A stretch of 64,000 nucleotides of DNA from the sequence record ON286972; one strand, given 5' to 3'. The notes under the pieces are model-generated. The model ran no database searches, was not told the origin of the DNA, and was given only the letters and a program-made list of their open reading frames with translations. The position numbers were made by a program, and so were the translations under genes. Of the stretch, positions 1-64,000 are shown piece after piece (within the stretch, counting starts at the first letter, position 1; the number at the start of each line of letters is the position of its first letter). The DNA comes from Escherichia phage A4.

Positions 1-1
1 C

Positions 2-274
2 AAGAAGTACATGAATCATGAAGTACATTATGTTTTCGAGGACGGTAAAGAATATTTTGCTTATTTGAGTCCCAGGAGTTTAGGTAAGTACGAGTTGCTT
101 CAGGATCTTTCTCTTATGCAGGAAGATGAATTATTTCAGTACAGTCTAATTCATGACCCTTATATGTTTGATATAGATATTATGTGCAGTTTACAGAAGA
201 GGATGAAAGAAGTTTGGGATTCGATTAAAAGAGGTGATTGTATAGAATATGATAGTATACAAGAAGATGCCTAA
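2..274 (+). CDS. hypothetical protein, FQxS-motif paralog family (5' partial)
   Basis: Frame open from window edge; C-terminal motif DELFQYSLIHDPY shared with downstream paralogs. Confidence 0.5.
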   Translation, partial: KKYMNHEVHYVFEDGKEYFAYLSPRSLGKYELLQDLSLMQEDELFQYSLIHDPYMFDIDIMCSLQKRMKEVWDSIKRGDCIEYDSIQEDA

Positions 275-467
275 CGGATATGAATTGAAGTACAGACATT
301 TTATTCGAAATGTAGAATCAGATCCTTTTAATGTTAAAATGGCAGAGTTCGATTTATTATTTTATCTAGGAACGAGAGCACAGCCACAATTCGTTGATGC
401 ATACATAAGGGCTTTACGAACAGAGATAGTATGCACACCAAAGGAGTCTAAATGTACAAAAATGTAA
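249..467 (+). CDS. hypothetical small protein, FxLGT-motif family
   Basis: ORF-track ORF; motif LLFYLGTRAQ..YIRAL matches 452..709 and 10494..10918; start 249 or 267. Confidence 0.45.
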   Translation: MIVYKKMPNGYELKYRHFIRNVESDPFNVKMAEFDLLFYLGTRAQPQFVDAYIRALRTEIVCTPKESKCTKM

Positions 468-709
468 ACCATCATTTGTACGCATCAAAGTACAGGGATT
501 TTTGTTTACAAGGGGGCGATGAAGATTTTGCTTTGCGATTATCGGAATTTAATATGTTATTTTATCTTGGTACATCAGTACAAGAAGAAATGGTACAGAA
601 ATTTATCAAGCACCTTGAACGAAAAATTCATACGCAAATTTTGGTTGTTAAGTTACAGAATGAGATAAATGAATACAATGCAGAATCTAACAGTAGTACA
701 GGATCTTAG
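452..709 (+). CDS. hypothetical small protein, FxLGT-motif family
   Basis: Motif MLFYLGTSVQEEMVQKFIKHL, paralog of 249..467. Confidence 0.5.
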   Translation: MYKNVNHHLYASKYRDFCLQGGDEDFALRLSEFNMLFYLGTSVQEEMVQKFIKHLERKIHTQILVVKLQNEINEYNAESNSSTGS

Positions 710-1070
710 ACCAGTAATAATGATGTTAAATGCAAGACGAGATTTATGGCACGAAATGCATAACAACAAGGATTCATTTGCACAAATCAATTTAGTCTTT
801 CAGGAGTTAATCCAGAGTGCATTGGATGTTATAGTACCAAAATACAAAGATGGTATATTCTGTGTAAAGAATGCAGTTCGTCCTCATGCAATTCCAAGGA
901 AAATTAAGTTAGCCAGATTAACATTTGACGAGAGGGATTTCTTCAGTTATAATCCCAGTACAGCTTTATATTTTATTCCTGATTCAGACAAATATCATCC
1001 TATCCATTACGGATGGATTATGTCGTATGTAGTGAATGAAACGGAATACCCTATTAAATGGGAAAGATGA
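669..1070 (+). CDS. hypothetical protein
   Basis: ORF-track ORF in the + strand gene series; no recognised motif. Confidence 0.4.
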   Translation: MNTMQNLTVVQDLRPVIMMLNARRDLWHEMHNNKDSFAQINLVFQELIQSALDVIVPKYKDGIFCVKNAVRPHAIPRKIKLARLTFDERDFFSYNPSTALYFIPDSDKYHPIHYGWIMSYVVNETEYPIKWER

Positions 1071-1255
1071 TGATAGATGCAAAGACATTAAATGCATTAA
1101 ATGCATTACAGGATTCATTATTAGATAGTATTAAGCTGTATTACAATATGCATTTGAGGGGTGGTATCAATGATTACAATTATTATTTGAGTGTAATTAT
1201 ATTTGAGCATCTTTCAGTACAGGATAGAATTTTACACAAGTACAAACATTATTGA
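1058..1255 (+). CDS. hypothetical protein
   Basis: Short ORF, 4-nt overlap with upstream gene. Confidence 0.3.
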   Translation: MGKMMIDAKTLNALNALQDSLLDSIKLYYNMHLRGGINDYNYYLSVIIFEHLSVQDRILHKYKHY

Positions 1256-1266
1256 GGAAACAAAAT

Positions 1267-1617
1267 ATGTTCAATAAAATCATGTTCATTTTAACATTTG
1301 TGTTTTTATCATTTATAAACACCGCACATACAGCACAGGCATCATCGGATGTACCGTTATATGAAACATACAAATTTGATTGCAGATTACAGAATAATGA
1401 AATAATCAATATCTTTTTACACAATACAGAAGTACCTTATTTGCAGATTGAAGCAACGAAGTACATGTATTATGGTACGAATTCAGTACAGGAATTTTTA
1501 TTCAAACACACCAATCAGGATGTAATTATATCATTGCAGTACGTTGATAGTTCATTGTCTTTAATGCATTTCAAGAATGCAGAGGGATTAGTTACAGTGC
1601 TCAAATGCTATAGGTAA
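1267..1617 (+). CDS. hypothetical protein with N-terminal signal-peptide-like hydrophobic segment
   Basis: ATG at 1267 preceded by GAGG; N-terminus MFNKIMFILTFVFLSFINTAHTAQA; track start 1252 is a TTG. Confidence 0.45.
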   Translation: MFNKIMFILTFVFLSFINTAHTAQASSDVPLYETYKFDCRLQNNEIINIFLHNTEVPYLQIEATKYMYYGTNSVQEFLFKHTNQDVIISLQYVDSSLSLMHFKNAEGLVTVLKCYR

Positions 1618-1623
1618 TAATAT

Positions 1624-2139
1624 ATGAATGAAATTGAATTATTAACGCACAAGATTAGTACAATAATGCTTATGCTCAAAAATAATCATCCTATACATAA
1701 GTACATTGATATAGATGAATTACGCATAGAAGATAGGCATGGTAAATTATCGTTTATGTTTCACAATGCAAATAATGCAGGGAATGTTAACGTTTGTATT
1801 GCAGCATTTACCCAAGCCAATCCAGTACAAACATCTCCTGTTGTATACGAAAATAAAGAAGGGTATTTGTGGGTAAACACAAACGATTATTTCTTTTATG
1901 ATTTGAAACAAGATGATGAAGTAGAAGAACGAATTGATTTAATTGATATTAGTACAGATTGTAGTGCTGAATTATTTCAGAAATCGTTATTATATAGTCC
2001 TCGTCAAATGCATTATCTAAAGTTATTCAGTTCATTGTACGCGAATCCTTTAATTAAGGGTTTTAAATTTTATATAAAAGTTCCTGACATTCAAGCAGTT
2101 TATGATATTTTGATGCAAGGATATAGTTATGAAGTATAA
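1624..2139 (+). CDS. hypothetical protein, FQxS-motif paralog family
   Basis: Motif AELFQKSLLYSP. Confidence 0.55.
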   Translation: MNEIELLTHKISTIMLMLKNNHPIHKYIDIDELRIEDRHGKLSFMFHNANNAGNVNVCIAAFTQANPVQTSPVVYENKEGYLWVNTNDYFFYDLKQDDEVEERIDLIDISTDCSAELFQKSLLYSPRQMHYLKLFSSLYANPLIKGFKFYIKVPDIQAVYDILMQGYSYEV

Positions 2140-2437
2140 AATGCTTTATACAAAAGATATGATTTATGTTGAATTAGAAGGCGATGAAGACGGTTGGAAT
2201 TTGATTTATTCAAGTAGTTCAGGTTGGTACATGGCACATTTAAATGATAACGAAGTTACAGATTATTTTGTAGATTTCAATACATTATCAGACGAAGAAT
2301 TGTTTCAACAGCAATTAGTGATTGACACGGGTGGTTATGATGTGTTATTATTAAAAAAGATACAGAAAGCTGTTATGAATTTTAATGCCCAAGTATCCGA
2401 ATGGGAAAGGAAATATTATGACCTCGAAGTACAATAA
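2129..2437 (+). CDS. hypothetical protein, FQxS-like (divergent)
   Basis: Motif EELFQQQLVID. Confidence 0.5.
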   Translation: MKYKMLYTKDMIYVELEGDEDGWNLIYSSSSGWYMAHLNDNEVTDYFVDFNTLSDEELFQQQLVIDTGGYDVLLLKKIQKAVMNFNAQVSEWERKYYDLEVQ

Positions 2438-2786
2438 TACATTTGATATTAATAAGTTAACAGAATGGTTTTATAATATTGAAATTGAAGCTATTCCGTA
2501 TCACAAGTACGAACAACGTGATTTGCGTAGTATAGATATTCGTGAGTTGTACGAGTATTATCAGAGTGCATTAGAGATGCATAAGATATTTTTGAGTACA
2601 GAATACATGACACGTTGTAATGATGCGTTTGATGAATTCAAGAAGAATGATAATTTAGTACAGAAATATGTAATAGCAAAGTACATGTACCTTCAGGGAA
2701 TTACAAGTATAGTGGAATTCAATACAGTTCTTGCTTTAGTTGAGATTATTTTATTATGCAAAAATGTAAAGTGGAATTTAGTTTAG
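2385..2786 (+). CDS. hypothetical protein
   Basis: ORF-track ORF; start uncertain (alternative ATG ~2418). Confidence 0.45.
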   Translation: MPKYPNGKGNIMTSKYNNTFDINKLTEWFYNIEIEAIPYHKYEQRDLRSIDIRELYEYYQSALEMHKIFLSTEYMTRCNDAFDEFKKNDNLVQKYVIAKYMYLQGITSIVEFNTVLALVEIILLCKNVKWNLV

Positions 2787-3253
2787 AGAGTGCTGTACAG
2801 TACGTTAAGTACATTGAAGGTGTATACAATATAATGAAAGCATATGAAGGAAAAGGATATGCTTCAATAAATCACAAATATGATTACATCAACAATCAGT
2901 TAGAAGAATCAAATTCAGGTAAAGTGCTTTTTAGTTTTTTATATTTTGCTCCTGACAATGTATATCCTGATGAAGATGATCTTCGTCTGGATAGAGATGA
3001 CCTGTGGTATATGTATCCAGGACGTGATAAGCCAATGGATGATGCTTTGTTGGAAATCAAATACAGTACAGAACCATTGACACCGGAGTTGTGGTTCCAG
3101 TACAGTACAATACATGAAGAAATTGATATCTTTTTCTACGCAATATACAAGATGCTTTATGAGAATGGTGTGCTTAAGAATCATGTATATTTTTATTTCC
3201 AGCAAATGAAAAATGTATATGAGTCCTTTTACCCAACCGAGCCTGTATCGTAA
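2756..3253 (+). CDS. hypothetical protein, FQxS-motif paralog family
   Basis: Motif ELWFQYSTIHEE. Confidence 0.55.
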   Translation: MQKCKVEFSLESAVQYVKYIEGVYNIMKAYEGKGYASINHKYDYINNQLEESNSGKVLFSFLYFAPDNVYPDEDDLRLDRDDLWYMYPGRDKPMDDALLEIKYSTEPLTPELWFQYSTIHEEIDIFFYAIYKMLYENGVLKNHVYFYFQQMKNVYESFYPTEPVS

Positions 3254-3278
3254 GATATGGGCTTTTTTCGTTTTGGTA

Positions 3279-3307
3279 TTGACATAGAAGACCAAAGCTG
3301 TTATCAT
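3279..3307 (+). promoter_or_regulatory. sigma70-like promoter (TTGACA-17-TATCAT)
   Basis: Hexamers read in intergenic spacer upstream of 3334; AGGAG RBS follows. Confidence 0.4.
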
Positions 3308-3333
3308 GTGTATTCATTTTAAAGGAGACATTT

Positions 3334-3858
3334 ATGGCGAGTTTCATGATCCCAAGTACATACGAAGATGCATCAAGTGCAGTGTATAAGGTTCATTATA
3401 TTTTTAATTTAATTATTAGTGCATCAAAAAATAAAATGTATGCACCTCTTGTGAAATATGATAAAAATGAGGAAATTTTTGTTAGCACAGAACAAACGAT
3501 TTTTCCATATTTCAAAGAAGATAGATTGTGGTTCATGCATTCAGTCGTATTACAAAGATATAATATAACAAGGTCCAATGAGCATGATTATTTGGATATA
3601 CAATTAGATCAACCCGATATTGGAGAGGATGAATATTTTCAGTACAGCACAGTACACCACCATGAAGATATCTTTGCTGCTATGCTTATTGCTAAATTGA
3701 ACACCGTTGATTTGGAGCAGCACAAATACAATAATAAATCATGTAAGATCATAATCCCTGCATTCATTGCTCTTTATGATTACATTGTGCATAACAAAAA
3801 AGATGATACCTATGCTTTCAATGAAGAGTATTTGGATTTTTTTAAGGAGAACATATGA
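3334..3858 (+). CDS. hypothetical protein, FQxS-motif paralog family
   Basis: Motif EYFQYSTVHHHED; RBS AGGAG upstream. Confidence 0.6.
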   Translation: MASFMIPSTYEDASSAVYKVHYIFNLIISASKNKMYAPLVKYDKNEEIFVSTEQTIFPYFKEDRLWFMHSVVLQRYNITRSNEHDYLDIQLDQPDIGEDEYFQYSTVHHHEDIFAAMLIAKLNTVDLEQHKYNNKSCKIIIPAFIALYDYIVHNKKDDTYAFNEEYLDFFKENI

Positions 3859-4379
3859 GCAGTTCAACAATACAGAAAGCAATGACATTCAATGAAATTG
3901 GTGCATTTAAAGATAAGATTATTGATTGTATTGAATACGCGATTTGTAGTAATATCAAAAGTATAGAGGTATTTAACAAGTCAAATCGCTCTTACCATAT
4001 GATGTACATTGCAAACAATAATGGTATCATTCCATTTGTTTCGGATAGTACAATATGGTTCGCTTGCGATGTGAAAAAATACACAATAGGTTCATATGTC
4101 TTCGGTAAACATGGTGATCTAATTATTCCTGAGCATTGTATGCAAGAAGAAGAATATTTTCAAAAGCAATGTGTACATGAACCATTAGAGATGGTTGCTT
4201 TATATATGATACCTTATATCTCTAAATGTGTTCATGAGAATAAAGCTCCGTGGAATCATGAATTTGTATCGTTGAAGTTATTGTATAATGTTTTAGTACA
4301 ATATTATGATTACAGGCACAATGGTACAATCAGTGATGTATGGGATTTCGAAAATTTAAGGGTAAGTACATATGCATAA
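3855..4379 (+). CDS. hypothetical protein, FQxS-motif paralog family
   Basis: Motif EEYFQKQCVHEP; ATGA overlap with upstream gene. Confidence 0.55.
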   Translation: MSSSTIQKAMTFNEIGAFKDKIIDCIEYAICSNIKSIEVFNKSNRSYHMMYIANNNGIIPFVSDSTIWFACDVKKYTIGSYVFGKHGDLIIPEHCMQEEEYFQKQCVHEPLEMVALYMIPYISKCVHENKAPWNHEFVSLKLLYNVLVQYYDYRHNGTISDVWDFENLRVSTYA

Positions 4380-5010
4380 TTTTCCCAGAAATGCTTCACC
4401 GTATGAGGTGATGAAGTTCATGGAGCCTCATGTTCCTTATATGTTTGAAATGCTAAAGAAGTTCAATGCTATTTTCCCTGAGAATTCAAAATTGGAGATT
4501 CCATTTGATTCCGCATCCAGATACAGTGCATCCTGTGGTAAATTAGTTTTAGTTATCGGTAGTGACAGAATTGGTTTCAGGGAAGTATTTGACACGTCAT
4601 TAGCATTTGGTATATTCGATAACAACAATAACATCACATACATTGACAAGTACATTTGCGACATAGCAGGTTCCTCTAAGCCTGATTCCTTTGTGGATTC
4701 AGTTGCAGATTATGGTGTTTCAAAAGATGGTAATGTAATAAGTACAAAGACGTTCATATCATTATCGTTAGAAGATGACATATGTTACATTGCAGGTCAA
4801 GAGTACGAGGGTGTAGAGGAAGTGCTTTTTCAAATGTCCTTAGTACAGAAGGATATGGTGGACCCTACCGAAATCCTGAAGTTGTGCAAATATGCGAATG
4901 AGTACAAGAAATTGATTGAACCTGGGTTTAGTTTCAGTGCACAGAGTCCACATTTTCAGATAAAAGTATATGAAGATTTCATTTTGAAGTTAAAAGAGAT
5001 TGTGTTATAA
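4372..5010 (+). CDS. hypothetical protein, FQxS-motif paralog family
   Basis: Motif EVLFQMSLVQKD. Confidence 0.55.
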   Translation: MHNFPRNASPYEVMKFMEPHVPYMFEMLKKFNAIFPENSKLEIPFDSASRYSASCGKLVLVIGSDRIGFREVFDTSLAFGIFDNNNNITYIDKYICDIAGSSKPDSFVDSVADYGVSKDGNVISTKTFISLSLEDDICYIAGQEYEGVEEVLFQMSLVQKDMVDPTEILKLCKYANEYKKLIEPGFSFSAQSPHFQIKVYEDFILKLKEIVL

Positions 5011-5053
5011 TACGCTATAACATGCAATAACACACAATACAACAAAGACGGGA

Positions 5054-5599
5054 GTGATTGATATGATCCAGCACAAACATTTTGAGTACGAGTTCGCTGA
5101 CAATTTAGTAAAAATCGTACAGGCGTTTGAGGCTGGGGATTTTGACCACATCTATCCTAAGCACAAGGAAGGATGGCTTGAGCCTAAGAGCGATATTGAA
5201 CAGTATCCCTCTATTGTGTATTACAGGAGAGATACGGTAATGCACGCTGTAGGTGAGAAGATGCAGTTAGAGTATTGTCTTTTGTTCAATGCTATTACAT
5301 CGGCTACATCAGCATCTGAAGAGTTCGCTCCAGTGAATTGGATTCGTTATTTGGATATGAGCAAGAGAGAGGAAGAAACCTTTTTTGGTTTAACAAAGCA
5401 CGTTGATATTGCAACCTTAAATCCTAACATCCTGAGTCCTGAAGAATATTTTCAGGAGTCCTTAGTACAAGATCCTTATGTTTTACAGGTGCAGCAAGTA
5501 TATAATGTATTACGTGCTAATGTGAAAACGAATTTCTTTTTAGCTTTAACGTGGTACGATAGGTTAGTAAAAGATCTCAAAGAGATTAAGGGGGAGTAA
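5054..5599 (+). CDS. hypothetical protein, FQxS-motif paralog family
   Basis: Motif EEYFQESLVQDPY. Confidence 0.6.
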   Translation: MIDMIQHKHFEYEFADNLVKIVQAFEAGDFDHIYPKHKEGWLEPKSDIEQYPSIVYYRRDTVMHAVGEKMQLEYCLLFNAITSATSASEEFAPVNWIRYLDMSKREEETFFGLTKHVDIATLNPNILSPEEYFQESLVQDPYVLQVQQVYNVLRANVKTNFFLALTWYDRLVKDLKEIKGE

Positions 5600-6165
5600 T
5601 GCTGGACCTTCAGGACATAGAAAGTACATGCAAAGTGATAGAAGATGATTTAGAATACATCAAGGGGTTGTATTTAATTGTAGATAGGATTTACAAAAAT
5701 CCGAATGCGTTTCAGGAAACGTACCAGCATGATAAATTTCGTCACGATGCAATCATTACGCTTATGTCGGATTTATCGATTTACGAAAGAAAATCCAACA
5801 AATCACATAGTGTATTATTTGTGAGTACAGATAGATTTTACAGTACAACATCAATTTGTTCAGATGTATCATGTGCATGGTTCAGTTCAAATGAATATAT
5901 AACAGTTAAAAATAATGGCGAAAATGAGAAATTAAAAGTAAGTGAGCTTATTGATTTGATGCCATATAGTCCTGATGTAGTGTTTCAGTACAGTACATTG
6001 CACGATTATAATTCAATACGATATCGTTATTTTGTTAAGCATTATTATGATACCTTCGGGGAGTTAACGGAGAAGTTAACGTTGAGATTTGACAGAGATA
6101 TCGATCTCGTTGCATTGAATCAGTACCTTCAGGAAGTGTTTGATATAAACGCGGAAAAGGGGTAA
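5599..6165 (+). CDS. hypothetical protein, FQxS-motif paralog family
   Basis: Motif VVFQYSTLHDYN. Confidence 0.6.
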   Translation: MLDLQDIESTCKVIEDDLEYIKGLYLIVDRIYKNPNAFQETYQHDKFRHDAIITLMSDLSIYERKSNKSHSVLFVSTDRFYSTTSICSDVSCAWFSSNEYITVKNNGENEKLKVSELIDLMPYSPDVVFQYSTLHDYNSIRYRYFVKHYYDTFGELTEKLTLRFDRDIDLVALNQYLQEVFDINAEKG

Positions 6166-6379
6166 TTTTAAAATGATAAATATAGGCTTGTTTTTGGGGG
6201 CGTTTTGGGGGGTCAAAAAAATTTTCGCTGAAAAACATGTTAAGGTATATGTTTAATATAAAATTTTATATTGTGTTTTTCAGAGTACAGTTCATGTTTC
6301 CTTAAACAAAAAATACCCCCCGCCGCCGAACGTGCTCCTTATATTGGAGTTTACCTTATTAATTATAGTAGAGGTTATT

Positions 6380-6736
6380 ATGAGCAATGATTTTGCTATT
6401 CACAGTTTTTTCTACAAAAAGGTTGAGTTCTATTGTAATCTCGTTAAGGGTGATACCAATCATTCGTTGGACCAATATATTAAGTACACCTCAAATGGAT
6501 TTTCTTTTGTTGATTACGGTCGAGTTGGTGGTGGTGTTAATGAACCTATGCTGGACTATACAGAAATGGATGAGGCTACTCTATTTCAGGAATCATTAGT
6601 GTTCGATAAGAAATATATTTGTACACTAGATGAAGTTATTGGTATTCAGAATATCATGAAAGAATACTCTGCGAAGTGCATGATGGAATTAACTCAAGAT
6701 AAGCACAAGACTGTTCAGTGCTATTTCAATCTTTAG
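6380..6736 (+). CDS. hypothetical protein, FQxS-motif paralog family
   Basis: Motif ATLFQESLVFDKK; ATG at 6380 with GAGG RBS preferred over track start 6332. Confidence 0.55.
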   Translation: MSNDFAIHSFFYKKVEFYCNLVKGDTNHSLDQYIKYTSNGFSFVDYGRVGGGVNEPMLDYTEMDEATLFQESLVFDKKYICTLDEVIGIQNIMKEYSAKCMMELTQDKHKTVQCYFNL

Positions 6737-7092
6737 GGGTCTTAACTATGACATACAATGAATACCGTGAAATAGATCTTCTCCAGAATACATTATATGA
6801 AATTGAAGATTTAATGCACGGATGGACAAGTCTTTCTTTCTTTAATGAAATGTTCGAAGAAATAAAAGTAGTACTACAGAAAAAACATAATGGTACTAAA
6901 ATTAAAATAAAGACTTTCACTGGAGAAGTCTGGTGCGGAGAAATTGTGAAATACATTATAACTCGCAATAACGCATCATTCTGTTTGAATACTGGTCATT
7001 ACAGAAATCATTTCAACAATAGCAGTACTCAAGTTATTTCCGAGGAAGAATACAATGAGCACTGTAATAAACTTCTTAAGAGTAGATTCTAA
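6718..7092 (+). CDS. hypothetical protein
   Basis: ORF-track ORF; alternative start ~6748. Confidence 0.4.
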   Translation: MLFQSLGVLTMTYNEYREIDLLQNTLYEIEDLMHGWTSLSFFNEMFEEIKVVLQKKHNGTKIKIKTFTGEVWCGEIVKYIITRNNASFCLNTGHYRNHFNNSSTQVISEEEYNEHCNKLLKSRF

Positions 7093-7418
7093 TGAATACT
7101 AAAATATATGTTTCTTCAAGTACAATGGGAAGTGGTTTTACTTATACGTGCTTTTTTACTACATTGAATAAAACACCTATATTGATTATTCGTGATTTCA
7201 ATGAATGTAATATTGAGTACGTATCCAAAACAGATAAGCTTCCTAATTACATCGAATGTGAATACATGGAGAACTATGAAAGTTTTATATTTCAGGAATC
7301 ATTAGTATGGGATAAAGAAATCGATTTCTTTATGTACCTTGCATTACAAAAGTACTACAGAGATAACAAGGACAAAATAGTTCGTTCTTGCATTTATTCT
7401 ATTAATCTGGAGTACTGA
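7092..7418 (+). CDS. hypothetical protein, FQxS-motif paralog family
   Basis: Motif FIFQESLVWDKE. Confidence 0.55.
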   Translation: MNTKIYVSSSTMGSGFTYTCFFTTLNKTPILIIRDFNECNIEYVSKTDKLPNYIECEYMENYESFIFQESLVWDKEIDFFMYLALQKYYRDNKDKIVRSCIYSINLEY

Positions 7419-7589
7419 TGCTTAAAAAAGAACAAATGGAATCATTAATGAATGCAGTTATTCGTCGTTTTGTTAAAGACATTAGTCATAAAAACTGTAT
7501 TACAAATGACAGGTACGGTATAGAATTGTATATAGCTAATATTCACATGGCGTACAGAGAATATATTAAGACACGTCACAGGGGTTGAA

Positions 7590-8072
7590 ATGAGTTTAGA
7601 AAGTGCATTGAAAGAAGCAAAGAAGATTCATGAGTACATGAATATGGCAAAAGAAGGTTCAGTTTACGGTATTTTCAAAGACACAAGTACTCAATATTAT
7701 GTCTCTGATAACCTCATTGATAATGACTTCCCAGATACAGAAACGTGCGTACTAGATACCGACCCTAATGATTATGAATGTTTCATTGATATGCATAATG
7801 AGTACATGGTCTATGTTAATGATGGAGATATTACCATCTACAGTACTGTCCACGATACCGATGACATTATAATTCCGTGTGCAGTACTGGATGGTCCTTG
7901 GGATAGTGAAGAGTATTACTTCCAACAAAGTACTGTATACAATGAAGAAGAACTTGATTGTATTGTAATTATGTGGTACTTTAAAAGTATTGGTTCTGAG
8001 AACTTCTATTTCGATTACAGATACGTAAAGAAAACTGTAGATAACGGTATTAATAAACTTCACAGGGGTTGA
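7590..8072 (+). CDS. hypothetical protein, FQxS family, tandem copy 1 of 4
   Basis: N-terminus MSLESALKEAKKIHEYM, motif EYYFQQSTVYNEE..IMWYFKS; near-identical to 8984..9439. Confidence 0.65.
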   Translation: MSLESALKEAKKIHEYMNMAKEGSVYGIFKDTSTQYYVSDNLIDNDFPDTETCVLDTDPNDYECFIDMHNEYMVYVNDGDITIYSTVHDTDDIIIPCAVLDGPWDSEEYYFQQSTVYNEEELDCIVIMWYFKSIGSENFYFDYRYVKKTVDNGINKLHRG

Positions 8073-8073
8073 A

Positions 8074-8544
8074 ATGAGTTTAGAAAGAGCATTAGAGATT
8101 GCGAAGTTAATTGATTTATGCAGCAAAGAAATTGTATCAAATTGTCTCAATGGATATCTATTCAAGGAAGGTAAATCATATTGTCGAATGATATACGATG
8201 ACAGTAGTGAATATATTCATATGTATGAAGAAAATTTAGATTCTTCTGAAACAACACTCATTGGATGTGATGTTAATTTGGAAGATAATTACATGTACTT
8301 CTGTCGTGATGCTGATATTTTAATCCAAGATTCATTTATTCAAACAGGTGCACCAGAGGTATATATTCCGTATTCAGTACTGGATAATGACTGGGGAAGT
8401 GAAGAGTTCTACTTCCAGCAGAATACTATCTACGAGGAAGATGTGCTTGACAAGCTTGTCATTCTGTGGTACTTTAACAACACTGATTGTCCTAGCTTCT
8501 ATATGGACTTGGATCTATTACGAGTTATAAAAGAGGATATATGA
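8074..8544 (+). CDS. hypothetical protein, FQxS family, tandem copy 2 of 4
   Basis: MSLERALEIAK.., motif EFYFQQNTIYEED..ILWYFNN. Confidence 0.65.
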   Translation: MSLERALEIAKLIDLCSKEIVSNCLNGYLFKEGKSYCRMIYDDSSEYIHMYEENLDSSETTLIGCDVNLEDNYMYFCRDADILIQDSFIQTGAPEVYIPYSVLDNDWGSEEFYFQQNTIYEEDVLDKLVILWYFNNTDCPSFYMDLDLLRVIKEDI

Positions 8545-8984
8545 GTTTAGTAAGTGCACTTGAACTGGCACACAAAATACATCACTTCCACGATAACATA
8601 AAAAGTGGGTTCTATGGTGATAAAGTAAGTGCTTTTGGTAATGAGTATTATCTATCAGGTATAAAGACATACTCTGCTGATATTTTACTTATGGGTCATG
8701 ATAAAGACAATACTATACAGTACTCTTCATGTAGTCAATATACTAGTTTTATGGTATATATTCCAGGTACTAAGATTACTTTTGACACATCAAATTCACC
8801 TGTTGACTTCGGGGTACTTGATGGCCCGTGGGGTACTGAAGAGTATTACTTCCAACAGAGTCTCATTTTTAACCAAGAAATGCTTGATTCCTTGGTTGTG
8901 TTGTGGTACTTTAAGGAATTGAATTTTGAACCATTCTTTCTTGACTGGGGAGCATGTGAATATTTAAGTACAGGGGATTTGTAA
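8541..8984 (+). CDS. hypothetical protein, FQxS family, tandem copy 3 of 4
   Basis: MSLVSALELAHK.., motif EYYFQQSLIFNQE..VLWYFKE. Confidence 0.65.
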   Translation: MSLVSALELAHKIHHFHDNIKSGFYGDKVSAFGNEYYLSGIKTYSADILLMGHDKDNTIQYSSCSQYTSFMVYIPGTKITFDTSNSPVDFGVLDGPWGTEEYYFQQSLIFNQEMLDSLVVLWYFKELNFEPFFLDWGACEYLSTGDL

Positions 8985-9439
8985 TGTCGTTACAAAGTGC
9001 ATTGAAAGAAGCAAAGAAGATTCATGAGTACATGATTAAGGTCAAAGGTGGAGAAATTCCAGGTATCTTCAAAATGTCAGAGACTGAATATTGCACGAAG
9101 AATATTGAGGATTTTGATGGTTCTGATACATTAGTACTGCAATGTGATGATTATGATCATGATAATTGTGGTTATAACCCTTTGTACTACTTTATCAATT
9201 ACTACCCAGGGTCAGATATAACCGTATACAACCCTGATTATTATGCTAAAGATTTGACAATTCCGTTTTCAGTACTGGATGGTCCGTGGGATAGTGAAGA
9301 GTATTACTTTCAGCAAAGTACTGTATATACTGAACATGAACTCGATACTCTGGTCATTATGTGGTACTTTAAAAGTATAGATTCAACATGTTTCTATATG
9401 GATTATGAATACATAGAGACACAGAAATATAAGAGGTAA
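8984..9439 (+). CDS. hypothetical protein, FQxS family, tandem copy 4 of 4
   Basis: MSLQSALKEAKKIHEYM, motif EYYFQQSTVYTEHE..IMWYFKS. Confidence 0.65.
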   Translation: MSLQSALKEAKKIHEYMIKVKGGEIPGIFKMSETEYCTKNIEDFDGSDTLVLQCDDYDHDNCGYNPLYYFINYYPGSDITVYNPDYYAKDLTIPFSVLDGPWDSEEYYFQQSTVYTEHELDTLVIMWYFKSIDSTCFYMDYEYIETQKYKR

Positions 9440-9444
9440 TTGTA

Positions 9445-9891
9445 ATGTTTTTTTATTATTATGAAGTAAATGATAAGTTGGTTCAGGATATTGTACAAAT
9501 AATCAAGTACTTCAATGATAATCCTAACGTATTGGGTAGTGAGCTTGAATACGAGAAAGGTGGGTGTGTATATTTTACTTTCTGTGGTGGGTGCTCGGAA
9601 GAGCAATCATTTTTCAATTCTTATTCAAATTACATCTCCTATAATGCACTTGCAGACGAGTTGATTGTGGTACGTGACAGTAGTGATGACCGTACAGTGT
9701 ATACCAGAGAGACAATACAAAGTGTAGGTAATGAAGAAGGATACTTTCAATTGAGTACAGTACTGAATCATGAAGAACTACATGTATTACGTTTGTTTTA
9801 TCTTATTAGTACTATGAACTTGAAGCACGATCAGGTATACATTGATTTAGATTACTTTGAGTACTTACGTAAGATTAGTTCTAAAAAATAA
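9445..9891 (+). CDS. hypothetical protein, FQxS-motif paralog family
   Basis: Motif GYFQLSTVLNHEE; C-terminal VYIDLDYFEYL. Confidence 0.6.
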   Translation: MFFYYYEVNDKLVQDIVQIIKYFNDNPNVLGSELEYEKGGCVYFTFCGGCSEEQSFFNSYSNYISYNALADELIVVRDSSDDRTVYTRETIQSVGNEEGYFQLSTVLNHEELHVLRLFYLISTMNLKHDQVYIDLDYFEYLRKISSKK

Positions 9892-9902
9892 GTTCATGCT
9901 AT

Positions 9903-9929
9903 TGACAAGAGCCTGTACTGTGTTACAAT
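9903..9929 (+). promoter_or_regulatory. sigma70-like promoter (TTGACA-15-TACAAT)
   Basis: Hexamers in spacer upstream of 9964; spacer shorter than optimal. Confidence 0.3.
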
Positions 9930-9963
9930 GCACAGTAATATTAATTAAAAAGGTGCACATGAA

Positions 9964-10497
9964 ATGATTATTAATGCTTACAATGCTGAGGAAATGCAGG
10001 AATTATCTCGTAAAATCAACATTATAGTTCCTTTGCTTAAGGATTGCAGTACTGGTTTGATTCCATCACGAGACATTATTAAAGAAGGATACTACCTACA
10101 GGCAGTCTATAAGGGTGGTACATTTCATCGTTGTCGTGTATTACGTGATGGCCTTCCTGCACTTACACTCATTGGTATTGGTATTGCCGTATGCGGTACG
10201 AACCGTTTGTACTTGAATGAAAAAAATCAAATCATGAATTTGTTTTATACAGGAAAAAGTACTGAATTATATTTTGGTATTCAGAACTGGTGGGATACCG
10301 TAAAGAGTAGTACTATTGAAATCCCGAAATACAATTACAACTCATTTGAAGAGCAGATGTTTCAATTGTCATGTACTGATGACATGTACATGATTCTACG
10401 TCTCTATATGGAGATGCAAATGAACTTCAGAAGTAATTTATACATTGATACTTCAACATTTGAATTCGAAGATGTATTCGTTGATGGTATATTATGA
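9964..10497 (+). CDS. hypothetical protein, FQxS-motif paralog family
   Basis: Motif QMFQLSCTDDMY; C-terminal LYIDTSTFEFE. Confidence 0.55.
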   Translation: MIINAYNAEEMQELSRKINIIVPLLKDCSTGLIPSRDIIKEGYYLQAVYKGGTFHRCRVLRDGLPALTLIGIGIAVCGTNRLYLNEKNQIMNLFYTGKSTELYFGIQNWWDTVKSSTIEIPKYNYNSFEEQMFQLSCTDDMYMILRLYMEMQMNFRSNLYIDTSTFEFEDVFVDGIL

Positions 10498-10721
10498 AGT
10501 ATATTCCAAAACACCAGTACTACAGGATGTGTTCTGACATTTACACAAAATGGAATACATTTCATCCCCTTTTGAAGAAGAGGCGTCCATATCATGATTA
10601 TAAGTTGAATCATTTTCTTGGAACTAATTATCAAGAGGTTGTAATGAAAGATTACATTTTTAACCTTCAGAAATTAATTCAGAATAAAGTTCAAGGAAAG
10701 GGGGAGTCCACGTGGGTATAA
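10494..10721 (+). CDS. hypothetical small protein, FxLGT-motif family
   Basis: Motif NHFLGTNYQEVVMKDYIFNL. Confidence 0.4.
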   Translation: MKYIPKHQYYRMCSDIYTKWNTFHPLLKKRRPYHDYKLNHFLGTNYQEVVMKDYIFNLQKLIQNKVQGKGESTWV

Positions 10722-10918
10722 GACACAGAGACATGCAAGATATTCTTAACCAATACAGTGCTCAAATGTTCACTGCAATCAGGTCTTCCAATCAAAATGA
10801 CGTGTCGGAATTACAGTTACTGATGTACATAGGGACACAATACCAGGAGGCTTCAGTTGAGACGTATATTAAGTACCTATTGGGTATTATAAGGATGAAA
10901 AATGGACAATACTTTTGA
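10712..10918 (+). CDS. hypothetical small protein, FxLGT-motif family
   Basis: Motif LLMYIGTQYQEASVETYIKYL. Confidence 0.45.
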   Translation: MGIRHRDMQDILNQYSAQMFTAIRSSNQNDVSELQLLMYIGTQYQEASVETYIKYLLGIIRMKNGQYF

Positions 10919-11138
10919 ACAAGCACCAGCATCGGATTTTAGTTATGGGTTTATTATAGATATATTTTCTGGTACTGAAGCATCTGATATACCTCTTTAT
11001 ATCTTTGCTAATATGCGTTATATTTTTCGTATTGCAGAGGACAGTGATAAATCTGATATGTCTTTTATGATTAAAAAAATCATATACTTATCGTGCTATG
11101 AATATATGAATGAAATGAGCGAACACTATGACCTATGA
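10902..11138 (+). CDS. hypothetical protein
   Basis: ORF-track ORF; no motif recognised. Confidence 0.35.
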   Translation: MDNTFEQAPASDFSYGFIIDIFSGTEASDIPLYIFANMRYIFRIAEDSDKSDMSFMIKKIIYLSCYEYMNEMSEHYDL

Positions 11139-11676
11139 TGAGATAATTTCTTTTGCAAATAAGTTAAGTACACTAACCAAATTGACGGAAGTAGTACTGC
11201 AAGATGAGCGTATACTTTCTAGGAGTGAGCTAATTGTTTCACAAAACGATTCCATGACGTATATGTCTTTCAGATCGTCAGGCCGAACAATTATTAAGTT
11301 CGGTTCTGTTCCTGAAACAAATGGAAAATTATCTATGTGCACACATAATAATGGGGAATTGTATGGATTAGTGTACAGAAAAGATTCGACAGTACTGAAT
11401 ACTTTCAATGCAGGTGCGAGTGCAGTTGATGTTACATCATTGAGTGATGTTGACAAATACATAGATTTACCACACCTTGAAATTAATGAAGAAAGTGTTT
11501 TTCAGTTAAGTACAGTGCACAATGATATTGAAGTGTTTGGTATTTCTTTATGGAATATCCTTCGTTTAAGGGATGATGCTCCTGTATTTGTATATGCAAA
11601 TTATGAAGACATTGATACTTGTATTGATGAAATGGAGAAATACATTGATCAATTTAAACAAAACTTCCACATTTGA
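11128..11676 (+). CDS. hypothetical protein, FQxS-motif paralog family
   Basis: Motif SVFQLSTVHNDIE. Confidence 0.6.
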   Translation: MTYDEIISFANKLSTLTKLTEVVLQDERILSRSELIVSQNDSMTYMSFRSSGRTIIKFGSVPETNGKLSMCTHNNGELYGLVYRKDSTVLNTFNAGASAVDVTSLSDVDKYIDLPHLEINEESVFQLSTVHNDIEVFGISLWNILRLRDDAPVFVYANYEDIDTCIDEMEKYIDQFKQNFHI

Positions 11677-12223
11677 TATTCACGAGAAAGCTAAGCTACT
11701 TATCAGTACTGCTGAATATTATTACGATACAGTACTGAGTCAATCACCTTCTACATTTCGTGATTTAGTTAAATCATTTAATAAAACACAAAAAGATTGT
11801 GAGCTTTCATATAATGGTGTGAACTTTATGTATATTAAACCATATATGTCAAAGCGTGATTTGATTAAATGCAATGATGATTTCAAGATTGATCGTGATT
11901 TAAATCGTTTCTTCTACGATGTAAGAAGCAATCTGTATCAACTTACATTAAATTCCAGTACTTCTTTCATTATTGGATTGGGTAAGAATTTAGGTACTGG
12001 TACTTCATTTTATAATAAAGGTGAAGTACAAGATGTGGATCTCAATCCAAGTACTGATGTTGCATTCCAACAGGATTTGATTATGGATGTGGATTCAGCA
12101 GCTACATACAGTTCTAATGTTCTGTGCAAGGAATTTCAGAATTCCAAAATTCTTGAGTTATTGTACATTGCGGATTGCAATATACTGTACAAATTTTGTA
12201 CTCATCTGAAGGAGATTTTATGA
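11573..12223 (+). CDS. hypothetical protein, FQxS-like (divergent); start uncertain
   Basis: Motif VAFQQDLIMDVD; long overlap with upstream gene suggests a later start. Confidence 0.45.
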   Translation: MMLLYLYMQIMKTLILVLMKWRNTLINLNKTSTFDIHEKAKLLISTAEYYYDTVLSQSPSTFRDLVKSFNKTQKDCELSYNGVNFMYIKPYMSKRDLIKCNDDFKIDRDLNRFFYDVRSNLYQLTLNSSTSFIIGLGKNLGTGTSFYNKGEVQDVDLNPSTDVAFQQDLIMDVDSAATYSSNVLCKEFQNSKILELLYIADCNILYKFCTHLKEIL

Positions 12224-12588
12224 AAAAAGAAATTAGAATCCAATTCGGTATGAGGAAAAAAGAGGTCATTTGCACACTGAATCATGCGGTCGTGGAAAGG
12301 TTTGATGCATTACAAAAATTCTCCCATTTTGTTCTTGTACTATATGAAAATGGGTCTTTTAAAATCTTCACTTATGATGATTCAAAAAATTATCGTAATG
12401 ATTTTGTAAATCTTACAGTACTGTCAGAAGAGGAATTCTTTCAGGAAAGTACAGTCTGGGATTTACCAGGAGCACCAATTGAATACGTCCGTGCTACACA
12501 GGCAGAAATGATCAAAGCAATGCAGAACTATCCAGAAGATCATATGACTAAGTTTCCTGAATCTATTCATGTAGAGGTTGAGTACTGA
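12220..12588 (+). CDS. hypothetical protein, FQxS-motif paralog family
   Basis: Motif EFFQESTVWDLP; ATG at 12220 with GGAG RBS. Confidence 0.55.
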   Translation: MKKEIRIQFGMRKKEVICTLNHAVVERFDALQKFSHFVLVLYENGSFKIFTYDDSKNYRNDFVNLTVLSEEEFFQESTVWDLPGAPIEYVRATQAEMIKAMQNYPEDHMTKFPESIHVEVEY

Positions 12589-12926
12589 TGGATTTAGTAA
12601 AAGTTACTATAGCCAAACATCAGTACTATGTAATGATTGAGTTAGGTTATAACCACAAGAAAGAACATTTTTATTATCTTACATATGAAAAGAATATGTT
12701 CAAGATAATCACTAATAATTTAGCACGAGATGTATTTCATATTTTTGATTACAGTGATTATAGTGAGGAAGAGTTATTTCAGGAATCATTAGTATGGGAG
12801 TACAATAGAATTGTAGATATTGAAAAGTTAATTAAGTATCAACAACTAATGAAAGATATAATGAATAACTATCCATGTGAACTACAAAGAGAACTGGAAT
12901 TTATTGTCCAATACAAAGAGGTTTAA
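12588..12926 (+). CDS. hypothetical protein, FQxS-motif paralog family
   Basis: Motif ELFQESLVWEYN. Confidence 0.6.
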   Translation: MDLVKVTIAKHQYYVMIELGYNHKKEHFYYLTYEKNMFKIITNNLARDVFHIFDYSDYSEEELFQESLVWEYNRIVDIEKLIKYQQLMKDIMNNYPCELQRELEFIVQYKEV

Positions 12927-12928
12927 TT

Positions 12929-13465
12929 ATGTTAGATTATGACAGAATAGAGAAAGATGATTGGGACGGTACTCACCATTTAAAGGTTGACACTTTTGAA
13001 CACGCTCGCAGTACTGCTCAAGATCTTATGCAAATCCATGAGTTCATTTGTAATAACAGAGAGACTTCTATTTGGGTAAAATCTGACAGATTTATTGATT
13101 CAAGTTATGATTACTTCAGTATTCGTTCAAGAGGTCTGGATGATGACGGGTACAGTGTTGATATGTTCAATATCAACAAATTTAATGACCCTGAATATGA
13201 TCCAAAATACAGCGGTGGCTTTTTAAGTTATTCACCTGACTATGACAGAATAAAGTTCTTTTATGAAGAGGCAGACATTGTTATACCATTTATAGAAGAA
13301 GAACTTACCGAAGAACTGTTCTTTCAGATGAGTACTGTTGACGACCCGTACATAGTTGGTGTACAATTCATGTTCTCTTGGCTTAAACAGAATAACTTCC
13401 CTCCTTTTTATGTTGACCTTACTTTTTACGATCTAATTTGGAATTTTGTTCGTAATCCATCTTGA
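12929..13465 (+). CDS. hypothetical protein, FQxS-motif paralog family
   Basis: Motif LFFQMSTVDDPY; C-terminal FYVDLTFYDLI. Confidence 0.6.
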   Translation: MLDYDRIEKDDWDGTHHLKVDTFEHARSTAQDLMQIHEFICNNRETSIWVKSDRFIDSSYDYFSIRSRGLDDDGYSVDMFNINKFNDPEYDPKYSGGFLSYSPDYDRIKFFYEEADIVIPFIEEELTEELFFQMSTVDDPYIVGVQFMFSWLKQNNFPPFYVDLTFYDLIWNFVRNPS

Positions 13466-13490
13466 CACCTCCTTCTGTGCATGATATAAT
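13462..13490 (+). promoter_or_regulatory. sigma70-like promoter (TTGACA-17-TATAAT)
   Basis: Consensus hexamers with 17-nt spacer upstream of 13522. Confidence 0.5.
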
Positions 13491-13521
13491 CTTTTTCATC
13501 TAATACGAAAAGGATCATATC

Positions 13522-14019
13522 ATGCAATTCAATCCTGAACTCTCATACAGTAATGCTATAACTTTTGCAGACAATTTAATTCGCATTCATAACTTTTTAA
13601 GAGATGTTGAAACTAATTTTGACGTTACATATGTGGACCCCAAAAGTGGAGAGATGTTTACCGATACAGTACAGGTATCCAGTATTCTGTCATTTCGTAT
13701 GCATATGCTATACAGCAAAGTTGAAGCACATAATAATGTAAGAATTCTTGGTTCGTCATTCTTTGGATTCAATGCGAAAGCGAAAGGTACACTTCGTTTT
13801 TATAAAGAATTTTTGGAGTGCGAAGAGATAGATCTCATTGATATCAATGATGAGTGTGAATACTTTCAGTACTGCACAATCTATTCAGAAGATGTGGTTT
13901 TTGCATTAACTGCAATATCTGAATTGCATAAAAAATTACCACCAGATGCCCAATTTTACTTTGACCTTAGTGATTATGATATCATGTTGGATCATATTAA
14001 TCGTGTAGGAGAATTGTAA
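13522..14019 (+). CDS. hypothetical protein, FQxS-motif paralog family
   Basis: Motif EYFQYCTIYSED; C-terminal FYFDLSDYDIM. Confidence 0.6.
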   Translation: MQFNPELSYSNAITFADNLIRIHNFLRDVETNFDVTYVDPKSGEMFTDTVQVSSILSFRMHMLYSKVEAHNNVRILGSSFFGFNAKAKGTLRFYKEFLECEEIDLIDINDECEYFQYCTIYSEDVVFALTAISELHKKLPPDAQFYFDLSDYDIMLDHINRVGEL

Positions 14020-14522
14020 TGCCTGATATTAGCAAACTTAATTACGATGAGATTGAACAGTACGCAAAAGATATCTACGAAATCTATGATGAATTCAAGA
14101 ACAATACTACAGCATTTGGTTCAATGTATTCTCGAAAAAAGAGTCTTAACAGGGATAGGAAAAGTTGTTTAACATATACACAGAAATCAGGCGAAATGAT
14201 GGAAATCTTCTGTGAATCATTTGATGATAGTGAATATAGTGTAGGCATGAATTACCTATCTTACTCAAAAGAAGGTGAAGTTGTAGTAGATTTACGTGAT
14301 GAAAAGGGTCGTAATAAAAAGAGTAGTATCAAGGAAGAAGATGTAAAACTAATTTCTGAAGAAGATTACTTTCAGTTAAGTACTACTATGAATATGTTGG
14401 TATTGAATGTCATAACACTCTACGGTTTCCTCCGATATAAGCATGAAATTGAAACTGACTTCTATTTTGATTTGAATGATTTTGAAGTATGCAAGGGATA
14501 TCTAAATGGGAAAAGTAGTTGA
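14019..14522 (+). CDS. hypothetical protein, FQxS-motif paralog family
   Basis: Motif DYFQLSTTMNM; C-terminal FYFDLNDFEV. Confidence 0.6.
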   Translation: MPDISKLNYDEIEQYAKDIYEIYDEFKNNTTAFGSMYSRKKSLNRDRKSCLTYTQKSGEMMEIFCESFDDSEYSVGMNYLSYSKEGEVVVDLRDEKGRNKKSSIKEEDVKLISEEDYFQLSTTMNMLVLNVITLYGFLRYKHEIETDFYFDLNDFEVCKGYLNGKSS

Positions 14523-14844
14523 TATTGAGTACATGCACGATGGTGATGAAATTTTTATTGTCCAAAAAGAATGCAAGGCTGGACATTGGGTTATCTTCTC
14601 TGTAGAAGAGGATGAATCCATTGTATCTTTTATTTCTACTAAACATAAAGATACGAATTTGGAACTTCTTTACAATTTAAGTGAAGAAGAACTATTTCAA
14701 ATGAGCACTACATTTGAATATGATGTATACGAATTATTAGATGTACAGAATATTTTGTTGGAGTCTCTTCAGAAACTAAAACACAAAGATTTATTTCTGG
14801 TTAAATCATTTATGATGCACAAATTTACACTTGAGGTGGATTAA
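14506..14844 (+). CDS. hypothetical protein, FQxS-motif paralog family
   Basis: Motif ELFQMSTTFEYD. Confidence 0.55.
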   Translation: MGKVVDIEYMHDGDEIFIVQKECKAGHWVIFSVEEDESIVSFISTKHKDTNLELLYNLSEEELFQMSTTFEYDVYELLDVQNILLESLQKLKHKDLFLVKSFMMHKFTLEVD

Positions 14845-15275
14845 TGTATTTTGAAATTATAAAAGTTAAATCAAAGGCTTTACTTAATACAAGATTTCAA
14901 ACGTATGGTTGCACTCATAGTGTAATGCTGGATGATAATAACGAATTGTATTATTCTAAAGTAACACAACCAGTACCGGAGAATAAATTCTATATCTATT
15001 CTCACAAAGATAACTCACAATATGACATTGAGAATCTCGCTGTAATGCCACCTGACGAGCTATTTCAGTACAGCTTAGTATGTCCTTACCGTGGTGATAT
15101 TGACCTTCTCAAGAAGATTCAGGAGGGTTTAATGGACTTTGTGCCTAAGTCTAACCCTGAATATTTTTCAACTAATGTAGAGTTTTTAAAGATCGAAAGA
15201 GAAATTCCTGATTATATGCTTAGTGATGATGAGTTCTACGATAAGCATTTCCCAGGAAAAAAATGGAGAGATTAA
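14844..15275 (+). CDS. hypothetical protein, FQxS-motif paralog family
   Basis: Motif ELFQYSLVCPYRGD. Confidence 0.55.
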   Translation: MYFEIIKVKSKALLNTRFQTYGCTHSVMLDDNNELYYSKVTQPVPENKFYIYSHKDNSQYDIENLAVMPPDELFQYSLVCPYRGDIDLLKKIQEGLMDFVPKSNPEYFSTNVEFLKIEREIPDYMLSDDEFYDKHFPGKKWRD

Positions 15276-15745
15276 TGACATTCCAGGAAGATATTGATTT
15301 TGCAAAAAAGATTTACAAAATTCATCTTATAATGGAAAGTACTGAGTTCCAAAAGCGTTCATATGTCGATAAGATTAAAAGCTGTGATAAAAGTTCATTT
15401 GTCATAAAACTACCCACATTCAAATCCAAAAGAGAGGCCATCTACGCTACGATTTATGATGATTCAGAATACAATCTAATGGATTTGTACATGACCTTTA
15501 CCCCTGGGAATACACTTGTATGTTACTTCCAATGGGAGGAAGAGACAATTGTACTTGATAATATAGGTTCTTATAAGCCTACTGAAGAGACGCACTTTCA
15601 GTTATCTTTGATCTATACAGAAGAAACAGTTCGTGCTATAATGTTGTATTCATATCTCAATAGTGTAAATGCCAGTGCTTTCTATCTGGATTTAGTACAT
15701 CTTGAACTTATTGAGGAATTACTTGCAGAGGAACTTTCTCTATGA
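15275..15745 (+). CDS. hypothetical protein, FQxS-motif paralog family
   Basis: Motif THFQLSLIYTEE; ATG at 15275 overlaps upstream stop. Confidence 0.55.
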   Translation: MTFQEDIDFAKKIYKIHLIMESTEFQKRSYVDKIKSCDKSSFVIKLPTFKSKREAIYATIYDDSEYNLMDLYMTFTPGNTLVCYFQWEEETIVLDNIGSYKPTEETHFQLSLIYTEETVRAIMLYSYLNSVNASAFYLDLVHLELIEELLAEELSL

Positions 15746-16212
15746 TAGAATCCGAAGAGTTAGTACTGGATGGTCACGTTATCCGATACGATTCATATGC
15801 GGCGTGTATTGATTTTGCAAAGATTTTGATGAAGATTTATCATGCTGGTAATAATGGTAAATTTGACAAAGTGTTTGGAAAATCATTTACTCATAATGCA
15901 TGGTATTACGCTGGTACTGAAGTTTTAAACATAGGGGAATCAGTGTGTGATGATGAATCATTCATGAGCTTTGATTACTATTATATTCAGTACCATTCAT
16001 ACCTTGATAAAATTTGTGTTCATGACAGTGATTTTAAAGTATTACCTTCATATATTGAAATATGTAATGAAGAGATGTACTTTCAAAACTCATTATTATA
16101 TACAAGTAATATACTTTTACTATCTGTGATTGTGACATACTTAAGAAGCGAAGGACTTAATTCCTTTTATATTGATTTGGATTTCTTTAATACATTTTTG
16201 GAACATTTATAA
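15742..16212 (+). CDS. hypothetical protein, FQxS-motif paralog family
   Basis: Motif MYFQNSLLYTSN; C-terminal FYIDLDFFNTFL. Confidence 0.55.
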   Translation: MIESEELVLDGHVIRYDSYAACIDFAKILMKIYHAGNNGKFDKVFGKSFTHNAWYYAGTEVLNIGESVCDDESFMSFDYYYIQYHSYLDKICVHDSDFKVLPSYIEICNEEMYFQNSLLYTSNILLLSVIVTYLRSEGLNSFYIDLDFFNTFLEHL

Positions 16213-16221
16213 AGGTGCTAT

Positions 16222-16728
16222 ATGTCGAGGAAACTATCAGAACTAATAAAGTTCGCAAAGGATTGTCTTGATACAATAACTTATTTGTACGTTAATGAAG
16301 TTAATTTGCATAGATATTTCGCTATCCATCACAGTACTGAATCGTCTTTCAATATTCGTCACGGTGCTCATAGTATATATTTTCATACTAAAGCTGAAGA
16401 TCGTCTGGCTCATTCTATGTTTGAGAAAGGTAAAACAGACTATATTCTATTTCGTTCAGATGGTTCTGATATAAAATATATTTCACACCAAAGAGGAAAA
16501 GCACAATTTATTAATCATATACTTCCGTACATTACGGATTTAACGGATGAAAATTATTTCCAAAATTCATTAATTTACAATGACTCTGAACTTAAAGCTA
16601 TGTTTATTCTATCGTACTTTAAAAAATATAGTGAGTTTCAGAGAATTAGTTTTGAATTTGCTTCAATGAAGCACTTTATTAAACAGGTAAGGATTTTAAA
16701 AAATGCTGACAAACGAAACAATAGATAA
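16222..16728 (+). CDS. hypothetical protein, FQxS-motif paralog family
   Basis: Motif NYFQNSLIYNDSE. Confidence 0.55.
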   Translation: MSRKLSELIKFAKDCLDTITYLYVNEVNLHRYFAIHHSTESSFNIRHGAHSIYFHTKAEDRLAHSMFEKGKTDYILFRSDGSDIKYISHQRGKAQFINHILPYITDLTDENYFQNSLIYNDSELKAMFILSYFKKYSEFQRISFEFASMKHFIKQVRILKNADKRNNR

Positions 16729-17317
16729 AATTAGTCAGATAAGTTTAGAACTAATTCGTATTCATGAATTTGCATGGCGTCTAACAAATCGTGTTATTTC
16801 ATTTCATACCAGTACTGAACAAAATTCTACATACAAATTTGACCGTGGTGACAAATGGTTTGATTTAATGGATGAAAATGATAAATGTATCATCTGCGTA
16901 AGAACTGAATTGACCGACCGCAACAGTGCAAGAGATTTAGATATATATATGCCCGGTTCTTATATTTGTATCTCAAGAAGCGATGGTATTTTTATTAGTT
17001 CATCTGGACTTAATTATCTTAATAAAGTCTACATTGATATGGATGAAGAAGAAGAATACTATGTTACAACACATGAACCTGAATTTCTGGATATTCCAGA
17101 TGATGATGTACTCGACGAAACATTGTTTCAGTACTCATTAATTCACAATGCCTGTGTTATTGATGCTATTAAATTTTGTAAAAATCTATCCCCTAAATTA
17201 CCATTAACAAAGTATATCAAATTAGAACCTGAAATATTCAAAGAACAGGACTGGGATGGGTTATTACTTAAATTAAAAAGTATTACTGAAGAAAACATAT
17301 GTACAATTGAGGATTAA
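16703..17317 (+). CDS. hypothetical protein, FQxS-motif paralog family
   Basis: Motif TLFQYSLIHNAC. Confidence 0.55.
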   Translation: MLTNETIDKISQISLELIRIHEFAWRLTNRVISFHTSTEQNSTYKFDRGDKWFDLMDENDKCIICVRTELTDRNSARDLDIYMPGSYICISRSDGIFISSSGLNYLNKVYIDMDEEEEYYVTTHEPEFLDIPDDDVLDETLFQYSLIHNACVIDAIKFCKNLSPKLPLTKYIKLEPEIFKEQDWDGLLLKLKSITEENICTIED

Positions 17318-17321
17318 TTGA

Positions 17322-17954
17322 ATGAGTTCAAAAAGAAAACCAATTTCAAAGTACGTTTTTCATCGCCTAGAATATAAGCACTGCATTGCGTATGCACGAG
17401 CCTTAACGGACATATTACCACGTCTGAAAGATGATAAGTTCCTTGAATGTTATGACATGCGTTTTCATAACAATGTTCTTGAGTACATAGAATCAGATGA
17501 TAGTGAGTTGAATGAAGTATGGCTTGATTTCAGTCCTAGTGGTTTAGATAAAAATAGAGTTGGTAATTTGGGACCATTTTTTACGCACTGCTTGAACTTC
17601 GATTTGTCAGATAAAACATTAGTACTGGACAGTAATGAGGTACTTAGATTAAACCTCAATGATATGGATTATTCAGAAGAATCATTCTTTCAATATAGTT
17701 TATTATATGAACCGAATGATTTATTATATACTATTGTTTTCCCATATCTACATGAGCACCTTAAAGGTACTAAAGTTCAAAGAGCAGACATTGCCTTTAG
17801 TTTAGTAAATTTATTCAAGTACAGTGATGTGTTCAAAGAAATATGTATTGAAGGTGGTTACTTCGATGACCTTGCTGATTTGAATAACATGGCGTTTGAA
17901 AATGATAATTATTTTAACGATACCTATATAGGCGGTTCGAGGATAATGAAATGA
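17322..17954 (+). CDS. hypothetical protein, FQxS-motif paralog family
   Basis: Motif SFFQYSLLYEPND. Confidence 0.55.
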   Translation: MSSKRKPISKYVFHRLEYKHCIAYARALTDILPRLKDDKFLECYDMRFHNNVLEYIESDDSELNEVWLDFSPSGLDKNRVGNLGPFFTHCLNFDLSDKTLVLDSNEVLRLNLNDMDYSEESFFQYSLLYEPNDLLYTIVFPYLHEHLKGTKVQRADIAFSLVNLFKYSDVFKEICIEGGYFDDLADLNNMAFENDNYFNDTYIGGSRIMK

Positions 17955-18502
17955 GTCTCCCATTAACAATAAACCCAGTACTAAAAGATCTATCTAAAGT
18001 TATTATGAACTTTTTTCCTATTGTACTACAAGATATAAAACCTATATCAAATCTTGGTTCATGTTATATTCGACACAGTAATAATAAAAACGGTTCTATA
18101 GGTACTTTGTACATTAGTGATAGTTCATTGTTTCTTTTGCACCCTGAGTTATCAGATGAAGAAATACAAGATGGATGCTCGGAGGCACAGAATCGTGTAC
18201 TCACACGTTATCCATATGTGTACATAAGCAGCATTAAACATAAAAATCTTGCTAATAACTTTTGCCAATGCAATCACGGTGATAACTTAATAGATTTAAA
18301 TGTTGACGATGGGGTGCTTTTCCAGTACAGTACTCTATATGATCAGTTAACAATGGATATCATTGAGTTGGATAAGTTAGTGCGTGATTACATCCCTGAT
18401 GGTTTCTATCTTACAATGGATCTTAATGTACTGAATTCCGTAATGGAACAAGGCACTCTACCAAACATTCTGAGAGACTTACGAGCATTTAAAAGACCCT
18501 GA
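17951..18502 (+). CDS. hypothetical protein, FQxS-motif paralog family
   Basis: Motif VLFQYSTLYDQL. Confidence 0.55.
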   Translation: MSLPLTINPVLKDLSKVIMNFFPIVLQDIKPISNLGSCYIRHSNNKNGSIGTLYISDSSLFLLHPELSDEEIQDGCSEAQNRVLTRYPYVYISSIKHKNLANNFCQCNHGDNLIDLNVDDGVLFQYSTLYDQLTMDIIELDKLVRDYIPDGFYLTMDLNVLNSVMEQGTLPNILRDLRAFKRP

Positions 18503-18516
18503 TGGGTCTTTTTTCG
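18494..18516 (+). terminator. rho-independent terminator
   Basis: Hairpin AGACCC-tgat-GGGTCT followed by T6, overlapping stop of 17951..18502. Confidence 0.6.
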
Positions 18517-18524
18517 TTTATAGG

Positions 18525-18553
18525 TTGACATTAGTAATGTAGAATGTTAGAAT
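18525..18553 (+). promoter_or_regulatory. sigma70-like promoter (TTGACA-17-TAGAAT)
   Basis: Hexamers in intergenic region upstream of 18585. Confidence 0.4.
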
Positions 18554-18584
18554 ATTGTAACCTATTTAAAAGAGAGCGTATTTT

Positions 18585-19133
18585 ATGGACAGCATTGTAA
18601 ATATTATTGAATGCATGATTTATATTTTTAAAAACAGTCCTGATAATGAGACTGTTAATTTTGAGTTAGGTGAATTAAATATCAACCCAAAAGAATCTCC
18701 ATCAGTATATTCTAATATTACATTGTTCATTAGTGGTTTAGGTTATGTCGTAAAGATCATTAATGCAACACAACGTAGACAAGAATACAAGATGGAAATT
18801 CTACGCGGAGATAGTGAAATTCGTCTATATAATGTATCACGCTACACTAAGATACTGGTAAAACATTCTTATGAAGATGACGAGAAGTTAGCTGTAGCTA
18901 AAATTGATTCAAACACTTTCAAAGAACAAATGTTCATGGCTGCTATGTCATATGATCAATTAACTTATAATAAGCTAGAAATGGGTTATAAATTACTTAG
19001 GTTATTAGAAGATCATTATGAAATTACAATTATGGACAAATTGCTTACCAAAAGCCAAGAGGAACTAGAGAAAATGCATTTGTTATTAAAAAAATATATT
19101 GATGATAATTTAAATTATGGAGAAGTACGTTGA
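18585..19133 (+). CDS. hypothetical protein, FQxS-like (degenerate motif)
   Basis: Motif position reads [13 protein letters not shown]. Confidence 0.5.
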
Positions 19134-20542
19134 AAAGTAATTTAGAAAATATACGCAAAAAAGCCGATAATTTAGTACTATGTTGTATAGGGGCTTTATT
19201 TGCTGTTACTTTAGTTTCCGGTGTTGTTCATGGTAGTTTTATTATTGCACTTATCGGTGCAGTTTTATTATTAGTAATGCTAACTCCTTTACTATTTGTT
19301 GAAAGTAATGCATTCACTCGAACGTTATTAAGTATAAATGTGATGTGCTGGAGTGCGTTACTAATACATCTTGGCTTAGGGATGGTGGAATGGCACTTTA
19401 CAGTTTTTGTCTTTTTAAGTTTATTGATTGTATGGCGTGACTGGCGTTGTGTATTAGCAGGTTCAGTACTGATAGCAATACATCATTTATTATTTGGATT
19501 GTTGCAGGGTGCTGGAATTCCAATATTATTCGTGTTTTCTTTTCACCATATTTCGTTATGGCACATTATAGAGCACGCAATATATGTAGTAGTACAGGCA
19601 ATAGTTCTGATGTACGTTGCGTACATTATGGAGAAAGATGCAAATGAAGCAGATGAAATTCAACGAATTGCAAGATCAGTGAATTCTGAAGACGGCAATA
19701 TTACTTTAGAAATACAAAATAATCATTTCAACTCCGAATTTGCACAGACTTTTAGTAAAACAATATCAGCTATGCGTGAGGCAATTGAACAAGTACAAAT
19801 TACAGTTCAGTCAATGAAAAGCAACTCCTATCATCTCGAAAGTAAAAGTAATGATTTAGCTTTCAGAACTGAAACACAAGGACAGGCACTCACTCAAATC
19901 GCTGCTGCTATGGAAGAATTAAGTGCTACATCTGCAAATACATCTGATAACTCCAATACTGCAAAAAGTATGGTTAAAACTACAAAAGAATCCAGTACTA
20001 ATGCAATTGAAAGTATTAATAATTGCAAAGAGCAGATGAATAGAATTAAGGAAGATTCTAATGCTATAGTTGCTATACTCAAAAATATAGAAACTATTGC
20101 TTTCCAGACTAATATTCTTTCTTTAAATGCAAGCATTGAGGCTGCTAAAGCGGGTGAACATGGACGTGGATTCTCTGTTGTTGCACAGGAAGTTCGTAAC
20201 TTAGCAATGAAATGTGATACATGTAGTAAAGAAATTAAAGAAATCGTTGATAACTCCGTAAAAAACAACAACCAAGGAATTGAACAAATCAACGAGACAG
20301 CAAGTGATATTGATTCTATTGTAAAAAATGTTGATTCTCTCTTGCAGTTCATTGATGATTTAGCTATAATGGCTGAACAACAAAGTATTGCAATCCTTCA
20401 GGTCACTGAGAGTGTTAATATGATGGACCGTTCAGTACAGCAAAATGCGGAGCATGTCAAGGACACAATGCTGATGGTAGACAATCAACAGTCTGAAGTA
20501 CATGCTTTACAAAAAGCCACTTCGATTTTTAACGTGAAATAA
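19130..20542 (+). CDS. methyl-accepting chemotaxis protein-like membrane sensor
   Basis: C-terminal [37 protein letters not shown] matches the MCP signalling-domain core; N-terminal ~170 aa has 6-7 hydrophobic helices with paired His; TTG start with GGAG RBS. Confidence 0.85.
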
Positions 20543-20548
20543 TTTTAA

Positions 20549-20576
20549 AGCCAGGGTATTGACTCTGGCTTTTTTC
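20549..20576 (+). terminator. rho-independent terminator
   Basis: Hairpin AGCCAG..CTGGCT followed by TTTTTTC directly after MCP stop. Confidence 0.5.
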
Positions 20577-20615
20577 TTTGCTATTATTTTAATATTATTT
20601 AACCGAGGATATCAT

Positions 20616-21170
20616 ATGGACAATTACCTATTAATCTTACAAATTTACAACGAACTGGGAAAACTTCTTGAAACGTGTAATTCACCGGGACGTAAATTAA
20701 GAATCGGTTTCGATTATGAAATTGAATACACAGGAGAGGGTATTGCAACGCAGCAGATGTTCACAGAAGAAAATAAAACTATTCTGTGCATTTACCCACA
20801 TGAAGGTGATGAGGAAGACTGTGTTGTTGATTTTTCATATGACAGTTCTTGGGCTTTTATTTCACGTAATCCTCGAATGAAAGAGGCAGTGGATTACAAA
20901 GAACCATCATATGATCCTATTGCGTTGTTCAGTACTGAGAATTTAGAAGAACAAAATTTCCAGAGTTCTGTAACTCACGATAAATTAATCACTGATGCAC
21001 TTACGATTGAAGCTTTAGCACGTAACTATAAATTTGATTTCAATCTCAATAATTATTATATGTCATATAGTGCAACAGCATCATTACTCACTGATGATCA
21101 ATTAGTAGTATTACTCAAGGACTTGAAAAACTACGCACAAACGAGAAAAGAACATGAAAACACTAATTGA
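20616..21170 (+). CDS. hypothetical protein, FQxS-motif paralog family
   Basis: Motif QNFQSSVTHDKL; ATG 20616 downstream of terminator preferred over track start 20559. Confidence 0.55.
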   Translation: MDNYLLILQIYNELGKLLETCNSPGRKLRIGFDYEIEYTGEGIATQQMFTEENKTILCIYPHEGDEEDCVVDFSYDSSWAFISRNPRMKEAVDYKEPSYDPIALFSTENLEEQNFQSSVTHDKLITDALTIEALARNYKFDFNLNNYYMSYSATASLLTDDQLVVLLKDLKNYAQTRKEHENTN

Positions 21171-21726
21171 TATTTTTAAAGTACTAGAAGAACTTACTCA
21201 TAAGTTAGATGAACAAAAAAGAACTGAGAATATTTTTCATTACTTCAACAATCCAATGTACCGATTAGTTTTTGATTGCAGTACTTTGTATCGTTATGCT
21301 AATATCCAAATACAACACTGCATTCAACATAAAACCAAAAATATATGGTCAGTTGATGCTTCTTATGTGGCATCAGGCAGAGAGAGTAAATTTCTGGGTT
21401 CAGTTTCTGATTGTAGTCTTACGGTTAATAAACTTAAAGAAACTAACGAATTAATCGTCAGAAATTTGTACGATGATTATTATGATGATGAAGAATATCT
21501 TCATATTGCACCTGAGCTACAAAATCCAGAAGAGCGAGAAGCATATCTTTTCCAGTTGTCGTTGCTTCCTGGTTATGATATGATAGCTAAAGCTGATTTT
21601 GTATATCAACTATCAATGCAACTTGGTAGTGGGGAGTGTTCTGCTTTCAATAATCTATACAATGAAAGTACTGAAACACAAGAAGAATTATTGGAGGAAT
21701 TAAATGCATTTCTCAAATCTTTATAA
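21154..21726 (+). CDS. hypothetical protein, FQxS-motif paralog family
   Basis: Motif YLFQLSLLPGYD. Confidence 0.55.
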   Translation: MKTLIDIFKVLEELTHKLDEQKRTENIFHYFNNPMYRLVFDCSTLYRYANIQIQHCIQHKTKNIWSVDASYVASGRESKFLGSVSDCSLTVNKLKETNELIVRNLYDDYYDDEEYLHIAPELQNPEEREAYLFQLSLLPGYDMIAKADFVYQLSMQLGSGECSAFNNLYNESTETQEELLEELNAFLKSL

Positions 21727-22282
21727 TTACATGTCCGAAGAGTATCAATATTACACTAAGATGGTTTTGAAAGTGAATGCTATTCTTAATAGTGATTTAT
21801 GTAAAACTAAAAAGACATTTAATCTCCCATATATGCGTTTGGCGATTACTAAAGACCAGGAAGGTATGTATGATCATGCAGTAGTTTTGATGAATGATCT
21901 ACGTGTCTTTCTGATAATTAAGTACAATAAAGAAGATTTAACCAATAACGATGGGTACATTAACTACGATTATATTATTGGAGGAAATGCTGAAGTTCCA
22001 GGGACAAGTGAATTTGCAGGGATTGTTATTTCAGGTAAAAAAATTCCAAAGATTAATCTTAACAGTAGTACTATAGAAGAAGAACTATTCCAGTTAAGTA
22101 CTATGTACAGTACTAACGAATTGGATTTATTACTTTTCAGTACAATCGTCAATCATGAACTGGATAAGAAAGACAAATACTGTCCATTACAACAAATTGT
22201 TCATCGTTTTAAACGTAGTGAATTTAAAAGAATTCATGAAGGTCTGGACAGTCTTATCAACAATACTGGGGAGTTCTCATGA
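21704..22282 (+). CDS. hypothetical protein, FQxS-motif paralog family
   Basis: Motif ELFQLSTMYSTNE. Confidence 0.55.
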   Translation: MHFSNLYNYMSEEYQYYTKMVLKVNAILNSDLCKTKKTFNLPYMRLAITKDQEGMYDHAVVLMNDLRVFLIIKYNKEDLTNNDGYINYDYIIGGNAEVPGTSEFAGIVISGKKIPKINLNSSTIEEELFQLSTMYSTNELDLLLFSTIVNHELDKKDKYCPLQQIVHRFKRSEFKRIHEGLDSLINNTGEFS

Positions 22283-22839
22283 AATATAGTCTTTACAGTA
22301 GAGGAAAGTTTCTTGAGAAGTTCATTGAAGATTGTGTAGCTGCACTGAGTTTAATTCGTGAAGGTGAATACATTAAAGTCAATCACACTGTACTAAGAGA
22401 TCTTAATTTTTTTCTGAGTGGTGATTTGAATAATGATATGCACTTCACAATAACGTACAACCACAAAGATATCATTGAAATCAATACACAACAACGACAC
22501 ATAAAAGAATACACCCGATTACGCAATACCAAGACAAAGCGTGTAGTAATCAAAAAAGGTGATGTAGAGTTGATGTGTAAAGATAGTACTGCAATAGATA
22601 TCAGTACTTACTTCGATAATGAAGAAGATATGGATTGTGATTGCTTCCAGAAGAGTTTAATTATTGATGATCCGTATGTACTGTACGGTGCAGTACTGGC
22701 TCCGTTCTGTCAGAAGAACTTACCAGATGGATGTACGGTTGAATTGAACTTGACAGAACTCATGAATGATGATATATTTGAGTACATGAGTACTAACTCC
22801 AAGGCAATGATTGAACATATTAAGGCAATCCAATGTTAA
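22279..22839 (+). CDS. hypothetical protein, FQxS-motif paralog family
   Basis: Motif DCFQKSLIIDDPY. Confidence 0.55.
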   Translation: MKYSLYSRGKFLEKFIEDCVAALSLIREGEYIKVNHTVLRDLNFFLSGDLNNDMHFTITYNHKDIIEINTQQRHIKEYTRLRNTKTKRVVIKKGDVELMCKDSTAIDISTYFDNEEDMDCDCFQKSLIIDDPYVLYGAVLAPFCQKNLPDGCTVELNLTELMNDDIFEYMSTNSKAMIEHIKAIQC

Positions 22840-23318
22840 ATCCAGCAGACGTTATTAAATTTTGTAAAATTCTTGAGAAGTATTCTCATAAATTTGTGCA
22901 CGAAGTACAGATAATGATTGATGGCATTCCCTTTAACTTCGTGAAAAACAACGACATTATATCTGTGTTCTGTGGCTCATGGACATTTTGTGAACTCAAC
23001 TGTCAAGAATCTCAAAATGTTATTGTGAAACGAAACATGATCCTATCAAGGGAAAGTTCAGTATTCATTGAACCAAGTGGTGAAATCATATACGAGAAAA
23101 AGAACGGCGACAGAACTTTAGATGATTTTATGGCTGAATTGAGCCTTGATAATGAGTTTCATAGAAATGCAGTTCTGATACATAGTGCTATGGTGCATGA
23201 AACTAATTTAAATTCTATATCAATTAATTTCGGTGTTTATTCTTATTACAAATTTACATTTGATATGATATTTCAAACACTTAACAAACATCCTATATTC
23301 TGGAAATGCAATGAATAA
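22833..23318 (+). CDS. hypothetical protein (possible degenerate FQxS member)
   Basis: ORF in array; motif position degenerate. Confidence 0.45.
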   Translation: MLNPADVIKFCKILEKYSHKFVHEVQIMIDGIPFNFVKNNDIISVFCGSWTFCELNCQESQNVIVKRNMILSRESSVFIEPSGEIIYEKKNGDRTLDDFMAELSLDNEFHRNAVLIHSAMVHETNLNSISINFGVYSYYKFTFDMIFQTLNKHPIFWKCNE

Positions 23319-23769
23319 AGACGATTACGAATTACTGAAAAAGTTAATCCAGTACTGCCTCAATGAACTGGATAATGGTAAAGCTCGAAAATCAGGTTCA
23401 TGGTTTGATGTAAGCTATCCATCAGACGGCGATGATATGATGACATTATGGTCAAATGAAAGATACATTGATTATAGTGTAATGGATAATACTACTATAG
23501 ATTATGTCAATGACAATGTATGGTATTTCAATACACAGTTAATCATTGATATTAAAAGTATAGATTTAAGTACTGAGATTGATGAAGCAACCATATTTCA
23601 ATTAAGTACTTTGTATTCTGATGAAGTGATATATCCGTTATTACTTCTCCTACAGTTGAGAGCCATTGCAGCGGAACGTGGTTTCACATCCATATCATTT
23701 GCTCATGACATTGATGTACGAAGAGCAGAAATTACAAAATTAGTTGAGGGATATGATGGAACACTTTAG
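23311..23769 (+). CDS. hypothetical protein, FQxS-motif paralog family
   Basis: Motif TIFQLSTLYSDE. Confidence 0.55.
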   Translation: MNKDDYELLKKLIQYCLNELDNGKARKSGSWFDVSYPSDGDDMMTLWSNERYIDYSVMDNTTIDYVNDNVWYFNTQLIIDIKSIDLSTEIDEATIFQLSTLYSDEVIYPLLLLLQLRAIAAERGFTSISFAHDIDVRRAEITKLVEGYDGTL

Positions 23770-24247
23770 TACTAAAGACTTTGTGGAATTGCATAAAATT
23801 CTTGAAGAAAAATATATCAATGAACAATATGGTCGATTCGAACTGGCTCCAGATATTATTCTTAAAATACAAAAAGATGGTATGATCAGAGTTGTATTTG
23901 AGCAGAAAAGAGGTTTAGACCATGACATTTTCATGCTCTTTGATAGCAATAGTCCTATCTATGATGCACCAAGTTTCGATACAAGCACCATTGGTTCACA
24001 ATCCGCAGTCTTTCATCCAGGAACTACTGTTGTAAAAATCGATGGTGTAGATTGCAACATGCGACCTGTATCATTGGGTGAAATTGATGAAGTTGAATTT
24101 CAGAACAGTACTGTGAATAATTATAGTGCAATGTTCACCTACATGTGCTATCTTAACAGTACTTGTTGCAAATTTCTTATGTACACATCGTATGTAAATG
24201 AAGATGAAGTACTACACTATGTATTGAAAAAACTAAGAGAATTATGA
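23744..24247 (+). CDS. hypothetical protein, FQxS-motif paralog family
   Basis: Motif VEFQNSTVNNYS; start uncertain. Confidence 0.5.
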   Translation: MRDMMEHFSTKDFVELHKILEEKYINEQYGRFELAPDIILKIQKDGMIRVVFEQKRGLDHDIFMLFDSNSPIYDAPSFDTSTIGSQSAVFHPGTTVVKIDGVDCNMRPVSLGEIDEVEFQNSTVNNYSAMFTYMCYLNSTCCKFLMYTSYVNEDEVLHYVLKKLREL

Positions 24248-24248
24248 T

Positions 24249-24851
24249 ATGATCATTGACATGCCTATTCTTAATAAAATGCTTAACCCTGTCATTACGT
24301 TAGCTAAAAGTATTTCTAATAATGAAAAGTTGCATCTCCCATACTCTATGTTAACGTATGCAACTGATTTTTACAGGATTGAAATCTCGGCATGTGAACA
24401 ACGAATTACACTAGCATTCAAACGCCTTGGTGCTGGACTTGCAAATGATTTTGATATTTCACTGATACTTCATGGTGAATTAGAAGATAGTAAAATTCTG
24501 TCCTATGAAAGAATTCTTCGCAGTACAAATGAAATAAAATTATTCAAAACATTTTCACATTATAATGGTTCTGATGTTTCATATTATTTTGATAAGGATT
24601 CATTTAAGAATATCAAAAGTGTTGAAGTGAAAGATTTCAGCGAAGAATGGTATTTTCAAAATACATTAATTCATTCTTTACCTTCATATGAAGAAATGAA
24701 GATGAACATTGATCTTTATGAAAAATTAAAATCAGAACTGAAATGTAATTTTCTATTATCAATGAACTACAAAAAGATCAGTACTGATGTGGTATTAGAA
24801 GATGAACTAATGAAACGAATTTGGTCTGCTATACCAGTTATTAAGGAATAA
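24249..24851 (+). CDS. hypothetical protein, FQxS-motif paralog family
   Basis: Motif WYFQNTLIHSLP. Confidence 0.55.
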   Translation: MIIDMPILNKMLNPVITLAKSISNNEKLHLPYSMLTYATDFYRIEISACEQRITLAFKRLGAGLANDFDISLILHGELEDSKILSYERILRSTNEIKLFKTFSHYNGSDVSYYFDKDSFKNIKSVEVKDFSEEWYFQNTLIHSLPSYEEMKMNIDLYEKLKSELKCNFLLSMNYKKISTDVVLEDELMKRIWSAIPVIKE

Positions 24852-24853
24852 TA

Positions 24854-25393
24854 ATGCACATTGCAACATTATCAAATACTAAAGAATTTGAGCTATGGCC
24901 TGAGAAAGTTAACAGCTTACGTCAGCGTTATGTTAATTTCTGCCGTGGCATCAGGAAAGCCAGTAGAATGTCACATTCACTAAGCATGTCAATTGATGGT
25001 TGTGTTATGAATGCAGATAAGAACCGTTTGTACGTTGAATCATACAGTTCGCAAGCTCTGTACATTATGCTTCATGCTGGTACACAAATCCCACAGAATT
25101 CGATTGGTTGTTATTCAATTACATGGTCTGGACGAAAGTCTACTAAATTATATCCGTGCAAAAGAAACGACCAATCGTTCAGTGTTGATATTAATTACTG
25201 TGAGTACACTGAAGAAGAACACTTTCAGCACAGTACTCTTCATGATATCATTGAGTACAATGAATGCATCAATGTACTGGATAAATGTTATGATTTAGAA
25301 CATAATACTGGTATCGTTGTAGTTAATAATTGCTTTTTTGATAGTGATGTACTTGATACATTAGATTATTTTTTAGAGGGTTACAATGACTAA
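24854..25393 (+). CDS. hypothetical protein, FQxS-motif paralog family
   Basis: Motif EHFQHSTLHDII. Confidence 0.55.
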   Translation: MHIATLSNTKEFELWPEKVNSLRQRYVNFCRGIRKASRMSHSLSMSIDGCVMNADKNRLYVESYSSQALYIMLHAGTQIPQNSIGCYSITWSGRKSTKLYPCKRNDQSFSVDINYCEYTEEEHFQHSTLHDIIEYNECINVLDKCYDLEHNTGIVVVNNCFFDSDVLDTLDYFLEGYND

Positions 25394-26003
25394 CATTAGA
25401 ACAGAGTATGTTAAGTACGAGAAAGCACTACGTGATTTACTAAACATTGCACCGGATTTAATTAGAGCTAAACAAACACTATTTGACAAGTACGGTCCGA
25501 AAAGTGAACTCAAGCTATCAAAAAAGGGAAAACCCACACAATATACAACGCTGTATAATAGATATAGCGTTGGGATTTGTAATATCTATACAGATGAATT
25601 AGTACTGGAATTAACCCAAGACGATGATGAAGAAGCACATGATTTATTTCCTGAATTTGAAGAGTGCATGTTTAGTCCAGGTAATCCAGTGTTTTTAACC
25701 TTAAATGATGGAAGAAAAACGCTAAAAGAATCGTTCATCACATATGATGCCAAAACTAAAACACTAATGGATATTGAATCTGGGTATAAGACTGATCTGA
25801 AATCACTTGAAGATTGTAAGGGTGCATTGTTTCAGATGGGTGTAATCACAGAGGTTACCACTACACCAGAAGAATTATGGCTTATGGTTTCAGTACTGAA
25901 TGATTGGTACAAAGTGAAGAGTCTACGAAATATGTTCATTTATATCAAGCCTGATTGCATCAAGAAAGAAACACTAATTAACAATATGGTAATACCTGAA
26001 TGA
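25386..26003 (+). CDS. hypothetical protein, FQxS-like
   Basis: Motif ALFQMGVITEV. Confidence 0.5.
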   Translation: MTNIRTEYVKYEKALRDLLNIAPDLIRAKQTLFDKYGPKSELKLSKKGKPTQYTTLYNRYSVGICNIYTDELVLELTQDDDEEAHDLFPEFEECMFSPGNPVFLTLNDGRKTLKESFITYDAKTKTLMDIESGYKTDLKSLEDCKGALFQMGVITEVTTTPEELWLMVSVLNDWYKVKSLRNMFIYIKPDCIKKETLINNMVIPE

Positions 26004-26599
26004 AAAAAGATCCCAATGAAGACTTAATCAATTCTTTAAGTACTATCAAAGATTTGTGGTTACGATATCGTGGATTGTATAGTGTTAAAGATACAGAAAA
26101 TAACATACTCCAAAGTCTTAAAATCACGATTCGAATGCAATTCAAAAATGGAATGGCAGTTGATGTTGAGATGAACAAAACTGGAGTTTATGTATATGAT
26201 GGTTCTCGAACTGCAATCTTTATGGCAGAATTCATAGATGAAGACTGTAATCTATATTGTTCATACGACATTGAAAGTGGTGATATCGAAATGTTCGCTA
26301 ATGAACCTATCCTGCTCCGTTTCACTAAATCATGGAATGAAGATTACATTATATATCAAAATGGAGGCTTCTTAAATTCCGATGAGGAACCCATCGATAA
26401 CATAGAAGAAATGGCATTCCAGAGCAGTACTGTTAACGATGATGCATTATCTTATCAAGAAATCCTTGACACAGTGAATGGTTATGATAAAATACAGGCT
26501 GCAATGAAAGAGAACGGTATCTGTTATCTTACAGTACTGGACAAACTCTTCTACGATGAACTGTGTTCGTACCTGAACTGTATTCTCACTGAGGATTGA
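26000..26599 (+). CDS. hypothetical protein, FQxS-motif paralog family
   Basis: Motif MAFQSSTVNDDA. Confidence 0.55.
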   Translation: MKKDPNEDLINSLSTIKDLWLRYRGLYSVKDTENNILQSLKITIRMQFKNGMAVDVEMNKTGVYVYDGSRTAIFMAEFIDEDCNLYCSYDIESGDIEMFANEPILLRFTKSWNEDYIIYQNGGFLNSDEEPIDNIEEMAFQSSTVNDDALSYQEILDTVNGYDKIQAAMKENGICYLTVLDKLFYDELCSYLNCILTED

Positions 26600-27015
26600 T
26601 GATGATTCTATACCATGCAAGTACTGTTAAAATTGACAACTTCTACATTCCTTATGGTGGTTTACATATGGGAGGGAAGCATAGTGCTCTTGAGGCTGCG
26701 TTACGCAAGCTGAGAAGCCCACTGAACGTTGTTGATGCTGACATGGTGTACTTGCATACCTTAGAAGTTGACGTTGATAACGTGCTTCTGTGTGAGGATA
26801 TGGGTAGTGATGACGAATGGCGTTCACTTATTGAGTATTGTGATACTGAAGGTTACGATGCAGTTCAGTACAAGAATGAATACGAGCCGGACAATGTTCC
26901 TAGTTATATGATTTGGGATACATCTAAAGTTCGTATTGTTGAAGTTGATACTATGCATATGGATGAAGCTGAAATGATTATCGAAGATTTTCTTGATGAA
27001 TATGAAGGTGTATAA
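26596..27015 (+). CDS. hypothetical protein (not of the FQxS family)
   Basis: Acidic 139-aa ORF interrupting the array; no family motif. Confidence 0.5.
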   Translation: MMMILYHASTVKIDNFYIPYGGLHMGGKHSALEAALRKLRSPLNVVDADMVYLHTLEVDVDNVLLCEDMGSDDEWRSLIEYCDTEGYDAVQYKNEYEPDNVPSYMIWDTSKVRIVEVDTMHMDEAEMIIEDFLDEYEGV

Positions 27016-27539
27016 TGACTGATCCAATGACAGTACTGGTACGTACTAAGTTACTATTGAAGATTGGTGAGATTTTCACAGATCTTATGCACAATCAAAT
27101 TGATATTACAGAACTAGATATTAAGCAACCGTGGGAAATTACAAGGTTCTCGGCGTTCCACCGATTGTCATATAAAGGTGAAACTGTTCTTGATTTTAAT
27201 CACAAAGCACAATTCCTGGATTATGCCGCGTTGTACCGAAATAATTATTCAGGTTGTATAACCAATAACTTCAAAGAAATAAAAGTACAGATTGAATCAA
27301 TTGAATTTAACGAATTACTATATCCAGAATTTAAGTTAACTGAAGAATCTATGTTTCAGTACTCACTAATTCTAAAAGATCTAGAAACTCTAGAGTACTA
27401 CAGAGAGTTAGTAGATATTTTTATGAATGTTCGTCTTTCAAAAGATATTGTGATATTCTGGTATACAGAGCGTATTACAGAGGAAGTACTTGAAGAATTT
27501 CTCGTAAATATGACAGCTATTAAGGAGAATTTATGTTAG
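27015..27539 (+). CDS. hypothetical protein, FQxS-motif paralog family
   Basis: Motif SMFQYSLILKDLE. Confidence 0.55.
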   Translation: MTDPMTVLVRTKLLLKIGEIFTDLMHNQIDITELDIKQPWEITRFSAFHRLSYKGETVLDFNHKAQFLDYAALYRNNYSGCITNNFKEIKVQIESIEFNELLYPEFKLTEESMFQYSLILKDLETLEYYRELVDIFMNVRLSKDIVIFWYTERITEEVLEEFLVNMTAIKENLC

Positions 27540-27997
27540 ACATTTTAGGAAACATTGATACGGTAAACTTTTTTATTCAAGACGCTATTATCAATATCAC
27601 ATCAAAGCCAATCCAAGTTAGAAGTAACTTTTATAGTGGTGATGGTTATATGGTTGATATTGTTGAAGTTAAGAAAAATGTTTTCCAAATCAATATTCTC
27701 ACCCAAACGAGAACACAGATTTCTCGTATCATCATTAATAAAGATGAAGCCGTCATTCGTTATAATTCAAAATTTATGATGTTCTTTAAAAAGAAAACTG
27801 GTATGTTCAGTACTAATCTCTTTGATGAATCATTTTATTCAACCGATGTGGAATCTACCTTCTTCACACAAAGTACATTTATCAAATTTGATAGTATTGA
27901 GTTCGATTCAAATATCATGTCAGAAACATTACAATGCCTAAAGGTATTACATAATGAATTTACCAACTTTATCGATAGCCGAAACAAGATTAACTAA
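27533..27997 (+). CDS. hypothetical protein, FQxS-like (degenerate)
   Basis: Motif position reads FFTQSTFIKFD. Confidence 0.45.
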   Translation: MLDILGNIDTVNFFIQDAIINITSKPIQVRSNFYSGDGYMVDIVEVKKNVFQINILTQTRTQISRIIINKDEAVIRYNSKFMMFFKKKTGMFSTNLFDESFYSTDVESTFFTQSTFIKFDSIEFDSNIMSETLQCLKVLHNEFTNFIDSRNKIN

Positions 27998-28412
27998 TAT
28001 AAATGAATTAGTTAATGCTATCTTATCATGCAAATTAAAAATTGATACCAAATGTAAGTACAATGGTATTAATTTATACAAATTAAAATATTCACGAATA
28101 CATAATTCAGTAAAATACATTTACGGTACTAGTCAAATCATCTTTGAAACGGTTACAGTGAACAGTAAATTACTTATTGATGTTTATATCAGTAATAAGA
28201 TTAAAAATTCACAAAAAGTGTTGACAGTTTCTTCTGATAATGTTACTATGTTTGATACCAACAATAAGAAGTTAGATATTGATTTAGATGTTATTCTTGA
28301 TGGTGACTTATTCCAGTACGAGTGTATTGGTCTAAATAATCCATTTGATAAATCAGTACTAGTCAATTTAATCAAACATATTAAGGGTATTTTAGATGAA
28401 ACTAACAACTGA
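27954..28412 (+). CDS. hypothetical protein, FQxS-like
   Basis: Motif DLFQYECIGLNNP. Confidence 0.5.
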   Translation: MNLPTLSIAETRLTNINELVNAILSCKLKIDTKCKYNGINLYKLKYSRIHNSVKYIYGTSQIIFETVTVNSKLLIDVYISNKIKNSQKVLTVSSDNVTMFDTNNKKLDIDLDVILDGDLFQYECIGLNNPFDKSVLVNLIKHIKGILDETNN

Positions 28413-28896
28413 TATGAAACTTTGCATTTCTTTGATTATGCGTTCATTCGATGACAAAAGGACAAGTAAAGTTACTATCACCAATGACCATTTACAATGC
28501 AGTACACTCAATAGTACTGTAGTTTTCGGATTACATAGCCTCCGTTTGACGATAGTAAATAATATTGACAATACGGCGATGTGTATTACCCCCTGCCACG
28601 TTCAGGATGAACATGGTGTTTATCTTCACCACATGGGGACTTCGTATTTCATTTTCAATGAAGAAAAGGGAGTACAAAAAGACTTTAACACGTTGTGCGT
28701 AGACGGCGGTGAATTGTTCCAGATGGGAACTTTATATCAGTGTGATTTTACTGATACATCTGAAGTACTTCCATTATTTCTTGATCTCATTAAGAATTTA
28801 GGTTCATTTACTGGTCGCTATAACAAATCATTAAAGGCACAGGCAATTCAAAATATCTCGGAAGCAATAGAATATTACGAAAACGCTGTGTCGTAA
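28396..28896 (+). CDS. hypothetical protein, FQxS-like
   Basis: Motif ELFQMGTLYQCD. Confidence 0.5.
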   Translation: MKLTTDMKLCISLIMRSFDDKRTSKVTITNDHLQCSTLNSTVVFGLHSLRLTIVNNIDNTAMCITPCHVQDEHGVYLHHMGTSYFIFNEEKGVQKDFNTLCVDGGELFQMGTLYQCDFTDTSEVLPLFLDLIKNLGSFTGRYNKSLKAQAIQNISEAIEYYENAVS

Positions 28897-28936
28897 CACC
28901 AGCACATGGATGTGCGATGACGATCAAGGATAGATC

Positions 28937-29410
28937 ATGGAGATTAAAACTGTTGAAAACGGAAAGATTGATGACATTTTAGAGTTGGACGCTTTCAAAG
29001 TGCATGATATAATGTTTAACGTAAGAGACATTATCCAATGCCTTTTCTTGTGCAGCAAGTCAATGTATGAACATTTCCATTGCCCACGTACTAATATTTT
29101 TATACTAACTATCAGTACTGAAAACTCATTTATCATGGGTATTCCAATGAATACAAATGAAGAATATATTGATTGTGTTGTTCGTAATGATCCTTCTATC
29201 ACACCACAGAGTGAAGTGCATAAGAAGAAAAATACATATACTATTAAAGACGATAAAATTATGTTGTGCGTGACCAAGGGTTTTCTACTTGACAACTTCA
29301 TAATCAAAGATAGTTATCATGACTTTAAAGTATCTGAGAAGCAAGTCAATGTAGTTCTATATGCAAGTGATATCGAGAGCCTTACAGTGAAAGATCCAGA
29401 CCTGGAGTAA
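28937..29410 (+). CDS. hypothetical protein
   Basis: ORF-track ORF; Cys/His-containing, no motif recognised. Confidence 0.5.
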   Translation: MEIKTVENGKIDDILELDAFKVHDIMFNVRDIIQCLFLCSKSMYEHFHCPRTNIFILTISTENSFIMGIPMNTNEEYIDCVVRNDPSITPQSEVHKKKNTYTIKDDKIMLCVTKGFLLDNFIIKDSYHDFKVSEKQVNVVLYASDIESLTVKDPDLE

Positions 29411-29412
29411 TT

Positions 29413-29550
29413 ATGGCTAAGAAATCTAAAGTAAACAACTTTGTTGCAAAGCACTGTAATGAGTTTAATAAGGCTCAAGTGCACGTGGACCGCAAGAAAG
29501 CTGCAAAAAATGGAAAAATTAAACACCAGTCGAGATTTTATCTCGACTAA
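29413..29550 (+). CDS. small Lys-rich basic protein (45 aa), not in ORF track
   Basis: ATG 29413 five nt after GGAG; translates MAKKSKVNNFVAKHCNEFNKAQVHVDRKKAAKNGKIKHQSRFYLD; hairpin plus T7 at its stop. Confidence 0.45.
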   Translation: MAKKSKVNNFVAKHCNEFNKAQVHVDRKKAAKNGKIKHQSRFYLD

Positions 29551-29557
29551 TTTTTTT
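29529..29557 (+). terminator. rho-independent terminator
   Basis: Hairpin GTCGAGA-tttta-TCTCGAC followed by TAA and T7. Confidence 0.55.
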
Positions 29558-29567
29558 GAGGTAAAAT

Positions 29568-30214
29568 ATGGTATTCAATTTTGGAATAAATGATTCTAAT
29601 GGTGATTCTTCAAGAAAACATAAAGATAACAATATCTATAATTCATGGTATAATATGTTAAAACGATGCTATTCACCATCATTTCACAAAATTGAACCAT
29701 CGTATATTGATATAACCGTTTGTGATGATTGGAAACATTATTCTAATTACAAACAATGGTTCAAGGAAAATTACATACAAGGATATGAAATTGACAAAGA
29801 TATAGCACATGGATATTCAAAAATATATTCACCAAGAACTTGTTTTTTTGTTCCCAAATTAATTAACAATTGTATTTTAGAAGGTACGAAAAAATATCAA
29901 AATATCCCATTGGTGTATCGTATAAAAATAAAAGTTCAAGTATGATTAATGAATACAAAAAACCATATTCTTCACATATTACACGTTATGGTAAACTAAA
30001 AAATAATGGCTATTATCATACACCTGAAGAAGCACATAAAGTTTGGCAAATGTCAAAAAAAGAATATATAGAAGAACTTATAGATATATACAAAAATGAT
30101 GTTTCTATACAAATCATATCAGGTTTACAAAACATAGTTGATATGTTAGATTATGATATACAAAATAATTTAATCACAAAATCGTTAAAATTTAATATAT
30201 GGTGTTCAAAATGA
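29568..30214 (+). pseudogene. homing-endonuclease-associated protein, frameshifted copy
   Basis: ORFs 29568..29945 and 29870..30214 together align to intact paralog 34334..34948; frame changes at an A6 run near 29889-29894. Confidence 0.5.
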
Positions 30215-31050
30215 TGTTCTTAAACTTCAAAGAGTATTCAGTACTTGATCATATCAAGATTCTATCTGAGAATCCTGAAACATTTGGTGCAGTAAAAACA
30301 GCAAATGGAGAATCTTATGATGTTTATAACATTACAGGACATACTGTTTCTGTAAAAAACAATATCCGTCCTTCGACACTAGATATTAATATTCGTAATA
30401 ATGAAACTTATGAAACTTCACTATCATACGAATATGATTCAGATCTTAAGTCTGAAATATTCAACACACCATCAGTCCATTATTACAAGTCAGAAGATAC
30501 AATTCGTTACCGAGATACCACGATTAATGATATAGTTTTTAATCGTAGAATTAATGCCAGTGGTATAGTTTCAGTTCGTAGTACTGATAGATTTGCAAAA
30601 TATACTGTCGAAAATAATGTACGATCATTTGAAACAACTTTCCGTCTAACACAAGGTACAGAAGAAAGCAACATCACACTCCAAGAACGTTTGTCATCAG
30701 ACGGGATTATTATGCGTAGTGTTGCTTTTTTCAGATATAACACCGAAGATGGGCGTCCAGTGATGTGTGATTTGGATATCACTCGTACAGGTGATAAAAC
30801 AATCGCCACTATAACCTCTGGATACCGACATTCGTTTACATTAGAACTGGATGTACCTGATGCATCATTACTTGGTATTTTTGATCCGCTGGCAGCATTT
30901 CAAGCAGAGTTAGTGCTGAACCCTAAGCAGTACGAGATTCTTGATATCTTACGTAAAGGCATAGTTAATAAGTTGAAAACTTACCAACAGTTAGGTGGTA
31001 AGATGAGTATAGTTAATACTATTCTCGAAAATATTGAAAGAGTAAGTTAA
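30199..31050 (+). CDS. hypothetical protein
   Basis: 283-aa ORF rich in T/S/N/R; no motif recognised. Confidence 0.5.
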   Translation: MVFKMMFLNFKEYSVLDHIKILSENPETFGAVKTANGESYDVYNITGHTVSVKNNIRPSTLDINIRNNETYETSLSYEYDSDLKSEIFNTPSVHYYKSEDTIRYRDTTINDIVFNRRINASGIVSVRSTDRFAKYTVENNVRSFETTFRLTQGTEESNITLQERLSSDGIIMRSVAFFRYNTEDGRPVMCDLDITRTGDKTIATITSGYRHSFTLELDVPDASLLGIFDPLAAFQAELVLNPKQYEILDILRKGIVNKLKTYQQLGGKMSIVNTILENIERVS

Positions 31051-31070
31051 TACATGGAGATAGATTTAGT

Positions 31071-31373
31071 ATGGATACTAAATTTGAAATTAAATTCTTG
31101 ACACAACCATATACTCCTAATACTGGGAAACGTTTTATTCCTGAAGGAGCAGTAGAGGTTGTTCACCCTGATGGTACTAAATTGTATTTGAATCCATGTT
31201 CATATGAGCGTGCTGTTGAAATGCTTATCATGAACTGCAAGCACAATACAAAGACAGAGGACAGTAAGTACATCAGTTATCTATATAGCGAGCACATCCT
31301 CGACTTCCAAGACGAGAATATGTTCATTCTTGCAATTCAAGACTTTGAAAATTGGATTGAAAATATTGTCTAA
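31071..31373 (+). CDS. hypothetical protein
   Basis: ORF-track ORF. Confidence 0.45.
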   Translation: MDTKFEIKFLTQPYTPNTGKRFIPEGAVEVVHPDGTKLYLNPCSYERAVEMLIMNCKHNTKTEDSKYISYLYSEHILDFQDENMFILAIQDFENWIENIV

Positions 31374-31439
31374 AATCATCTGGACATATGACAATTCAAT
31401 GATATAATGTTCGCATCTTTTTGATAAACGGAGATAAAG

Positions 31440-31826
31440 ATGAATACAAGTTCTATTCTAAAAGCAATTGGTGGTGTACTTCTCATCGAAGTACAAGGTG
31501 AACCAAAACTATGTTGTTTAGAAGATATGAAACAAACTAAATTCTTTGGTACTGGTCAGATTTTCAATGCAATTCGCGTTTTGAATGATAAAACAGTAGG
31601 TGACTACGGTCGTGCATGGCCTAACTATCGCAATGACGAAGGTGAAATCAGTACTGACTGGAAAACAATTGAAGCTGTTCGTCAGAATTGTGATTCAGAT
31701 TGGGATTTCATTGTTGAAGTGTGTAATCAACTTCAAGAAGAAGTACCAGAGATTGTTGAACGTAAAGAAGTACTATCACAGCTAGAGAAGTTCCGTCACG
31801 GAACACTACAATACGAAGTACTGTAA
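31440..31826 (+). CDS. hypothetical protein
   Basis: ORF-track ORF with GGAG upstream. Confidence 0.5.
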   Translation: MNTSSILKAIGGVLLIEVQGEPKLCCLEDMKQTKFFGTGQIFNAIRVLNDKTVGDYGRAWPNYRNDEGEISTDWKTIEAVRQNCDSDWDFIVEVCNQLQEEVPEIVERKEVLSQLEKFRHGTLQYEVL

Positions 31827-31880
31827 TATCTCCGATTATTAAAACAAACTAATTAAACATTATATAAAAAGGAATTTAAA

Positions 31881-32189
31881 ATGGAAGACAACGGAATGAA
31901 ATTTGATATGTTTGAAGGTGTACCAGAGTTTGATTTCAACAAGCTTGAAAATGGCGAAGAAGCAGAACTCGTAAGTGTTACCTTAAAATCGGATACTAAG
32001 AAGAAATACTCTTCAGCAGTTCGTGCTCGTTCACAAGAAGAATATGAAACGTTCATTGAAAGTATTCATTATGAAACAATGACTCGTGTAGATGGAAGTA
32101 CTTATGAAGTTCGCGTTACAGTACTGAAACCTGAAGTTAATCCTCTTGAGAATTTGAAACCAGTCTACTGCTGGGGAACCTCAAACTAA
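31881..32189 (+). CDS. hypothetical protein
   Basis: ORF-track ORF with AGGAA upstream. Confidence 0.5.
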   Translation: MEDNGMKFDMFEGVPEFDFNKLENGEEAELVSVTLKSDTKKKYSSAVRARSQEEYETFIESIHYETMTRVDGSTYEVRVTVLKPEVNPLENLKPVYCWGTSN

Positions 32190-32202
32190 TACATAATAAA
32201 AA

Positions 32203-32229
32203 AGGTCGGGAATATTCTCGGCCTTTTTG
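32203..32229 (+). terminator. rho-independent terminator
   Basis: GC stem around palindrome GAATATTC followed by T5. Confidence 0.45.
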
Positions 32230-32242
32230 TCTATGAGGCACT

Positions 32243-33082
32243 ATGAAATTAAATTTTATTATCAACTTTAATGTTAAAGAAACCGATCATTACGCATCAG
32301 AAGATGACCGTGTTGCACCAGCTTCGTCTGAATACATCAGAAATGAAAATGTCCATATGCATGAAAATTATTTCGACTTTGGTAATTTTATTATCTACCG
32401 TGGATTTAAGGATGTTGTATTCCGTTCCAGATATGAAGACTTTGAACATGCACTCATTGATGTACCGGATGAATTAGTATTCCAGTTCATGTTACTTGGT
32501 ATTAAAGATTATGACTTTATAGTTTATAACCATTATACTAAGCGTATTATGATTGGTAATGATTCATATGATCTTACTTATTATTCCAGTACTGATGAAG
32601 ATTTAGAAAATATTAAACGCCGTTCTGGTGGTATACGTAATTGTTCATCTTCAAACTCCAGTAGAATGAGTGAAAGGTTTTTTGATTTCAAAAATAGCAA
32701 TAATAACGACTGTGAAGACGCGGACAATACTGAACATGTAATGTTTGAAATTGACCACAATAATGGATATAATGACTTCCTTAACGTTCTGAAGCCTTAT
32801 ATCAATCATAAATTCGTCAAAGATGTAAATCTGGTGGCACGTGACTTACAGTACAGTGATCGTACTGGTGGTATGCCTGTACCAATGGATCGTGTATGTA
32901 CGAACAATACAGTATTCAATGTCCCACGAGAAGATGTTGCATTTGTATTTCTGGCATTTTTGAATTCAGATGCACTATGGGACGATAATGAAAGACAATT
33001 TAGTTCAAGACATATTGAAATAATTCGTCAAAATACATTACTACTGTGGAAGAAATTTACTGAAAATACCCAGGACAAATAA
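32243..33082 (+). CDS. hypothetical protein
   Basis: 279-aa ORF; weak FQxS-like stretch ELVFQFMLLG. Confidence 0.5.
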   Translation: MKLNFIINFNVKETDHYASEDDRVAPASSEYIRNENVHMHENYFDFGNFIIYRGFKDVVFRSRYEDFEHALIDVPDELVFQFMLLGIKDYDFIVYNHYTKRIMIGNDSYDLTYYSSTDEDLENIKRRSGGIRNCSSSNSSRMSERFFDFKNSNNNDCEDADNTEHVMFEIDHNNGYNDFLNVLKPYINHKFVKDVNLVARDLQYSDRTGGMPVPMDRVCTNNTVFNVPREDVAFVFLAFLNSDALWDDNERQFSSRHIEIIRQNTLLLWKKFTENTQDK

Positions 33083-33103
33083 ATTCTTGGTGATATAATG
33101 ATG

Positions 33104-33137
33104 AGTGGCAATATATCTTTGTCACTCTTTTTTTTTT
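33104..33137 (+). terminator. rho-independent terminator
   Basis: Hairpin AGTGGCAA..TTGTCACT (one G-U) followed by T10. Confidence 0.55.
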
Positions 33138-33139
33138 AA

Positions 33140-33776
33140 TCCTGAAAGGTTCCATATGGAAATGATTAAGAGCCTAATCCACTCGAAAATGTAGAGGGTA
33201 GATGAGTAGTCCTTTCAGTACGAACAGCAGATGAAACCCGTCAGATGTGGGCATATTATGAACCCCTCACGGCAATGCGGCTGTATAAAGAACTCCGATA
33301 AGCACACAGAGAGTTCCTAGATAGACATATAAGGATCGCACCTTACCAGATTTGCTAAGGGAGATTTCATTAGAAATTGCGGTCAACTATTTGTACAAGA
33401 TAGTTGCGTCCAAAATTTGGTGAAATCAAATACCAGTACTGTTCATATGGTACTCGTATTATGTGTCGGGATGTTTAAGACCGACGACCGTTGCTACAAG
33501 AACCGCGATAGAGAGAAACAGAGCAACCCGCTTTCGCCTCGTTAAGAGAATTCGTGATATGAAATATGTGAAGACCACCAGCGTCAAATTTTAATTCTTT
33601 CCCCCAGTGGGGGGATGAAATATGCTCTTCCAAACCTCGTCAATATTAATTAAAACCATTTAGTACTATTAGAATTATTCAGAGCGTAGCGATGAATTAA
33701 TTCTACTGATGTTGATTGAGTGCTAACGAAATCAATATCGAGTACATTATTTGATGTTTCCTAAAAAGGAATAATA
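33140..33776. ncRNA. ORF-free, GC-enriched region with multiple stem-loops (candidate structured RNA or element remnant)
   Basis: No ORF of 60 aa or more on either strand across ~640 bp; hairpins such as CCCCC-agt-GGGGG and GTCGG..CCGAC; no tRNA T-loop consensus found. Confidence 0.25.
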
Positions 33777-34319
33777 ATGCCTGTATTTTCAAAGAACAAA
33801 ACAACAGAGATCATTTATAAATCAAAAGAATTTGAAGTACTAGAAGAATTTGATAGAGATTCATTTGATGGATATAAAATAGTAAAAGAAAAAGGAACTA
33901 TCAATCATATTGTTGAGTACATGGGAGGTGTAGAACTAGCAAAAATCACTTGTAGACCTACAAAAAACCCAGTAATTTTTTCTGTTCGCTATGGACATTA
34001 CGGAGAAGAGCGATATAATTCTAATACAGTATCAAGGAAATTCCATGTTGTAGATGGGAAATTAGAAGGGGAATCCAGACAATATAGTGTTCTTGGACTT
34101 CCTTTGTCAGTGAAGTACTTCCATCAAGGACATGATGTTACTATTGAAATTATGGATTTTATTGGGTTCAATGGTACAGTAGATGACTTCAACTTCTATG
34201 TATTAGCAGAAGATGAAGCATTCAATATAATGATGAAGTACGGTTCTAGATTTAAATTTTTATATGAGTACAACCTGGACAGTAAACTGTTCGATAATAT
34301 CTTACAGAACTGTCTATAA
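33777..34319 (+). CDS. hypothetical protein
   Basis: ORF-track ORF after the ORF-free region. Confidence 0.5.
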   Translation: MPVFSKNKTTEIIYKSKEFEVLEEFDRDSFDGYKIVKEKGTINHIVEYMGGVELAKITCRPTKNPVIFSVRYGHYGEERYNSNTVSRKFHVVDGKLEGESRQYSVLGLPLSVKYFHQGHDVTIEIMDFIGFNGTVDDFNFYVLAEDEAFNIMMKYGSRFKFLYEYNLDSKLFDNILQNCL

Positions 34320-34333
34320 TTAAAGGAAAATCA

Positions 34334-34948
34334 GTGATATATAATTTTGGTATTAATGACATTCCTGGCGACTCCATACCATCAAGTTTGGATTATCATA
34401 TATATGATAAATGGACTGGAATAATTAGGCGTTGCTATAGTCTTAAAAGAACTGATAAGAATTTATCATACATAAACACAACAGTTTGTGATGAATGGAA
34501 ATATTATTCCAATTTCAAAAAATGGTTTAAACTTCACTATATTGAGGGATATCAATTAGATAAAGATATAATTGGGGGAGATAAAGATATTTACTCACCT
34601 GAAACGTGTGCCTTTATACCTGGTTTAATTAACAGTTGTATAATTGACGGAAATAGAGGTAATAATTATATTGGTGTGTCGTATTTCAATGATGATAGGT
34701 GTTCCAAAAAATATAGACCTGCAATATGTAAATTTGGAAAACAAATACGAAACTTTGGGTTATTTCACACACCTGAAGAAGCTCATCAAGTATGGCAAAG
34801 GGAGAAAATAAAATATCTATATGAAATCATAGAAAAATACAGTTCTGTTGTCGATTTAAGAGTTATTAATGGAATAAAGCGTAGAATAGATATTTTACAA
34901 TATGATTTAGATAATGGTTTGATAACAGAAACAATAAGTAAAATTTAA
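34334..34948 (+). CDS. homing-endonuclease-associated DNA-binding protein (intact paralog)
   Basis: Motifs W..IIRRCYS, VCDEW, LDKDI..YSPETCAF typical of a phage family usually annotated as HNH/AP2 homing endonuclease; GTG start. Confidence 0.5.
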   Translation: MIYNFGINDIPGDSIPSSLDYHIYDKWTGIIRRCYSLKRTDKNLSYINTTVCDEWKYYSNFKKWFKLHYIEGYQLDKDIIGGDKDIYSPETCAFIPGLINSCIIDGNRGNNYIGVSYFNDDRCSKKYRPAICKFGKQIRNFGLFHTPEEAHQVWQREKIKYLYEIIEKYSSVVDLRVINGIKRRIDILQYDLDNGLITETISKI

Positions 34949-34964
34949 TAATGGAGAAAGTATT

Positions 34965-35486
34965 ATGTCGAAGAAGGATGCTTCGAAAAAACATTCGGTA
35001 CACTTCAGTACTGGAAAAGATAACTGGACTACTCCAAAGGAATTCTTTGAAGATTTGGATGAAGTCTGGGGATTCACACTTGATGCAGCATGTGTTAAAG
35101 AAACTGCATTATGTGACAAGTTTTTTACACCGGAAGATGATAGTCTTTCACAGGATTGGGGAAACAATATCGTCTTTCTTAACCCACCATACAGCGACCT
35201 GAAACCTTGGCTATCTAAGGCAGTTGATGCTTATAATAATGGTGCAACAGTACTGATACTTGTTCCATCACGTACTGATACAATTGCATTTCAGGAATAT
35301 GCATCTAAGCTTTGTGACTGTATTTGTTTTATTAAAGGACGTTTAAAATTTGGCATCCCTGAAGAACCAGATAAAAAGACTGATAGTGCTCCATTCCCTA
35401 GCTGTTTAATAGTACTGGATAAGTACTTAACACCAGCTAAAATCAACTATCTTAAATCTCTCGGTCAGGTGATGAAGAATATATGA
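34965..35486 (+). CDS. DNA N6-adenine methyltransferase (phage Dam-type)
   Basis: Catalytic NPPY motif plus N-terminal FSTGKDNWTTPKEFF signature. Confidence 0.7.
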   Translation: MSKKDASKKHSVHFSTGKDNWTTPKEFFEDLDEVWGFTLDAACVKETALCDKFFTPEDDSLSQDWGNNIVFLNPPYSDLKPWLSKAVDAYNNGATVLILVPSRTDTIAFQEYASKLCDCICFIKGRLKFGIPEEPDKKTDSAPFPSCLIVLDKYLTPAKINYLKSLGQVMKNI

Positions 35487-36022
35487 AAGACACTTGTATA
35501 GTAACGTATGGACGTATAAATCCAGTGCATTTGGGACATGGGTTAATTTTTGATAAAGCCGTATCGATGAAAGAACAATACAATGCTGACTTGAAAATAT
35601 ACCTTAGTACTACACAAGATTGTATTAAGAATCCATTACCACCTGAATTGAAAATGTATTACACTGAGGGTTTCTATCCAAGAATTCAACACAACATCAG
35701 TACTGAAGATAATCTTTTTGATATTATGCAGGAATTGAATGGTAAGTACAGTGATGTTCTTTTCATATGTGGTTCAGACAGGATAGAAAACTTTCAAAAT
35801 GTACTTGACAGATACAATGGAAACTTGTATAATTTTCGTAATATAAAAGCAATCCAAGCTGGTATAGACCGAACCGTTAGCAAGTACAGTTCAACTGAAA
35901 TGCGTTCTTTTGCTAAGCGTGATGATTTTGAAAGCTTCAGTTCTTATCTACCAGGTGATGATAATGACTTGAAAATAAAACTTTTTAAAGATGTAATAAA
36001 ATACATGAGGAAAGAACCATGA
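35483..36022 (+). CDS. NMN adenylyltransferase-like nucleotidyltransferase (NadM type)
   Basis: GRINPVHLGH (HxGH) and SKYSSTEMR (ISSTxxR-like) nucleotidyltransferase motifs. Confidence 0.65.
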   Translation: MKDTCIVTYGRINPVHLGHGLIFDKAVSMKEQYNADLKIYLSTTQDCIKNPLPPELKMYYTEGFYPRIQHNISTEDNLFDIMQELNGKYSDVLFICGSDRIENFQNVLDRYNGNLYNFRNIKAIQAGIDRTVSKYSSTEMRSFAKRDDFESFSSYLPGDDNDLKIKLFKDVIKYMRKEP

Positions 36023-36312
36023 CAGTACTCTTCAAAACTAACCCAGTACTATGGGAACAAAATGAAAGTTCAGGATATCGTAATATCCAAGTAGAATACA
36101 AAGGTAACACTATTGTATCGGTTGTTGCGAACAAAACCCTAGGTGAATGGACATGTCAAGTGGTTCCAATGGGTTATTCATATCGTCTGGATGAAGTTGA
36201 ATTTCTCGCTAATCTTTATTCACAAATGCAGTTCATTATGAACTTCCTTTGTACTGATACTGAACTTACACACGATGATGTAATCAACTTACTGGACAAT
36301 TTACATGTCTGA
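36019..36312 (+). CDS. hypothetical protein
   Basis: ORF-track ORF, ATGA overlap. Confidence 0.45.
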   Translation: MTVLFKTNPVLWEQNESSGYRNIQVEYKGNTIVSVVANKTLGEWTCQVVPMGYSYRLDEVEFLANLYSQMQFIMNFLCTDTELTHDDVINLLDNLHV

Positions 36313-36595
36313 AATAAATGATATCACTTCTATCATATTGGATGAGTGTATTTTAGGATCATACGAAACATTTTCAGTACTAGACGGTATAGAACTATGG
36401 CACATTAAATGCCGTGGTATCAATGGCTTCAGTACTGAATGCAAAAAACTCTTGACTTCGTACAGTACAGAAGGTAAACTGTGTACAGTGAGGTCATCAC
36501 CGAGTCTTTCATATACTGGATATATAATTTATCTTGGAAGTGATCATTTATTCTATCTCACCAAGGAGAACTATTTTGACAAATACAAACAGTAA
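36305..36595 (+). CDS. hypothetical protein
   Basis: ORF-track ORF. Confidence 0.45.
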   Translation: MSEINDITSIILDECILGSYETFSVLDGIELWHIKCRGINGFSTECKKLLTSYSTEGKLCTVRSSPSLSYTGYIIYLGSDHLFYLTKENYFDKYKQ

Positions 36596-37193
36596 TACTT
36601 ATTTTCGTTATCTACGCCTTGGGCTATCCCTTCGTCCAATTCGAGGTAAATGTGATTCTCTTGCTGATTTAGATTATGCATATTCCATTTATGATGATGG
36701 TGTACAGTATGTTCTGGGTGACTTCGGTGAGTTTGAAGAAACCAATGACAGTACTGGTATTATGGACGGCATTGAGAATCTAGATTGCATCGTAAACAGT
36801 TCAAGACATGATGTAATCAAAGAAATTCATAAATTTATTGAAACTAACACAGCAAAAACTACATGGTGTTTAGTAGGTACAGATCCACAAATGGCAATTG
36901 CTTTTGGTAATGAAGATGGATATGTAGCACAACTTATCATGGATTTTGCATCTAAAGAGAAATTTGAAGAATTCAAAGCAAAGATGGTTCAATCACTTCT
37001 TCAGATGGGTATCCCTGAAGATAAGATGCCAGAGATTCAAGATATTGAAGAATTTGTCTTAATTCCTTCAGATGAAAAATATGACGTATTATTCAGTACT
37101 CTGAACATTCCAGGTGTTATCGTTGAAAGCTTTGATGACGATGATGGTGAAATCTACATCGAACTGGATGATGATGACGACGACGATGAATAA
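36534..37193 (+). CDS. hypothetical acidic protein; start uncertain
   Basis: C-terminal poly-Asp/Glu tail DDDDGEIYIELDDDDDDDE; overlaps upstream gene. Confidence 0.45.
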   Translation: MEVIIYSISPRRTILTNTNSNTYFRYLRLGLSLRPIRGKCDSLADLDYAYSIYDDGVQYVLGDFGEFEETNDSTGIMDGIENLDCIVNSSRHDVIKEIHKFIETNTAKTTWCLVGTDPQMAIAFGNEDGYVAQLIMDFASKEKFEEFKAKMVQSLLQMGIPEDKMPEIQDIEEFVLIPSDEKYDVLFSTLNIPGVIVESFDDDDGEIYIELDDDDDDDE

Positions 37194-37198
37194 TAATT

Positions 37199-37226
37199 AT
37201 GCCCGACTTTGTTCGGGCATCTTTTT
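37199..37226 (+). terminator. rho-independent terminator
   Basis: Perfect 8-bp stem ATGCCCGA-ctttgt-TCGGGCAT followed by CTTTTT. Confidence 0.7.
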
Positions 37227-37238
37227 AAGGAAAAGTAA

Positions 37239-37511
37239 ATGGATTATCGAGTACTGAATAGAACATATAAAGCTTTATACAAAACATATATTGAAAGTAA
37301 AGTACATAATCCTATCATTTATAAAAATCCAGTTTATATTATATGGAATGAATATTTTACAATGATTCAAAATTACTTTTACGCTAACGAAATCTTTATA
37401 GATGGTGAAATGCGTAAGCTAACACGCGTTGATAGTATAGGTGGTGAAATTGTGTTATTCTATACTGATTCTATTATTGGACAACAATCTATAAATTTAG
37501 AGATATTATAA
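37239..37511 (+). CDS. hypothetical small protein, YIGK-motif paralog family
   Basis: ~90-aa paralog; MDYRVLNRTYKALY. Confidence 0.5.
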   Translation: MDYRVLNRTYKALYKTYIESKVHNPIIYKNPVYIIWNEYFTMIQNYFYANEIFIDGEMRKLTRVDSIGGEIVLFYTDSIIGQQSINLEIL

Positions 37512-37777
37512 TGAATTATAAGGATTTACATTTCACCTATAAACTAACATTTTATATGTATCGTTACGCTGATAACAACTTCATGGATAATGCATTTTAT
37601 CATCGTTTGTGGAGTGATTATATAAATTCTTTACGTGAACATTTTATAGGTACTATAATTCAATACGAAGGTAAAACAGTAAAAATATTTCAAGTTGATA
37701 GTTACAACGGGGATCTATGCTTCAAGGGTAGAGATTCTAGTGATGGATTACATGAGATTTATATCTATGAATTATAA
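37511..37777 (+). CDS. hypothetical small protein, YIGK-motif paralog family
   Basis: MNYKDLHFTYKL..EHFIGTIIQYEGKTVKIFQVDS. Confidence 0.55.
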   Translation: MNYKDLHFTYKLTFYMYRYADNNFMDNAFYHRLWSDYINSLREHFIGTIIQYEGKTVKIFQVDSYNGDLCFKGRDSSDGLHEIYIYEL

Positions 37778-38042
37778 GGATTTACAATTCACGTACAAAA
37801 TTCTTCATGAACAATATGAACGTGGTGAAGGAATATTAACTTACGATGAACGAGATTTTTTTCTTACATTGTGGTGTGAATATTTGGCAATGATTAACGA
37901 GATTTTTGTTGATAAAGAATATATGATTGACGACATGACTGTACGTATTATCAGAATTAAAAGTTATAATGGAAGTCTTGTTGGAATTTACTATAACAAT
38001 GAAAAGGCGAAAAGCGGATTTGTTGATTTGGAGTACCTATGA
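37767..38042 (+). CDS. hypothetical small protein, YIGK-motif paralog family
   Basis: MNYKDLQFTYKIL; start adjusted to ATG 37767. Confidence 0.5.
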   Translation: MNYKDLQFTYKILHEQYERGEGILTYDERDFFLTLWCEYLAMINEIFVDKEYMIDDMTVRIIRIKSYNGSLVGIYYNNEKAKSGFVDLEYL

Positions 38043-38302
38043 ACTATAATGATTTACAATTCACGTATCAACTTTTATATGATGATATGAATAACGAACT
38101 AGGTTTCTATTATGAAGCACATAATAAAATATGGTCAAATTATCTATCTGAGATACAACATCATTTTATAGGACTTCCAATACGTAGAAATAATAAAAAC
38201 TATCGTTGTACTGATGTAGTAAGTCATAGAGGTAGGTTGCGTTTAGAATTCTACCGCAGAGACGGGGACTTCATTGGTATAAATTTACTGGATTTTAAAT
38301 GA
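38039..38302 (+). CDS. hypothetical small protein, YIGK-motif paralog family
   Basis: MNYNDLQFTYQLL..HHFIGLPI. Confidence 0.55.
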   Translation: MNYNDLQFTYQLLYDDMNNELGFYYEAHNKIWSNYLSEIQHHFIGLPIRRNNKNYRCTDVVSHRGRLRLEFYRRDGDFIGINLLDFK

Positions 38303-38586
38303 TGAAAAACAACTTAAAGGAAATACAAGTATTTTATAGATTCTTATACTTGTCATATGTAACAGATGAGTACTATGAAAGTGTATATTATTTTTTATGG
38401 CAACATTACCGTACTATAGTAAGAGATTTATATATAGGAAAATCTATCATATCCAATGGTGAAAAATGTACCTGTACTGATGTCGTTAGTTTTAATGGTT
38501 CTTTAACACTGTGTTTCATATGCGATAATAATAGTGGGTCATTTTCATTAAACGTATATCAGTTAGAAGGAATAAATTTTGAATAA
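38299..38586 (+). CDS. hypothetical small protein, YIGK-motif paralog family
   Basis: ..DLYIGKSIISNGEKCTCTDVVS. Confidence 0.55.
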   Translation: MMKNNLKEIQVFYRFLYLSYVTDEYYESVYYFLWQHYRTIVRDLYIGKSIISNGEKCTCTDVVSFNGSLTLCFICDNNSGSFSLNVYQLEGINFE

Positions 38587-38779
38587 GTGTCCATATTGTA
38601 ACAGTACTCAATTAGCTCGTTTCCGCTTAGATTCAGACTGGGCCACTGGTGCTGGGGATTTCTTTCCCATCAATGATGATGCGGAATACACTGAAGAACA
38701 GCACAAAGATTTTGATAAATCATGGCGACCAGACATTGAGTGCATTTATTGCCTTAATTGTGAGCGTGTACATGACTAA
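38579..38779 (+). CDS. zinc-ribbon protein
   Basis: Two CxxC pairs (CPYC..CLNC) in 66 aa. Confidence 0.5.
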   Translation: MNKCPYCNSTQLARFRLDSDWATGAGDFFPINDDAEYTEEQHKDFDKSWRPDIECIYCLNCERVHD

Positions 38780-39035
38780 AGCTGAACTAATAGTTCATAC
38801 ATATAAAATGATAGCCAGTACTGAGTTATCCTGTGGTGCAGATAATCCAGTACTGGACTATTTTATAGAATCTTTGAAAGAACATTATATTGGTAAATCA
38901 CTGATTCTTAATAATATTAATTTCACTGTAAAGGATGTAGCACCTGGAAAAAACGTACTAATAGTATGTGTTACTTCATCTGATAACCCAGTATACCCAA
39001 TAACAATAATTTTTGAGGTATTAGGTGATTTATGA
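38772..39035 (+). CDS. hypothetical small protein, YIGK-motif paralog family
   Basis: ..LKEHYIGKSLILNN; start adjusted to ATG 38772. Confidence 0.5.
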   Translation: MTKAELIVHTYKMIASTELSCGADNPVLDYFIESLKEHYIGKSLILNNINFTVKDVAPGKNVLIVCVTSSDNPVYPITIIFEVLGDL

Positions 39036-39322
39036 ATATCATTTTAATACAGAAAACATATGCTATATTGGTGAAAGATTATTCCATTACTTTCGATTCA
39101 CAAGAAAGTGCTCTACATAACCTATACAAAAACGTATCACAAGAATACAGAAATATGTTTTCTGACTTAGTAGTAGGAAGATATTTCAGTACTAGAAAAT
39201 ATCCAAAACTTCAAGTAGAAGATGTTTCTTTTTATTTCAATGGTCATATTACTATTCATAGTTTAGACCAAAATTCACCAACGTACTTAAACTTTTCATT
39301 CGATGAGGTAACCTTTTTATGA
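39032..39322 (+). CDS. hypothetical small protein, YIGK-like
   Basis: ..FSDLVVGRYFSTRKY. Confidence 0.45.
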   Translation: MNIILIQKTYAILVKDYSITFDSQESALHNLYKNVSQEYRNMFSDLVVGRYFSTRKYPKLQVEDVSFYFNGHITIHSLDQNSPTYLNFSFDEVTFL

Positions 39323-39501
39323 GAACATTATTTTTTATCTGGAGTCTTTTTTCTCTTGCAGTACTGACAGTATGTGGGATTTGTTTCTTATCGACAATGA
39401 ATGTCTGGTACATTAATTTACTATTCCCATTCGTAGGTGTAGGTTTAGGATTTACTTTACATAGTGTATGTAAGGATTTCAATGACAAATCAAACAAATG
39501 A
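39319..39501 (+). CDS. small membrane protein (two predicted TM helices)
   Basis: 60 aa with hydrophobic segments FFIWSLFSLAVLTVCGICFL and INLLFPFVGVGLGF. Confidence 0.45.
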   Translation: MRTLFFIWSLFSLAVLTVCGICFLSTMNVWYINLLFPFVGVGLGFTLHSVCKDFNDKSNK

Positions 39502-39766
39502 AGTACTTATTGCTGAAACAATGAAGATGATTTATAGTATTACTACAGCACAGAATATGCCCTATCCCATTAAGTCTTTATTGAGGACCGTGTATCTTGT
39601 GACTGTGCAGGAATACTATAAATCCAAGCACAAAAGCATTATTAGTGTTCATCGTGATTATGAAAGGATTCGTATTTTGTACTGGAACAAGAACCGAGTA
39701 CGTTCTGAATGTGACCTTGCGGACTTCAAATTAGAGAATCTTTATTGTTATAAAGCGGGACAGTAG
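39482..39766 (+). CDS. hypothetical small protein
   Basis: ATG 39482 with AGGA upstream; ~94 aa. Confidence 0.45.
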   Translation: MTNQTNEVLIAETMKMIYSITTAQNMPYPIKSLLRTVYLVTVQEYYKSKHKSIISVHRDYERIRILYWNKNRVRSECDLADFKLENLYCYKAGQ

Positions 39767-39824
39767 TATAAGTAGTGATATAATTGTTGGTATGGAATAA
39801 TAACTAACACAAGGAGCGTGTAGA

Positions 39825-40553
39825 GTGATTGACCGTATCAGATTTGCCAGCGAGTTAGCAAACCAATTAAACATTGCAAATTTCCAAATGCTAACATCCG
39901 TAATGGCAGAACATGCAACTGCATATTCAGTAAGTGGTGTCCAATGCGGACAAGAGAATTTACTAGCTGATGTATACAGTGAAGTGCAAGGTAAACAATA
40001 TTCAGTCAAAACATACAAGGATAAGTTTGTTAGTCTGTATATGAACGGCGATATTGAAGAAGAACGTAAGTTTACCGATTTTATTATTGAACGCCGTGTA
40101 TCAGGTGTGTCAAACCCGAATGCTGCAAGTGATGTAGTATTTGATGAAGTACTGAAAGATATATACGAAAATGAAGCAAAAAGTAAGAATCATTACAATG
40201 TACGTGAAACTAACACAGTGCTCTTGGGATATGATGAAGACGAATTTTTCTATTATTTCCGTATAACTGAAGTACCTTTTGATTATAAAAAACCACATAC
40301 CACATGTGCTCGTGAATTTACTGAAAAGAGTAAAAACTACAAAAAGCACGAAGGTAATCGTTGTAGCGTAAATGGTTATGATGAGAATGGTGTACACATT
40401 TATGAATGGGTGCACCCGAACTGTCAGACTTACACACGTTGCCTTAAAAAGAGATATAATTTAGAAGAACATGAGTCTTTCTACTTCAAAGTTAAGAAGC
40501 AAGATTATAACAGACCAGACGATTCTGAATTACTTGGTATGATTTACTTCTAA
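39825..40553 (+). CDS. hypothetical protein
   Basis: GTG start with AAGGAG RBS; 242 aa; no motif recognised. Confidence 0.5.
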   Translation: MIDRIRFASELANQLNIANFQMLTSVMAEHATAYSVSGVQCGQENLLADVYSEVQGKQYSVKTYKDKFVSLYMNGDIEEERKFTDFIIERRVSGVSNPNAASDVVFDEVLKDIYENEAKSKNHYNVRETNTVLLGYDEDEFFYYFRITEVPFDYKKPHTTCAREFTEKSKNYKKHEGNRCSVNGYDENGVHIYEWVHPNCQTYTRCLKKRYNLEEHESFYFKVKKQDYNRPDDSELLGMIYF

Positions 40554-40561
40554 GGTAAGTT

Positions 40562-40840
40562 ATGAATTTACAAAGAGATGTGTGGACATATGAATATCTT
40601 TTAGAACTTTATGGTGATATGTATATTAAAAATAAACCATACATAGACGATATAAGGGCTATGATAGATGATTTTTCTTCTGAGTTTATTCCACTTTATA
40701 CTAATAAAGAAGTTACACATAAATCAATGAATAAATCAGGTATCATTGATGAAATTGATTTTGATACACATGGTGTATATTTTTATATTATTTTCTCCAA
40801 TGATACTGTTGGTATATACACGTATAAAGAATTAAAATAA
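40562..40840 (+). CDS. hypothetical protein
   Basis: ORF-track ORF followed by terminator. Confidence 0.5.
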   Translation: MNLQRDVWTYEYLLELYGDMYIKNKPYIDDIRAMIDDFSSEFIPLYTNKEVTHKSMNKSGIIDEIDFDTHGVYFYIIFSNDTVGIYTYKELK

Positions 40841-40844
40841 GTAC

Positions 40845-40872
40845 AGGCCAGCATGGATTGCTGGTCTTTTTT
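40845..40872 (+). terminator. rho-independent terminator
   Basis: Stem GGCCAGCA-tggat-TGCTGGTC followed by T6. Confidence 0.65.
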
Positions 40873-40883
40873 GTAGGTACATT

Positions 40884-41183
40884 ATGGACAAAATACAATT
40901 AGTTAGTAGTACGATAACAATGCTCGCAGATGCTGCCAGATGGAGCAGTGGTGGTTCCGTTAGTACTATGCTCAGTATACTCACGCAATACACCTATACC
41001 TGCAATGCAATGTTATATGGCAAGGAAGTTGAAATTGATGATCCCTATGGAATTCCCATATCATATGACCGAGGTGTAATAAAAAGGGTTACTATGAGAC
41101 TAACATATCATCCATATTTTGTAGTAGAACTTCCTGATGGAAAATTAAGAGAATATGTTGCTAAAAGGTTAAAACTAAAATGA
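40884..41183 (+). CDS. hypothetical protein
   Basis: ORF-track ORF. Confidence 0.45.
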   Translation: MDKIQLVSSTITMLADAARWSSGGSVSTMLSILTQYTYTCNAMLYGKEVEIDDPYGIPISYDRGVIKRVTMRLTYHPYFVVELPDGKLREYVAKRLKLK

Positions 41184-41758
41184 ATATTGTAGAATTAAGT
41201 ACTAAGCTGATTACTATGCGTAACGAGTGGTACAATTGGTATTATAACGGTACTGACATGGATTTTTCAAAATATCCATTTATGGAATCAGGATGTGATT
41301 CAAGATACCGCTGGTTGAGTAAAGATGATTCTGGTTTACATATTCGAGTTGATGATAGTGGTCAGGGAATTATAAAAGATTTACTTCAAGTTGAAGAACT
41401 CGTCCATGATGAGTGGTGTGATAATGATCCATACCTAGGAAATATAATTTATGTAACTGAAGATGATTGTATATTCGTCATTCAGCGTCATGGTGATTCT
41501 ATGTTTTATATAGCAGACAGCAGTACACCTGAAGGTGCAGCATCAGATGGTCTTATTCCTAAGATTAATATATTAGATTTTGGCTTACCTGAGCACTTCC
41601 AGATGAGTACTCTATTCGATATTCCACCGTTTGAGTTCTTTGAAGAATTTAAATTGTACTACAGTGATCTTCAGAAATTGAGTACCGAGAGTCGTATTGA
41701 AATAACTGTCAGGTACATGGACGGGGCAAAATTAACCGACACGGGGATAGAATTTTGA
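41180..41758 (+). CDS. hypothetical protein, FQxS-motif paralog family (outlying member)
   Basis: Motif EHFQMSTLFDIPPFEF. Confidence 0.55.
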   Translation: MNIVELSTKLITMRNEWYNWYYNGTDMDFSKYPFMESGCDSRYRWLSKDDSGLHIRVDDSGQGIIKDLLQVEELVHDEWCDNDPYLGNIIYVTEDDCIFVIQRHGDSMFYIADSSTPEGAASDGLIPKINILDFGLPEHFQMSTLFDIPPFEFFEEFKLYYSDLQKLSTESRIEITVRYMDGAKLTDTGIEF

Positions 41759-42444
41759 TTAAAGATTTAGATAGAATTTTATATGTACTAAGGGGTGTAA
41801 TTACTTTACAACCACAGATTAACCGCATGGAGAGAGCCTTTGAATTAAAATCAAGAGAAACTCCATATTCACATATATCAAATGTAGTTGGATCATTCTG
41901 CTCTGAAGACTCTCCTTACGATATTTGTGTATGTGAAGTACAGCCCAGTAATGATCTTGGTTTTGCAATCTTCGATAAAAATCAAGTACTGGTCAGTATG
42001 TTTCAGTGTAATAATCCTTTCTGGAAAACATGCCTGTACCCTGATTGGGCTATGCTTGACCCTACGAATAGTAAGATTAAAGTATATGACTCTAAGAATG
42101 AAGAAGTTGTTATTGATTTAGATGAATCAATGACAGAGGAAGAACACTTCCAGCTTATGATGATGCGTGCAATGCCAGACTATGAAGCAATGATTAACAC
42201 CGTACAATACATTAAGGATACGATGAGATCATTGCGTACACATGAGTTTTGTCATCCAGTATCGTATGAACATTTGGATTTAGATTTCAGTACTATCAAG
42301 TTTAAAGATAGTGTTATTGAATATATCCAAGAGAACACTAAATTTGATTTTATTAGTACTATGATTAATAATCCTGATACAAATTTCAGGCATCAGTACA
42401 ATGAATCTTTGTCTGGTGGTCGAGATACCAGTTGGTGGAAATAA
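41755..42444 (+). CDS. hypothetical protein, FQxS-like (divergent)
   Basis: Motif EEHFQLMMMRAMPDYE; TTG start. Confidence 0.45.
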   Translation: MIKDLDRILYVLRGVITLQPQINRMERAFELKSRETPYSHISNVVGSFCSEDSPYDICVCEVQPSNDLGFAIFDKNQVLVSMFQCNNPFWKTCLYPDWAMLDPTNSKIKVYDSKNEEVVIDLDESMTEEEHFQLMMMRAMPDYEAMINTVQYIKDTMRSLRTHEFCHPVSYEHLDLDFSTIKFKDSVIEYIQENTKFDFISTMINNPDTNFRHQYNESLSGGRDTSWWK

Positions 42445-42445
42445 T

Positions 42446-42709
42446 ATGAATATCCAAGATAGATTGCAATTGTTGCACACACTTGAAGAAGCTGCTTTTG
42501 AACTTGTTAATAAAATTGCACAAGAACTCCCAAAAGGAACCAACGTTCGTGTTCGTGAAATGGATTATTTAACGGGAGAAATTGAAGAAAAAGTTCTAAC
42601 AGTGATCAAAGTAACATACTATGAATCAGAGTTATCAATTCAATGTAAGTCAGATAATGGTTACGTTTCCTACTATGGCACAGATGTAGATATAGAGGTA
42701 ATTAGATGA
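42446..42709 (+). CDS. hypothetical protein
   Basis: ATG 42446 just after upstream stop; 87 aa. Confidence 0.45.
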   Translation: MNIQDRLQLLHTLEEAAFELVNKIAQELPKGTNVRVREMDYLTGEIEEKVLTVIKVTYYESELSIQCKSDNGYVSYYGTDVDIEVIR

Positions 42710-43851
42710 GTAATTTACGAGAAATATACAATGATTTAATGGAACTATGTGAATCTAATGATGCATTTTTCTATATAGATCACACAAGCCCTGGTGGTGG
42801 TTTATACCGTGTATTCACCTATCGTCTGGCATCTTATACCGATTTCACAAATAAAAATGCACTAGAAACTCGTGGTTCTATGTGGGAAATCGATTCCAAC
42901 GGAATTATGATTCGTTGTGCAGCACGTACAATGAAAAAGTTCTTCAATGCATATGAAAACCCGTACACAATGTTCAGTACTGATACGACATGTGATGATA
43001 TTGCAGTTGTAATGCCTAAACTTGATGGTTCTATCATCAGCACATTCCGTGATAACGATGGTGAAATCCGTTGCAAATCACACACTTCGTTATCTTCTGA
43101 CCATGCTATTAACAGTACTCGACTTTTGAACGAGAACCAAAATCTCTATCAATACATTGATGAAGCAGACCGTTTGGGCTATACTGTGAATCTGGAATAC
43201 ACAAGCCCAGAGTATCGAATTGTGTTACCATATCAGGTGGAACAGTTATTTGTTCTTAACGTTCGTCATCGTATTAGTGGTGAGTTGTTATGCGGTAAAG
43301 CACTACGTGATAAGTTTCCATGCCTTTCACAGTACAGTACTAATATGACAGGTAATGACATTCATCATACATTCCCGATTATGCCTACATTTAAAGAGTC
43401 AATCGATAAAGTACGTTCTATGATTGACATTGAAGGTTTTGTGTGTATAATGAAAGATGGTACAATGTGCAAAATCAAAACTGACTGGTATTGCTCTTTG
43501 CATTTAACAAAAGATTCCATTCTTATTGATTCCCATTTATATGAAGCTGTACTGACTGGTGCAAGTGATGACTTAAAACAATTGTTCAGTACTGATACAT
43601 ATGCAATGGATAAGATATTAAGAATGGAACAATTGGTATTTTCGTGCTATAATGCTTTACAAGATGAGGTAGAAAGCTTCGTCCATGCATACAAGCACTT
43701 AGAGCGAAAGGAATTCGCTCAAAAGGTTCAGCAAGATTTACCTAATGTATTGAACCGACAAGGCTTGGCCTTTGCGTTGTACAATGGCAAAAGTGTCGAT
43801 TATAAAGAGACTTTACTAAAGTACTACAAAGATGTACTAAAGGATTTTTAG
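42706..43851 (+). CDS. rnlA: RNA ligase 1
   Basis: Collinear with T4 Rnl1 as recalled: N-terminal NDLMELCE, nucleotidyltransferase KxDG motif (KLDGS), EGFVCIMKDG..KIKTDWY, GASDDLK. Confidence 0.9.
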   Translation: MSNLREIYNDLMELCESNDAFFYIDHTSPGGGLYRVFTYRLASYTDFTNKNALETRGSMWEIDSNGIMIRCAARTMKKFFNAYENPYTMFSTDTTCDDIAVVMPKLDGSIISTFRDNDGEIRCKSHTSLSSDHAINSTRLLNENQNLYQYIDEADRLGYTVNLEYTSPEYRIVLPYQVEQLFVLNVRHRISGELLCGKALRDKFPCLSQYSTNMTGNDIHHTFPIMPTFKESIDKVRSMIDIEGFVCIMKDGTMCKIKTDWYCSLHLTKDSILIDSHLYEAVLTGASDDLKQLFSTDTYAMDKILRMEQLVFSCYNALQDEVESFVHAYKHLERKEFAQKVQQDLPNVLNRQGLAFALYNGKSVDYKETLLKYYKDVLKDF

Positions 43852-43880
43852 TACTAACTAGCCCAGCACAAGGAGAAGTG

Positions 43881-44135
43881 ATGGCTAAACCTAAGTATAA
43901 AAATGATGGTTCCCTTTCTCCTACTGAGTTCAGGAAAATACAACAAGAAATCGATGATTTACAGCACAAACGCTCAATGAAAGGTGTGAAGATTAGTAAG
44001 AAGCGAATCGAGAATACTTTTGGGTGTAGTAGTACTGAATATAAGAAGAAAAGGAAACCAAAGGATGTTAAGCCGAGAATACATGATGTAACTCGCTATA
44101 CATCGAAACGTGAAAATAAATTCGATCCACTATAA
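43881..44135 (+). CDS. hypothetical basic protein
   Basis: AGGAG RBS then ATG 43881; Lys/Arg-rich 84 aa. Confidence 0.5.
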   Translation: MAKPKYKNDGSLSPTEFRKIQQEIDDLQHKRSMKGVKISKKRIENTFGCSSTEYKKKRKPKDVKPRIHDVTRYTSKRENKFDPL

Positions 44136-44144
44136 GGAGTTCAT

Positions 44145-44381
44145 ATGAAAGTTGAAGTTCAGCATAGTATTGTTCAGGATATGTCAGTGGTTAAGTTTCT
44201 TTCTCTGAAAGATTACTTCAGATGTATCAAGTTCCTTGAAGAATCTCAATTACAGTGGACCCCCTTAAAGTACAGTTCATCCAATGACACTGCTAGTATT
44301 CGTTGTGATGAAGCTGTACTTGTAAAAATCTCCAAGCGATTTGGAGTTGGGAAATACAATGAAAAACAATCATTCAAGTGA
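44145..44381 (+). CDS. hypothetical protein
   Basis: ORF-track ORF with GGAG upstream. Confidence 0.45.
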   Translation: MKVEVQHSIVQDMSVVKFLSLKDYFRCIKFLEESQLQWTPLKYSSSNDTASIRCDEAVLVKISKRFGVGKYNEKQSFK

Positions 44382-44613
44382 TTTGTTATATTATAAAGTA
44401 CTATCAGAATGTTTGACGGATATATTGTACCGTGAGAGTAATACTCTACGTGCAAAATATATTAACAAAAGAGTACGTTATAAATCATCTTATGATGGGA
44501 TGAATGTTTATGGTAAAATCACTAATGTATATGTAGATGATGATTTTACATTGAATATCATTGTCGATAATTGTATTGATATCTCAATTGATGATATTAT
44601 TGAGGTAATCTAA
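44359..44613 (+). CDS. hypothetical small protein, YIGK-like
   Basis: ..RAKYINKRVRYKSS; start adjusted. Confidence 0.45.
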   Translation: MKNNHSSDLLYYKVLSECLTDILYRESNTLRAKYINKRVRYKSSYDGMNVYGKITNVYVDDDFTLNIIVDNCIDISIDDIIEVI

Positions 44614-44924
44614 TGAATAAAGCATTAAAAGAACTTAATAATTTAATGAATGCAGAAATTGAATTAACTAATACTATTTCTGAAATTGTTCATGATATGA
44701 TTACACAATACAAGAAATCACTCATTGGTAAGAAAGTTGAATGCTGGGATTACAACACTAAAACATGGTTCGAAACTATCATTAGTGATGTTAATGTTAA
44801 ATTTCATGTAGTTACTCATCACATTTCTGACGAGTGCTATGTAGAAGTAACTATAGGACACAACACGAGACATGAACGTTTTTCGTGGTACAATCTAAAG
44901 AATGTGAAATTTATTGAGGATTAA
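44613..44924 (+). CDS. hypothetical small protein, YIGK-motif paralog family
   Basis: ..YKKSLIGKKVECWDY. Confidence 0.5.
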   Translation: MNKALKELNNLMNAEIELTNTISEIVHDMITQYKKSLIGKKVECWDYNTKTWFETIISDVNVKFHVVTHHISDECYVEVTIGHNTRHERFSWYNLKNVKFIED

Positions 44925-45857
44925 ATGCCAACTATTACACTAACAGTTGGATTGCCAGGATGTGGTAAAACCACGTGGGCAGTGCAAGAAATTAAAAAAG
45001 CAAAGTCCAAGACTATCAACATCAATCGTGATGATATTCGAGAGTCTATGGCTGGGTCACATGATGCTTATAAATTCACTGATGCGAACGAGAAGTACGT
45101 AACTAATCAACAGTTCAGTGCAGCAAACGCAGCAGCAGCGAATGGATGGAACATTATTGTGTCCGATACGAACCTGAAACAAGGTTTTCGTGATGAATGG
45201 AAACGTTGGGCTAAAGATAATGGCTACGACTACAAAGAAAAGAACTTCTACGAAGATTTTGTACCGAATGAAGACCGTGGTGCAGATGTTCATGAATTCT
45301 TTAAGATTAAGGAATTCGTGAAGCTCTGTAAGAAACGCAACCTTCTTCGTGTGCGTTCAGTACAAGATGAAATCATTGACACTATGGCAGATACGTACTA
45401 TTATAGTAAGGCGATGCACATTGGTTACTATGGTAATGCACGTGAAGCTGCTATCATTGTTGATATCGACGGTACTCTTGCTCATAAGTGGGGACGTAAC
45501 CCGTTTGATGAAAGTACTGTCCTTCAGGATACACCAGATGAAGAAGTAATTCTGTCTGTCATTGCTGAGGCTGTTTTCCATAAGCGTAAGGTAATCGTCA
45601 TGAGTGGGCGTACTGAAGGGTGTCGTGCTGATACTGAACAGTGGCTTAAGAATTGGGGCATTCCCTACGATGTATTGTTAATGCGAGCTATCGATGATAA
45701 ACGTCCTGATGATGTTGTCAAATTCGAGTTGTATATGAATAACGTTGTTAATCATTACGATGTTAAGAAAGTATTTGATGACAGGGCCGCCGTTGTATTC
45801 ATGTGGCGTAAGCTACTAGGCTTGAAAGTATTTCAGGTGGAACCTGGACTATTTTGA
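44925..45857 (+). CDS. pseT: polynucleotide 5'-kinase/3'-phosphatase
   Basis: Walker A GLPGCGKTTWA, INRDD kinase motif, phosphatase DxDGT motif (VDIDGTLA), C-terminal KVFQVEPGLF collinear with T4 Pnk as recalled. Confidence 0.9.
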   Translation: MPTITLTVGLPGCGKTTWAVQEIKKAKSKTININRDDIRESMAGSHDAYKFTDANEKYVTNQQFSAANAAAANGWNIIVSDTNLKQGFRDEWKRWAKDNGYDYKEKNFYEDFVPNEDRGADVHEFFKIKEFVKLCKKRNLLRVRSVQDEIIDTMADTYYYSKAMHIGYYGNAREAAIIVDIDGTLAHKWGRNPFDESTVLQDTPDEEVILSVIAEAVFHKRKVIVMSGRTEGCRADTEQWLKNWGIPYDVLLMRAIDDKRPDDVVKFELYMNNVVNHYDVKKVFDDRAAVVFMWRKLLGLKVFQVEPGLF

Positions 45858-45865
45858 TTATTACA

Positions 45866-45895
45866 AAGGGATCAGTACTGATCCCTTTTCTTTTA
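45866..45895 (+). terminator. rho-independent terminator
   Basis: Palindrome AAAGGGATCAGT/ACTGATCCCTTT followed by a T-run. Confidence 0.6.
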
Positions 45896-45909
45896 ATTTA
45901 GGTGATATA

Positions 45910-46170
45910 ATGGATAATAGTTATGATGTACATTTCAAACAATGCCAGTTGGTTTTACACTCCCTAATGGAAGAGTTGCGAATCAAGTACATAGGCAAAA
46001 TTGCTACATGTTTATCAACTGGAAGACGTGGGCAAATTGTAGAGATTTATTATTCTCCACTTAGTGATGAAATTAAAATAAAAGCTAAAATATTCCTAAC
46101 TGGATCTAACAATTTCTTGGGTGAACATATGGTAAAAATTATCTCTGAATTATCGATAACGGATGAATAA
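45910..46170 (+). CDS. hypothetical small protein, YIGK-motif paralog family
   Basis: ..LRIKYIGKIATCLSTGRRGQIVEIYY. Confidence 0.5.
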   Translation: MDNSYDVHFKQCQLVLHSLMEELRIKYIGKIATCLSTGRRGQIVEIYYSPLSDEIKIKAKIFLTGSNNFLGEHMVKIISELSITDE

Positions 46171-46172
46171 AC

Positions 46173-46439
46173 ATGAATATTAATATAGATTTCCAATTTG
46201 TTAATTCACATATTCAAGTACTGAAAAATTTAGTAAAGCAACTATCAGAAAAATATAAAGATACATATGTTAAATGTGTTTATGATACAAGTGACTGGGA
46301 ACGCATTATTAAAATTGATTCAGTATATCTTGATACTAACAATAATATAGTTGTATCTGGCGTTGATATGTATGGGCATAGATACCAATTCACAACGCGA
46401 GCAACAATAACTACAGTGGATGGATATGAATACGAATGA
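46173..46439 (+). CDS. hypothetical small protein, YIGK-like
   Basis: ..LSEKYKDTYVKCVYD. Confidence 0.45.
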   Translation: MNINIDFQFVNSHIQVLKNLVKQLSEKYKDTYVKCVYDTSDWERIIKIDSVYLDTNNNIVVSGVDMYGHRYQFTTRATITTVDGYEYE

Positions 46440-46725
46440 ATTCCAAGCATTATTGAAAACATTATATCTTCTTAAAGAAGAATCTCTTGCAATGTATAAT
46501 GAAAAACAATACAAGTTTGAAGAACAACTCATTCATTTTCATGATGAATATCTTGCCTTTTTGAATAAAAAATACTCAAATGTTCAGTGCAAATATCGAG
46601 GTAGTGATGTTATTATTACCGAAATAGAATCAAGTACTTACGGATATCCATACCTTTGTTGCAAATATATCCCAAGTGATATAACATTTCGCTCAAGAAT
46701 ATATTCGAGGTTTATTTTTTCATGA
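46426..46725 (+). CDS. hypothetical small protein, YIGK-like
   Basis: ..FLNKKYSNVQCKYRGSDVIITEIE; start adjusted. Confidence 0.45.
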   Translation: MNTNEFQALLKTLYLLKEESLAMYNEKQYKFEEQLIHFHDEYLAFLNKKYSNVQCKYRGSDVIITEIESSTYGYPYLCCKYIPSDITFRSRIYSRFIFS

Positions 46726-47003
46726 ATAATGATTCATTGAAGTTTTTTTATTATCATTATCGTATTTTACGCAGTTTATATTTTTCAGAATCCGATGAAA
46801 GATTACTAACATCATTATCAGTACTGATGGATAATTACGAGAACGAATTGTCTAAATTGGTTTTTGGTGTCAATGTTCTAGATGATACCGATTTAACATG
46901 GACAATTATTGAAGTGGCGACCTGGAATGGTAATATTTTGTACAGGTGCGAACGAGCAGGTTTTTTATGGGATGCCACATATGACGAAATTAGAATTGTA
47001 TGA
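46722..47003 (+). CDS. hypothetical small protein, YIGK-like
   Basis: ..LSKLVFGVNVLDD. Confidence 0.45.
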   Translation: MNNDSLKFFYYHYRILRSLYFSESDERLLTSLSVLMDNYENELSKLVFGVNVLDDTDLTWTIIEVATWNGNILYRCERAGFLWDATYDEIRIV

Positions 47004-47280
47004 CAGGCAAGTGAAATTGATAAGAGATACTCGTCGTTTCTTTCATACTCAATTAGTAGATCCATGTTATGATATTTCCGATTTCCTTGAAACCTATCTC
47101 CTTGATCTAACTACACCACTGCTTAAAAAATACGTAGGCACAAAAGCTATATATCTTGGAAGAGAAGTTGAAATTACCAACATATCATATTCTTATGGGG
47201 CATACATGTATACGGCAAAATCTGATAATGGACAAAGATATTATGCAATACGATCAAGAGAACTTACGATTATTGGATAG
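46981..47280 (+). CDS. hypothetical small protein, YIGK-like
   Basis: ..LLKKYVGTKAIYLGREVEITN; start adjusted. Confidence 0.45.
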   Translation: MTKLELYDRQVKLIRDTRRFFHTQLVDPCYDISDFLETYLLDLTTPLLKKYVGTKAIYLGREVEITNISYSYGAYMYTAKSDNGQRYYAIRSRELTIIG

Positions 47281-47572
47281 GCATCTTGCTATTCTTATCG
47301 ACCTTGTGATGGAAAGTGATGTAAAAATTTTTGAAAGTAGATTTCTTGAGGATTATAAAACTGAATTGCAAGAACTGTACAAAGGTAAAAAAGTATTACT
47401 TAGTACTGGTGACTATGGTAAAATTGAGTACGTGTATTATGAATGGAAAAAGGTTATATATTTTATAAAAACCAAAATAAAATACCAAAATAAAACAAGA
47501 ACCTATAAAGCATATTACGATTCAAATGAGATAGAGATTATATATGACCAACACGTTAATAACAAAAAGTGA
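47243..47572 (+). CDS. hypothetical small protein, YIGK-like
   Basis: ..LQELYKGKKVLLSTGDYGKIEY; start adjusted. Confidence 0.45.
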   Translation: MQYDQENLRLLDRHLAILIDLVMESDVKIFESRFLEDYKTELQELYKGKKVLLSTGDYGKIEYVYYEWKKVIYFIKTKIKYQNKTRTYKAYYDSNEIEIIYDQHVNNKK

Positions 47573-47867
47573 ATTAGATTATTTGAATTATATAAACAGA
47601 TACTTTCTGATTCTATATAATATACTTCTTGAAGAACAATGCACTAAATCAAACCATCAGTTATATAACTATATTAACTGTATAATTAGTGAAATATATG
47701 AATCATTGGAAAAGAGATTTAAGTACAGAACTATTAAGTGCGAAGATGATATTGTATATATTCATGGTGTTTTTGGTACAGGATATGGAATATTCGTTGA
47801 TTATAAAATACACCCATTTGATCCGTACATAGAAAATAGTATGTACATAGAAGAGATTGAACTATGA
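47544..47867 (+). CDS. hypothetical small protein, YIGK-like
   Basis: ..LEKRFKYRTIKCEDD. Confidence 0.45.
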   Translation: MTNTLITKSELDYLNYINRYFLILYNILLEEQCTKSNHQLYNYINCIISEIYESLEKRFKYRTIKCEDDIVYIHGVFGTGYGIFVDYKIHPFDPYIENSMYIEEIEL

Positions 47868-48181
47868 CACAAGAAGAATATAATAAATTAATAATGTACG
47901 AGAATCATTTTAATTATTGTCTGAAATGGTTATTGTACATTGATAACGTTGAGATGGATATGTACAGAAAAGAGGTGAATAAACGTGTTAAAGATTTCTA
48001 TTACGAATTGACTGATCTTTTTTATAATAATGTAGTATATGAAGCAAATACCAGTCGTGATTATGACCTTTATATCAAGCAAATATGGGGTACTGACTAC
48101 GGTCTGATGATTGATTGCAGTACTGGTCCTAATATAGACAGACCCAGTACTACATTGTATCTGGATGAGATTTTCATATGA
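47864..48181 (+). CDS. hypothetical small protein (array member)
   Basis: ORF in array, ATGA overlap. Confidence 0.45.
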   Translation: MTQEEYNKLIMYENHFNYCLKWLLYIDNVEMDMYRKEVNKRVKDFYYELTDLFYNNVVYEANTSRDYDLYIKQIWGTDYGLMIDCSTGPNIDRPSTTLYLDEIFI

Positions 48182-48480
48182 ATGAACTATTACTTTGTCA
48201 TAAAACATACATTATGCTATTCAGAACGTGCCATGATATGCGAATTGAAGGTATACTAGACTACCCAACTATGATGATTAACTTCAGGGTGTTAATGGAT
48301 TCATATTCACAATCTGTCATTGATGCATTTGAAGGTAGAGAAATAAAGTTCAAAAATGCCAGGACAAATAATGAGCTATGTGATACAATTAAATCAGTGG
48401 GGATTTCGGTTCCAAATGTGTACGTAATCCCATTGATGTACGGAAGAGTAGTATCCACTAACGAAATTATTAGTATATGA
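48178..48480 (+). CDS. hypothetical small protein (array member)
   Basis: ORF in array. Confidence 0.45.
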   Translation: MNELLLCHKTYIMLFRTCHDMRIEGILDYPTMMINFRVLMDSYSQSVIDAFEGREIKFKNARTNNELCDTIKSVGISVPNVYVIPLMYGRVVSTNEIISI

Positions 48481-48776
48481 TTAAAATATTATATGAAGCA
48501 GAAGAAACATATAAACTTCTGTGGGAAACTTTTATTTTTGACAAATACTATAATAGAACTGAATGGTTAGAGGTAAGTAAAATATATCTTCAAATTTTAA
48601 ATGATTATTTTTGTCCGTTCGTTGCTGAATGTAAAAATAATCCAATTGAAGAAATTAATATAATCGAAATAGTAGATGGGTTTGGTGCGTGGTTGATATA
48701 CCAAGACAACTATCACTTTTCTAATTATATCGAAGATATCGGTAAAATAATTGTAATTAAAGGAGTCATACTATGA
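48477..48776 (+). CDS. hypothetical small protein (array member)
   Basis: ORF in array. Confidence 0.45.
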   Translation: MIKILYEAEETYKLLWETFIFDKYYNRTEWLEVSKIYLQILNDYFCPFVAECKNNPIEEINIIEIVDGFGAWLIYQDNYHFSNYIEDIGKIIVIKGVIL

Positions 48777-49378
48777 TTTATGCACTATACGTACTATACG
48801 TACTTGGTCTGGTTATTGGTTGGTTTTTGGCAAAATCTTACAACCGTAATGCACTGGCATACACAGTATTTGGTATTATTTTTACGCCAGTACTAGAACT
48901 AGGTTTACTCATTATTATGGGTCGCCGTGACATGACACCAGTCATTGACGATAATCGTGATAAAGCAGTACATGATGTACCCGTTTTTGAAGGATATACG
49001 CCAACTTTAACAGTTGATGACGTTTACATTGATGGTGCTGAAGAAGTTAAATCAGTTCAGGAAGAAGTTGAAGAAGTTCCAGTTAAAGAAGAACCACAAC
49101 CAAAAGCACCAACAACTAAAACAAAAGCAAAAACTTCTAAGAAAACGAAAGGTCGCAAGACTAGCACTAAAAATACCAAAAAAACCAGTACAACTCGCAA
49201 AAGCACTAAAACTGATAAGGAAGCATCTTCCAGTACTGATGATGGTACAAGCACTGTTCTACTGACAGCAGCAACAACTGCCGCAATTATCAGTACTTCA
49301 TCCTATAGCGACTCATCTTCCTCTTATGATAGTGGCTCTTGTGATAGTTCAAGCTCAAGTTCAGGAAGCTGTGATTAA
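48773..49378 (+). CDS. membrane-anchored low-complexity protein (acidic, K/T-rich and S/C-rich segments)
   Basis: Two N-terminal hydrophobic helices, then EEVKSVQEEVEEVPVKEEP, TKTKAKTSKKTKGRKTSTK, and SSSYDSGSCDSSSSSSGSCD. Confidence 0.5.
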   Translation: MIYALYVLYVLGLVIGWFLAKSYNRNALAYTVFGIIFTPVLELGLLIIMGRRDMTPVIDDNRDKAVHDVPVFEGYTPTLTVDDVYIDGAEEVKSVQEEVEEVPVKEEPQPKAPTTKTKAKTSKKTKGRKTSTKNTKKTSTTRKSTKTDKEASSSTDDGTSTVLLTAATTAAIISTSSYSDSSSSYDSGSCDSSSSSSGSCD

Positions 49379-49722
49379 TGGTTCCGTTATCATCTGAACT
49401 AAGGTACTTCGAATCTCTCCTTGATCTTCAATCAGAATTCGTTAGTGCCTTAAAAAATAAATTAATAGGCAAAAAAGTAAAATTCACTCAAGAGTATATT
49501 GACCACATCAATAAGGCTAAGGAGGATGAAGTAGATTCTGACTGGATTTATTGTGATGATGAAGCTTCTCATATCAACGAAAATACAGTTATGTTTATTA
49601 CTTTGTTGCGAGTAAAGAATTCATCAATCTATGTTGATGTGGAATATGAAAATCCAAAAAGTTCTGAATGGTACGGATTCACTTACCGTTTAGATCGTTT
49701 AGAACTAATAGAAGAGGAATAA
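49378..49722 (+). CDS. hypothetical small protein, YIGK-motif paralog family
   Basis: ..LKNKLIGKKVKFTQEY. Confidence 0.5.
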   Translation: MVPLSSELRYFESLLDLQSEFVSALKNKLIGKKVKFTQEYIDHINKAKEDEVDSDWIYCDDEASHINENTVMFITLLRVKNSSIYVDVEYENPKSSEWYGFTYRLDRLELIEEE

Positions 49723-49965
49723 ATGATTTTATTTTTTGCTTTGTATGGTGTAGGAGTACTGAGTACATTTTTGAGTACTTTTCTTATCATCAATTGGGGT
49801 TCTTTTAAAGATACCCCTACCACAATGATTAATATTAGTACCTGCTCTATGTTATCAGTACTGTGGCCTGTGTCGTTGGTGTATCTTTTCATTTCAATCT
49901 GTAAAGATTTTTACGATACACTAACAAAATTCAAGAAGAAGAAACATGACAAAGACGGAAATTGA
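49723..49965 (+). CDS. small membrane protein
   Basis: 80 aa, two or three hydrophobic helices, basic C-terminus. Confidence 0.45.
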   Translation: MILFFALYGVGVLSTFLSTFLIINWGSFKDTPTTMINISTCSMLSVLWPVSLVYLFISICKDFYDTLTKFKKKKHDKDGN

Positions 49966-50200
49966 ACAGTTAAAGATGTTACAATCGTTATCTGATGATT
50001 TTGTCCAACGTGCTAAGCACAAATATATTGGTCAAGAAATTCTTCTTAAACACTCCAGAGGTTGGCAAAAAATATGCATAAGAGATATGGGAACATATCA
50101 TGGTGATGTGCGATATTACGTAGATTGCTATGTTAATGACCAAATTGCCAATACTCAAGTTGTCACCTATGATAAAATTATATGGATTAAAGAACAATGA
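49946..50200 (+). CDS. hypothetical small protein, YIGK-motif paralog family
   Basis: ..RAKHKYIGQEILLKH. Confidence 0.5.
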   Translation: MTKTEIEQLKMLQSLSDDFVQRAKHKYIGQEILLKHSRGWQKICIRDMGTYHGDVRYYVDCYVNDQIANTQVVTYDKIIWIKEQ

Positions 50201-50940
50201 AACATTTCTTAGAAGTAACAGTTCCTGATGAAAAAGATTTGTATATAGTAGGAGACATTCACGGTAATGCAAAACTATGGGAACATACCAAGAAAGAATT
50301 TGGTATTACTCCTGAAGATTATGTATTCAGTTTAGGCGATTTAATTGACAGAGGTGAGCAAAGTGCTCACCTTTTGTTTGAGTTTTTATTCGCTGAGAAT
50401 CGATATATGATCATGGGCAATCATGAATCGATGTGTATTGATTCTGCAACTCATCGTGACTGGTATCATTGCTGGACACAGAATGGGGGCGATAAGTTCC
50501 TGGAAGAAGTTGGTGTATCAGGAGTGGAATTCTTCCGTCAGTACTTGGACCAGCTACCTATGATTATCCAAATCAATCACAGAGGACTCAAGATTGGTCT
50601 TGTACATGCAGGTGTAGATCTGAAGTACAATGACTGGAATAAGTTCATTACTGGGACAAAATCAATGTCCAGTGATACAATTGAGTCATGCCTATGGGAC
50701 AGAAAGACATTTGATTTCTGTAAAGCCAACAACGTCTTTAATGCATCACGTATTACCAACGTAGATTATGTACTTAGTGGGCATACTGCCGTGTTTGATC
50801 CCCTCATTTATGGTAACCGTATCTGGATTGACAGTCAGTTTCTTACTGGTGATTTGACTATTGCTACCCCACAAGGTGGTAAGATGCGTTATTTGCGTAA
50901 AGAAAAAGACGAATATTCATTTAGTCGATTCAAAAGGTAA
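50197..50940 (+). CDS. Ser/Thr protein phosphatase-like metallophosphoesterase
   Basis: GDIHG, GDLIDRG and GNHE calcineurin-like motifs. Confidence 0.75.
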   Translation: MKHFLEVTVPDEKDLYIVGDIHGNAKLWEHTKKEFGITPEDYVFSLGDLIDRGEQSAHLLFEFLFAENRYMIMGNHESMCIDSATHRDWYHCWTQNGGDKFLEEVGVSGVEFFRQYLDQLPMIIQINHRGLKIGLVHAGVDLKYNDWNKFITGTKSMSSDTIESCLWDRKTFDFCKANNVFNASRITNVDYVLSGHTAVFDPLIYGNRIWIDSQFLTGDLTIATPQGGKMRYLRKEKDEYSFSRFKR

Positions 50941-50945
50941 TTATT

Positions 50946-51224
50946 ATGCATGACATGATTGATAGTGCATTAACCGAATTTAACTTTTTTAAAAAATCAC
51001 TCGATGCAATAATCAATGATACCAACCAACAAATGAAAGACCATTTAAGTGATAAATTGGTTGGTCGTTGGGTTGAGCTACCATATATAGATGGAACTAC
51101 TGTTGGTGTGATTCATAGAATTGTAACAATTCATGAAGTGAAGGTGTATGTTGAAATTCTGGTTGACAATGAAACTAACAAATGTTTTGTACAATTAAGT
51201 ACTGAAGATTTAACTTTTTTATAA
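50946..51224 (+). CDS. hypothetical small protein, YIGK-like
   Basis: ..LSDKLVGRWVELPYIDG. Confidence 0.45.
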   Translation: MHDMIDSALTEFNFFKKSLDAIINDTNQQMKDHLSDKLVGRWVELPYIDGTTVGVIHRIVTIHEVKVYVEILVDNETNKCFVQLSTEDLTFL

Positions 51225-51233
51225 GGATATAAA

Positions 51234-51461
51234 ATGAAAGTAATTTATGTTCAGGTTGAAAAATATCAAACTGAAGATGGTCGCATTTTTGATTCAGCTA
51301 AACAAGCTGAGCATCATGAACGTATTATTTCTGGTGTTCGTCGCATTTGTCCTAAATGTAACGGAACACAACAAGTTCCCGATGAAGAATTTCGTCGCTA
51401 TTATGCATGTCCAGATTGTGATGGTAAAGGATATGTAGAAAAACAAGAGGTATGGAAGTGA
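51234..51461 (+). CDS. DnaJ-type zinc-finger small protein
   Basis: Two CxxCxGxG motifs (CPKCNGTQ, CPDCDGKG). Confidence 0.5.
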   Translation: MKVIYVQVEKYQTEDGRIFDSAKQAEHHERIISGVRRICPKCNGTQQVPDEEFRRYYACPDCDGKGYVEKQEVWK

Positions 51462-51871
51462 AACTATATTGCTTAACAAACATGTACTGTCAGGGTGTTC
51501 AGGCTGGAGTTCAGGCATTTCATGCTGGTATTAAACTTGTCAAAGAGTATGAAGGTTCAGTATTCAGTACTCTAATCGATGAATGGTATAATGAGCACGA
51601 AACTATTGTAATCCTCAATGCTGGCAACCAAGATAAATTAACCACTCACTATGAGAATCTATCCAAACAGGGCAAGGTTCCATTTGCTAAATTCAATGAA
51701 CCAGGTTTGAACGATACCCTCACTAGTGTAGCAGTATTATGCACTGAAGAAATGATTGATGACATGGCACTGATGCGTACTAACGACCCAATGACTGATT
51801 TACAGCTATGTCACAAATACGGTCATATGTACGAAACACTAAAAGCTATGAGTACAATGAGGACTATTTGA
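51452..51871 (+). CDS. hypothetical protein
   Basis: ORF-track ORF. Confidence 0.45.
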   Translation: MEVKLYCLTNMYCQGVQAGVQAFHAGIKLVKEYEGSVFSTLIDEWYNEHETIVILNAGNQDKLTTHYENLSKQGKVPFAKFNEPGLNDTLTSVAVLCTEEMIDDMALMRTNDPMTDLQLCHKYGHMYETLKAMSTMRTI

Positions 51872-53067
51872 TGAATTTTCCTGAAAAGATTTTCGTCGCA
51901 AGACGTTTTGTTAGTGGGGATCAGGTTGACGGATATATTATCGACGCAACTAAAATGCACACTAAAGCATTTGAAACTAAGAAAGAACGTGTTGAGTACT
52001 GGGCAAGAACCAATAATATGCCGTCACTTACACTCGACAATGAACCGAAAAAAGGTTTCGCTATTGTTCAGAAATTGATTCACAGTGGTCGCGATACTTA
52101 TTTCGTTTGCCGTCACCCAGAAGGATTTGAGTTCAATATCACTGCAAACAATATGCTGGACTTAATCACACACAATGATATCGTTAATGGTGTATTCCAA
52201 GATGCTATGTTCTTTAATAATAATCTTGAACTCATTAATGGTAATACAAAAACATTTGCTAAGATGCAAGAGAAGCAAGAGAAAGCTGAAGAACGTAAAT
52301 GCGTTGTTGGTGAGTTGAAAGTTGGTGATGGATTCCTTTATAACAAAAAAGAGTACTACTATTGTGGTCGCGTTCATGCTCTTTGTTTGAAGAAAACTAA
52401 AGAATTCTCTTTACCTAACAAAAGTTCTTTCTATCATATGGTGTATTGTATCGCTGATGGTACATATGGTGTATGTGCAAGCCTTGACCGATACGAATTA
52501 ACACCCAGAGCACTCCATAACGTTAAAACAACAATGGAAGCTGAAATTGTTAAAGCAAATGCGTATTTCAATACGTACCGAATGCGAACTGAGAACGCAT
52601 TAGGTGAATGCAATAGACCAGTACTGATCAGTACTAAATCATTTAAAAGTACTGATATGAAAGTAAAATACACTGAAATCACTAAAGACGTTCTTGTTAA
52701 TGGTCGTTTCAATGAAAACGTATTATTCATGACTGAACAGAATGGTCAAAAATATCGTGTATTCTTTGGTATTTCAGATAACAACAGCAGAAATTCTTAT
52801 GGATATTATCGCCATGATTATTCTATAGCGTACAAGGGTGATTTTGAAAAATACTGCGGATACCCAGTAGAAGTTGATGCGAATGGTGTAATGTCAATGG
52901 ATGTTGATATCGATGAACATACATCTTTCAATACATGGCGTGGTTATAATTCACCTTTCTATCCACCAACCAAACGATACAGTAATAATACATCAGAATC
53001 TAATAAAAAACCTATGGTTCATATTAGCACTGACTGTCCTATTTTTTATGGAACCTATTATCTATAA
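51871..53067 (+). CDS. hypothetical protein (~398 aa)
   Basis: ATG 51871 overlapping upstream stop (ATGA); no motif recognised; directly upstream of DNA ligase. Confidence 0.55.
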   Translation: MNFPEKIFVARRFVSGDQVDGYIIDATKMHTKAFETKKERVEYWARTNNMPSLTLDNEPKKGFAIVQKLIHSGRDTYFVCRHPEGFEFNITANNMLDLITHNDIVNGVFQDAMFFNNNLELINGNTKTFAKMQEKQEKAEERKCVVGELKVGDGFLYNKKEYYYCGRVHALCLKKTKEFSLPNKSSFYHMVYCIADGTYGVCASLDRYELTPRALHNVKTTMEAEIVKANAYFNTYRMRTENALGECNRPVLISTKSFKSTDMKVKYTEITKDVLVNGRFNENVLFMTEQNGQKYRVFFGISDNNSRNSYGYYRHDYSIAYKGDFEKYCGYPVEVDANGVMSMDVDIDEHTSFNTWRGYNSPFYPPTKRYSNNTSESNKKPMVHISTDCPIFYGTYYL

Positions 53068-53076
53068 GGGAATATA

Positions 53077-54495
53077 ATGAGCATTTTAGCAATTCTGGAA
53101 CAAATCAAAAAGACTTCAAGTACACTTGGTAAGAAAGCAATCCTTGAAGAAAACAAAAACAATGAAACACTCAAAAAAGTACTGAAATATACGCTAGACC
53201 CTACTATCGTAAGTGGCTATAAGAAGCTACCAGACGCTGCTGACGTGTATCAACATATGACGTTAGATGAAGCTATTGATAAGCTAGAATGCATCTATAA
53301 GCGTGGTGTGACGGGTAATACAGGGCGTGATTTCATTGCTTCAGTACTAGGTGCTGTTCCTGAAGATGACCAGGAAGTTCTCCGTAAAATGCTCACGAAG
53401 AACCTTGATTGTGGTATTCAGGAAAAGAACTGTAATGATGTATTCGGTAAAGGCTTCATTAAAGATGAACCTTATATGCGTTGTTCATTGATTGACAAGA
53501 AAACTGCTAAGAACATCAACTTCAAAGATTATGGTTATGCCGTTGCTGAAGTTAAGATGGATGGTCAGTACTTGAACCACGTTGTTATCAATGCATCATT
53601 AACATCCACTTCCCGTAATGGTAAGATTTATGACTTCCTCGGTTGTCGTGATGCTGAAATGGCTGGTCTTGCTCATCATATCCAACGTACAGATGAACGT
53701 TTCAGTAGTGGTGTAGTCTTTATGGGCGAGGGTTTAGTACTGGATACTGATGGGGAAACTATTCTTCCACGTACAACTGGTAACGGCATCATTCAGAAAG
53801 CTGGTAAGGATACTATCACCCAAAACGAAGCAATGCGTACTGTATTTGTACTATGGGATGTAGTGCCATACGATGCATATTGTGATGGTATCTGGGATGT
53901 AAAACGTAAGGAACGACGCGAGATTCTCGAAGGTGCAATCAATGCATTAGGTAGTGAATTCGTGCGTATGGTTGGATATCGTAAGGTGAAGGATCTCAAA
54001 GAAGCCTTTGCTTACAACTCTGAACTCATGAGTTCCGGTGAAGAAGGTTCAGTACTGAAATGTGAAGATGGTATCTGGAAATCTCATACTTCTCCTAAGC
54101 AGTTGAAAATGAAATTGAAAATGCAACTGGACTTGCGTATTGTTGGTTTCAATGAAGGTGAAGGTAAGCGTAAAGGTATGCTTGGTTCTTTACAACTGGA
54201 AAGTGCTTGTGGTACACTAAAAGTAAGCGTAGGAACAGGCATTAAAGAGAAAGATGCTGAATGGACATTTAAAACCATTTGGGAAAGAATGCAAGAACTC
54301 ATTGGTAAAGTTGTTACAATTGAGTGCAATGACGTAGTATATGATAAGCGTACTGGTGAACCGTCACTATTCTTACCAGTGTTTATTGAATTTAGATTTG
54401 ACAAAAACACTTGTGACGATTATACTCGTATCTTAGAAATTCGCGATAGTGCAGTTGAGGTCTTCTCAAACAGTATTATTGAATCACTTGGCTAA
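53077..54495 (+). CDS. 30: ATP-dependent DNA ligase
   Basis: N-terminal ILEQIKKTSSTLGKKAILEENKNNETLKKV resembles T4 gp30 as recalled; adenylation KxDG motif (KMDGQ); C-terminal LFLPVFIEFRFDK. Confidence 0.9.
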   Translation: MSILAILEQIKKTSSTLGKKAILEENKNNETLKKVLKYTLDPTIVSGYKKLPDAADVYQHMTLDEAIDKLECIYKRGVTGNTGRDFIASVLGAVPEDDQEVLRKMLTKNLDCGIQEKNCNDVFGKGFIKDEPYMRCSLIDKKTAKNINFKDYGYAVAEVKMDGQYLNHVVINASLTSTSRNGKIYDFLGCRDAEMAGLAHHIQRTDERFSSGVVFMGEGLVLDTDGETILPRTTGNGIIQKAGKDTITQNEAMRTVFVLWDVVPYDAYCDGIWDVKRKERREILEGAINALGSEFVRMVGYRKVKDLKEAFAYNSELMSSGEEGSVLKCEDGIWKSHTSPKQLKMKLKMQLDLRIVGFNEGEGKRKGMLGSLQLESACGTLKVSVGTGIKEKDAEWTFKTIWERMQELIGKVVTIECNDVVYDKRTGEPSLFLPVFIEFRFDKNTCDDYTRILEIRDSAVEVFSNSIIESLG

Positions 54496-54514
54496 ACATT
54501 TATTGGAGGTAATT

Positions 54515-55306
54515 ATGAAATTTGTCGTAACATCTGATGTGCACGGTGGCACTGATTACCTCCACAGTGGTGATTACAGTGACACAGTACTGATCATTGC
54601 TGGTGACTTTGATGAAGTTAAACGCAGCCGTTATCGTACTGGTATCGAATCACTGTGTAAGCAGTTCAAGAATGTAGTACTGGTTCCTGGCAACCACGAG
54701 TACTACGGTTCGAACATTTACAAAACGCATCAAGTACTGTCCGATATACAAGATGAGTTTCCTAATTTCATCTTTTTGCAAAACAAATTTGTATGGCTGG
54801 ATGGTGTTTTGCTCGTTGGGAGTACTCTGTGGACAGACTTTGACAAAGGTAATTCCATGACGAAGTTTGATGCTCGTCAGAAGATGAACGATTACAAACA
54901 CATCCGTCATGGAACAACATCCGAGCCTTGGCGTAAGAAACTGACACCAGAAGATACTGAGTTCATGCATCACAAAGATAAACAATTTATCAAAAATTCA
55001 GTTGACACAGTACGCTTAATGCAGGATAATGATTTCAAGGTCATCGTGATTACCCATCACGCACCGAGTTTTCAAAGTGTTTCACCAAAATATAAAAACG
55101 ATTCACTGAATGGTTGTTACTGTTCAGACATGGATCAGTACATTGAAGATTTGGGTGCTGATGTTTGGATTCATGGTCATGTTCATAGTAGCTTTGATTA
55201 CCACATCGGTAAGACACGTATCATTTGTAATCCAAGAGGTTACGAATCTTATAGTGGAGCTTGTGAGAATTTCGATTACAATCCTAAATTGGTATTCGAA
55301 ATCTAA
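54515..55306 (+). CDS. calcineurin-like metallophosphoesterase
   Basis: SDVHGG, AGDFDE, GNHEYYG, ITHHAP and GHVH motifs; ATG 54515 after GGAGG RBS. Confidence 0.7.
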   Translation: MKFVVTSDVHGGTDYLHSGDYSDTVLIIAGDFDEVKRSRYRTGIESLCKQFKNVVLVPGNHEYYGSNIYKTHQVLSDIQDEFPNFIFLQNKFVWLDGVLLVGSTLWTDFDKGNSMTKFDARQKMNDYKHIRHGTTSEPWRKKLTPEDTEFMHHKDKQFIKNSVDTVRLMQDNDFKVIVITHHAPSFQSVSPKYKNDSLNGCYCSDMDQYIEDLGADVWIHGHVHSSFDYHIGKTRIICNPRGYESYSGACENFDYNPKLVFEI

Positions 55307-55315
55307 GGGATTACT

Positions 55316-55711
55316 ATGATATATACATTGCATACAAAAGACAAAATGATCGTAATCAATGGAAGTGCTCGTATGTTCCAAAGATATGGTATGCGTCTGG
55401 TGACATATTGTGATAAAGTTCAATTCTATGATGATAAGAAAGGAATCAACTCAGTACTGAAAGATAGGTATCACTATAGTCGTGATATCCAGAGAGCAGA
55501 TGATTTGGATTCTTTTAGTGGTAAAGTGTACGTTGTTGTTTGTGATGATAGTAAAGGTGATGTGTTACCTTTCAGTACTTTTGCATGTAATATGTTCTTT
55601 AGAAATGAACTCCCTGATTCATTAAGAATGATTGAGGTTGATTTTGATACCATACCATGTGGAATTCGTTTAGAATTTCTTAACGCACTGGTATCAATTA
55701 GGGAGTACTGA
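55316..55711 (+). CDS. hypothetical protein
   Basis: ORF-track ORF. Confidence 0.45.
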   Translation: MIYTLHTKDKMIVINGSARMFQRYGMRLVTYCDKVQFYDDKKGINSVLKDRYHYSRDIQRADDLDSFSGKVYVVVCDDSKGDVLPFSTFACNMFFRNELPDSLRMIEVDFDTIPCGIRLEFLNALVSIREY

Positions 55712-56094
55712 TGAAAATTATTACTGTGTACACAATTGTATATAATAACGAAATCAAGTACGTGTTAAATGCAAACTTACACCACACTAGAGGTGAAACA
55801 AAGTTACAACAGAACAGTACTGAAATCTCTCACTACTGGCTGGATGATGATTCAGTTGAAGTGTATATTGATGGTCGTGCTGAATACTATGATGCAGTTT
55901 TCTTTGAAGATTTAGATAAATCGAACGAATTCTTCATTTATGTCAGTACTGACCAATATTATACGCATTCTTTGTTTGACATTACCAACACTTCTGTGTA
56001 TGATACATGTATGGTTAGGTTACTGAAGATAGACCCAACTCTGTACAACAAAGAAACAATTTACGGTTTACTAGATTTTACAAGAAAATTGTAG
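55711..56094 (+). CDS. hypothetical protein
   Basis: ORF-track ORF. Confidence 0.45.
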   Translation: MKIITVYTIVYNNEIKYVLNANLHHTRGETKLQQNSTEISHYWLDDDSVEVYIDGRAEYYDAVFFEDLDKSNEFFIYVSTDQYYTHSLFDITNTSVYDTCMVRLLKIDPTLYNKETIYGLLDFTRKL

Positions 56095-56119
56095 ACAAAT
56101 ACGAACACTGTGATATAAT
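56092..56119 (+). promoter_or_regulatory. sigma70-like promoter with extended -10 (TAGACA-16-TGnTATAAT)
   Basis: Hexamers in spacer upstream of the ClpP-like gene. Confidence 0.4.
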
Positions 56120-56154
56120 ACTCACATCAATGAAACAATAGAGGAAAATATACA

Positions 56155-56850
56155 ATGACTCAACAATTTATGTTTGGTGGTTATGCGAATGGTGAAACAA
56201 CTAACATTTCAATTCCATATGTAGTTGAAAAAGTTAATGGCAACGAACGTACTTATGATCTAGCATCTCGTATGATGCAAGACCGTATCATTTTCCTTGA
56301 TACTGATTTCAACGACCAGATGGCACATATCATCAAGCAACAATTGGTGTGGTTGGATTCTCAAGGTTCTGAACCAATTACTCTTTATATTTCCTCGCCG
56401 GGTGGTAGTGTTCATGCAGGTTTGGGTATTTCTGATATTGCTAAATCTTGTGTATCACCAATCCGCACAGTAGTGATGGGTTATGCAGCATCAATGGGTT
56501 GCTACACACAATCAGTAGTTGGTACTAAAGGTTATCGTCTTGGTGGTAAACGCTCGTACTTTATGTGTCACCAAGTAAGTTCTGGTACACAAGGTCTGAT
56601 CACTGATCAGAAAATTGCACTAAAACACTCTGATGCATTGAACACATTGCTGACGAAAGAAATCGCTGAAGCTGTAGGTGTTTCTCATGAAAAACTACTA
56701 GAAGATGCGGACCGCGATTTGTGGTTGAGTGCAGATGAAGCACTTGAGTATGGTGAACTTGGATTTATCGATGGTATTATCCTTGGTCCACGTAATGAAA
56801 AAGGTCAATACCTAGTTAAACGTCGCGGTGGTGTGGAAGAGTGGGTATAA
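56155..56850 (+). CDS. clpP: ClpP-family serine peptidase
   Basis: RIIFL..LYISSPGG..MGYAASMG (Ser), FMCHQ (His), DADRD (Asp) collinear with ClpP catalytic triad. Confidence 0.85.
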   Translation: MTQQFMFGGYANGETTNISIPYVVEKVNGNERTYDLASRMMQDRIIFLDTDFNDQMAHIIKQQLVWLDSQGSEPITLYISSPGGSVHAGLGISDIAKSCVSPIRTVVMGYAASMGCYTQSVVGTKGYRLGGKRSYFMCHQVSSGTQGLITDQKIALKHSDALNTLLTKEIAEAVGVSHEKLLEDADRDLWLSADEALEYGELGFIDGIILGPRNEKGQYLVKRRGGVEEWV

Positions 56851-56876
56851 TTCAGTACTAAAACTTAAAATATATT

Positions 56877-56901
56877 ATGCCTCACTATGTGGGGCATTTT
56901 C
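56877..56901 (+). terminator. rho-independent terminator
   Basis: Stem ATGCCTCAC-tat-GTGGGGCAT followed by TTTTC. Confidence 0.55.
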
Positions 56902-56913
56902 TAAGGAGTTAAA

Positions 56914-57207
56914 ATGTCAAAGAAACTTGTACGAAACTCTAGCACTGAAGAAGTTGAAATTCTTGATGATTCGGAATTCATCAGTACTGCACTAGAGCAG
57001 ATCAGTACTCAAGCGTTAGCACTAAAAGACATTAAAGAATCAGAAGACCTACTGGTTGGTATGGCTGAAATTCTTGAATTGATGCAAGAAGTTCTTATGA
57101 AGAACAATATTAAACCAATTGATGCGGTGCAATATGCTGCAAATTTGCGAGCCGAACACGGTTCATTCAACGAGAAAAAAGCTGTCAGCACAGAAGATAA
57201 GGAATAA
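56914..57207 (+). CDS. hypothetical protein
   Basis: AGGAG RBS upstream; acidic 97 aa. Confidence 0.5.
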   Translation: MSKKLVRNSSTEEVEILDDSEFISTALEQISTQALALKDIKESEDLLVGMAEILELMQEVLMKNNIKPIDAVQYAANLRAEHGSFNEKKAVSTEDKE

Positions 57208-57211
57208 TACA

Positions 57212-57658
57212 ATGGCTAATGAACAATACAAAGATGGTTATGATGCGTTTAAAAATAAACTAGTATTGTCACCAGAACAACTTAAAATGCAGCATCCAAT
57301 TTTCCGTCAAGGCTATCGTGCTGCACAAGCTGACGCAATGAAGAAAAACAATGTAACCTTCCCAACTACATTGTTTGATATTCCTAAACGTCCTGAAGTG
57401 TTTAAGGCTGATTGGACTGATATTATGGCAGCAACTAAACGACCACGTTTTGCAAAACTACATACCGACGAAGGTAAATGGCTGCTAATGGGTATCATGA
57501 AAGCTGTTGAAAAACGTGCACATACTATTGTCCGTTATCGTGATGTTGTTACTATGGTAGATGAAGCATTTGATATTGTACTTCAGTACGGCTACGATGA
57601 AGGTGTATTAACTGTTGAAGATTGTCAACAATATAACTATACACCGACCGAAAAGTGA
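57212..57658 (+). CDS. hypothetical protein
   Basis: ATG 57212 after AGGAA preferred over overlapping track start 57119. Confidence 0.5.
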   Translation: MANEQYKDGYDAFKNKLVLSPEQLKMQHPIFRQGYRAAQADAMKKNNVTFPTTLFDIPKRPEVFKADWTDIMAATKRPRFAKLHTDEGKWLLMGIMKAVEKRAHTIVRYRDVVTMVDEAFDIVLQYGYDEGVLTVEDCQQYNYTPTEK

Positions 57659-57668
57659 TTAAATAAAT

Positions 57669-57691
57669 GGGAGTCATTGTACTCCCTTTTC
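57669..57691 (+). terminator. rho-independent terminator
   Basis: Stem GGGAGT-cattgt-ACTCCC followed by TTTT. Confidence 0.6.
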
Positions 57692-57706
57692 GCATAGGTA
57701 AATTAT

Positions 57707-58060
57707 ATGAGTAAAGTTTACATTTCTGTTGATATGGATTATTCATCTGATCCTATATGGACTTCTGAAACAGGAGACTATTGGATTAATGATGATCTTG
57801 ATGGATACAAAAAACTTTTTAGTGCAGGTTTAATGCATAGCTTGTATGTTTACCAGCAAATTTGGGAGGCATCCAATTGGAGTTCATATCTGTCACCATC
57901 GGATATGATAAATGTGGAAGCACCTGGGATGTTTATGATCCAACAAGCATCACATATATTAAGTCAAGCTTGTGCAGTACAAATAAAGAAGGAGTTTCCT
58001 GACTGGCACGTCTTTTATTGGTGCGACGCAAGTAACACTAGGAAGGAGGTAATACTTTAA
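57707..58060 (+). CDS. hypothetical protein
   Basis: ORF-track ORF. Confidence 0.5.
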   Translation: MSKVYISVDMDYSSDPIWTSETGDYWINDDLDGYKKLFSAGLMHSLYVYQQIWEASNWSSYLSPSDMINVEAPGMFMIQQASHILSQACAVQIKKEFPDWHVFYWCDASNTRKEVIL

Positions 58061-58569
58061 TGATCTTTAAAATCACTAAAGAAAGCAGTATTGAGTTCTC
58101 AAAAAATATGTTTTTAATAAATGAGTACGCAAAAAATATCAGTACTGAAGCAATAGAAATAACCAAGAAATGGTACGATAATTATTTGAATACAAGAAAA
58201 TGGTATCATAAAATTAATGATTACCAGTGGTTTCTTACTACTATAACTGAGGGAGATGGACTAGTATTAAGATATAATTGTATGAATTTTAATTACATTG
58301 GACTTGATTTCAATTCAACAATTGTTGGTATGGATATTAAAAAAATTAGAAAATTAACATCAATCAATACTAAGGAAATATATGAAGAATCGGGTAAAGT
58401 TTGGGAAGCTGTAACATTTATGATTAAGCACTCGTCATTTATGTATAGAAATTATGATATTAGTATGGATTTACAAAGTCGTAATATCCCATATACTTTA
58501 GATGAAAAACAATATCATCACATGAAAATGTGTGAAGAGATGGTTGAATCTTTAAAATTAAAGGAGTGA
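58060..58569 (+). CDS. hypothetical protein
   Basis: ORF-track ORF. Confidence 0.5.
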   Translation: MIFKITKESSIEFSKNMFLINEYAKNISTEAIEITKKWYDNYLNTRKWYHKINDYQWFLTTITEGDGLVLRYNCMNFNYIGLDFNSTIVGMDIKKIRKLTSINTKEIYEESGKVWEAVTFMIKHSSFMYRNYDISMDLQSRNIPYTLDEKQYHHMKMCEEMVESLKLKE

Positions 58570-58570
58570 T

Positions 58571-59092
58571 ATGAACTATAATCAATTATCACAAGAAGAT
58601 ACTGATATTTGGCTAAAGAACGTAAACAATACGTTGGAACTTGTGCGACAATGTATTTCGGAAGCTGACCGTGTATCAGACGAAGCTAAAGAAAAAACAT
58701 ACAAACACTTTCACCGTAATATCTTCATGAAAATTTATGCACTTACTATGTATAATATGTACAAACCATCTGATATTTTTATTGGGTTGTATAGTGGGGC
58801 GATGTTCACATTAGGTGGGATTTTTTCAGATACTGGTCGTACATTAGAACAAAACGAAAAAGATGTTATCGTGGCAGTTGATAAGATTATGAATAAGGAA
58901 GTGGATTTCATTCTGGAAATCGTTCGTTGCTGGAATGTTTATAGCTCAAAACCATTTGACATTACACAGAAAGATATAGTAGACTATATGCGTATTTTAC
59001 GTACACATCAGATCTGTAAAGAACTATTAACCAATTTAGGGACATATGATGAAACATACAACGTGGTTGAAGATAGCCAGTGTCGTTGCTGA
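58571..59092 (+). CDS. hypothetical protein
   Basis: ORF-track ORF; 3' end overlaps cd start. Confidence 0.45.
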   Translation: MNYNQLSQEDTDIWLKNVNNTLELVRQCISEADRVSDEAKEKTYKHFHRNIFMKIYALTMYNMYKPSDIFIGLYSGAMFTLGGIFSDTGRTLEQNEKDVIVAVDKIMNKEVDFILEIVRCWNVYSSKPFDITQKDIVDYMRILRTHQICKELLTNLGTYDETYNVVEDSQCRC

Positions 59093-59528
59093 GGAAAGTA
59101 AGTGTCTTTCCCAGAAAGTAGGTTGTGTTATTGTAAAGAATAACCGAGTATTGAGTACTGGATATAACGGTACACCATCAAAGCAACCTAACTGTTGTGA
59201 TGTTAATAAACATCTCGTAAACAATGGTCAGTTTCAGGATTGGATTGATGAAGATGCAAAACACTTACATCACGAGTGGAGCAACATTCATGAGATCCAT
59301 GCGGAAATGAATGCATTACTATATAGTTCACCACAAGAACGTCAGGGTGCAACACTTTACACCACACTCCAACCGTGCTATACTTGTTCTAAGTTAATCG
59401 CTGGTAGTGGTATTTCTCGTGTAATTTACGAAAAATCGTATCCTCGCACTCCACCAGAAGCTATTAAAGTACTGGAAGATGCTGGGATTATTGTAAATTG
59501 TATCTATGATAATGGACTCAATAAATGA
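59046..59528 (+). CDS. cd: dCMP deaminase
   Basis: Zinc-binding HAEMNAL and PCYTCSK motifs of the cytidine/dCMP deaminase family. Confidence 0.9.
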   Translation: MMKHTTWLKIASVVAEESKCLSQKVGCVIVKNNRVLSTGYNGTPSKQPNCCDVNKHLVNNGQFQDWIDEDAKHLHHEWSNIHEIHAEMNALLYSSPQERQGATLYTTLQPCYTCSKLIAGSGISRVIYEKSYPRTPPEAIKVLEDAGIIVNCIYDNGLNK

Positions 59529-59785
59529 CAATGGTATATTTGTTTCTAGGTTGTATTGTTATATTTGTATTGTTTGCTATCTATTGTTTAGTTGATACTG
59601 ATTATTCAATGCGTGGTAATAAGAATTATCAAGTACGTTTTTCCCCGCATAATAACAAGTACTACATTGTGAATGTTAGCCACACTACTGGTCGTGAAAT
59701 GAAAGTAACTGGTAGATTTGGCTTTACAATTTACTATGATAACCAAATTGATGTTGATTATGTTGTTGAAAAGTTAAATAAATGA
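59525..59785 (+). CDS. small membrane protein
   Basis: N-terminal hydrophobic helix MVYLFLGCIVIFVLFAIYCLV. Confidence 0.5.
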   Translation: MTMVYLFLGCIVIFVLFAIYCLVDTDYSMRGNKNYQVRFSPHNNKYYIVNVSHTTGREMKVTGRFGFTIYYDNQIDVDYVVEKLNK

Positions 59786-59786
59786 G

Positions 59787-59812
59787 AAAAGGAGCCTATG
59801 GCTCCTTTTTTA
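59787..59812. terminator. bidirectional rho-independent terminator at convergent gene junction
   Basis: A-run, stem GGAGCC-tat-GGCTCC, T-run; sits between + strand block and minus-strand genes. Confidence 0.65.
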
Positions 59813-60187
59813 TTATGCTTTTTTACGTAGGATGTATTGTCCATTATGTAATTTAATTTTGTGAATCATGTACATAGTGCAAAACCCTTCAATACCTGCT
59901 TCTTCATCTTTCAATTTAATGAAGAAAGTATTATCTCTTAGGCTTTCTACAAGGCTTTCATCTGAATCTTCGAAATTCATGATATATGAATCTTTATTTC
60001 TATACACCATCTGAACATATTCATAAACCTTACCGCTTTCATCGATTAGATCATAAGTATGTGCTGAACGTTGTTTTAAAATATATAGTTTACCAAGAAT
60101 AGCTGCTCCATTAATTTTAGCACCAGTAATTTCGATACCATTAATAGAAAAAGGAAGTCTTCCGGTTAATGCAATTGGTTTACCCAT
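59813..60187 (-). CDS. hypothetical protein, paralog of the N-terminal domain of the Big_2 protein
   Basis: MGKPIALTGRLPFSINGIEITGAKINGAAILGKLYILKQRS.. aligns with N-termini of 60245..62413 and 62517..63020; start at internal Met. Confidence 0.55.
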   Translation of the reverse strand: MGKPIALTGRLPFSINGIEITGAKINGAAILGKLYILKQRSAHTYDLIDESGKVYEYVQMVYRNKDSYIMNFEDSDESLVESLRDNTFFIKLKDEEAGIEGFCTMYMIHKIKLHNGQYILRKKA

Positions 60188-60244
60188 TATTATACTTCTC
60201 CAAGTAAAGTGCATGATAATTTTCATGCACTATATTATTAAAAA

Positions 60245-62413
60245 TTAAGCACTGATTGTTACAGTTGCAGTATCAGTTTTATTGCCATTCGCAGTAGTCA
60301 CTGTAATGACTACAGTACCTTCTTCTAGAGCAGTTACTAATCCATCATCACTAATAGATACTTTAGTAGGTTCATCTGCACTATAAGTTACTGATTTGTT
60401 AGTTGCGTTAGCTGGAAGAACTTCTGGAACTAGTTGAACTGTTTTAGTACCTGATAGTGAAAGATCAGTGGCTTTAGGTGTTAAACCAACGCTGGATACT
60501 GGTACTGGAATATTAACAGTTACAGCACATTTTGCAGTTTTTGCACCATCAGTAGTTTTTACAGTGATATCAGCAGTACCGTTTGCAACAGCAGTGATTA
60601 AACCACTTGCACTAACAGTTGCGACCCCAGCAGCAGAAGTACTATAAGTTACTGCTTTGTTAGTTGCATTAGCTGGTAGTACAGTTGGTGTTAGTTGTTG
60701 AGTTGCACCAACAGATGTTAAAGTTGCTGTTGTTGGAGAAACAGAAACACTAGCTACAGGAACTGGGATTGACACAGTAATGACACCTTGACCTGTTTTA
60801 CCACTTCCATCAGCGGCAGTTGCGATAATGTTTGCAGTACCGTTAGTTAACGCAGTTACAACACCAGTACTAGCATCAACTTTCGCTACAGCAGGTGCAC
60901 TAGAAGACCATGTTACAGCTTTATTAGTTGCGTTAGCTGGAAGAACTTCAGCAGCCATTGCTTGAGTTGCGTTAACAGCAGTCAATGTTTTAGTTGCTGG
61001 AGTAACATTAATAGTTGTTACTGGAACTGGAATTGCTACAGTTACTGCACAAACTTTACTAAAGCCACCATCAGCAGTAGTAGCCGTGATATTAGCAGTG
61101 CCATTCGCTACCGCAGTGATTAAACCACTTGTACTAACGGTTGCAACACCAGCAGCAGAAGTTGCGTATGTTACTGCTTTGTTACGAGCATTAGCTGGTA
61201 GAACAGTTGCAGTTAATTGCTGTGTTGCACCAACAGAAGTTAATGAAGCGGTTGCAGGTGTTAGGTTAATACCAGTTACTGGAATCGTCACATCAATAAT
61301 TGATTGTGCGGTTTTTTCACCATCAATAGTTGTTACTGTAATAGTGGCAGTACCATTATTAACAGAAGTTACTAAACCGTCATCATCAACTTCTGCTACT
61401 GTAGGTGCAGAAGATTCATAACGAACTTCCTGATTTGATGCAGTTCTTGGTAGTACCGTTGCTGTTAATGGTTCATTTGCACCAATAGTAGTGAATGTAT
61501 ATGTTTCAGGTGTTAACGTAACACCAGTTACTGCTGTTTGAACTTTAATAGAAGAAGTATCAGTAAATGAACCATCTTCAGTTGTTGCAGTAATAGTAAC
61601 ATCACCATTGGATACACCTGTTACCAACCCAGAATCTTTATCAACTGTTGCAACGGATGGAGCAGATGAAGCCCATGTAACTTTCTTGTCTGTTGCTGAG
61701 GCCGGAGTAACTTCAGCTAACAATTGTTGAGTTGCCCCAACGTTTACAGTTGCAGTTTTAGGAGAAACGGTAACACCAGTAACACCAGTACTGACAACGA
61801 TAGAACACACATCTGTGAAATCACCATCGTGAGTTGTTACGGTTACATCAGCATTGCCATTTGCAAGTGCAGTTGCTAGACCTGTTTGAGCATCAACTTC
61901 AACGATTGTAGGAGCAGATGAAGAGTAGGTTACTGCCTTGTCTTTTGCATTAGATGGAACTACTTGGGCTGATAGTTGTTTTGTTGCACCAACTTTAAGA
62001 GATGCATCTTTGGGTGTAATTACAACACCAGTTACGGGGACATCAGCATTAACATAATCGCGTTTTACGATACGACCATTATTTAATTTAATAACACGAC
62101 CCATATAAAGCATAGTATATCCCATGCTAATACCATCATCAACATAGATCATGAATGAATTGTCTTGAACCATATTAATTGCGTCTGCTGGTTCAACAGA
62201 ATTTGGAATGTCGATACCACGAGTATCATACCAACGCATGGAAACTTTGTAATAGATATCACCATTATCATTGATGAGATCATACACGTTACCGGAACGT
62301 TGACGGTTAATATATAAAGTTTCGGTTAACACCTTACCATCGATTTTAGCGACGGAAACTTTAATACCACCAATACCAAAAGGCAATTTACCTTCACTAG
62401 ATATTGCTTTCAT
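60245..62413 (-). CDS. Ig-like (Big_2) repeat protein with unique N-terminal domain, likely virion-associated
   Basis: ~125-aa N-terminal domain followed by ~7 repeats of ~80 aa (..GATQQL.A.VLPANATNKAVTY.SSA..VA.V..SGL.TAVANGTA.IT..); TATAAATA upstream. Confidence 0.75.
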   Translation of the reverse strand: MKAISSEGKLPFGIGGIKVSVAKIDGKVLTETLYINRQRSGNVYDLINDNGDIYYKVSMRWYDTRGIDIPNSVEPADAINMVQDNSFMIYVDDGISMGYTMLYMGRVIKLNNGRIVKRDYVNADVPVTGVVITPKDASLKVGATKQLSAQVVPSNAKDKAVTYSSSAPTIVEVDAQTGLATALANGNADVTVTTHDGDFTDVCSIVVSTGVTGVTVSPKTATVNVGATQQLLAEVTPASATDKKVTWASSAPSVATVDKDSGLVTGVSNGDVTITATTEDGSFTDTSSIKVQTAVTGVTLTPETYTFTTIGANEPLTATVLPRTASNQEVRYESSAPTVAEVDDDGLVTSVNNGTATITVTTIDGEKTAQSIIDVTIPVTGINLTPATASLTSVGATQQLTATVLPANARNKAVTYATSAAGVATVSTSGLITAVANGTANITATTADGGFSKVCAVTVAIPVPVTTINVTPATKTLTAVNATQAMAAEVLPANATNKAVTWSSSAPAVAKVDASTGVVTALTNGTANIIATAADGSGKTGQGVITVSIPVPVASVSVSPTTATLTSVGATQQLTPTVLPANATNKAVTYSTSAAGVATVSASGLITAVANGTADITVKTTDGAKTAKCAVTVNIPVPVSSVGLTPKATDLSLSGTKTVQLVPEVLPANATNKSVTYSADEPTKVSISDDGLVTALEEGTVVITVTTANGNKTDTATVTISA
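60250..62040 (-). repeat. tandem Ig-like domain repeats within the Big_2 gene
   Basis: Recurrent stretches such as cagcagcagaagt and tactgctttgtta in successive units. Confidence 0.6.
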
Positions 62414-62449
62414 ATACTTTCCTTTATAAATTGTATTGTAGTGTTATAT

Positions 62450-62457
62450 TATTTATA
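62450..62457 (-). promoter_or_regulatory. T4 late-promoter-like TATAAATA box
   Basis: Reverse complement of + strand TATTTATA, ~40 nt upstream of the Big_2 start. Confidence 0.35.
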
Positions 62458-62481
62458 TTATACCAAAAGTATTTTAGGATT

Positions 62482-62503
62482 AAAAAAGGAGTCCGAAGAC
62501 TCC
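62482..62503 (-). terminator. rho-independent terminator for the upstream minus-strand gene
   Basis: Stem GGAGTC-cgaa-GACTCC with A6 on + strand (T-run on minus) just 3' of the gene ending at 62517. Confidence 0.55.
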
Positions 62504-62516
62504 TTAAAATATAAAG

Positions 62517-63020
62517 TTATTGGAAACGAGCATACGGTGGAAATCTGGTTTGGTCAGGCCAATCTTTCGGAGAGAAGTAAGCAGTGAATTGCATTTTATC
62601 ATTTGAATAAAGAACAAAATCATCTGGCTTTATTATAACTTTAGACAACGAATTTGGCTCCACGTTCGTTCTTCTGAAAATTATTTCACCATTATGTAAT
62701 TTTATTTTATTACTTTGATATTGAATACCAAAACCATACTTATTATTAATAGCATCAGCTTCTTTTATGCAAAATGTATTATTTGCTAAAGATTTAGCAA
62801 TTTCAGCATCGTCATCATCATACTACAATGTTGATTTATCTTTATTTCTACCTGTGATTTTTATCTTGAAATTTTCAGATATTAAATCATATGAATCGAA
62901 TGTTCTTTGTTTTATAACATACAATTCTTTAACAAATACTTGCCCTTCTATCTTTGCAGCAGTAACCTGCAATCCACCTATAACAAATGGAAATTGATCT
63001 AAGCCAGCTATTGGTTTCAT
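62517..63020 (-). pseudogene. paralog of Big_2 N-terminal domain, interrupted by in-frame amber (TAG) codon
   Basis: Track ORF 62823..63020 stops at TAG (+ strand 62823-62825); same frame continues to TAA at 62517-62519 and stays collinear with paralog 59813..60187 across the stop. Confidence 0.55.
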
Positions 63021-63154
63021 AACATCTCCTTACCTTAAAAATGGGATTGTAAACTGCCTCCCAATATGATACCATAGTTCAAATGGTCAATTGGTAAATC
63101 AATGAACTTAACAAAAACACTTGATACTACAGTCATAATTGTTCAGTTTTGCAC

Positions 63155-63183
63155 TTGACATAATTGATCAATTATTGTACTAT
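63155..63183 (+). promoter_or_regulatory. sigma70-like promoter (TTGACA-17-TACTAT)
   Basis: Hexamers in divergent intergenic region upstream of 63219. Confidence 0.35.
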
Positions 63184-63218
63184 TATTTATGTTCCTTAAC
63201 TCAAATCCGAGGTAATCA

Positions 63219-63824
63219 ATGAAACGAATCTTGAAAGAGATTGTACAAACCGTTGTTTTAATCGCTGCATTAAACTTTCCGGCAGCGGCAGAAGTTTCAA
63301 AAAAATCATCAGTTTTTCTATTAAATGAACATGTTGTGTCAATTGATGGTGAACTAAATGATGAAACTGTACAAGAAGTGAAGAAGTTGTGGAAAGAAAC
63401 AAGATTTAAAATTTTAACAATTACATCACCTGGTGGAGATTTTGATGCAGGATTAGATTTGGGATTGTTTGTGGCTGCTAAAAAGTTAACTGTTTATGTC
63501 CCAAAGCAATGTAATTCGTCTTGTAGTCTGGTTTTTTTCTCTGCATCATCTGAACGTAGGGATATGAGTGATACCGCAGTGATGGGTTTACATAACATCT
63601 CACTAGTATCTACGAATGGTGCAGATCCAGATACGACATTCGTTTCAGTTAGACAGTTGATGGAGTTTACACATCAAGTCTCAACTAAAGTTGGGTATCT
63701 TTTTACACTGTACGCACATAACGGTATCCCCGCTGAAACACTCATTGATATCAGTACTAAACATGGTGAGGATATCGTTGTCTTACGAAGAACAGATCTA
63801 GTTAAATGGGGAATTATTCAATAA
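63219..63824 (+). CDS. secreted ClpP/SppA-fold serine-peptidase-like protein
   Basis: Signal-peptide-like N-terminus (..VVLIAALNFPAAAEV); core ILTITSPGGDFDAGLDLGLF..CNSSCSLVFFSAS resembles the ClpP/S49 fold. Confidence 0.55.
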   Translation: MKRILKEIVQTVVLIAALNFPAAAEVSKKSSVFLLNEHVVSIDGELNDETVQEVKKLWKETRFKILTITSPGGDFDAGLDLGLFVAAKKLTVYVPKQCNSSCSLVFFSASSERRDMSDTAVMGLHNISLVSTNGADPDTTFVSVRQLMEFTHQVSTKVGYLFTLYAHNGIPAETLIDISTKHGEDIVVLRRTDLVKWGIIQ

Positions 63825-63950
63825 AAGTTGTATTTTTTATGAAGCAATGATATAATCCTAATACTAATTCATGATTTTGGTTAAGGGTGGTGTACTGCCA
63901 CCCGATTTTAAGATATAATGGTTGCACATTAAACAACCAAGGAAACAAAA

Positions 63951-64000
63951 AATGACAGAATTATCACATCTTCAAGGCTGGACAGAGTTCATCTTCTATG
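63951..64000 (+). CDS. hypothetical protein (3' partial at window edge)
   Basis: ATG 63951 after AAGGAAA; frame open to window end. Confidence 0.3.

Follow-up and report, generated by a model that had tools for sequence, protein, structure and literature searches.

Does a jumbo phage that carries a Dam-type methyltransferase gene followed immediately by the gene of a nucleotidyltransferase with motifs reminiscent of an NMN adenylyltransferase (NMNAT) thereby encode a route to NAD+, and are these two neighbours anything more to one another than neighbours? Depletion of NAD+ is among the major defences against phages, and the known phage pathways that counter it (NARP1-3) all have recognisable partner genes. 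The locus in question lies within a stretch of 64,000 nucleotides from Escherichia phage A4 (ON286972), the whole of which is referred to here as the window; its source is a jumbo myovirus and a relative of Escherichia phage 121Q/PBECO4 (Asteriusvirus), with which the alignable parts share 78-84% of their nucleotides, and nearly all of the genes in the window are on the plus strand. The reading favoured here, to which a probability of roughly 60% is assigned, is that of a vertically inherited, co-transcribed pair, accompanied by a 97-aa gene and comprising an orphan Dam methyltransferase and a stand-alone HIGH-superfamily nucleotidyltransferase (neither NadM nor NadR, and NAMPT-independent), with the adjacency of the two being a matter of synteny. 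This statement names no acceptor for the nucleotidyltransferase, and the likelihoods worded below for the rival explanations partly overlap with it. The features concerned are as follows.

33777..37193, plus strand: probable transcription unit containing the methyltransferase-nucleotidyltransferase pair, seven closely packed ORFs between hairpins
34334..34948, plus strand: HNH-endonuclease-family gene, 204 aa (PHROG 953, E 1.3e-64), directly 5' of the methyltransferase
34965..35486, plus strand: predicted phage Dam-family (PF05869) N6-adenine DNA methyltransferase, 173 aa
35483..36022, plus strand: predicted stand-alone HIGH-superfamily nucleotidyltransferase of the phage "cytitidyltransferase" family, 179 aa
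36019..36312, plus strand: 97-aa ORF (PHROG 14956, E 1.4e-41), co-conserved with the methyltransferase-nucleotidyltransferase pair

That the methyltransferase and nucleotidyltransferase ORFs are genuine genes, and not chance ORFs, follows from their strong matches to Pfam Dam, PHROG 111 and PHROG 3041. The two overlap by 4 nt (ATGA), an ATGA overlap also joins the nucleotidyltransferase stop to the ORF starting at 36019, and the terminator-like hairpins found by a terminator scan at 33103-33127 and 37199-37220 flank the ORFs of 33777..37193, the packing of which, together with the hairpins, suggests a single transcription unit. A perfect sigma-70 consensus within the nucleotidyltransferase ORF was rejected as promoter evidence, since the codons of the conserved LDxYNGxLYNF motif account for it. 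Also rejected was a restriction-modification-like link between the methyltransferase and the HNH gene upstream of it, as the latter is not conserved there in the relatives: its product, which matched nothing in the Pfam scan, showed no similarity by BLASTP to the proteins encoded at this position in 121Q, K64-1, BF and CBB, and the gene is therefore probably a mobile insertion or replacement. A PADLOC scan of the nucleotidyltransferase and its neighbours gave no defence match other than the methyltransferase itself, reported as an "orphan methyltransferase" (2.3e-35).

The methyltransferase is the less contentious member of the pair. An NPPY motif and the N-terminus of the phage Dam family had been claimed for it, and both are indeed there (NPPY at aa 73-76, WTTP at aa 21-24 and FTLDAAC at aa 37-43), as is a match to Pfam PF05869 (Dam) with an E value of 3.6e-32 and 111.8 bits against a gathering cut-off of 28.1, spanning profile positions 7-154 of 169, and one to PHROG 111 (E 1.9e-56). 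NPPY, W-x-TP and F-T-(L/V)-D are all kept in the orthologues of 121Q, K64-1, BF and CBB, down to 41% identity; sequence searching found no solved relative. The protein resembles the methyltransferases of the HP1/T1/VT-2 type (PF05869; TIGR01712) in its full-length Pfam match and NPPY, in its small size, in having no separate target-recognition domain and in being an orphan (no cognate nuclease) in PADLOC, but differs from them in scoring just under the cut-off of the TIGR01712 phage_N6A_met equivalog (90.2 vs. 97.05 bits). GATC is the target of the characterised enzymes of this type; given the sub-cut-off score, this specificity cannot be assumed for the protein at hand. GATC is rarer than expected in the window (119 sites observed vs. 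197-232 expected). All in all, 34965..35486 is predicted to encode an ordinary phage orphan Dam-family N6-adenine methyltransferase, the most likely role of which would be to methylate the phage DNA and so blunt host restriction.

For the nucleotidyltransferase, the original prediction had pointed to HxGH and ISSTxxR motifs in a layout of some 180 aa, and had taken the protein for an NMNAT of the NadM type. The motifs are as claimed, GRINPVHLGH occupying aa 10-19 and SKYSSTEMR aa 133-141, with the catalytic-type residues at H16-L-G-H19 and S136-S-T-E-M-R141. In an alignment of 34 diverse members of the family, H19, N50, R100, N112, S136 and R141 are invariant, the first His of HxGH is often T or S, as it is in PPAT, and the signature reads FGRxNP(P/V)(H/T/S)xGH ... 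KNPL ... GSDR ... YNG ... SxTxxR ... F..LP. The AlphaFold (AF2) model built from a deeper alignment (pLDDT 96, pTM 0.90) has a Rossmann-like HUP fold, its closest fold matches being NMNAT, PPAT and NaMNAT, followed by FAD synthetase, TmcAL and class I aaRS. By analogy with every characterised superfamily member, the enzyme, as an alpha/beta-phosphodiesterase nucleotidyltransferase, would bind an NTP, probably ATP, via (H/T)xGH and SxTxxR, and transfer the NMP to the phosphate of a small acceptor with the release of PPi; NMN would be one candidate for such an acceptor.

The protein is a direct member of a phage family filed under PHROG 3041 (E 5.5e-54) and PHROG 395 (E 9.9e-26), both named "cytidyltransferase", to which 121Q gp418, CBB_73 and the "cytitidyltransferases" of GAP32 and P-SSM4 also belong. 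Matches in Pfam are all sub-threshold (FAD_syn, E 0.015; CTP_transf_like, PF01467, E 0.039, 14.6 bits against a gathering threshold of 21); 31 of the 34 aligned family members match PF01467 at E ≤ 0.1, the best of them at E 4.2e-9. The bare-domain members share both the motifs and the length of the A4 protein, whereas the longer ones (HTVC008M gp130, 596 aa; that of P-SSM2, 424 aa; metagenomic ones of up to 1,224 aa) have extra domains that it lacks (DUF5824, DUF6267 and a Zeta-type kinase). Exhaustive profile searching retrieved 3,366 representative clusters (E ≤ 1e-3), and tblastn retrieved 561 phage records, mostly annotated as cyti(ti)dyltransferase, 460 of which are Synechococcus, Prochlorococcus or "Cyanophage" records; further carriers are pelagiphage HTVC008M, Methylophilales phages, PA5oct-like phages and the Rak2-like jumbo phages examined. 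The domain is very widespread, occurring in pelagiphages, in Rak2-like jumbo phages and in nearly every T4-like cyanophage of the collection. On a contig labelled E. coli there is a protein with 99% identity to that of A4. The labels attached to the homologues conflict, ranging from cyti(ti)dyltransferase through ribonucleotide reductase A, PPAT, NaMNAT and NMNAT to NadR-like.

The NMNAT idea is not itself new. A cyanophage study states that the "cytidyltransferase is a homolog of NMNAT" and reports that such proteins have repeatedly been detected in virion proteomes (PMC10665884), so that for cyanophages the idea has already been published as speculation. A literature search found no biochemical test or assay of any member of the family, and one on "cytitidyltransferase", DUF6267 and DUF5824 found nothing.

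Whether the A4 protein is closer to NMNATs than to other HIGH enzymes was addressed with curated models, profiles and structures. Among the NMNAT/NaMNAT models, only NadD TIGR00482 gave a hit, with 20.2 bits (cut-off 112.45) confined to residues 74-106; the NadM and NadR models of NCBIfam gave no match, and no CoaD model was among the NCBIfam or Pfam matches at E ≤ 1. Against PDB chains, the protein alone or a narrow 12-sequence profile returned nothing useful, and the 34-sequence profile was needed to reach them; its best match was the PPAT of H. pylori over the full length (E 1.5e-5), with the TmcAL-like MJ0951 at E 1.3e-4 and the NMNAT MJ0541 at E 1.3e-3, the last via the N-terminus only (approximately the first 50 residues). 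Profile-profile comparison with hhalign gave E 4.3e-6 over 135 columns for PPAT, E 2.4e-6 over 51 columns for MJ0541 (the sequence of which was checked against PDB 1f9a) and E 1.3e-5 over 160 columns for the NadM-Nudix protein of CBB, while in a Foldseek search of the model against the PDB, PPAT made up most of the top 50 matches (TM 0.61-0.66), with NadD chains interleaved.

Taken at face value, the PPAT matches, along with the database records that carry a PPAT label, would argue for a PPAT-like enzyme of CoA synthesis, an explanation grouped here with that of a sugar- or glycerol-phosphate cytidylyltransferase serving surface or DNA-sugar modification, at which the database names hint; either is improbable. 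In structural alignments the A4 protein is just 11-17% identical to CoaD/PPAT (H. pylori 3otw, E. coli 1b6t), the RGLR motif of PPAT is GSDR in it, and it has an additional C-terminal helix. Identity to the NadM NMNATs (MJ0541, PDB 1f9a; Francisella NadM-Nudix, PDB 2qjt; phage NatV/CBB_113) is only 13-19%, and the family differs from them in its own invariant GSDR/YNG/R130 signature. Phage NadM and NadR proteins have a fused Nudix or NR-kinase domain (PMC9503650), whereas the 179-aa protein is a single domain without either. As the profile, hhalign and Foldseek comparisons favour neither PPAT nor NMNAT, the family, judged on sequence and model, appears to form a branch of its own in the HIGH superfamily, at much the same distance from PPAT/CoaD as from the NadM/NadD NMNATs. 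Of the original prediction, then, the assignment to HIGH-superfamily nucleotidyltransferases stands, while its NadM-type NMNAT part does not gain the same footing, since no curated NMNAT model is passed and the NadM/NadR domain fusion is missing; the profile check it had proposed, NMNAT versus CoaD or TagD, would place the family with neither.

Could the protein nevertheless be a stand-alone NMNAT that regenerates NAD+ from host-derived NMN (for example, NMN set free by NAD-dependent ligase or formed from nicotinamide riboside) and in this way helps the phage when NAD+ is depleted? The genomic context is informative here. It had been remarked that no NAMPT or Nudix partner is visible in the window, and this was borne out by a Pfam scan of the 125 ORFs extracted from it (non-overlapping, 70 aa or longer), in which only 19 families reached E ≤ 1e-4 and no NAPRTase, NUDIX, PRPP synthetase or PnuC was found. 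The phage NAD+ pathways NARP2 (NAMPT plus NadM-Nudix) and NARP3 (PnuC plus NadR-like) use a HIGH-superfamily adenylyltransferase domain (PMC13464706, PMC9503650), and co-occurrence with NadV/NAMPT has been reported for every NadM-containing phage. The A4 protein has such a domain too, but the window has no partner gene (NAMPT or PnuC), and the protein has no fused Nudix or NR kinase.

The relatives sharpen the point: those of them that have NARP2-type genes encode these elsewhere, with a different NMNAT. Pectobacterium phage CBB carries a canonical bifunctional NadM-Nudix NMNAT (CBB_113) and a NAMPT (CBB_115) approximately 21 kb downstream of CBB_72/73, its methyltransferase-nucleotidyltransferase pair, after a collinear block comprising a DNA ligase, a metallophosphoesterase, ClpP, dCMP deaminase and a Big_2 gene. 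The window has this block as well, but on the 3' side of its Big_2 gene it encodes a protein homologous to the gp473 protease of 121Q (43% identity, E 5e-60); 121Q itself has the same arrangement, with Sir2-like and Nudix genes coming next and neither NAMPT nor NadM. In tblastn searches, the CBB NAMPT, NadM and AAA_28 protein matched neither the window nor the 186-240 kb region of 121Q. NAMPT orthologues with 56-96% identity occur in Mimasvirus, Eneladusvirus, Alcyoneusvirus, EJP2, fENko-Kae01 and Salmonella, Erwinia, Yersinia and Xanthomonas members; no 121Q-type phage was among the 40 best NAMPT matches, though all of the other Rak2-like genera were.

Since CBB has both NAMPT and NadM, and the 121Q site has the protease instead, the nucleotidyltransferase is kept whether this module is present or absent. 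It follows that it is not the known phage NAD module: CBB-like relatives have it in addition to a separate NadM-Nudix/NAMPT, and 121Q keeps it with the protease at the corresponding site. As a NAD-making NMNAT, the protein remains plausible, but the context does not favour this: in relatives with the canonical genes such an NMNAT would be redundant; NAMPT, Nudix, PnuC and NR-kinase genes are absent from the window, with none at the syntenic site; and in the profile and Foldseek comparisons PPAT does as well or better. A stand-alone NMNAT is regarded here as unlikely.

As for the adjacency, the methyltransferase, the nucleotidyltransferase and the 97-aa gene are conserved together across four jumbo-phage genera, with amino acid identities (in this order) of 92%, 76% and 69% in 121Q (gp417 and gp418 being the first two), 66%, 58% and 48% in K64-1, 44%, 35% and 38% in Serratia phage BF, and 41%, 42% and 39% in CBB. 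Both enzymes, moreover, have orthologues that carry an annotation in dozens of 121Q-like genomes. One might take the ATGA overlaps, present in the window, 121Q and K64-1, and the retention of the adjacency in BF and CBB at 35-45% protein identity as signs of functional coupling, be it in successive DNA modification steps or as a toxin/antidote-like pair. Gene order is, however, broadly collinear among the compared phages, which makes the adjacency little informative, and in the contexts examined outside the Rak2-like clade the nucleotidyltransferase gene is never next to a methylase; to our knowledge, there is also no mechanism linking an N6-adenine methylase with a HIGH nucleotidyltransferase. 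Coupling seems highly improbable, and we infer that the adjacency is conserved synteny, the two genes being neighbours by descent rather than partners.

The region upstream of this operon deserves a description of its own. The 650-bp gap on its 5' side holds at approximately 33128..33650, 1.3 kb upstream of the pair, what looks like a member of an undescribed family of large (~500-nt), multi-copy structured RNAs. Its GC content is 41-43% (vs. 34% for the window), and its nucleotide sequence has stayed conserved between genera in which the identity of the flanking proteins is no more than 35-45%. Matches were obtained in 61 phage records, every one from a Rak2-like jumbo phage, with 4-5 sites in each genome, and a 22-base degenerate pattern of its core was found at 52 loci in IMG/VR (3-5 per ~350 kb genome, on one strand per genome, with a spacing of ~60-85 kb). 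RNAalifold on 12 copies yielded 63 pairs, 31 of which show compensatory changes, with 95.5% of cells paired vs. 84.0 ± 0.8 in shuffles; the covariation was reached by 0/500 shuffles, and slid registers gave 0.06-0.10 vs. 0.417. With 44 unique copies there are 66 pairs (97.9% canonical), and compensatory changes occur in 43; the frequent G-U pairs indicate the plus strand as that of the RNA. No Rfam match was obtained, nor is there a tRNA or tmRNA in the region. This observation may deserve more attention than the methyltransferase-nucleotidyltransferase finding.

Outside the Rak2-like clade, the company that the nucleotidyltransferase keeps is a different one. Its gene's place in cyanophages, pelagiphages and marine metagenomic T4-like contigs is the replication region, where UvsX and a gp41-type helicase precede it. 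Proteins of at least 500 aa account for 87 of the 150 best representatives of the family, with the nucleotidyltransferase domain mostly near the N-terminus, and among the 64 long proteins scanned, DUF5824 was found in 17 and a Zeta_toxin/AAA_33 P-loop kinase in 4. PHROG 455 is a fusion of DUF6267 and the nucleotidyltransferase, PHROG 3041 one of the nucleotidyltransferase and a C-terminal DUF5824, and all three marine T4-like contigs (3/3) have the order DUF6267 - nucleotidyltransferase - 600-850-aa protein, followed further downstream in one of them by a Zeta-type kinase of 906 aa and a separate DUF5824 protein. Pairing a HIGH adenylyltransferase with a kinase is a recurrent logic of cofactor synthesis (NadR, CoA synthase, HldE, PAPS synthase), and the kinase pairing of the family would, by this analogy, fit a small-molecule acceptor without naming which.

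These fusions and gene orders, the kinase logic and the virion detections mentioned above speak for a hitherto undescribed phage pathway in which DUF6267, a Zeta-toxin/AAA_33-type kinase and DUF5824 would also take part and the acceptor of the enzyme would be something other than a pyridine; the enzyme may be delivered with the virion. For the phage considered here, the explanation runs into the facts that the window has no homologue of DUF6267 or DUF5824, that its sole AAA_33-type kinase domain is that of PNKP, that the jumbo-phage nucleotidyltransferase is a bare domain and that the main text of a phAPEC6 virion proteomics report does not mention the protein. A reading of DUF6267 as a covalent nucleotidyltransferase/ligase (by eye, from KWDG, EGYVAI and KLVD) received no support from phmmer, from a 4-sequence profile against the PDB or from hhalign against the window's DNA ligase and Rnl1. 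Such a pathway with a non-pyridine acceptor seems rather doubtful. Put more broadly, it may tentatively be proposed, as a possibility to pursue and not as the expected outcome, that the bare domain provides the catalytic core for a very widespread phage pathway, so far undescribed, in which a nucleotide-linked molecule would be made or repaired. This molecule could be NAD+, with the family as a new class of stand-alone phage NMNATs independent of NAMPT, or a different adenylylated metabolite that the virion may bring along at infection.

What the locus mainly teaches at present is that motif-level calls based on HxGH and ISSTxxR are unable to separate NMNATs from PPAT-like enzymes and that the current database labels of the family contradict one another. 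Its recurrent fusions with DUF6267, DUF5824 and the Zeta-type kinase offer a concrete starting point for experiments. Should the family turn out to be an NMNAT that works without NAMPT, it would constitute a fourth, extremely common route against NAD+ depletion, and a near-core cyanophage gene would have its function.

The methyltransferase/nucleotidyltransferase gene pair of phage A4 is preceded by what we regard as a candidate new structured RNA family with strong covariation, and the elements lying around the pair are as follows:

33080..33137, conserved TGnTATAAT, hairpin and T-run, before the candidate RNA
33128..33650, + strand, candidate new structured RNA of about 500 nt (nucleotide conservation and covariation)
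34334..34948, + strand, HNH-endonuclease-family gene (PHROG 953, E 1.3e-64)
35805..35833, + strand, perfect sigma-70 consensus TTGACA-17-TATAAT within the nucleotidyltransferase ORF
37239..38586, + strand, five tandem paralogous ORFs of ~88-95 aa each, sharing an MNY(K/N)DLxFTY-like N-terminal motif

Conservation of the putative RNA at the nucleotide level spans the genera of Rak2-like jumbo phages, in which 3-5 dispersed copies per genome, all on the same strand, are spaced roughly 60-85 kb apart. An alignment of 44 unique copies holds 66 pairs, 97.9% of them canonical and 43 with compensatory changes, while the covariation score observed for a 12-sequence set was reached by none of 500 shuffles; comparison with Rfam gave no family match.

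The slot of the HNH-family gene, for which a Pfam scan returned no match, is filled by unrelated genes in the related phages 121Q, K64-1, BF and CBB, and the gene is likely a mobile insertion of the homing-endonuclease type adjoining the methyltransferase. On the other side, the five-ORF array starts directly past the terminator-like hairpin closing the methyltransferase/nucleotidyltransferase unit. The sigma-70 consensus, one of three perfect ones in the window, is intact in 121Q and K64-1 too; it may be an internal promoter for downstream genes or, because the conserved LDxYNGxLYNF motif of the nucleotidyltransferase is encoded at this very place, a by-product of protein constraint.

Elsewhere, the nucleotidyltransferase domain has recurrent neighbours and fusion partners, namely DUF6267, a protein of 600-850 aa, a kinase of the Zeta_toxin/AAA_33 type and DUF5824, on which no literature was found, in the following places:

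L005:6673-11304, L007:4375-10593 and L009:5810-14580, marine T4-like contigs
PHROG 455 and PHROG 3041, protein families

A ligase-like identity of DUF6267, proposed from motifs picked by eye (KWDG / EGYVAI / KLVD), was unsupported in profile tests.

As regards NAD+ salvage, two places are relevant:

63219..63824, last ORF of the window, 43% identity to the 121Q gp473 protease
L015:17176-18476 (121Q DNA), adjacent Sir2-like and Nudix hydrolase genes gp476-gp477, at a syntenic point a few kb past the window's right end

CBB and GAP32, unlike 121Q, additionally carry NadM-Nudix and NAMPT upstream of this site and, since the last ORF matches gp473, the lineage of A4 and 121Q appears to have lost this module or had it replaced.

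Over the whole window (33.7% GC), GATC is rarer than expected (119 observed vs 197-232) and GTAC strongly over-represented (540 vs 351 under a second-order model). Two further features are encoded:

19130..20542, + strand, 470-aa protein carrying the signalling domain of methyl-accepting chemotaxis proteins (PF00015, E 4.2e-37), unusual for a phage
42706..43851, 44925..45857 and 53077..54495, + strand, T4-type RNA repair set (Rnl1-like RNA ligase, polynucleotide kinase/phosphatase) and ATP-dependent DNA ligase

The latter set is collinear with 121Q and CBB and, by analogy with phAPEC6, for which RNA repair has been proposed as an answer to PrrC-type anticodon nucleases, its RNA repair enzymes probably counter such nucleases.

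What the first reader, a model, noticed from the sequence alone, without database searches (positions are those of the whole stretch)
37239..51224. Second expanded family: about 23 small (~90 aa) paralogs with a '(Y/F)(I/V)GK' motif in two clusters
Clusters at 37.2-39.3 kb and 44.3-51.2 kb encode small proteins with an N-terminal helix (MNYKDLQFTYKLL-like in the first cluster), then h(Y/F)(I/V)G(K/T) and a beta-rich C-terminus. Examples are HHFIGLPI, LYIGKSII, KYIGKIAT, KLIGKKVK and KYIGQEIL. The second cluster is interleaved with conserved enzyme genes (rnlA, pseT, a phosphatase). The fold and function are unknown to me.
Basis: seen in the sequence. Interest (0 to 1): 0.6.

Follow-up and report, generated by a model that had tools for sequence, protein, structure and literature searches.

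The report
Hypervariable small-protein family, jumbo phage
A giant E. coli phage carries about two dozen very divergent copies of one small, previously unrecognised protein (a helix packed on a tiny beta-barrel); related phages swap these copies like cassettes, which suggests a toolkit for binding host or defence proteins, though the function is untested.

Summary
The window comes from a 121Q/PBECO4-like (Asteriusvirus) jumbo phage. Between 37.2 and 51.2 kb, 21 + strand genes of 84-114 aa belong securely to one superfamily. Three more are probable members and two are possible.

Pairwise identity is only about 17%. Membership rests on leave-one-out HMMs, which beat all 36 control proteins and at least 1314 of 1320 shuffles. 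It also rests on profile-profile comparison of the two clusters (89-91% probability, E about 1e-6).

AlphaFold2 models (pLDDT 90 and 86) show one or two N-terminal helices, the (Y/F)(I/V)GK turn, and an SH3-like beta-barrel. There is no Pfam or NCBIfam match, and PHROGs splits the set across about 20 unknown-function families.

The family is confined to this phage clade. RaK2 has 16 copies in the same slots; GAP32 and fENko-Kae01 have none.

Nucleotide homology with relatives breaks exactly at family-gene borders. Slot partners are 27-43% identical, against 74-97% for backbone genes. Shared alleles are younger than the backbone (dS 0.06-0.20) and under purifying selection.

The proteins are soluble, mostly acidic, absent from the phAPEC6 virion list, and lack conserved polar residues. 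The best guess is a recombining repertoire of binding proteins for host take-over or counter-defence. That function is inferred, not shown.

The parts
37239..37511 (+). Family member, cluster 1 (90 aa)
   Evidence: phmmer cluster; leave-one-out (LOO) HMM 13.9 bits, 0/36 controls and 0/1320 decoys reach it; phrog_32291
37511..37777 (+). Family member, cluster 1 (88 aa); the protein modelled as model 1
   Evidence: AF2 pLDDT 90.5: H3-18, H24-45, E49-52, E55-65, E68-75, E80-84. An HMM built from cluster 2 only scores it 19.9 bits, 0/1320 decoys
37767..38042 (+). Family member, cluster 1 (91 aa; ATG at 37767 chosen)
   Evidence: phmmer cluster; LOO 11.8 bits
38039..38302 (+). Family member, cluster 1 (87 aa; FIGL motif)
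   Evidence: LOO 23.1 bits
38299..38586 (+). Family member, cluster 1 (95 aa; YIGK motif); allele shared with 121Q gp426
   Evidence: LOO 8.6 bits, above all 36 controls, 6/1320 decoys reach it; 96% aa identity to the 121Q allele, dS 0.059, dN/dS 0.30
38772..39035 (+). Family member, cluster 1 (87 aa; YIGK motif)
   Evidence: LOO 18.5 bits; 92% aa identity to 121Q, dS 0.14
39032..39322 (+). Family member, cluster 1 (96 aa; VVGR motif)
   Evidence: cluster-1 HMM E = 2.4e-27; LOO 19.5 bits; dS 0.084 versus 121Q
39482..39766 (+). Possible, very divergent member (94 aa, basic)
   Evidence: hhalign 23% probability versus the cluster-1 profile over 73 columns, controls all below 1.5%. Model 1 weakly matches the BFVD model of its 121Q ortholog gp431 (A0A097EY16), TM 0.45. 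Fails the LOO HMM at 2.2 bits
40562..40840 (+). Family member lying between the two clusters (92 aa; YTNK motif)
   Evidence: LOO 23.6 bits, 0 controls and 0 decoys reach it; slot partner in 121Q is only 33% identical
40884..41183 (+). Probable member (99 aa; LYGK motif)
   Evidence: hhalign 84% probability, E = 7e-6, 75 columns versus the cluster-2 profile; LOO 9.5 bits, 1/1320 decoys reach it
42446..42709 (+). Possible, very divergent member (87 aa)
   Evidence: hhalign 14-18% probability versus family profiles, controls below 1.5%; cluster-2-only HMM 7.6 bits; fails LOO at 3.5 bits
44359..44613 (+). Family member, cluster 2 (84 aa; YINK motif)
   Evidence: LOO 11.0 bits, 1/1320 decoys reach it; hhalign 74% probability with 49946; nucleotide homology to 121Q stops at 44362
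44613..44924 (+). Family member, cluster 2 (103 aa; LIGK motif)
   Evidence: LOO 16.0 bits; nucleotide homology to 121Q resumes at 44924, the pseT start
45910..46170 (+). Family member, cluster 2 (86 aa; YIGK motif)
   Evidence: LOO 12.2 bits, 1/1320 decoys reach it
46173..46439 (+). Family member, cluster 2 (88 aa)
   Evidence: LOO 24.1 bits; linked to 49946 through orthologs
46426..46725 (+). Family member, cluster 2 (99 aa); no counterpart in 121Q or Turkey5
   Evidence: LOO 25.2 bits; cluster-1-only HMM 8.9 bits; no BLASTP partner in either locus
46722..47003 (+). Family member, cluster 2 (93 aa; VFGV motif); absent from all 50,697 phage records searched
   Evidence: LOO 14.2 bits; cluster-1-only HMM 14.6 bits, 0/1320 decoys; tblastn finds no match
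46981..47280 (+). Family member, cluster 2 (99 aa; start uncertain, 46972 or 46981; YVGT motif)
   Evidence: LOO 10.7 bits, 0 decoys reach it
47243..47572 (+). Family member, cluster 2 (109 aa; start 47228 or 47243; YKGK motif)
   Evidence: LOO 16.5 bits
47544..47867 (+). Probable divergent member (107 aa); paralog of 47864
   Evidence: Paired with 47864 by phmmer and hhalign 96%. 60% probability, E = 8e-5 versus the cluster-1-only profile. Fails LOO when both genes of the pair are withheld, 3.4 bits
47864..48181 (+). Probable divergent member (105 aa); paralog of 47544
   Evidence: Pair evidence as for 47544. On its own it is weak: 12% probability and LOO 0.6 bits
48178..48480 (+). Family member, cluster 2 (100 aa; FEGR motif); no counterpart in 121Q or Turkey5
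   Evidence: LOO 19.0 bits; no BLASTP partner
48477..48776 (+). Family member, cluster 2 (99 aa)
   Evidence: LOO 10.9 bits, 0 decoys reach it; cluster-1-only HMM 10.9 bits
49378..49722 (+). Family member, cluster 2 (114 aa; LIGK motif, with an insertion in the beta part)
   Evidence: LOO 11.9 bits, 1/1320 decoys reach it
49946..50200 (+). Family member, cluster 2 hub (84 aa; YIGQ motif); the protein modelled as model 2
   Evidence: LOO 16.4 bits. AF2 pLDDT 86.3: H3-27, E31-36, E39-51, E54-63, E66-73. Its top BFVD hit is the cluster-1 protein 121Q gp426
50946..51224 (+). Family member, cluster 2 (92 aa; LVGR motif)
   Evidence: LOO 11.8 bits, 0 decoys reach it; nucleotide homology with Turkey5 breaks at 50953 and resumes at 51213
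42706..43851 (+). Backbone gene, not a member: RNA ligase RnlA
   Evidence: Pfam RNA_lig_T4_1 + T4_Rnl1_C on the corresponding gene of L005; 83% aa identity to 121Q
44925..45857 (+). Backbone gene, not a member: polynucleotide kinase/phosphatase PseT
   Evidence: AAA_33 + HAD_PNKP; 90% aa identity to 121Q
50197..50940 (+). Backbone gene, not a member: Ser/Thr metallophosphatase
   Evidence: Metallophos; 76% aa identity to 121Q

Best explanation
SHOWN. The span holds one ancient, tandemly expanded superfamily of small proteins (84-114 aa). They are soluble and mostly acidic, and their phAPEC6 counterparts are missing from the virion protein list.

Each protein has one or two N-terminal helices. 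These end in the (Y/F)(I/V)-G-K turn and pack against a C-terminal SH3-like beta-barrel: four strands, a 3-10 turn, then a last hydrophobic strand or residue. Only the hydrophobic core and two turn glycines are conserved.

The family is detected only in RaK2-like jumbo phages (Asteriusvirus and Alcyoneusvirus), where it fills the same gaps between conserved genes (acidic protein, 242-aa protein, RnlA, PseT, phosphatase).

These slots behave as exchangeable cassettes. Homology with related phages stops and restarts at the gene borders. Slot partners are either about 30-40% identical or nearly identical and younger than the backbone. Shared alleles are under purifying selection.

INFERRED. The proteins are a diversified repertoire of binding modules made during infection. 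Each uses its variable surface on the constant scaffold to bind, and probably block, a different host factor, host defence protein or competitor-phage protein. Selection from variable targets, together with recombination between co-infecting relatives through the conserved flanking genes, keeps the repertoire diverse.
For: Family membership.

Scaffold versus surface: the conserved columns are hydrophobic core plus G47 and G67, with no conserved polar or catalytic residue.

Soluble and acidic: no 19-residue window has hydropathy above 1.4, and pI is 4.4-6.9 for 18 of the 21 secure members.

Not virion-associated: none of phAPEC6 gp361c-gp389c appears in the part of the virion mass-spectrometry table read here (PMC7247149).

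Distribution: 24 hits at E <= 1e-3 among 1.84 billion representative proteins. 16 copies in the 121Q locus, 14 in phAPEC6, 11 in Turkey5, 16 in RaK2, and none in the syntenic loci of GAP32 and fENko-Kae01.

Cassette behaviour: nucleotide homology breaks at 37255-38213, 40569-40845, 40931-41162, 44362-44924, 45896-50173 and 50953-51213, with almost constant offsets. Slot partners are 27-43% identical against 74-97% for most conserved backbone genes. Shared alleles have dS 0.06-0.20 against 0.24-2.0 for backbone genes, and dN/dS 0.15-0.34. The block 38313-39312 is 89-98% identical to 121Q at the nucleotide level, mostly 93-98%, next to about 80-86% backbone.

Analogy: in other large T4-like phages, variable regions and recombination hot spots are enriched in uncharacterised and anti-defence genes (PMC12028318).
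Against: - No experimental or homology-based link to any function. There is no hit in Pfam, NCBIfam or PADLOC, nor by sequence to any PDB chain.
- The binder and anti-defence role is argued only from size, charge, conservation pattern, non-virion status and evolutionary behaviour. Other accessory functions would fit these too.
- Timing of expression is unknown. The sigma-70 promoter scan was at chance level.
- Model 2 was built with cluster-1 sequences in its alignment, so the shared fold is not fully independent evidence.
- dS estimates come from genes of under 300 nt and are noisy.
- Whether 47544/47864, 40884, 39482 and 42446 belong is not settled.
Confidence: 0.45

Rival explanations
1. 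The proteins are small nucleic-acid-binding factors. SH3-like, Tudor, Sm and KOW-type barrels often bind RNA or DNA. They could act with the neighbouring RNA-repair enzymes (RnlA, PseT, phosphatase, hydrolase, DNA ligase), or act as transcription or RNA regulators.
For: The beta part resembles SH3 and Tudor barrels. The genes are interleaved with RNA and DNA end-healing and sealing enzymes.
Against: 18 of the 21 secure members have pI below 7, and most carry a net negative charge. No basic or aromatic surface residue is conserved across the family. GAP32 and fENko-Kae01 keep the same enzymes without the family, so the enzymes do not need it.
Confidence: 0.12
2. The genes serve phage-against-phage conflict (superinfection exclusion, or interference with co-infecting relatives) rather than action on the host. 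The cassette diversity would then reflect competition among Asteriusvirus lineages.
For: Discrete allele classes and recent exchange between lineages imply frequent co-infection. The family is confined to one phage clade.
Against: No direct evidence. The proteins have no membrane segments, unlike many exclusion proteins. This reading overlaps the main explanation, with the same binder mechanism and a different target.
Confidence: 0.15
3. The ORFs are evolutionary filler: duplicated, drifting ORFans with no selected function, kept because jumbo capsids tolerate extra DNA.
For: Sequence divergence is extreme (median 17% identity). Content differs between genomes. The family is absent from GAP32 and fENko-Kae01.
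Against: dN/dS is 0.15-0.34 in all five allele pairs that can be measured. Slot partners keep their ORF length to within a few codons despite about 35% identity. The core residues and fold are retained across two genera. Reading frames are intact in every genome examined.
Confidence: 0.08
4. The ORFs are unrelated and share only a chance motif and a common helix-then-strand composition.
For: Most pairs have no significant pairwise similarity. PHROGs places the set in about 20 different families.
Against: Leave-one-out HMM scores beat all controls and nearly all decoys. Cross-cluster HMMs and profile-profile comparison give E about 1e-6. An HMM trained only on window sequences finds the non-training members in 121Q, Turkey5, phAPEC6 and RaK2. 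All hits there are real + strand ORFs, and the controls GAP32 and fENko-Kae01 give none.
Confidence: 0.03
5. The proteins are virion internal proteins or assembly chaperones.
For: They are small, abundant paralogs in a large myovirus. T4 internal proteins are likewise small and variable.
Against: None of the phAPEC6 counterparts (gp361c-gp389c) appears among the virion proteins in the part of the mass-spectrometry table read here; 62 were found in all (PMC7247149). The locus lies among nucleic-acid enzymes, far from structural genes.
Confidence: 0.04

Closest known systems
Small accessory ORFs in the 'hyperplastic regions' of T4-type phages (own knowledge: Comeau et al. 2007; early host-take-over proteins), and the variable regions and anti-defence islands of Schizotequatroviruses (PMC12028318)
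   Same: Runs of about 10-kDa genes of unknown function sit between conserved enzyme genes (here rnlA and pseT, as in T4). Content varies between close relatives. Recombination is concentrated in these regions, which are enriched in uncharacterised and anti-defence genes.
   Different: Here most of the small genes in the region belong to one superfamily with one fold. They occupy fixed slots whose length is kept while the sequence is replaced. No shared sequence with any T4 protein was detected.
PeSL (promoter-early stem-loop) mobile regulatory cassettes that shuffle small genes in T4-type phages (own knowledge: Arbiol et al. 2010)
   Same: Cassette-like replacement of small genes within a conserved backbone.
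   Different: There are no repeated promoter or stem-loop elements between the family genes. The genes abut or overlap, and the only repeats found are the paralogous N-terminal coding sequences. The breakpoints coincide with the ends of conserved flanking genes.
Phage anti-defence protein families (own knowledge: for example anti-CRISPRs, Ocr, Tad and Acb proteins)
   Same: Small, mostly acidic, non-structural proteins that are highly variable between related phages, clustered in accessory loci, and lack enzymatic motifs.
   Different: No sequence or structural match to any known anti-defence protein was found, and no anti-defence HMM library was available to search. Inhibition of a defence system is untested. 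About 24 paralogs of one fold in a single genome is unusual for known anti-defence families.
SH3-like small beta-barrel proteins (SH3, Tudor, DUF1653, UBE2O-like SH3-C)
PHROGs phrog_32291, phrog_21004 and about 20 further unknown-function PHROGs
   Same: These are the ortholog groups into which members of this family had already been sorted.
   Different: PHROGs treats them as separate families. The present analysis joins them into one superfamily.

Membership tests
   21 genes score 8.6-25 bits, above all 36 controls and at least 1314 of 1320 shuffles. 47544 and 47864 fail when both are withheld. 43881, 44145, 36019 and 36305 fail.
   hhalign of cluster 1 versus cluster 2: 88.9% probability, E = 2.4e-6; 91%, E = 1e-6 with 23 versus 34 sequences. 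Cross-cluster HMMs reach 19.9 and 14.6 bits with 0/1320 decoys.
   Models 1 and 2 have the same element order, with the GK motif at the junction of the last helix and strand 1. Cross-hits to independent BFVD models. Caveat: model 2's alignment contained cluster-1 sequences.
SH3-like small beta-barrel fold | Five-stranded barrel with a 3-10 turn before the last strand, superposable on SH3 or Tudor domains | tested here: inconclusive
Any curated protein family (Pfam, NCBIfam, PADLOC, PDB sequences) | Significant profile match | tested here: not met
   No family member matches any of them. The only hits belong to the Zn-finger protein 51234-51461, which is not a member. The best PDB sequence hit has E = 0.011 and is short.
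PeSL-type mobile cassettes of T4-type phages | Repeated promoter plus stem-loop element flanking each shuffled gene | tested here: not met
   No repeated intergenic element. The genes overlap or abut. Terminator-like hairpins occur only at 37199, 40845 and 45865.
Targets of a diversity-generating retroelement | Template/variable repeat pair, with variability confined to one part of the gene | tested here: not met
   No long near-identical repeats in the region. Divergence spans the whole proteins. The presence of a reverse transcriptase was not examined.
Anti-defence or host-take-over binder proteins | Small, non-enzymatic, non-virion proteins that vary between close relatives | tested here: met
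   These features are necessary but not specific.
Anti-defence or host-take-over binder proteins | Binds and inhibits a host or defence protein | not testable with these tools
   Needs interaction and infection assays.
Virion or internal proteins | Detected in purified particles | tested here: not met
   phAPEC6 gp361c-gp389c are absent from the part of the virion mass-spectrometry table read here (PMC7247149). This rests on a relative, not on this phage.

The most novel reading that the evidence does not exclude
The arrays are a phage-encoded 'binder library'. A single helix-plus-barrel scaffold has diversified into dozens of specificities. Alleles are traded between co-infecting jumbo phages by recombination through the conserved flanking genes. 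In effect this would be a combinatorial counter-defence repertoire, comparable in logic to the variable surface or immune repertoires of cellular organisms. It would then be a rich source of new inhibitors of bacterial defence systems or core host machinery.
Probability: 0.2. Interest if true: 0.8.

Novelty: new member of a known kind. Interest (0 to 1): 0.5.

Why it matters
About 83% of the genes in these 350-kb coliphages have no known function (PMC7247149). Several of these phages are being characterised for therapy.

This analysis collapses about two dozen 'hypothetical proteins' per genome, and about 20 PHROG families, into one superfamily with a defined fold. It also shows that they are the fastest-turning-over, recombination-exchanged part of an otherwise conserved locus. 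That makes them priority candidates in a search for host-range determinants, anti-defence proteins or host-shut-off factors.

The family offers a natural series of variants on one small scaffold for mapping binding specificity. If the proteins are inert, the pattern is still a clear example of slot-wise cassette replacement in jumbo-phage evolution.

Tried and rejected
- **Pairwise search alone.** phmmer linked only 6 + 2 genes, so it could not decide the question.
- **Word-indexed database searches.** They returned only close orthologs, 22 and 9 proteins, and added little diversity.
- **Exhaustive HMMER search.** Over 1.84 billion representative proteins it gave 24 hits. One (P0044) is a spurious tandem-repeat translation.
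- **PDB sequence search.** Only insignificant eS7 hits.
- **Pfam, NCBIfam and PADLOC.** Nothing for any member.
- **Sigma-70 promoter scan.** At chance level, 99 sites against 95.8 expected, so expression timing could not be inferred.
- **Links to the window's other paralog families.** The roughly 160-aa family at 1.6-24 kb and the 6-member family at 0-15 kb are unrelated, with hhalign probability below 1%.
- **PeSL-like or DGR-like repeats.** None found.
- **Genes considered and rejected as members.** 36019, 36305, 38579, 39319, 43881, 44145, 49723 and 51234.
- **Literature.** Searches found no description of this family.

Full report
**Source and context.** The 13,986-nt span matches 35 Escherichia and Salmonella jumbo phages of the 121Q/PBECO4 group (Asteriusvirus). 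Identity is about 86%, but the match covers only 44-49% of the span. Gene order is collinear with 121Q genes 419-460, Turkey5 and phAPEC6, where every small gene is annotated 'hypothetical protein'. Independent gene calls on two metagenomic contigs that carry the same array give the same small genes. All genes in the region are on the + strand. I fixed the starts by ribosome-binding site and overlap.

- All-against-all hhalign of ortholog-group profiles shows candidate-candidate scores shifted above candidate-control scores. Mann-Whitney p is 7e-25 between clusters and 1e-15 within cluster 2, while control-control pairs show no shift.
- In a leave-one-out test, 21 genes score 8.6-25 bits against an HMM of the others. 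Each beats all 36 control small proteins of the window and at least 1314 of 1320 shuffled decoys. 43881, 44145, 36019, 36305, 39482 and 42446 do not.
- An HMM of cluster 2 alone scores cluster-1 gene 37511 at 19.9 bits. An HMM of cluster 1 alone scores 46722 at 14.6 bits. In both cases 0 of 1320 decoys reach the score.
- Profile-profile comparison of the clusters gives 88.9% probability, E = 2.4e-6, over 84 columns. With 23 and 34 sequences it gives 91%, E = 1e-6, and aligns the last helix, the Y-x-G-K turn and the strands.
- With these deeper profiles, 40884 reaches 84%. 47544 reaches 60% against a cluster-1 profile that contains none of its orthologs. 39482 and 42446 reach 14-23%, and 13 controls stay below 1.5%.

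The tally is therefore 21 secure, 3 probable and 2 possible members. The window-trained HMM finds no other ORF in any of the six frames of the 64-kb window. The family is unrelated to the window's two other paralog families.

**Fold.** AlphaFold2 on 37511, using cluster-1 sequences only, gives pLDDT 90.5 and pTM 0.77. The elements are helices 3-18 and 24-45, then strands 49-52, 55-65, 68-75 and 80-84, and a short turn.

The model of 49946, built from a mixed alignment, gives pLDDT 86.3. It has one helix (3-27), then strands 31-36, 39-51, 54-63 and 66-73, a 3-10 turn and a last short strand. The two differ only in the presence of the first helix.

Against BFVD, model 1 hits cluster-1 orthologs and RaK2 H6X4R2 (TM 0.70). 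Model 2's best hit is 121Q A0A097EY12 (TM 0.63-0.67). That protein is 121Q gp426, the ortholog of cluster-1 gene 38299. Model 2 also hits PBECO4 L7TK39 (103 aa, TM 0.67) and RaK2 proteins, with partial hits to DUF1653 and SH3-C models.

In a 57-sequence alignment the conserved columns are hydrophobic core positions plus two glycines, the G of the motif and a hairpin G. No polar residue is conserved. This pattern fits a scaffold rather than an enzyme.

**Known families.** There is no Pfam, NCBIfam or PADLOC match, and no PDB sequence match, for any member. PHROGs scatters the set over about 20 unknown-function families. Literature searches found no description of the family.

**Distribution.** Word-indexed searches of 5.8 billion proteins found 22 and 9 relatives, all on coliphage-like contigs. 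Exhaustive HMMER over 1.84 billion representatives found 24 at E <= 1e-3.

In small-database searches the family HMM finds 16 members in the 121Q locus, 14 in phAPEC6, 11 in Turkey5 and 9 on a 5.7-kb metagenomic contig. It finds 16 in the syntenic locus of Klebsiella phage RaK2, all of them + strand ORFs in the same inter-enzyme slots and nearly all annotated genes. It finds none in the syntenic loci of GAP32 and fENko-Kae01, which serve as matched negative controls.

**Evolutionary behaviour (new here).** Nucleotide homology between the window and 121Q or Turkey5 stops and restarts at family-gene borders: 37255-38213, 40569-40845, 40931-41162, 44362-44924 (pseT starts at 44925), 45896-50173 (the phosphatase starts at 50197) and 50953-51213. 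The alignment offsets stay almost constant, so slot lengths are preserved.
- Slot partners are 27-43% identical in protein, against 74-97% for RnlA, PseT, the phosphatase, 43881 and 44145. Five members have no counterpart at all.
- The same pattern holds between 121Q and Turkey5. There, the two genes upstream of pseT are 90-94% identical to each other but only 32-39% identical to the window's. Alleles therefore fall into discrete classes.
- Where alleles are shared they are younger than the backbone. dS is 0.06-0.20 against 0.24-2.0, and dN/dS is 0.15-0.34 against 0.06-0.22.
- The block 38313-39312 is 89-98% identical to 121Q in 100-nt windows, mostly 93-98%. It lies next to about 80-86% backbone on one side and a block with no detectable homology on the other.
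- One member (46722) has no tblastn match in 50,697 phage records.

This is the signature of recombinational cassette exchange combined with purifying selection on each allele. No PeSL-like or DGR-like repeats flank the genes.

**Properties bearing on function.** No member has a membrane-like segment. 18 of the 21 secure members have pI below 7. None of the phAPEC6 counterparts (gp361c-gp389c) appears in the part of that phage's virion mass-spectrometry table read here; 62 virion proteins were found in all (PMC7247149). Terminator-like hairpins lie just before the first array (37199-37220), after 40562 (40845-40867) and after pseT (45865-45888). The promoter scan was uninformative.

**Interpretation.** Shown: there is one superfamily with a helix-plus-SH3-like-barrel scaffold, tandem expansion, restriction to one clade, slot-wise hypervariability with recent exchange, and purifying selection.

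Inferred, at roughly 45% confidence for the whole statement: these are intracellular binding modules that each target a different host, defence or rival-phage protein. The argument is by analogy with T4-type accessory early genes and with the variable, anti-defence-enriched regions of other large phages (PMC12028318).

The rivals are listed with their tests: nucleic-acid binding, inter-phage exclusion, neutral filler, chance similarity and virion proteins. Chance similarity is effectively excluded.

**Verdict.** The family is a previously unrecognised member of a known kind of phage feature, namely expanded, fast-turning-over accessory gene families. It has a defined fold and an unusually clean cassette pattern. 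Its function is unknown and needs experiment.

Noticed in passing
window 6870-63758 (whole window); also loci L001-L010: The palindrome AGTACT occurs 175 times against 16.8 +/- 4.3 expected from dinucleotide shuffles. CAGTACTG occurs 53 times against 0.68 expected. The sites fall in all three reading frames and in intergenic DNA, at about 3 per kb, and the same density holds in 121Q, Turkey5, phAPEC6 and fENko-Kae01. There are none in window 1-6869. One copy forms the centre of the terminator-like hairpin at 45865-45888. This looks like a DNA-level signal such as a modification, binding or regulatory site. No report was found in the literature.
   Followed up: partly
window 33083-33776: A 694-nt stretch has no ORF in an otherwise tightly packed + strand gene run. 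121Q has a gap at the same position. There is no Rfam family at gathering score and no tRNA or tmRNA.
   Followed up: partly
window 36576-37193: An extremely acidic 205-aa protein (pI 4.1, net charge -32, C-terminal poly-Asp tail) lies directly upstream of the first array. It is conserved across the clade: 75% identity in 121Q and 48% in fENko-Kae01. It could be a DNA mimic or a chaperone-like protein; this was not examined.
   Followed up: no
window 1624-23769 and 11-15275: The window holds two other expanded paralog families: 15 genes of about 150-210 aa, and 6 genes of about 87-143 aa. Neither is related to the family studied here, with hhalign probability below 1%.
   Followed up: partly
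window 41755-42444, 24249-24851, 58571-59092: A three-member paralog family of about 170-230 aa proteins, with orthologs in 121Q, Turkey5 and fENko-Kae01.
   Followed up: no
window 48773-49378: A 201-aa protein inside the second array has an N-terminal membrane segment, a Lys/Thr-rich middle and a C-terminal Ser-rich low-complexity tail (…SSSSSGSCD). It is only 32-39% identical to its 121Q and Turkey5 counterparts, over part of its length.
   Followed up: no
window 38579-38779 and 51234-51461: Two small four-cysteine zinc-ribbon proteins. The first sits inside the first array and is 85% identical to its Turkey5 counterpart. The second matches DnaJ_CXXCXGXG and anti-TRAP profiles and is conserved throughout the clade.
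   Followed up: partly
window 46000-48000: This is the lowest G+C stretch of the window (0.291 against about 0.33). It coincides with the members that have no counterpart in 121Q or Turkey5 (46426-47572).
   Followed up: no

What the first reader, a model, noticed from the sequence alone, without database searches (positions are those of the whole stretch)
42706..45857. Rnl1 plus Pnk tRNA-repair pair, separated by four small ORFs
RNA ligase 1 and polynucleotide kinase/phosphatase together form the T4 system that heals and seals tRNAs cut by host anticodon nucleases. Here the two genes are conserved but separated by small ORFs (43881..44924), two of them YIGK-family members. No Alc-like protein was recognised between them.
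Basis: established knowledge. Interest (0 to 1): 0.35.

Follow-up and report, generated by a model that had tools for sequence, protein, structure and literature searches.

The report
Jumbo-phage RNA ligase and kinase-phosphatase pair
This is the ordinary, already-annotated RNA-repair gene pair (RNA ligase 1 plus polynucleotide kinase-phosphatase) of a PBECO4/RaK2-type jumbo coliphage, laid out as in phage T4; its only unusual features are one altered ligase motif and two conserved small genes of unknown function between the enzymes.

Summary
ORF 42706-43851 is a T4-RnlA-family RNA ligase (NCBIfam equivalog 284.7 bits vs cut-off 242.25; T4 Rnl1 structure E=8e-56). ORF 44925-45857 is a bifunctional kinase/HAD-phosphatase Pnkp (HAD_PNKP 5e-42; T4 Pnkp structure 3e-36). 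KLDGS and DIDGT are present, and every Pnkp catalytic residue is invariant.

The window is a new relative (~86% nt) of the PBECO4/121Q/RaK2 jumbo phages, whose records already annotate these genes as rnlA and pseT.

"Separated by four small ORFs" is not a departure from T4, which has rnlA-alc-pseT.3-pseT.2-pseT.1-pseT. Only the contents of the slots differ: no Alc or PseT.1-3 relative exists anywhere in the window.

The "YIGK-family" label is weakly supported for ORF4 and not demonstrated for ORF3.

Two small new points:
- The whole jumbo-phage Rnl1 clade replaces the basic motif Ia residue (T4 Lys119) with His/Gln/Asn. The window has His126.
- Two intervening ORFs, a basic 85-aa protein and a 78-aa α/β protein, are conserved inside the cassette across the clade and are found nowhere else.

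Verdict: a known system and a new member, of low interest.

The parts
42706..43851 (+). rnlA-like gene: RNA ligase 1 (381 aa), with an N-terminal adenylyltransferase domain and a C-terminal helical Rnl1 domain
   Evidence: Pfam RNA_lig_T4_1 + T4_Rnl1_C; PDB T4 Rnl1 E~1e-55, 39% identity; NCBIfam equivalog TIGR02308 above cut-off; phrog_562 3e-106
43015..43032 (+). Rnl1 motif I, PKLDGS; Lys105 is the predicted AMP-attachment lysine (= T4 Lys99)
   Evidence: Aligned to T4 K99-E-D-G-S; invariant in 87/87 homologues
43075..43086 (+). Rnl1 motif Ia region, K-S-H-T: Lys124 and Ser125 are kept, but the basic residue (T4 Lys119) is His126
   Evidence: Alignment A4: Lys in 41 T4-like sequences, His/Gln/Asn (30/8/8) in all 46 jumbo-clade sequences
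43432..43479 (+). Rnl1 motifs IV (EGFVC) and V (MCKIK): Glu243, Gly244, Lys256 and Lys258 correspond to T4 Glu227, Gly228, Lys240 and Lys242
   Evidence: Invariant in 87/87
43510..43806 (+). Rnl1 C-terminal domain, the tRNA-specificity module in T4 Rnl1
   Evidence: Pfam T4_Rnl1_C, aa 269-367, 55.8 bits vs cut-off 27; role in T4 stated in PMC6379707
43878..44135 (+). ORF1: very basic 85-aa protein (pI 10.1, 24 Lys+Arg), unknown function, conserved in the cassette across Rak2-like phages
   Evidence: phrog_15306 2e-41; 61 phage records, always beside pnk; Erwinia orthologue E=1e-24; preceded by AAGGAG
44145..44381 (+). ORF2: 78-aa protein with a ββαββα core and invariant H7, S8, Q11, D12, Y43-S44-S45, R53, E56; unknown function; the constant element between rnlA and pseT in the clade
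   Evidence: phrog_14730 1e-46; 70 phage records; alignment A6; AlphaFold pLDDT 82; no significant PDB match; only clade members among 1.8e9 representatives
44359..44613 (+). ORF3: 84-aa lineage-specific extra ORF (90 aa from the TTG at 44341), absent from Turkey3 and all GenBank phages
   Evidence: DNA alignment with Turkey3; no tblastn match in 50,697 phage records; present in Logan contig ERR10789687_1861
44613..44924 (+). ORF4: 103-aa protein with a long N-terminal helix and a small β-barrel; the LIGKKV motif sits at the junction. It is a weak member of a loose small-ORF family. Its stop is followed directly by the pnk ATG.
   Evidence: phrog_31355 3e-27; Turkey3 orthologue E=1e-21; AlphaFold pLDDT 85; weak Tudor/PWWP/Sm-like matches; junction sequence
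44925..45857 (+). pseT-like gene: polynucleotide 5'-kinase / 3'-phosphatase (Pnkp, 310 aa)
   Evidence: Pfam HAD_PNKP 4.9e-42 + AAA_33 7e-14; PDB 1ltq 3e-36 and 4xrp 1e-29; phrog_505 1e-94
44949..44972 (+). Pnkp kinase P-loop GLPGCGKT (Lys15, Thr16). Asp36 and Arg39 lie at 45030-45041, and the lid KRNLLR with Arg142 (= T4 Arg126) at 45333-45350.
   Evidence: Alignment A5: K15, D36 and R142 invariant in 76/76; residue roles from PMC3592404
45249..45314 (+). Clade-specific ~20-aa insertion in the kinase domain (YEDFVPNEDRGADVHEFFKIKE)
   Evidence: Present (17-20 extra residues) in all Rak2-like-clade Pnkps; absent from T4 and other distant homologues
45462..45476 (+). Pnkp phosphatase motif DIDGT: Asp180 is the nucleophile and Asp182 the acid/base (= T4 Asp165/Asp167)
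   Evidence: Invariant in 76/76; roles from PMC3592404. Ser227, Arg229, Lys266 and Asp285/286 are also kept.
45865..45888 (+). Intrinsic-terminator-like hairpin (10-bp stem) plus T-run, 8 nt after the pnk stop; the probable 3' end of the transcription unit
   Evidence: Scan; hairpin and T-run conserved in Turkey3 with a wobble-compatible change

Best explanation
The locus is the RNA end-healing and end-sealing cassette of a Rak2-like (PBECO4/121Q-type) jumbo myovirus, inherited from the ancestor it shares with T4-like phages. By homology with T4 the mechanism would run as follows. [quoted passage not shown] The C-terminal HAD domain of Pnkp (Asp180 nucleophile, Asp182 acid/base, Mg2+ held by Asp180/Asp286) removes the cyclic or 3' phosphate. 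The N-terminal P-loop kinase (Lys15, Asp36 general base, Arg142) phosphorylates the 5'-OH. Rnl1 is adenylylated on Lys105, transfers AMP to the 5'-phosphate, and seals the break, with its C-terminal helical domain steering it to tRNA. What is shown here: homology, domain architecture, conservation of catalytic residues, same-strand linkage, and a conserved terminator after pnk. What is inferred: enzymatic activity, tRNA as the substrate, and the identity of the host nuclease. The four ORFs between the enzymes occupy the same slot as T4 alc/pseT.3/.2/.1 but are unrelated to them. Two (ORF1, ORF2) are clade-conserved with unknown function, and two (ORF3, ORF4) sit in a variable slot.
For: Rnl1 identity. 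Rnl1 essential residues invariant in 87/87: Tyr39, Arg56, Lys78, Lys105, Asp107, Gly108, Lys124, Glu164, Glu243, Gly244, Lys256, Lys258, Tyr262, Asp288. Pnkp identity. Pnkp catalytic residues invariant in 76/76: Lys15, Asp36, Arg142, Asp180, Asp182, Thr184, Arg191, Arg229, Asp262, Lys266, Asp285, Asp286, with their roles given in PMC3592404. The same rnlA -> small ORFs -> pseT order and orientation occurs in T4, Turkey3, Erwinia pEa_SNUABM_50 and RaK2, where the genes are already named rnlA and pseT. Tight junctions and a conserved terminator fit a single transcription unit. Jumbo-phage RNA repair by Rnl1 plus kinase-HAD enzymes is described in PMC7824862, and rnlA in the Rak2-like phage CBB in PMC5259590.
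Against: The basic residue of motif Ia (T4 Lys119) is His126 here and His/Gln/Asn throughout the clade. The literature defines motif Ia as Ser-Lys/Arg, with the basic side chain contacting the ATP gamma-phosphate and/or the RNA 5'-phosphate (PMC1807946 and PMC6379707). From my recollection of Wang et al. 2003 (J Biol Chem 278:29454), which I could not retrieve, K119A abolishes overall ligation by T4 Rnl1. Full functional equivalence is therefore not guaranteed. No tRNA gene, anticodon-nuclease trigger or host information is in the window, so the tRNA-repair role rests on analogy alone. T4 Rnl1 also has a second, non-enzymatic role in tail-fibre attachment that cannot be excluded here.
Confidence: 0.78

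Rival explanations
1. The cassette is a four-component RNA-repair module. The clade-conserved small proteins ORF1 (basic, possibly RNA-binding) and/or ORF2 (a compact α/β domain with an invariant polar patch) would work with Rnl1 and Pnkp, for example by recruiting substrate or compensating for the missing basic motif Ia residue. The precedent is bacterial Pnkp/Hen1 and Pnkp1-Rnl-Hen1, which are multi-protein complexes.
For: ORF1 and ORF2 lie between rnlA and pseT in 61 and 70 Rak2-like phage records and nowhere else. Across genera ORF2 is about as conserved (64-73%) as the enzymes (57-60%). The same clade carries the Lys->His/Gln/Asn change in motif Ia and a kinase-domain insertion. A multi-protein repair complex is documented in PMC4411300.
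Against: Gene order in this region is conserved across the clade in general, so linkage may reflect only vertical inheritance. In T4 the equivalent slot holds functionally unrelated genes: a transcription inhibitor and spanins. All the co-occurring features trace to a single clade, that is, one evolutionary event, so there is no statistical support for co-evolution. ORF2 has no significant structural relative that would suggest RNA binding. Variable ORFs insert between these genes at different positions.
Confidence: 0.1
2. The jumbo-phage Rnl1 clade has diverged in function. Lacking the motif Ia lysine, it would be impaired in RNA 5'-adenylylation and would serve mainly another role: tail-fibre attachment like T4 gp63, or ligation of a different or pre-activated substrate. 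Pnkp would act independently on nucleic-acid ends.
For: His/Gln/Asn replaces the motif Ia basic residue in all 46 clade members, and the position varies within the clade, so a specific side chain is not strictly required. PHROG and GenBank annotations carry the 'tail fiber attachment catalyst' label.
Against: Every other adenylyltransferase residue, including those needed only for catalysis (Lys105, Asp107, Glu164, Glu243, Lys256, Lys258, Arg56, Lys78), is invariant across the clade. That is hard to explain without selection for ligase chemistry. His, Gln and Asn can still hydrogen-bond a phosphate. A structural comparison in PMC4797309 equates Arg54 of T4 Rnl1 (kept here as Arg56) with the motif Ia arginine of MthRnl. 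The conserved linkage to Pnkp also argues for a joint pathway.
Confidence: 0.08
3. The pair is an inactive remnant, or a chance juxtaposition of two unrelated enzymes.
For: None beyond the single motif Ia substitution.
Against: Both ORFs are intact and full length. All catalytic residues are conserved across more than 70 homologues. The linkage is conserved from T4 to four jumbo-phage genera.
Confidence: 0.02

Closest known systems
Bacteriophage T4 rnlA (gp63, Rnl1) - alc - pseT.3 - pseT.2 - pseT.1 - pseT (Pnkp) tRNA-repair locus
   Same: Both enzymes are homologous (39% and 37% identity). They share the same domain architectures, strand and order, with four small ORFs between them. All Pnkp catalytic residues and all but one Rnl1 essential residue are conserved.
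   Different: The intervening ORFs are unrelated: there is no Alc and no PseT.1-3/spanin homologue. Motif Ia Lys119 is His. The kinase domain carries a ~20-aa insertion. The phage is a ~350-kb Rak2-like jumbo phage rather than a Straboviridae member.
rnlA/pseT loci of Rak2-like jumbo phages (Asteriusvirus PBECO4/121Q/phAPEC6/Turkey3; Eneladusvirus pEa_SNUABM_50; Alcyoneusvirus RaK2; Cronobacter phage GAP32)
   Same: Direct orthologues: Rnl1 82-83% and Pnkp ~90% identical to Asteriusvirus, ~60% to the other genera. The cassette is the same, including ORF1 and ORF2, the motif Ia His/Gln/Asn, the kinase insertion and the terminator. These records already annotate the genes as RNA ligase and polynucleotide kinase.
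   Different: The window has ~86% nucleotide identity to the nearest GenBank phage. It carries one extra ORF (ORF3, 44359-44613) that no GenBank phage has. ORF4 is strongly diverged from its Turkey3 orthologue.
Bacterial Pnkp/Hen1 and Pnkp1-Rnl-Hen1 RNA-repair complexes
   Same: Same healing-and-sealing logic. Pnkp1 (PDB 4xrp) aligns over the full length of the window Pnkp at E=1e-29.
   Different: There is no Hen1 methyltransferase. The ligase here is the Rnl1 type with the T4 C-domain, not an Rnl4-type ligase fused to or complexed with Pnkp (PMC4411300).

Membership tests
T4 RnlA (Rnl1) family RNA ligase | Scores above the curated trusted cut-off of the family models | tested here: met
   NCBIfam TIGR02308 (equivalog) 284.7 bits vs 242.25; Pfam RNA_lig_T4_1 57.8 vs 28.3
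T4 RnlA (Rnl1) family RNA ligase | Motif I lysine nucleophile (KxDGS) | tested here: met
   PKLDGS with Lys105 = T4 Lys99; invariant in 87/87
T4 RnlA (Rnl1) family RNA ligase | Rnl1-specific N-terminal subdomain residues contacting ATP (T4 Arg54, Lys75, Phe77) | tested here: met
   Arg56, Lys78 and Phe80 are conserved; roles stated in PMC6379707
T4 RnlA (Rnl1) family RNA ligase | Motif Ia Ser-Lys/Ser-Arg dipeptide (basic residue, T4 Lys119) | tested here: not met
   The window has Ser125-His126. All 46 jumbo-clade homologues have His/Gln/Asn and all 41 T4-like ones have Lys. The motif definition is from PMC1807946. Over half of the proteins that pass the family model lack the lysine, so this is a clade-level variant of a catalytic motif, not grounds for excluding homology-based membership. 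It does qualify the claim of identical mechanism.
T4 RnlA (Rnl1) family RNA ligase | Motifs III, IV and V (T4 Glu159; Glu227-Gly228; Lys240, Lys242) | tested here: met
   Glu164, Glu243-Gly244, Lys256 and Lys258 are invariant in 87/87
T4 RnlA (Rnl1) family RNA ligase | Distinctive all-helical C-terminal domain (tRNA specificity) | tested here: met
   Pfam T4_Rnl1_C 55.8 bits vs 27, aa 269-367
T4 RnlA (Rnl1) family RNA ligase | ATP-dependent sealing of 3'-OH/5'-PO4 RNA ends in a tRNA anticodon loop | not testable with these tools
   Needs biochemistry
T4-type polynucleotide kinase-phosphatase (Pnkp) | Bipartite architecture: N-terminal P-loop kinase plus C-terminal DxDxT (HAD) phosphatase | tested here: met
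   AAA_33 at aa 5-102 and HAD_PNKP at aa 175-310, 143.9 bits vs 27.6; both domains align to 1ltq
T4-type polynucleotide kinase-phosphatase (Pnkp) | Kinase active site: GxxGxGK[ST], general base Asp35, Arg38, Arg126 | tested here: met
   GLPGCGKT, Asp36, Arg39 and Arg142. A 3-sequence alignment placed Arg126 on Leu141, but the 76-sequence alignment places it on Arg142, invariant in 76/76. Roles from PMC3592404.
T4-type polynucleotide kinase-phosphatase (Pnkp) | Phosphatase active site: Asp165-x-Asp167-x-Thr, Ser211, Lys258, Asp277/Asp278, Arg176, Arg213 | tested here: met
   DIDGT (Asp180, Asp182, Thr184), Ser227, Lys266, Asp285/286, Arg191 and Arg229, all conserved
T4-type polynucleotide kinase-phosphatase (Pnkp) | Homotetramer; 5'-kinase, 3'-phosphatase and 2',3'-cyclic phosphodiesterase activities | not testable with these tools
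   Needs biochemistry. The clade-specific insertion at aa 109-130 lies in the kinase domain, and its effect is unknown.
T4 tRNA-repair (anti-PrrC) system | Rnl1 and Pnkp encoded together, co-oriented and closely linked in one phage genome | tested here: met
   1,073 bp apart on the + strand, with tight junctions and a terminator after pnk. T4 has the same order.
T4 tRNA-repair (anti-PrrC) system | Counteracts a host anticodon nuclease (PrrC cleaving tRNALys) during infection | not testable with these tools
   No host data. There is no tRNA gene or Stp-like trigger in the window.
   No BLASTP hit at E<=1e-3 and no phmmer hit at E<=1, and no shared PHROG family. The ORF4 profile hits 49378 and 50946 at E=1e-3 to 3e-3, and the 45910 profile hits 47195 and ORF4 at 5e-4 to 2e-3. 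Shuffled controls give 0.12-0.17 such hits per search. ORF3 is recruited only in later iterations.
   The MAFFT consensus of 14 small ORFs is 'L..KYIGK.V'. ORF4 has LIGKKV and ORF3 has YINKRV. The ORF4 model has a helix at 2-37 followed by a β-barrel, pLDDT 85. The model was built on the presumed family alignment, so this is not independent evidence.

The most novel reading that the evidence does not exclude
Rak2-like jumbo phages carry a distinct variant of the T4 RNA-repair system. Their Rnl1 has dispensed with the canonical basic motif Ia residue (Ser-Lys -> Ser-His/Gln/Asn). Two clade-restricted small proteins embedded in the cassette, the highly basic ORF1 and the ββαββα protein ORF2 with an invariant polar patch, would be dedicated accessory subunits, for example for substrate recruitment or for supplying the missing 5'-phosphate contact. 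Together these would form a four-protein repair module.
Probability: 0.1. Interest if true: 0.55.

Novelty: new member of a known kind. Interest (0 to 1): 0.17.

Why it matters
As it stands, it matters little. The locus confirms that the T4 healing-and-sealing gene pair, and even its rnlA -> small ORFs -> pseT layout, is retained in a distant lineage of ~350-kb jumbo phages, which GenBank records and comparative papers already note. Two details could interest RNA-repair enzymologists. First, a whole natural clade of Rnl1 enzymes lacks the motif Ia lysine that is considered a signature of covalent nucleotidyltransferases, while keeping every other catalytic residue. This is a ready-made natural experiment on the role of that residue in RNA 5'-adenylylation. 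Second, two small proteins of unknown function are held inside the cassette across several genera, which makes them cheap candidates to test as repair cofactors or as counter-defence factors.

Tried and rejected
- **Apparent loss of Pnkp Arg126.** The 3-sequence MAFFT and pairwise HMMER alignments placed it on Leu141. I rejected this as an off-by-one artefact next to the insertion: the 76-sequence alignment puts it on Arg142, invariant in 76/76, within KRNLLR vs T4 KRNSKR.
- **Homology of the four intervening ORFs to T4 Alc, PseT.1, PseT.2, PseT.3 or Cd.5.** All phmmer scores were <=3.5 bits among the locus ORFs, and nothing significant turned up across all 129 window proteins.
- **The perfect 12/12 sigma-70 consensus inside rnl1 (43424-43451) as an internal promoter for the downstream genes.** The -35 hexamer is the codons of catalytic motif IV (I-D-I-E-G), so it is conserved for protein reasons. 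The -10 is absent in Turkey3 and pEa50. I treat it as incidental.
- **ORF2 distant relatives.** The two large hits in the 1.8-billion-protein search are a 3,157-aa ankyrin-repeat protein and an internally repetitive 503-aa sequence, matched in six stretches each. These are repeat artefacts.
- **ORF2 fold assignment.** No PDB match reached E<=0.001. The best matches (E=0.07-0.3, TM 0.4-0.5) were generic eIF1/SUI1, PII, ACT and KH two-layer α/β domains. BFVD returned only the RaK2 orthologue.
- **YIGK family by BLASTP, phmmer and shared PHROGs.** All negative.
- **Compensating basic residues for His126.** Only win74 (Arg/Lys in the clade, but also Arg71 in T4 itself) and win306 differ systematically. 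Without coordinates I could not test their proximity to the active site.
- **tRNA genes and Rfam families in the window.** None.
- **Literature.** I could not retrieve Wang et al. 2003 (JBC) or 2006 (RNA), so the statement that T4 K119A abolishes ligation rests on my memory.

Full report
**1. Observation**

A 381-aa ORF lies at 42706-43851 and a 310-aa ORF at 44925-45857, both on the + strand. Four small + strand ORFs lie between them:
- ORF1, 43878/43881-44135
- ORF2, 44145-44381
- ORF3, 44341/44359-44613
- ORF4, 44613-44924

The window is AT-rich (~33% G+C). 124 of 128 simple gene calls lie on the + strand, which is typical of an early-gene block in a large phage.

**2. Identity of the two enzymes**

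The first ORF is an Rnl1:
- Pfam RNA_lig_T4_1 (1.8e-15) plus the Rnl1-specific C-terminal domain T4_Rnl1_C (7e-15)
- the three solved T4 Rnl1 structures at E~1e-55
- phrog_562 at 3e-106
- NCBI's equivalog model TIGR02308 at 284.7 bits, against a cut-off of 242.25

The second ORF is a Pnkp:
- Pfam HAD_PNKP (4.9e-42) and AAA_33 (7e-14)
- T4 Pnkp structure 1ltq (3e-36), and bacterial Pnkp1 4xrp over its full length (1e-29)
- phrog_505 at 1e-94

Identity to the T4 proteins is 39% and 37%.

**3. Source genome**

Megablast places the locus at 84-86% nucleotide identity to 35 jumbo coliphage and Salmonella phage genomes of the PBECO4/121Q/phAPEC6/Turkey3 type, 310-386 kb in size. Their records already label these genes RNA ligase and polynucleotide kinase.
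- The nearest named Rnl1 is 83% identical. A 99%-identical copy exists only in a raw-read assembly, Logan ERR10789687, whose contig has the same gene layout.
- Rnl1 homologues occur in 1,616 of 50,697 phage records.
- RNA repair by Rnl1 plus kinase-HAD enzymes in jumbo phages is reviewed in PMC7824862.
- rnlA in the Rak2-like phage CBB is noted in PMC5259590.

**4. Catalytic residues**

*Pnkp.* In a 76-sequence alignment, every residue that PMC3592404 names as catalytic is present, together with the other conserved active-site residues. These columns are invariant or nearly so:
- kinase: P-loop GLPGCGKT (Lys15), Asp36 (general base), Arg39, Arg142
- phosphatase: DIDGT (Asp180 nucleophile, Asp182 acid/base, Thr184), Ser227, Arg191, Arg229, Asp262, Lys266, Asp285/286

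A shallow alignment had suggested that T4 Arg126 was replaced by Leu141. That was an off-by-one error next to a clade-specific ~20-aa insertion (aa 109-130).

*Rnl1.* In an 87-sequence alignment the following are invariant or nearly so: Tyr39, Arg56, Lys78, Phe80, Lys105 (motif I, PKLDGS), Asp107, Gly108, Lys124, Ser125, Glu164, Glu243-Gly244, Lys256, Lys258, Tyr262 and Asp288.

There is one exception, the position of T4 Lys119, the basic residue of motif Ia:
- It is Lys in all 41 T4-like sequences (<=43% identical to the window).
- It is His (30), Gln (8) or Asn (8) in all 46 sequences of the jumbo-phage clade. The window has His126.
- From my memory of Wang et al. 2003, which I could not retrieve, K119A abolishes overall ligation by T4 Rnl1 without affecting steps 1 and 3.
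- Against reading too much into this, PMC4797309 equates T4 Arg54 (kept here as Arg56), not Lys119, with the motif Ia arginine of an archaeal ligase. His, Gln and Asn can also still hydrogen-bond a phosphate.

I take this as a clade-level variant of a catalytic motif. It qualifies the claim of identical mechanism but does not overturn the functional assignment.

**5. Gene order**

T4 itself has rnlA -> alc -> pseT.3 -> pseT.2 -> pseT.1 -> pseT on one strand, that is, four small ORFs between the enzymes. Related jumbo phages differ only in number:

| Phage | Small ORFs between rnlA and pseT |
|---|---|
| T4 | 4 |
| Turkey3 | 3 |
| Erwinia phage pEa_SNUABM_50 (Rnl1 60% identical) | 3 |
| RaK2 (genes annotated rnlA and pseT) | 5 |
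| This window | 4 |

So the separation is the ancestral arrangement, not a peculiarity.

The contents of the slot are different, however. None of the window's four ORFs resembles Alc or PseT.1-3, and no such protein exists anywhere in the window. The absence of Alc fits with what the CBB paper reports for a Rak2-like relative, namely no genes for glycosylated hydroxymethylcytosine, which is the DNA context of Alc function in T4 (annotation).

Gene junctions are tight: ATGA overlap at the upstream ORF/rnl1 junction, TAATG at ORF3/ORF4, and TAA followed directly by ATG at ORF4/pnk. A 10-bp-stem hairpin with a T-run lies 8 nt after the pnk stop and is conserved in Turkey3. This points to a single transcription unit ending after pnk.

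**6. The intervening ORFs**

*ORF1* (85 aa, pI 10.1, 24 Lys+Arg; phrog_15306) and *ORF2* (78 aa; phrog_14730) are conserved in 61 and 70 phage records. All are Rak2-like jumbo phages, and in every listed record the two ORFs lie within a few hundred bases of each other next to pnk.

ORF2 in more detail:
- It is 64-73% identical across genera, at least as conserved as the enzymes.
- It has invariant polar residues: H7, S8, Q11, D12, Y43-S44-S45, R53, E56.
- It folds confidently (pLDDT 82) as ββαββα.
- It has no significant structural relative in the PDB, and only its RaK2 orthologue in BFVD.
- An exhaustive HMMER scan of 1.8 billion representatives found only clade members plus two repeat-protein artefacts.

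*ORF3* is an extra gene specific to this lineage. The DNA alignment with Turkey3 breaks just after the shared first ~13 codons. No GenBank phage has a match, but the Logan contig does.

*ORF4* is the diverged orthologue of Turkey3's third ORF (E=1e-21).

**7. The 'YIGK family'**

- All-against-all BLASTP and phmmer within the window do not link ORF3, ORF4 or the downstream run of 85-125-aa ORFs. The only exception is 47544/47864, the one pair that also shares a PHROG family, phrog_34190.
- Profiles built from ORF4 or from 45910-46170 plus their Turkey3 orthologues give reciprocal weak hits at E=5e-4 to 3e-3. A shuffled control yields 0.12-0.17 such hits per search, so this is only modestly above chance.
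- A MAFFT alignment of 14 such ORFs has the consensus 'L..KYIGK.V'.
- ORF4 modelled on that alignment gives a long helix followed by a small β-barrel (pLDDT 85). It has weak Tudor/PWWP/Sm-like matches (best E=0.04).

The family is plausible as a loose architectural class. Membership is weak for ORF4 and unproven for ORF3.

**8. Mechanism and verdict**

The best-supported reading is the classical one. [quoted passage not shown] Homology, architecture, residue conservation and linkage are shown here. Enzymatic activity, the substrate and the host nuclease are inferred.

The rival readings each have low probability:
- ORF1 and ORF2 are accessory subunits.
- The ligase clade has diverged in function.
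- The pair is an inactive remnant or a chance juxtaposition.

The system is known and already annotated in close relatives, and the window adds a new member. Its modest points of interest are the clade-wide motif Ia substitution and the two conserved small proteins inside the cassette.

Noticed in passing
window 43075-43086 (Rnl1 aa 124-127, KSHT): The basic motif Ia residue (T4 Lys119) is His126 here. It is His/Gln/Asn in all 46 jumbo-phage-clade Rnl1 homologues and Lys in all 41 T4-like ones. Every other essential residue is invariant.
   Followed up: partly
window 44145-44381 (ORF2) and 43878-44135 (ORF1): Two small proteins are conserved between rnlA and pseT in 70 and 61 Rak2-like phage records and found nowhere else. 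ORF2 is a confidently folded ββαββα domain with an invariant polar patch and no structural relatives. ORF1 is extremely basic (pI 10.1).
   Followed up: yes
window 44359-44613 (ORF3): This is a lineage-specific extra ORF, inserted after the first ~13 codons of the ancestral third ORF. No GenBank phage has a homologue, but the ORF is present in Logan contig ERR10789687_1861.
   Followed up: yes
window 45249-45314 (Pnkp aa 109-130): The Pnkp kinase domain carries a clade-specific insertion of 17-20 residues. Two more distant homologues have a longer version of 32-41 extra residues. T4 and the other distant Pnkps lack it. Its effect on tetramerisation or substrate binding is unknown.
   Followed up: partly
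window 45865-45888: A strong intrinsic-terminator-like hairpin plus T-run sits immediately after pnk and is conserved in phage Turkey3 with a wobble-compatible change.
   Followed up: yes
window 13462-13490, 35805-33 and 43424-43451 (all + strand): There are three perfect TTGACA-N16/17-TATAAT sigma-70 consensus sites, against 0.27 expected (0 of 100 shuffles reach 3). Two lie inside ORFs. For the one inside rnl1, the -35 is the motif IV codons and the -10 is not conserved in relatives.
   Followed up: partly
window 7590-9439 plus 15263-16728; 37239-38586; several two- and three-member groups: BLASTP detects tandem arrays of paralogous genes: a 7-member family of ~150-168-aa proteins in two blocks, a 5-member family of ~87-99-aa proteins, and several pairs and triplets. 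Functions are unknown.
   Followed up: no
window 45910-48776 and 49378-51224: A long run of 85-125-aa ORFs shares an N-terminal helix, a [YL][IV]G[KT] motif and a β-rich C-terminus. Sequence links are weak. Only 47544-47867 and 47864-48181 are clearly related (phrog_34190).
   Followed up: partly
window 50197-50940, 53077-54495, 54515-55306, 56155-56850: Downstream of the cassette lie a NinI-like Ser/Thr metallophosphatase, an ATP-dependent DNA ligase (phrog_114, 2e-117), a second metallophosphoesterase and a ClpP-like protease.
   Followed up: no
window 60245-62413 (- strand): A 722-aa protein made of at least seven Big_2 Ig-like repeats (Pfam 6e-118) is one of only four minus-strand gene calls. 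It marks a switch of coding strand and GC skew near 60 kb.
   Followed up: no
L004 (Xanthomonas phage Xoo-sp13) 4001-7634: In this more distant jumbo phage the Rnl1 homologue follows rIIA-rIIB. Downstream come two small ORFs, an M23 peptidase and an unannotated 291-aa ORF that might be a Pnkp. This was not tested.
   Followed up: no
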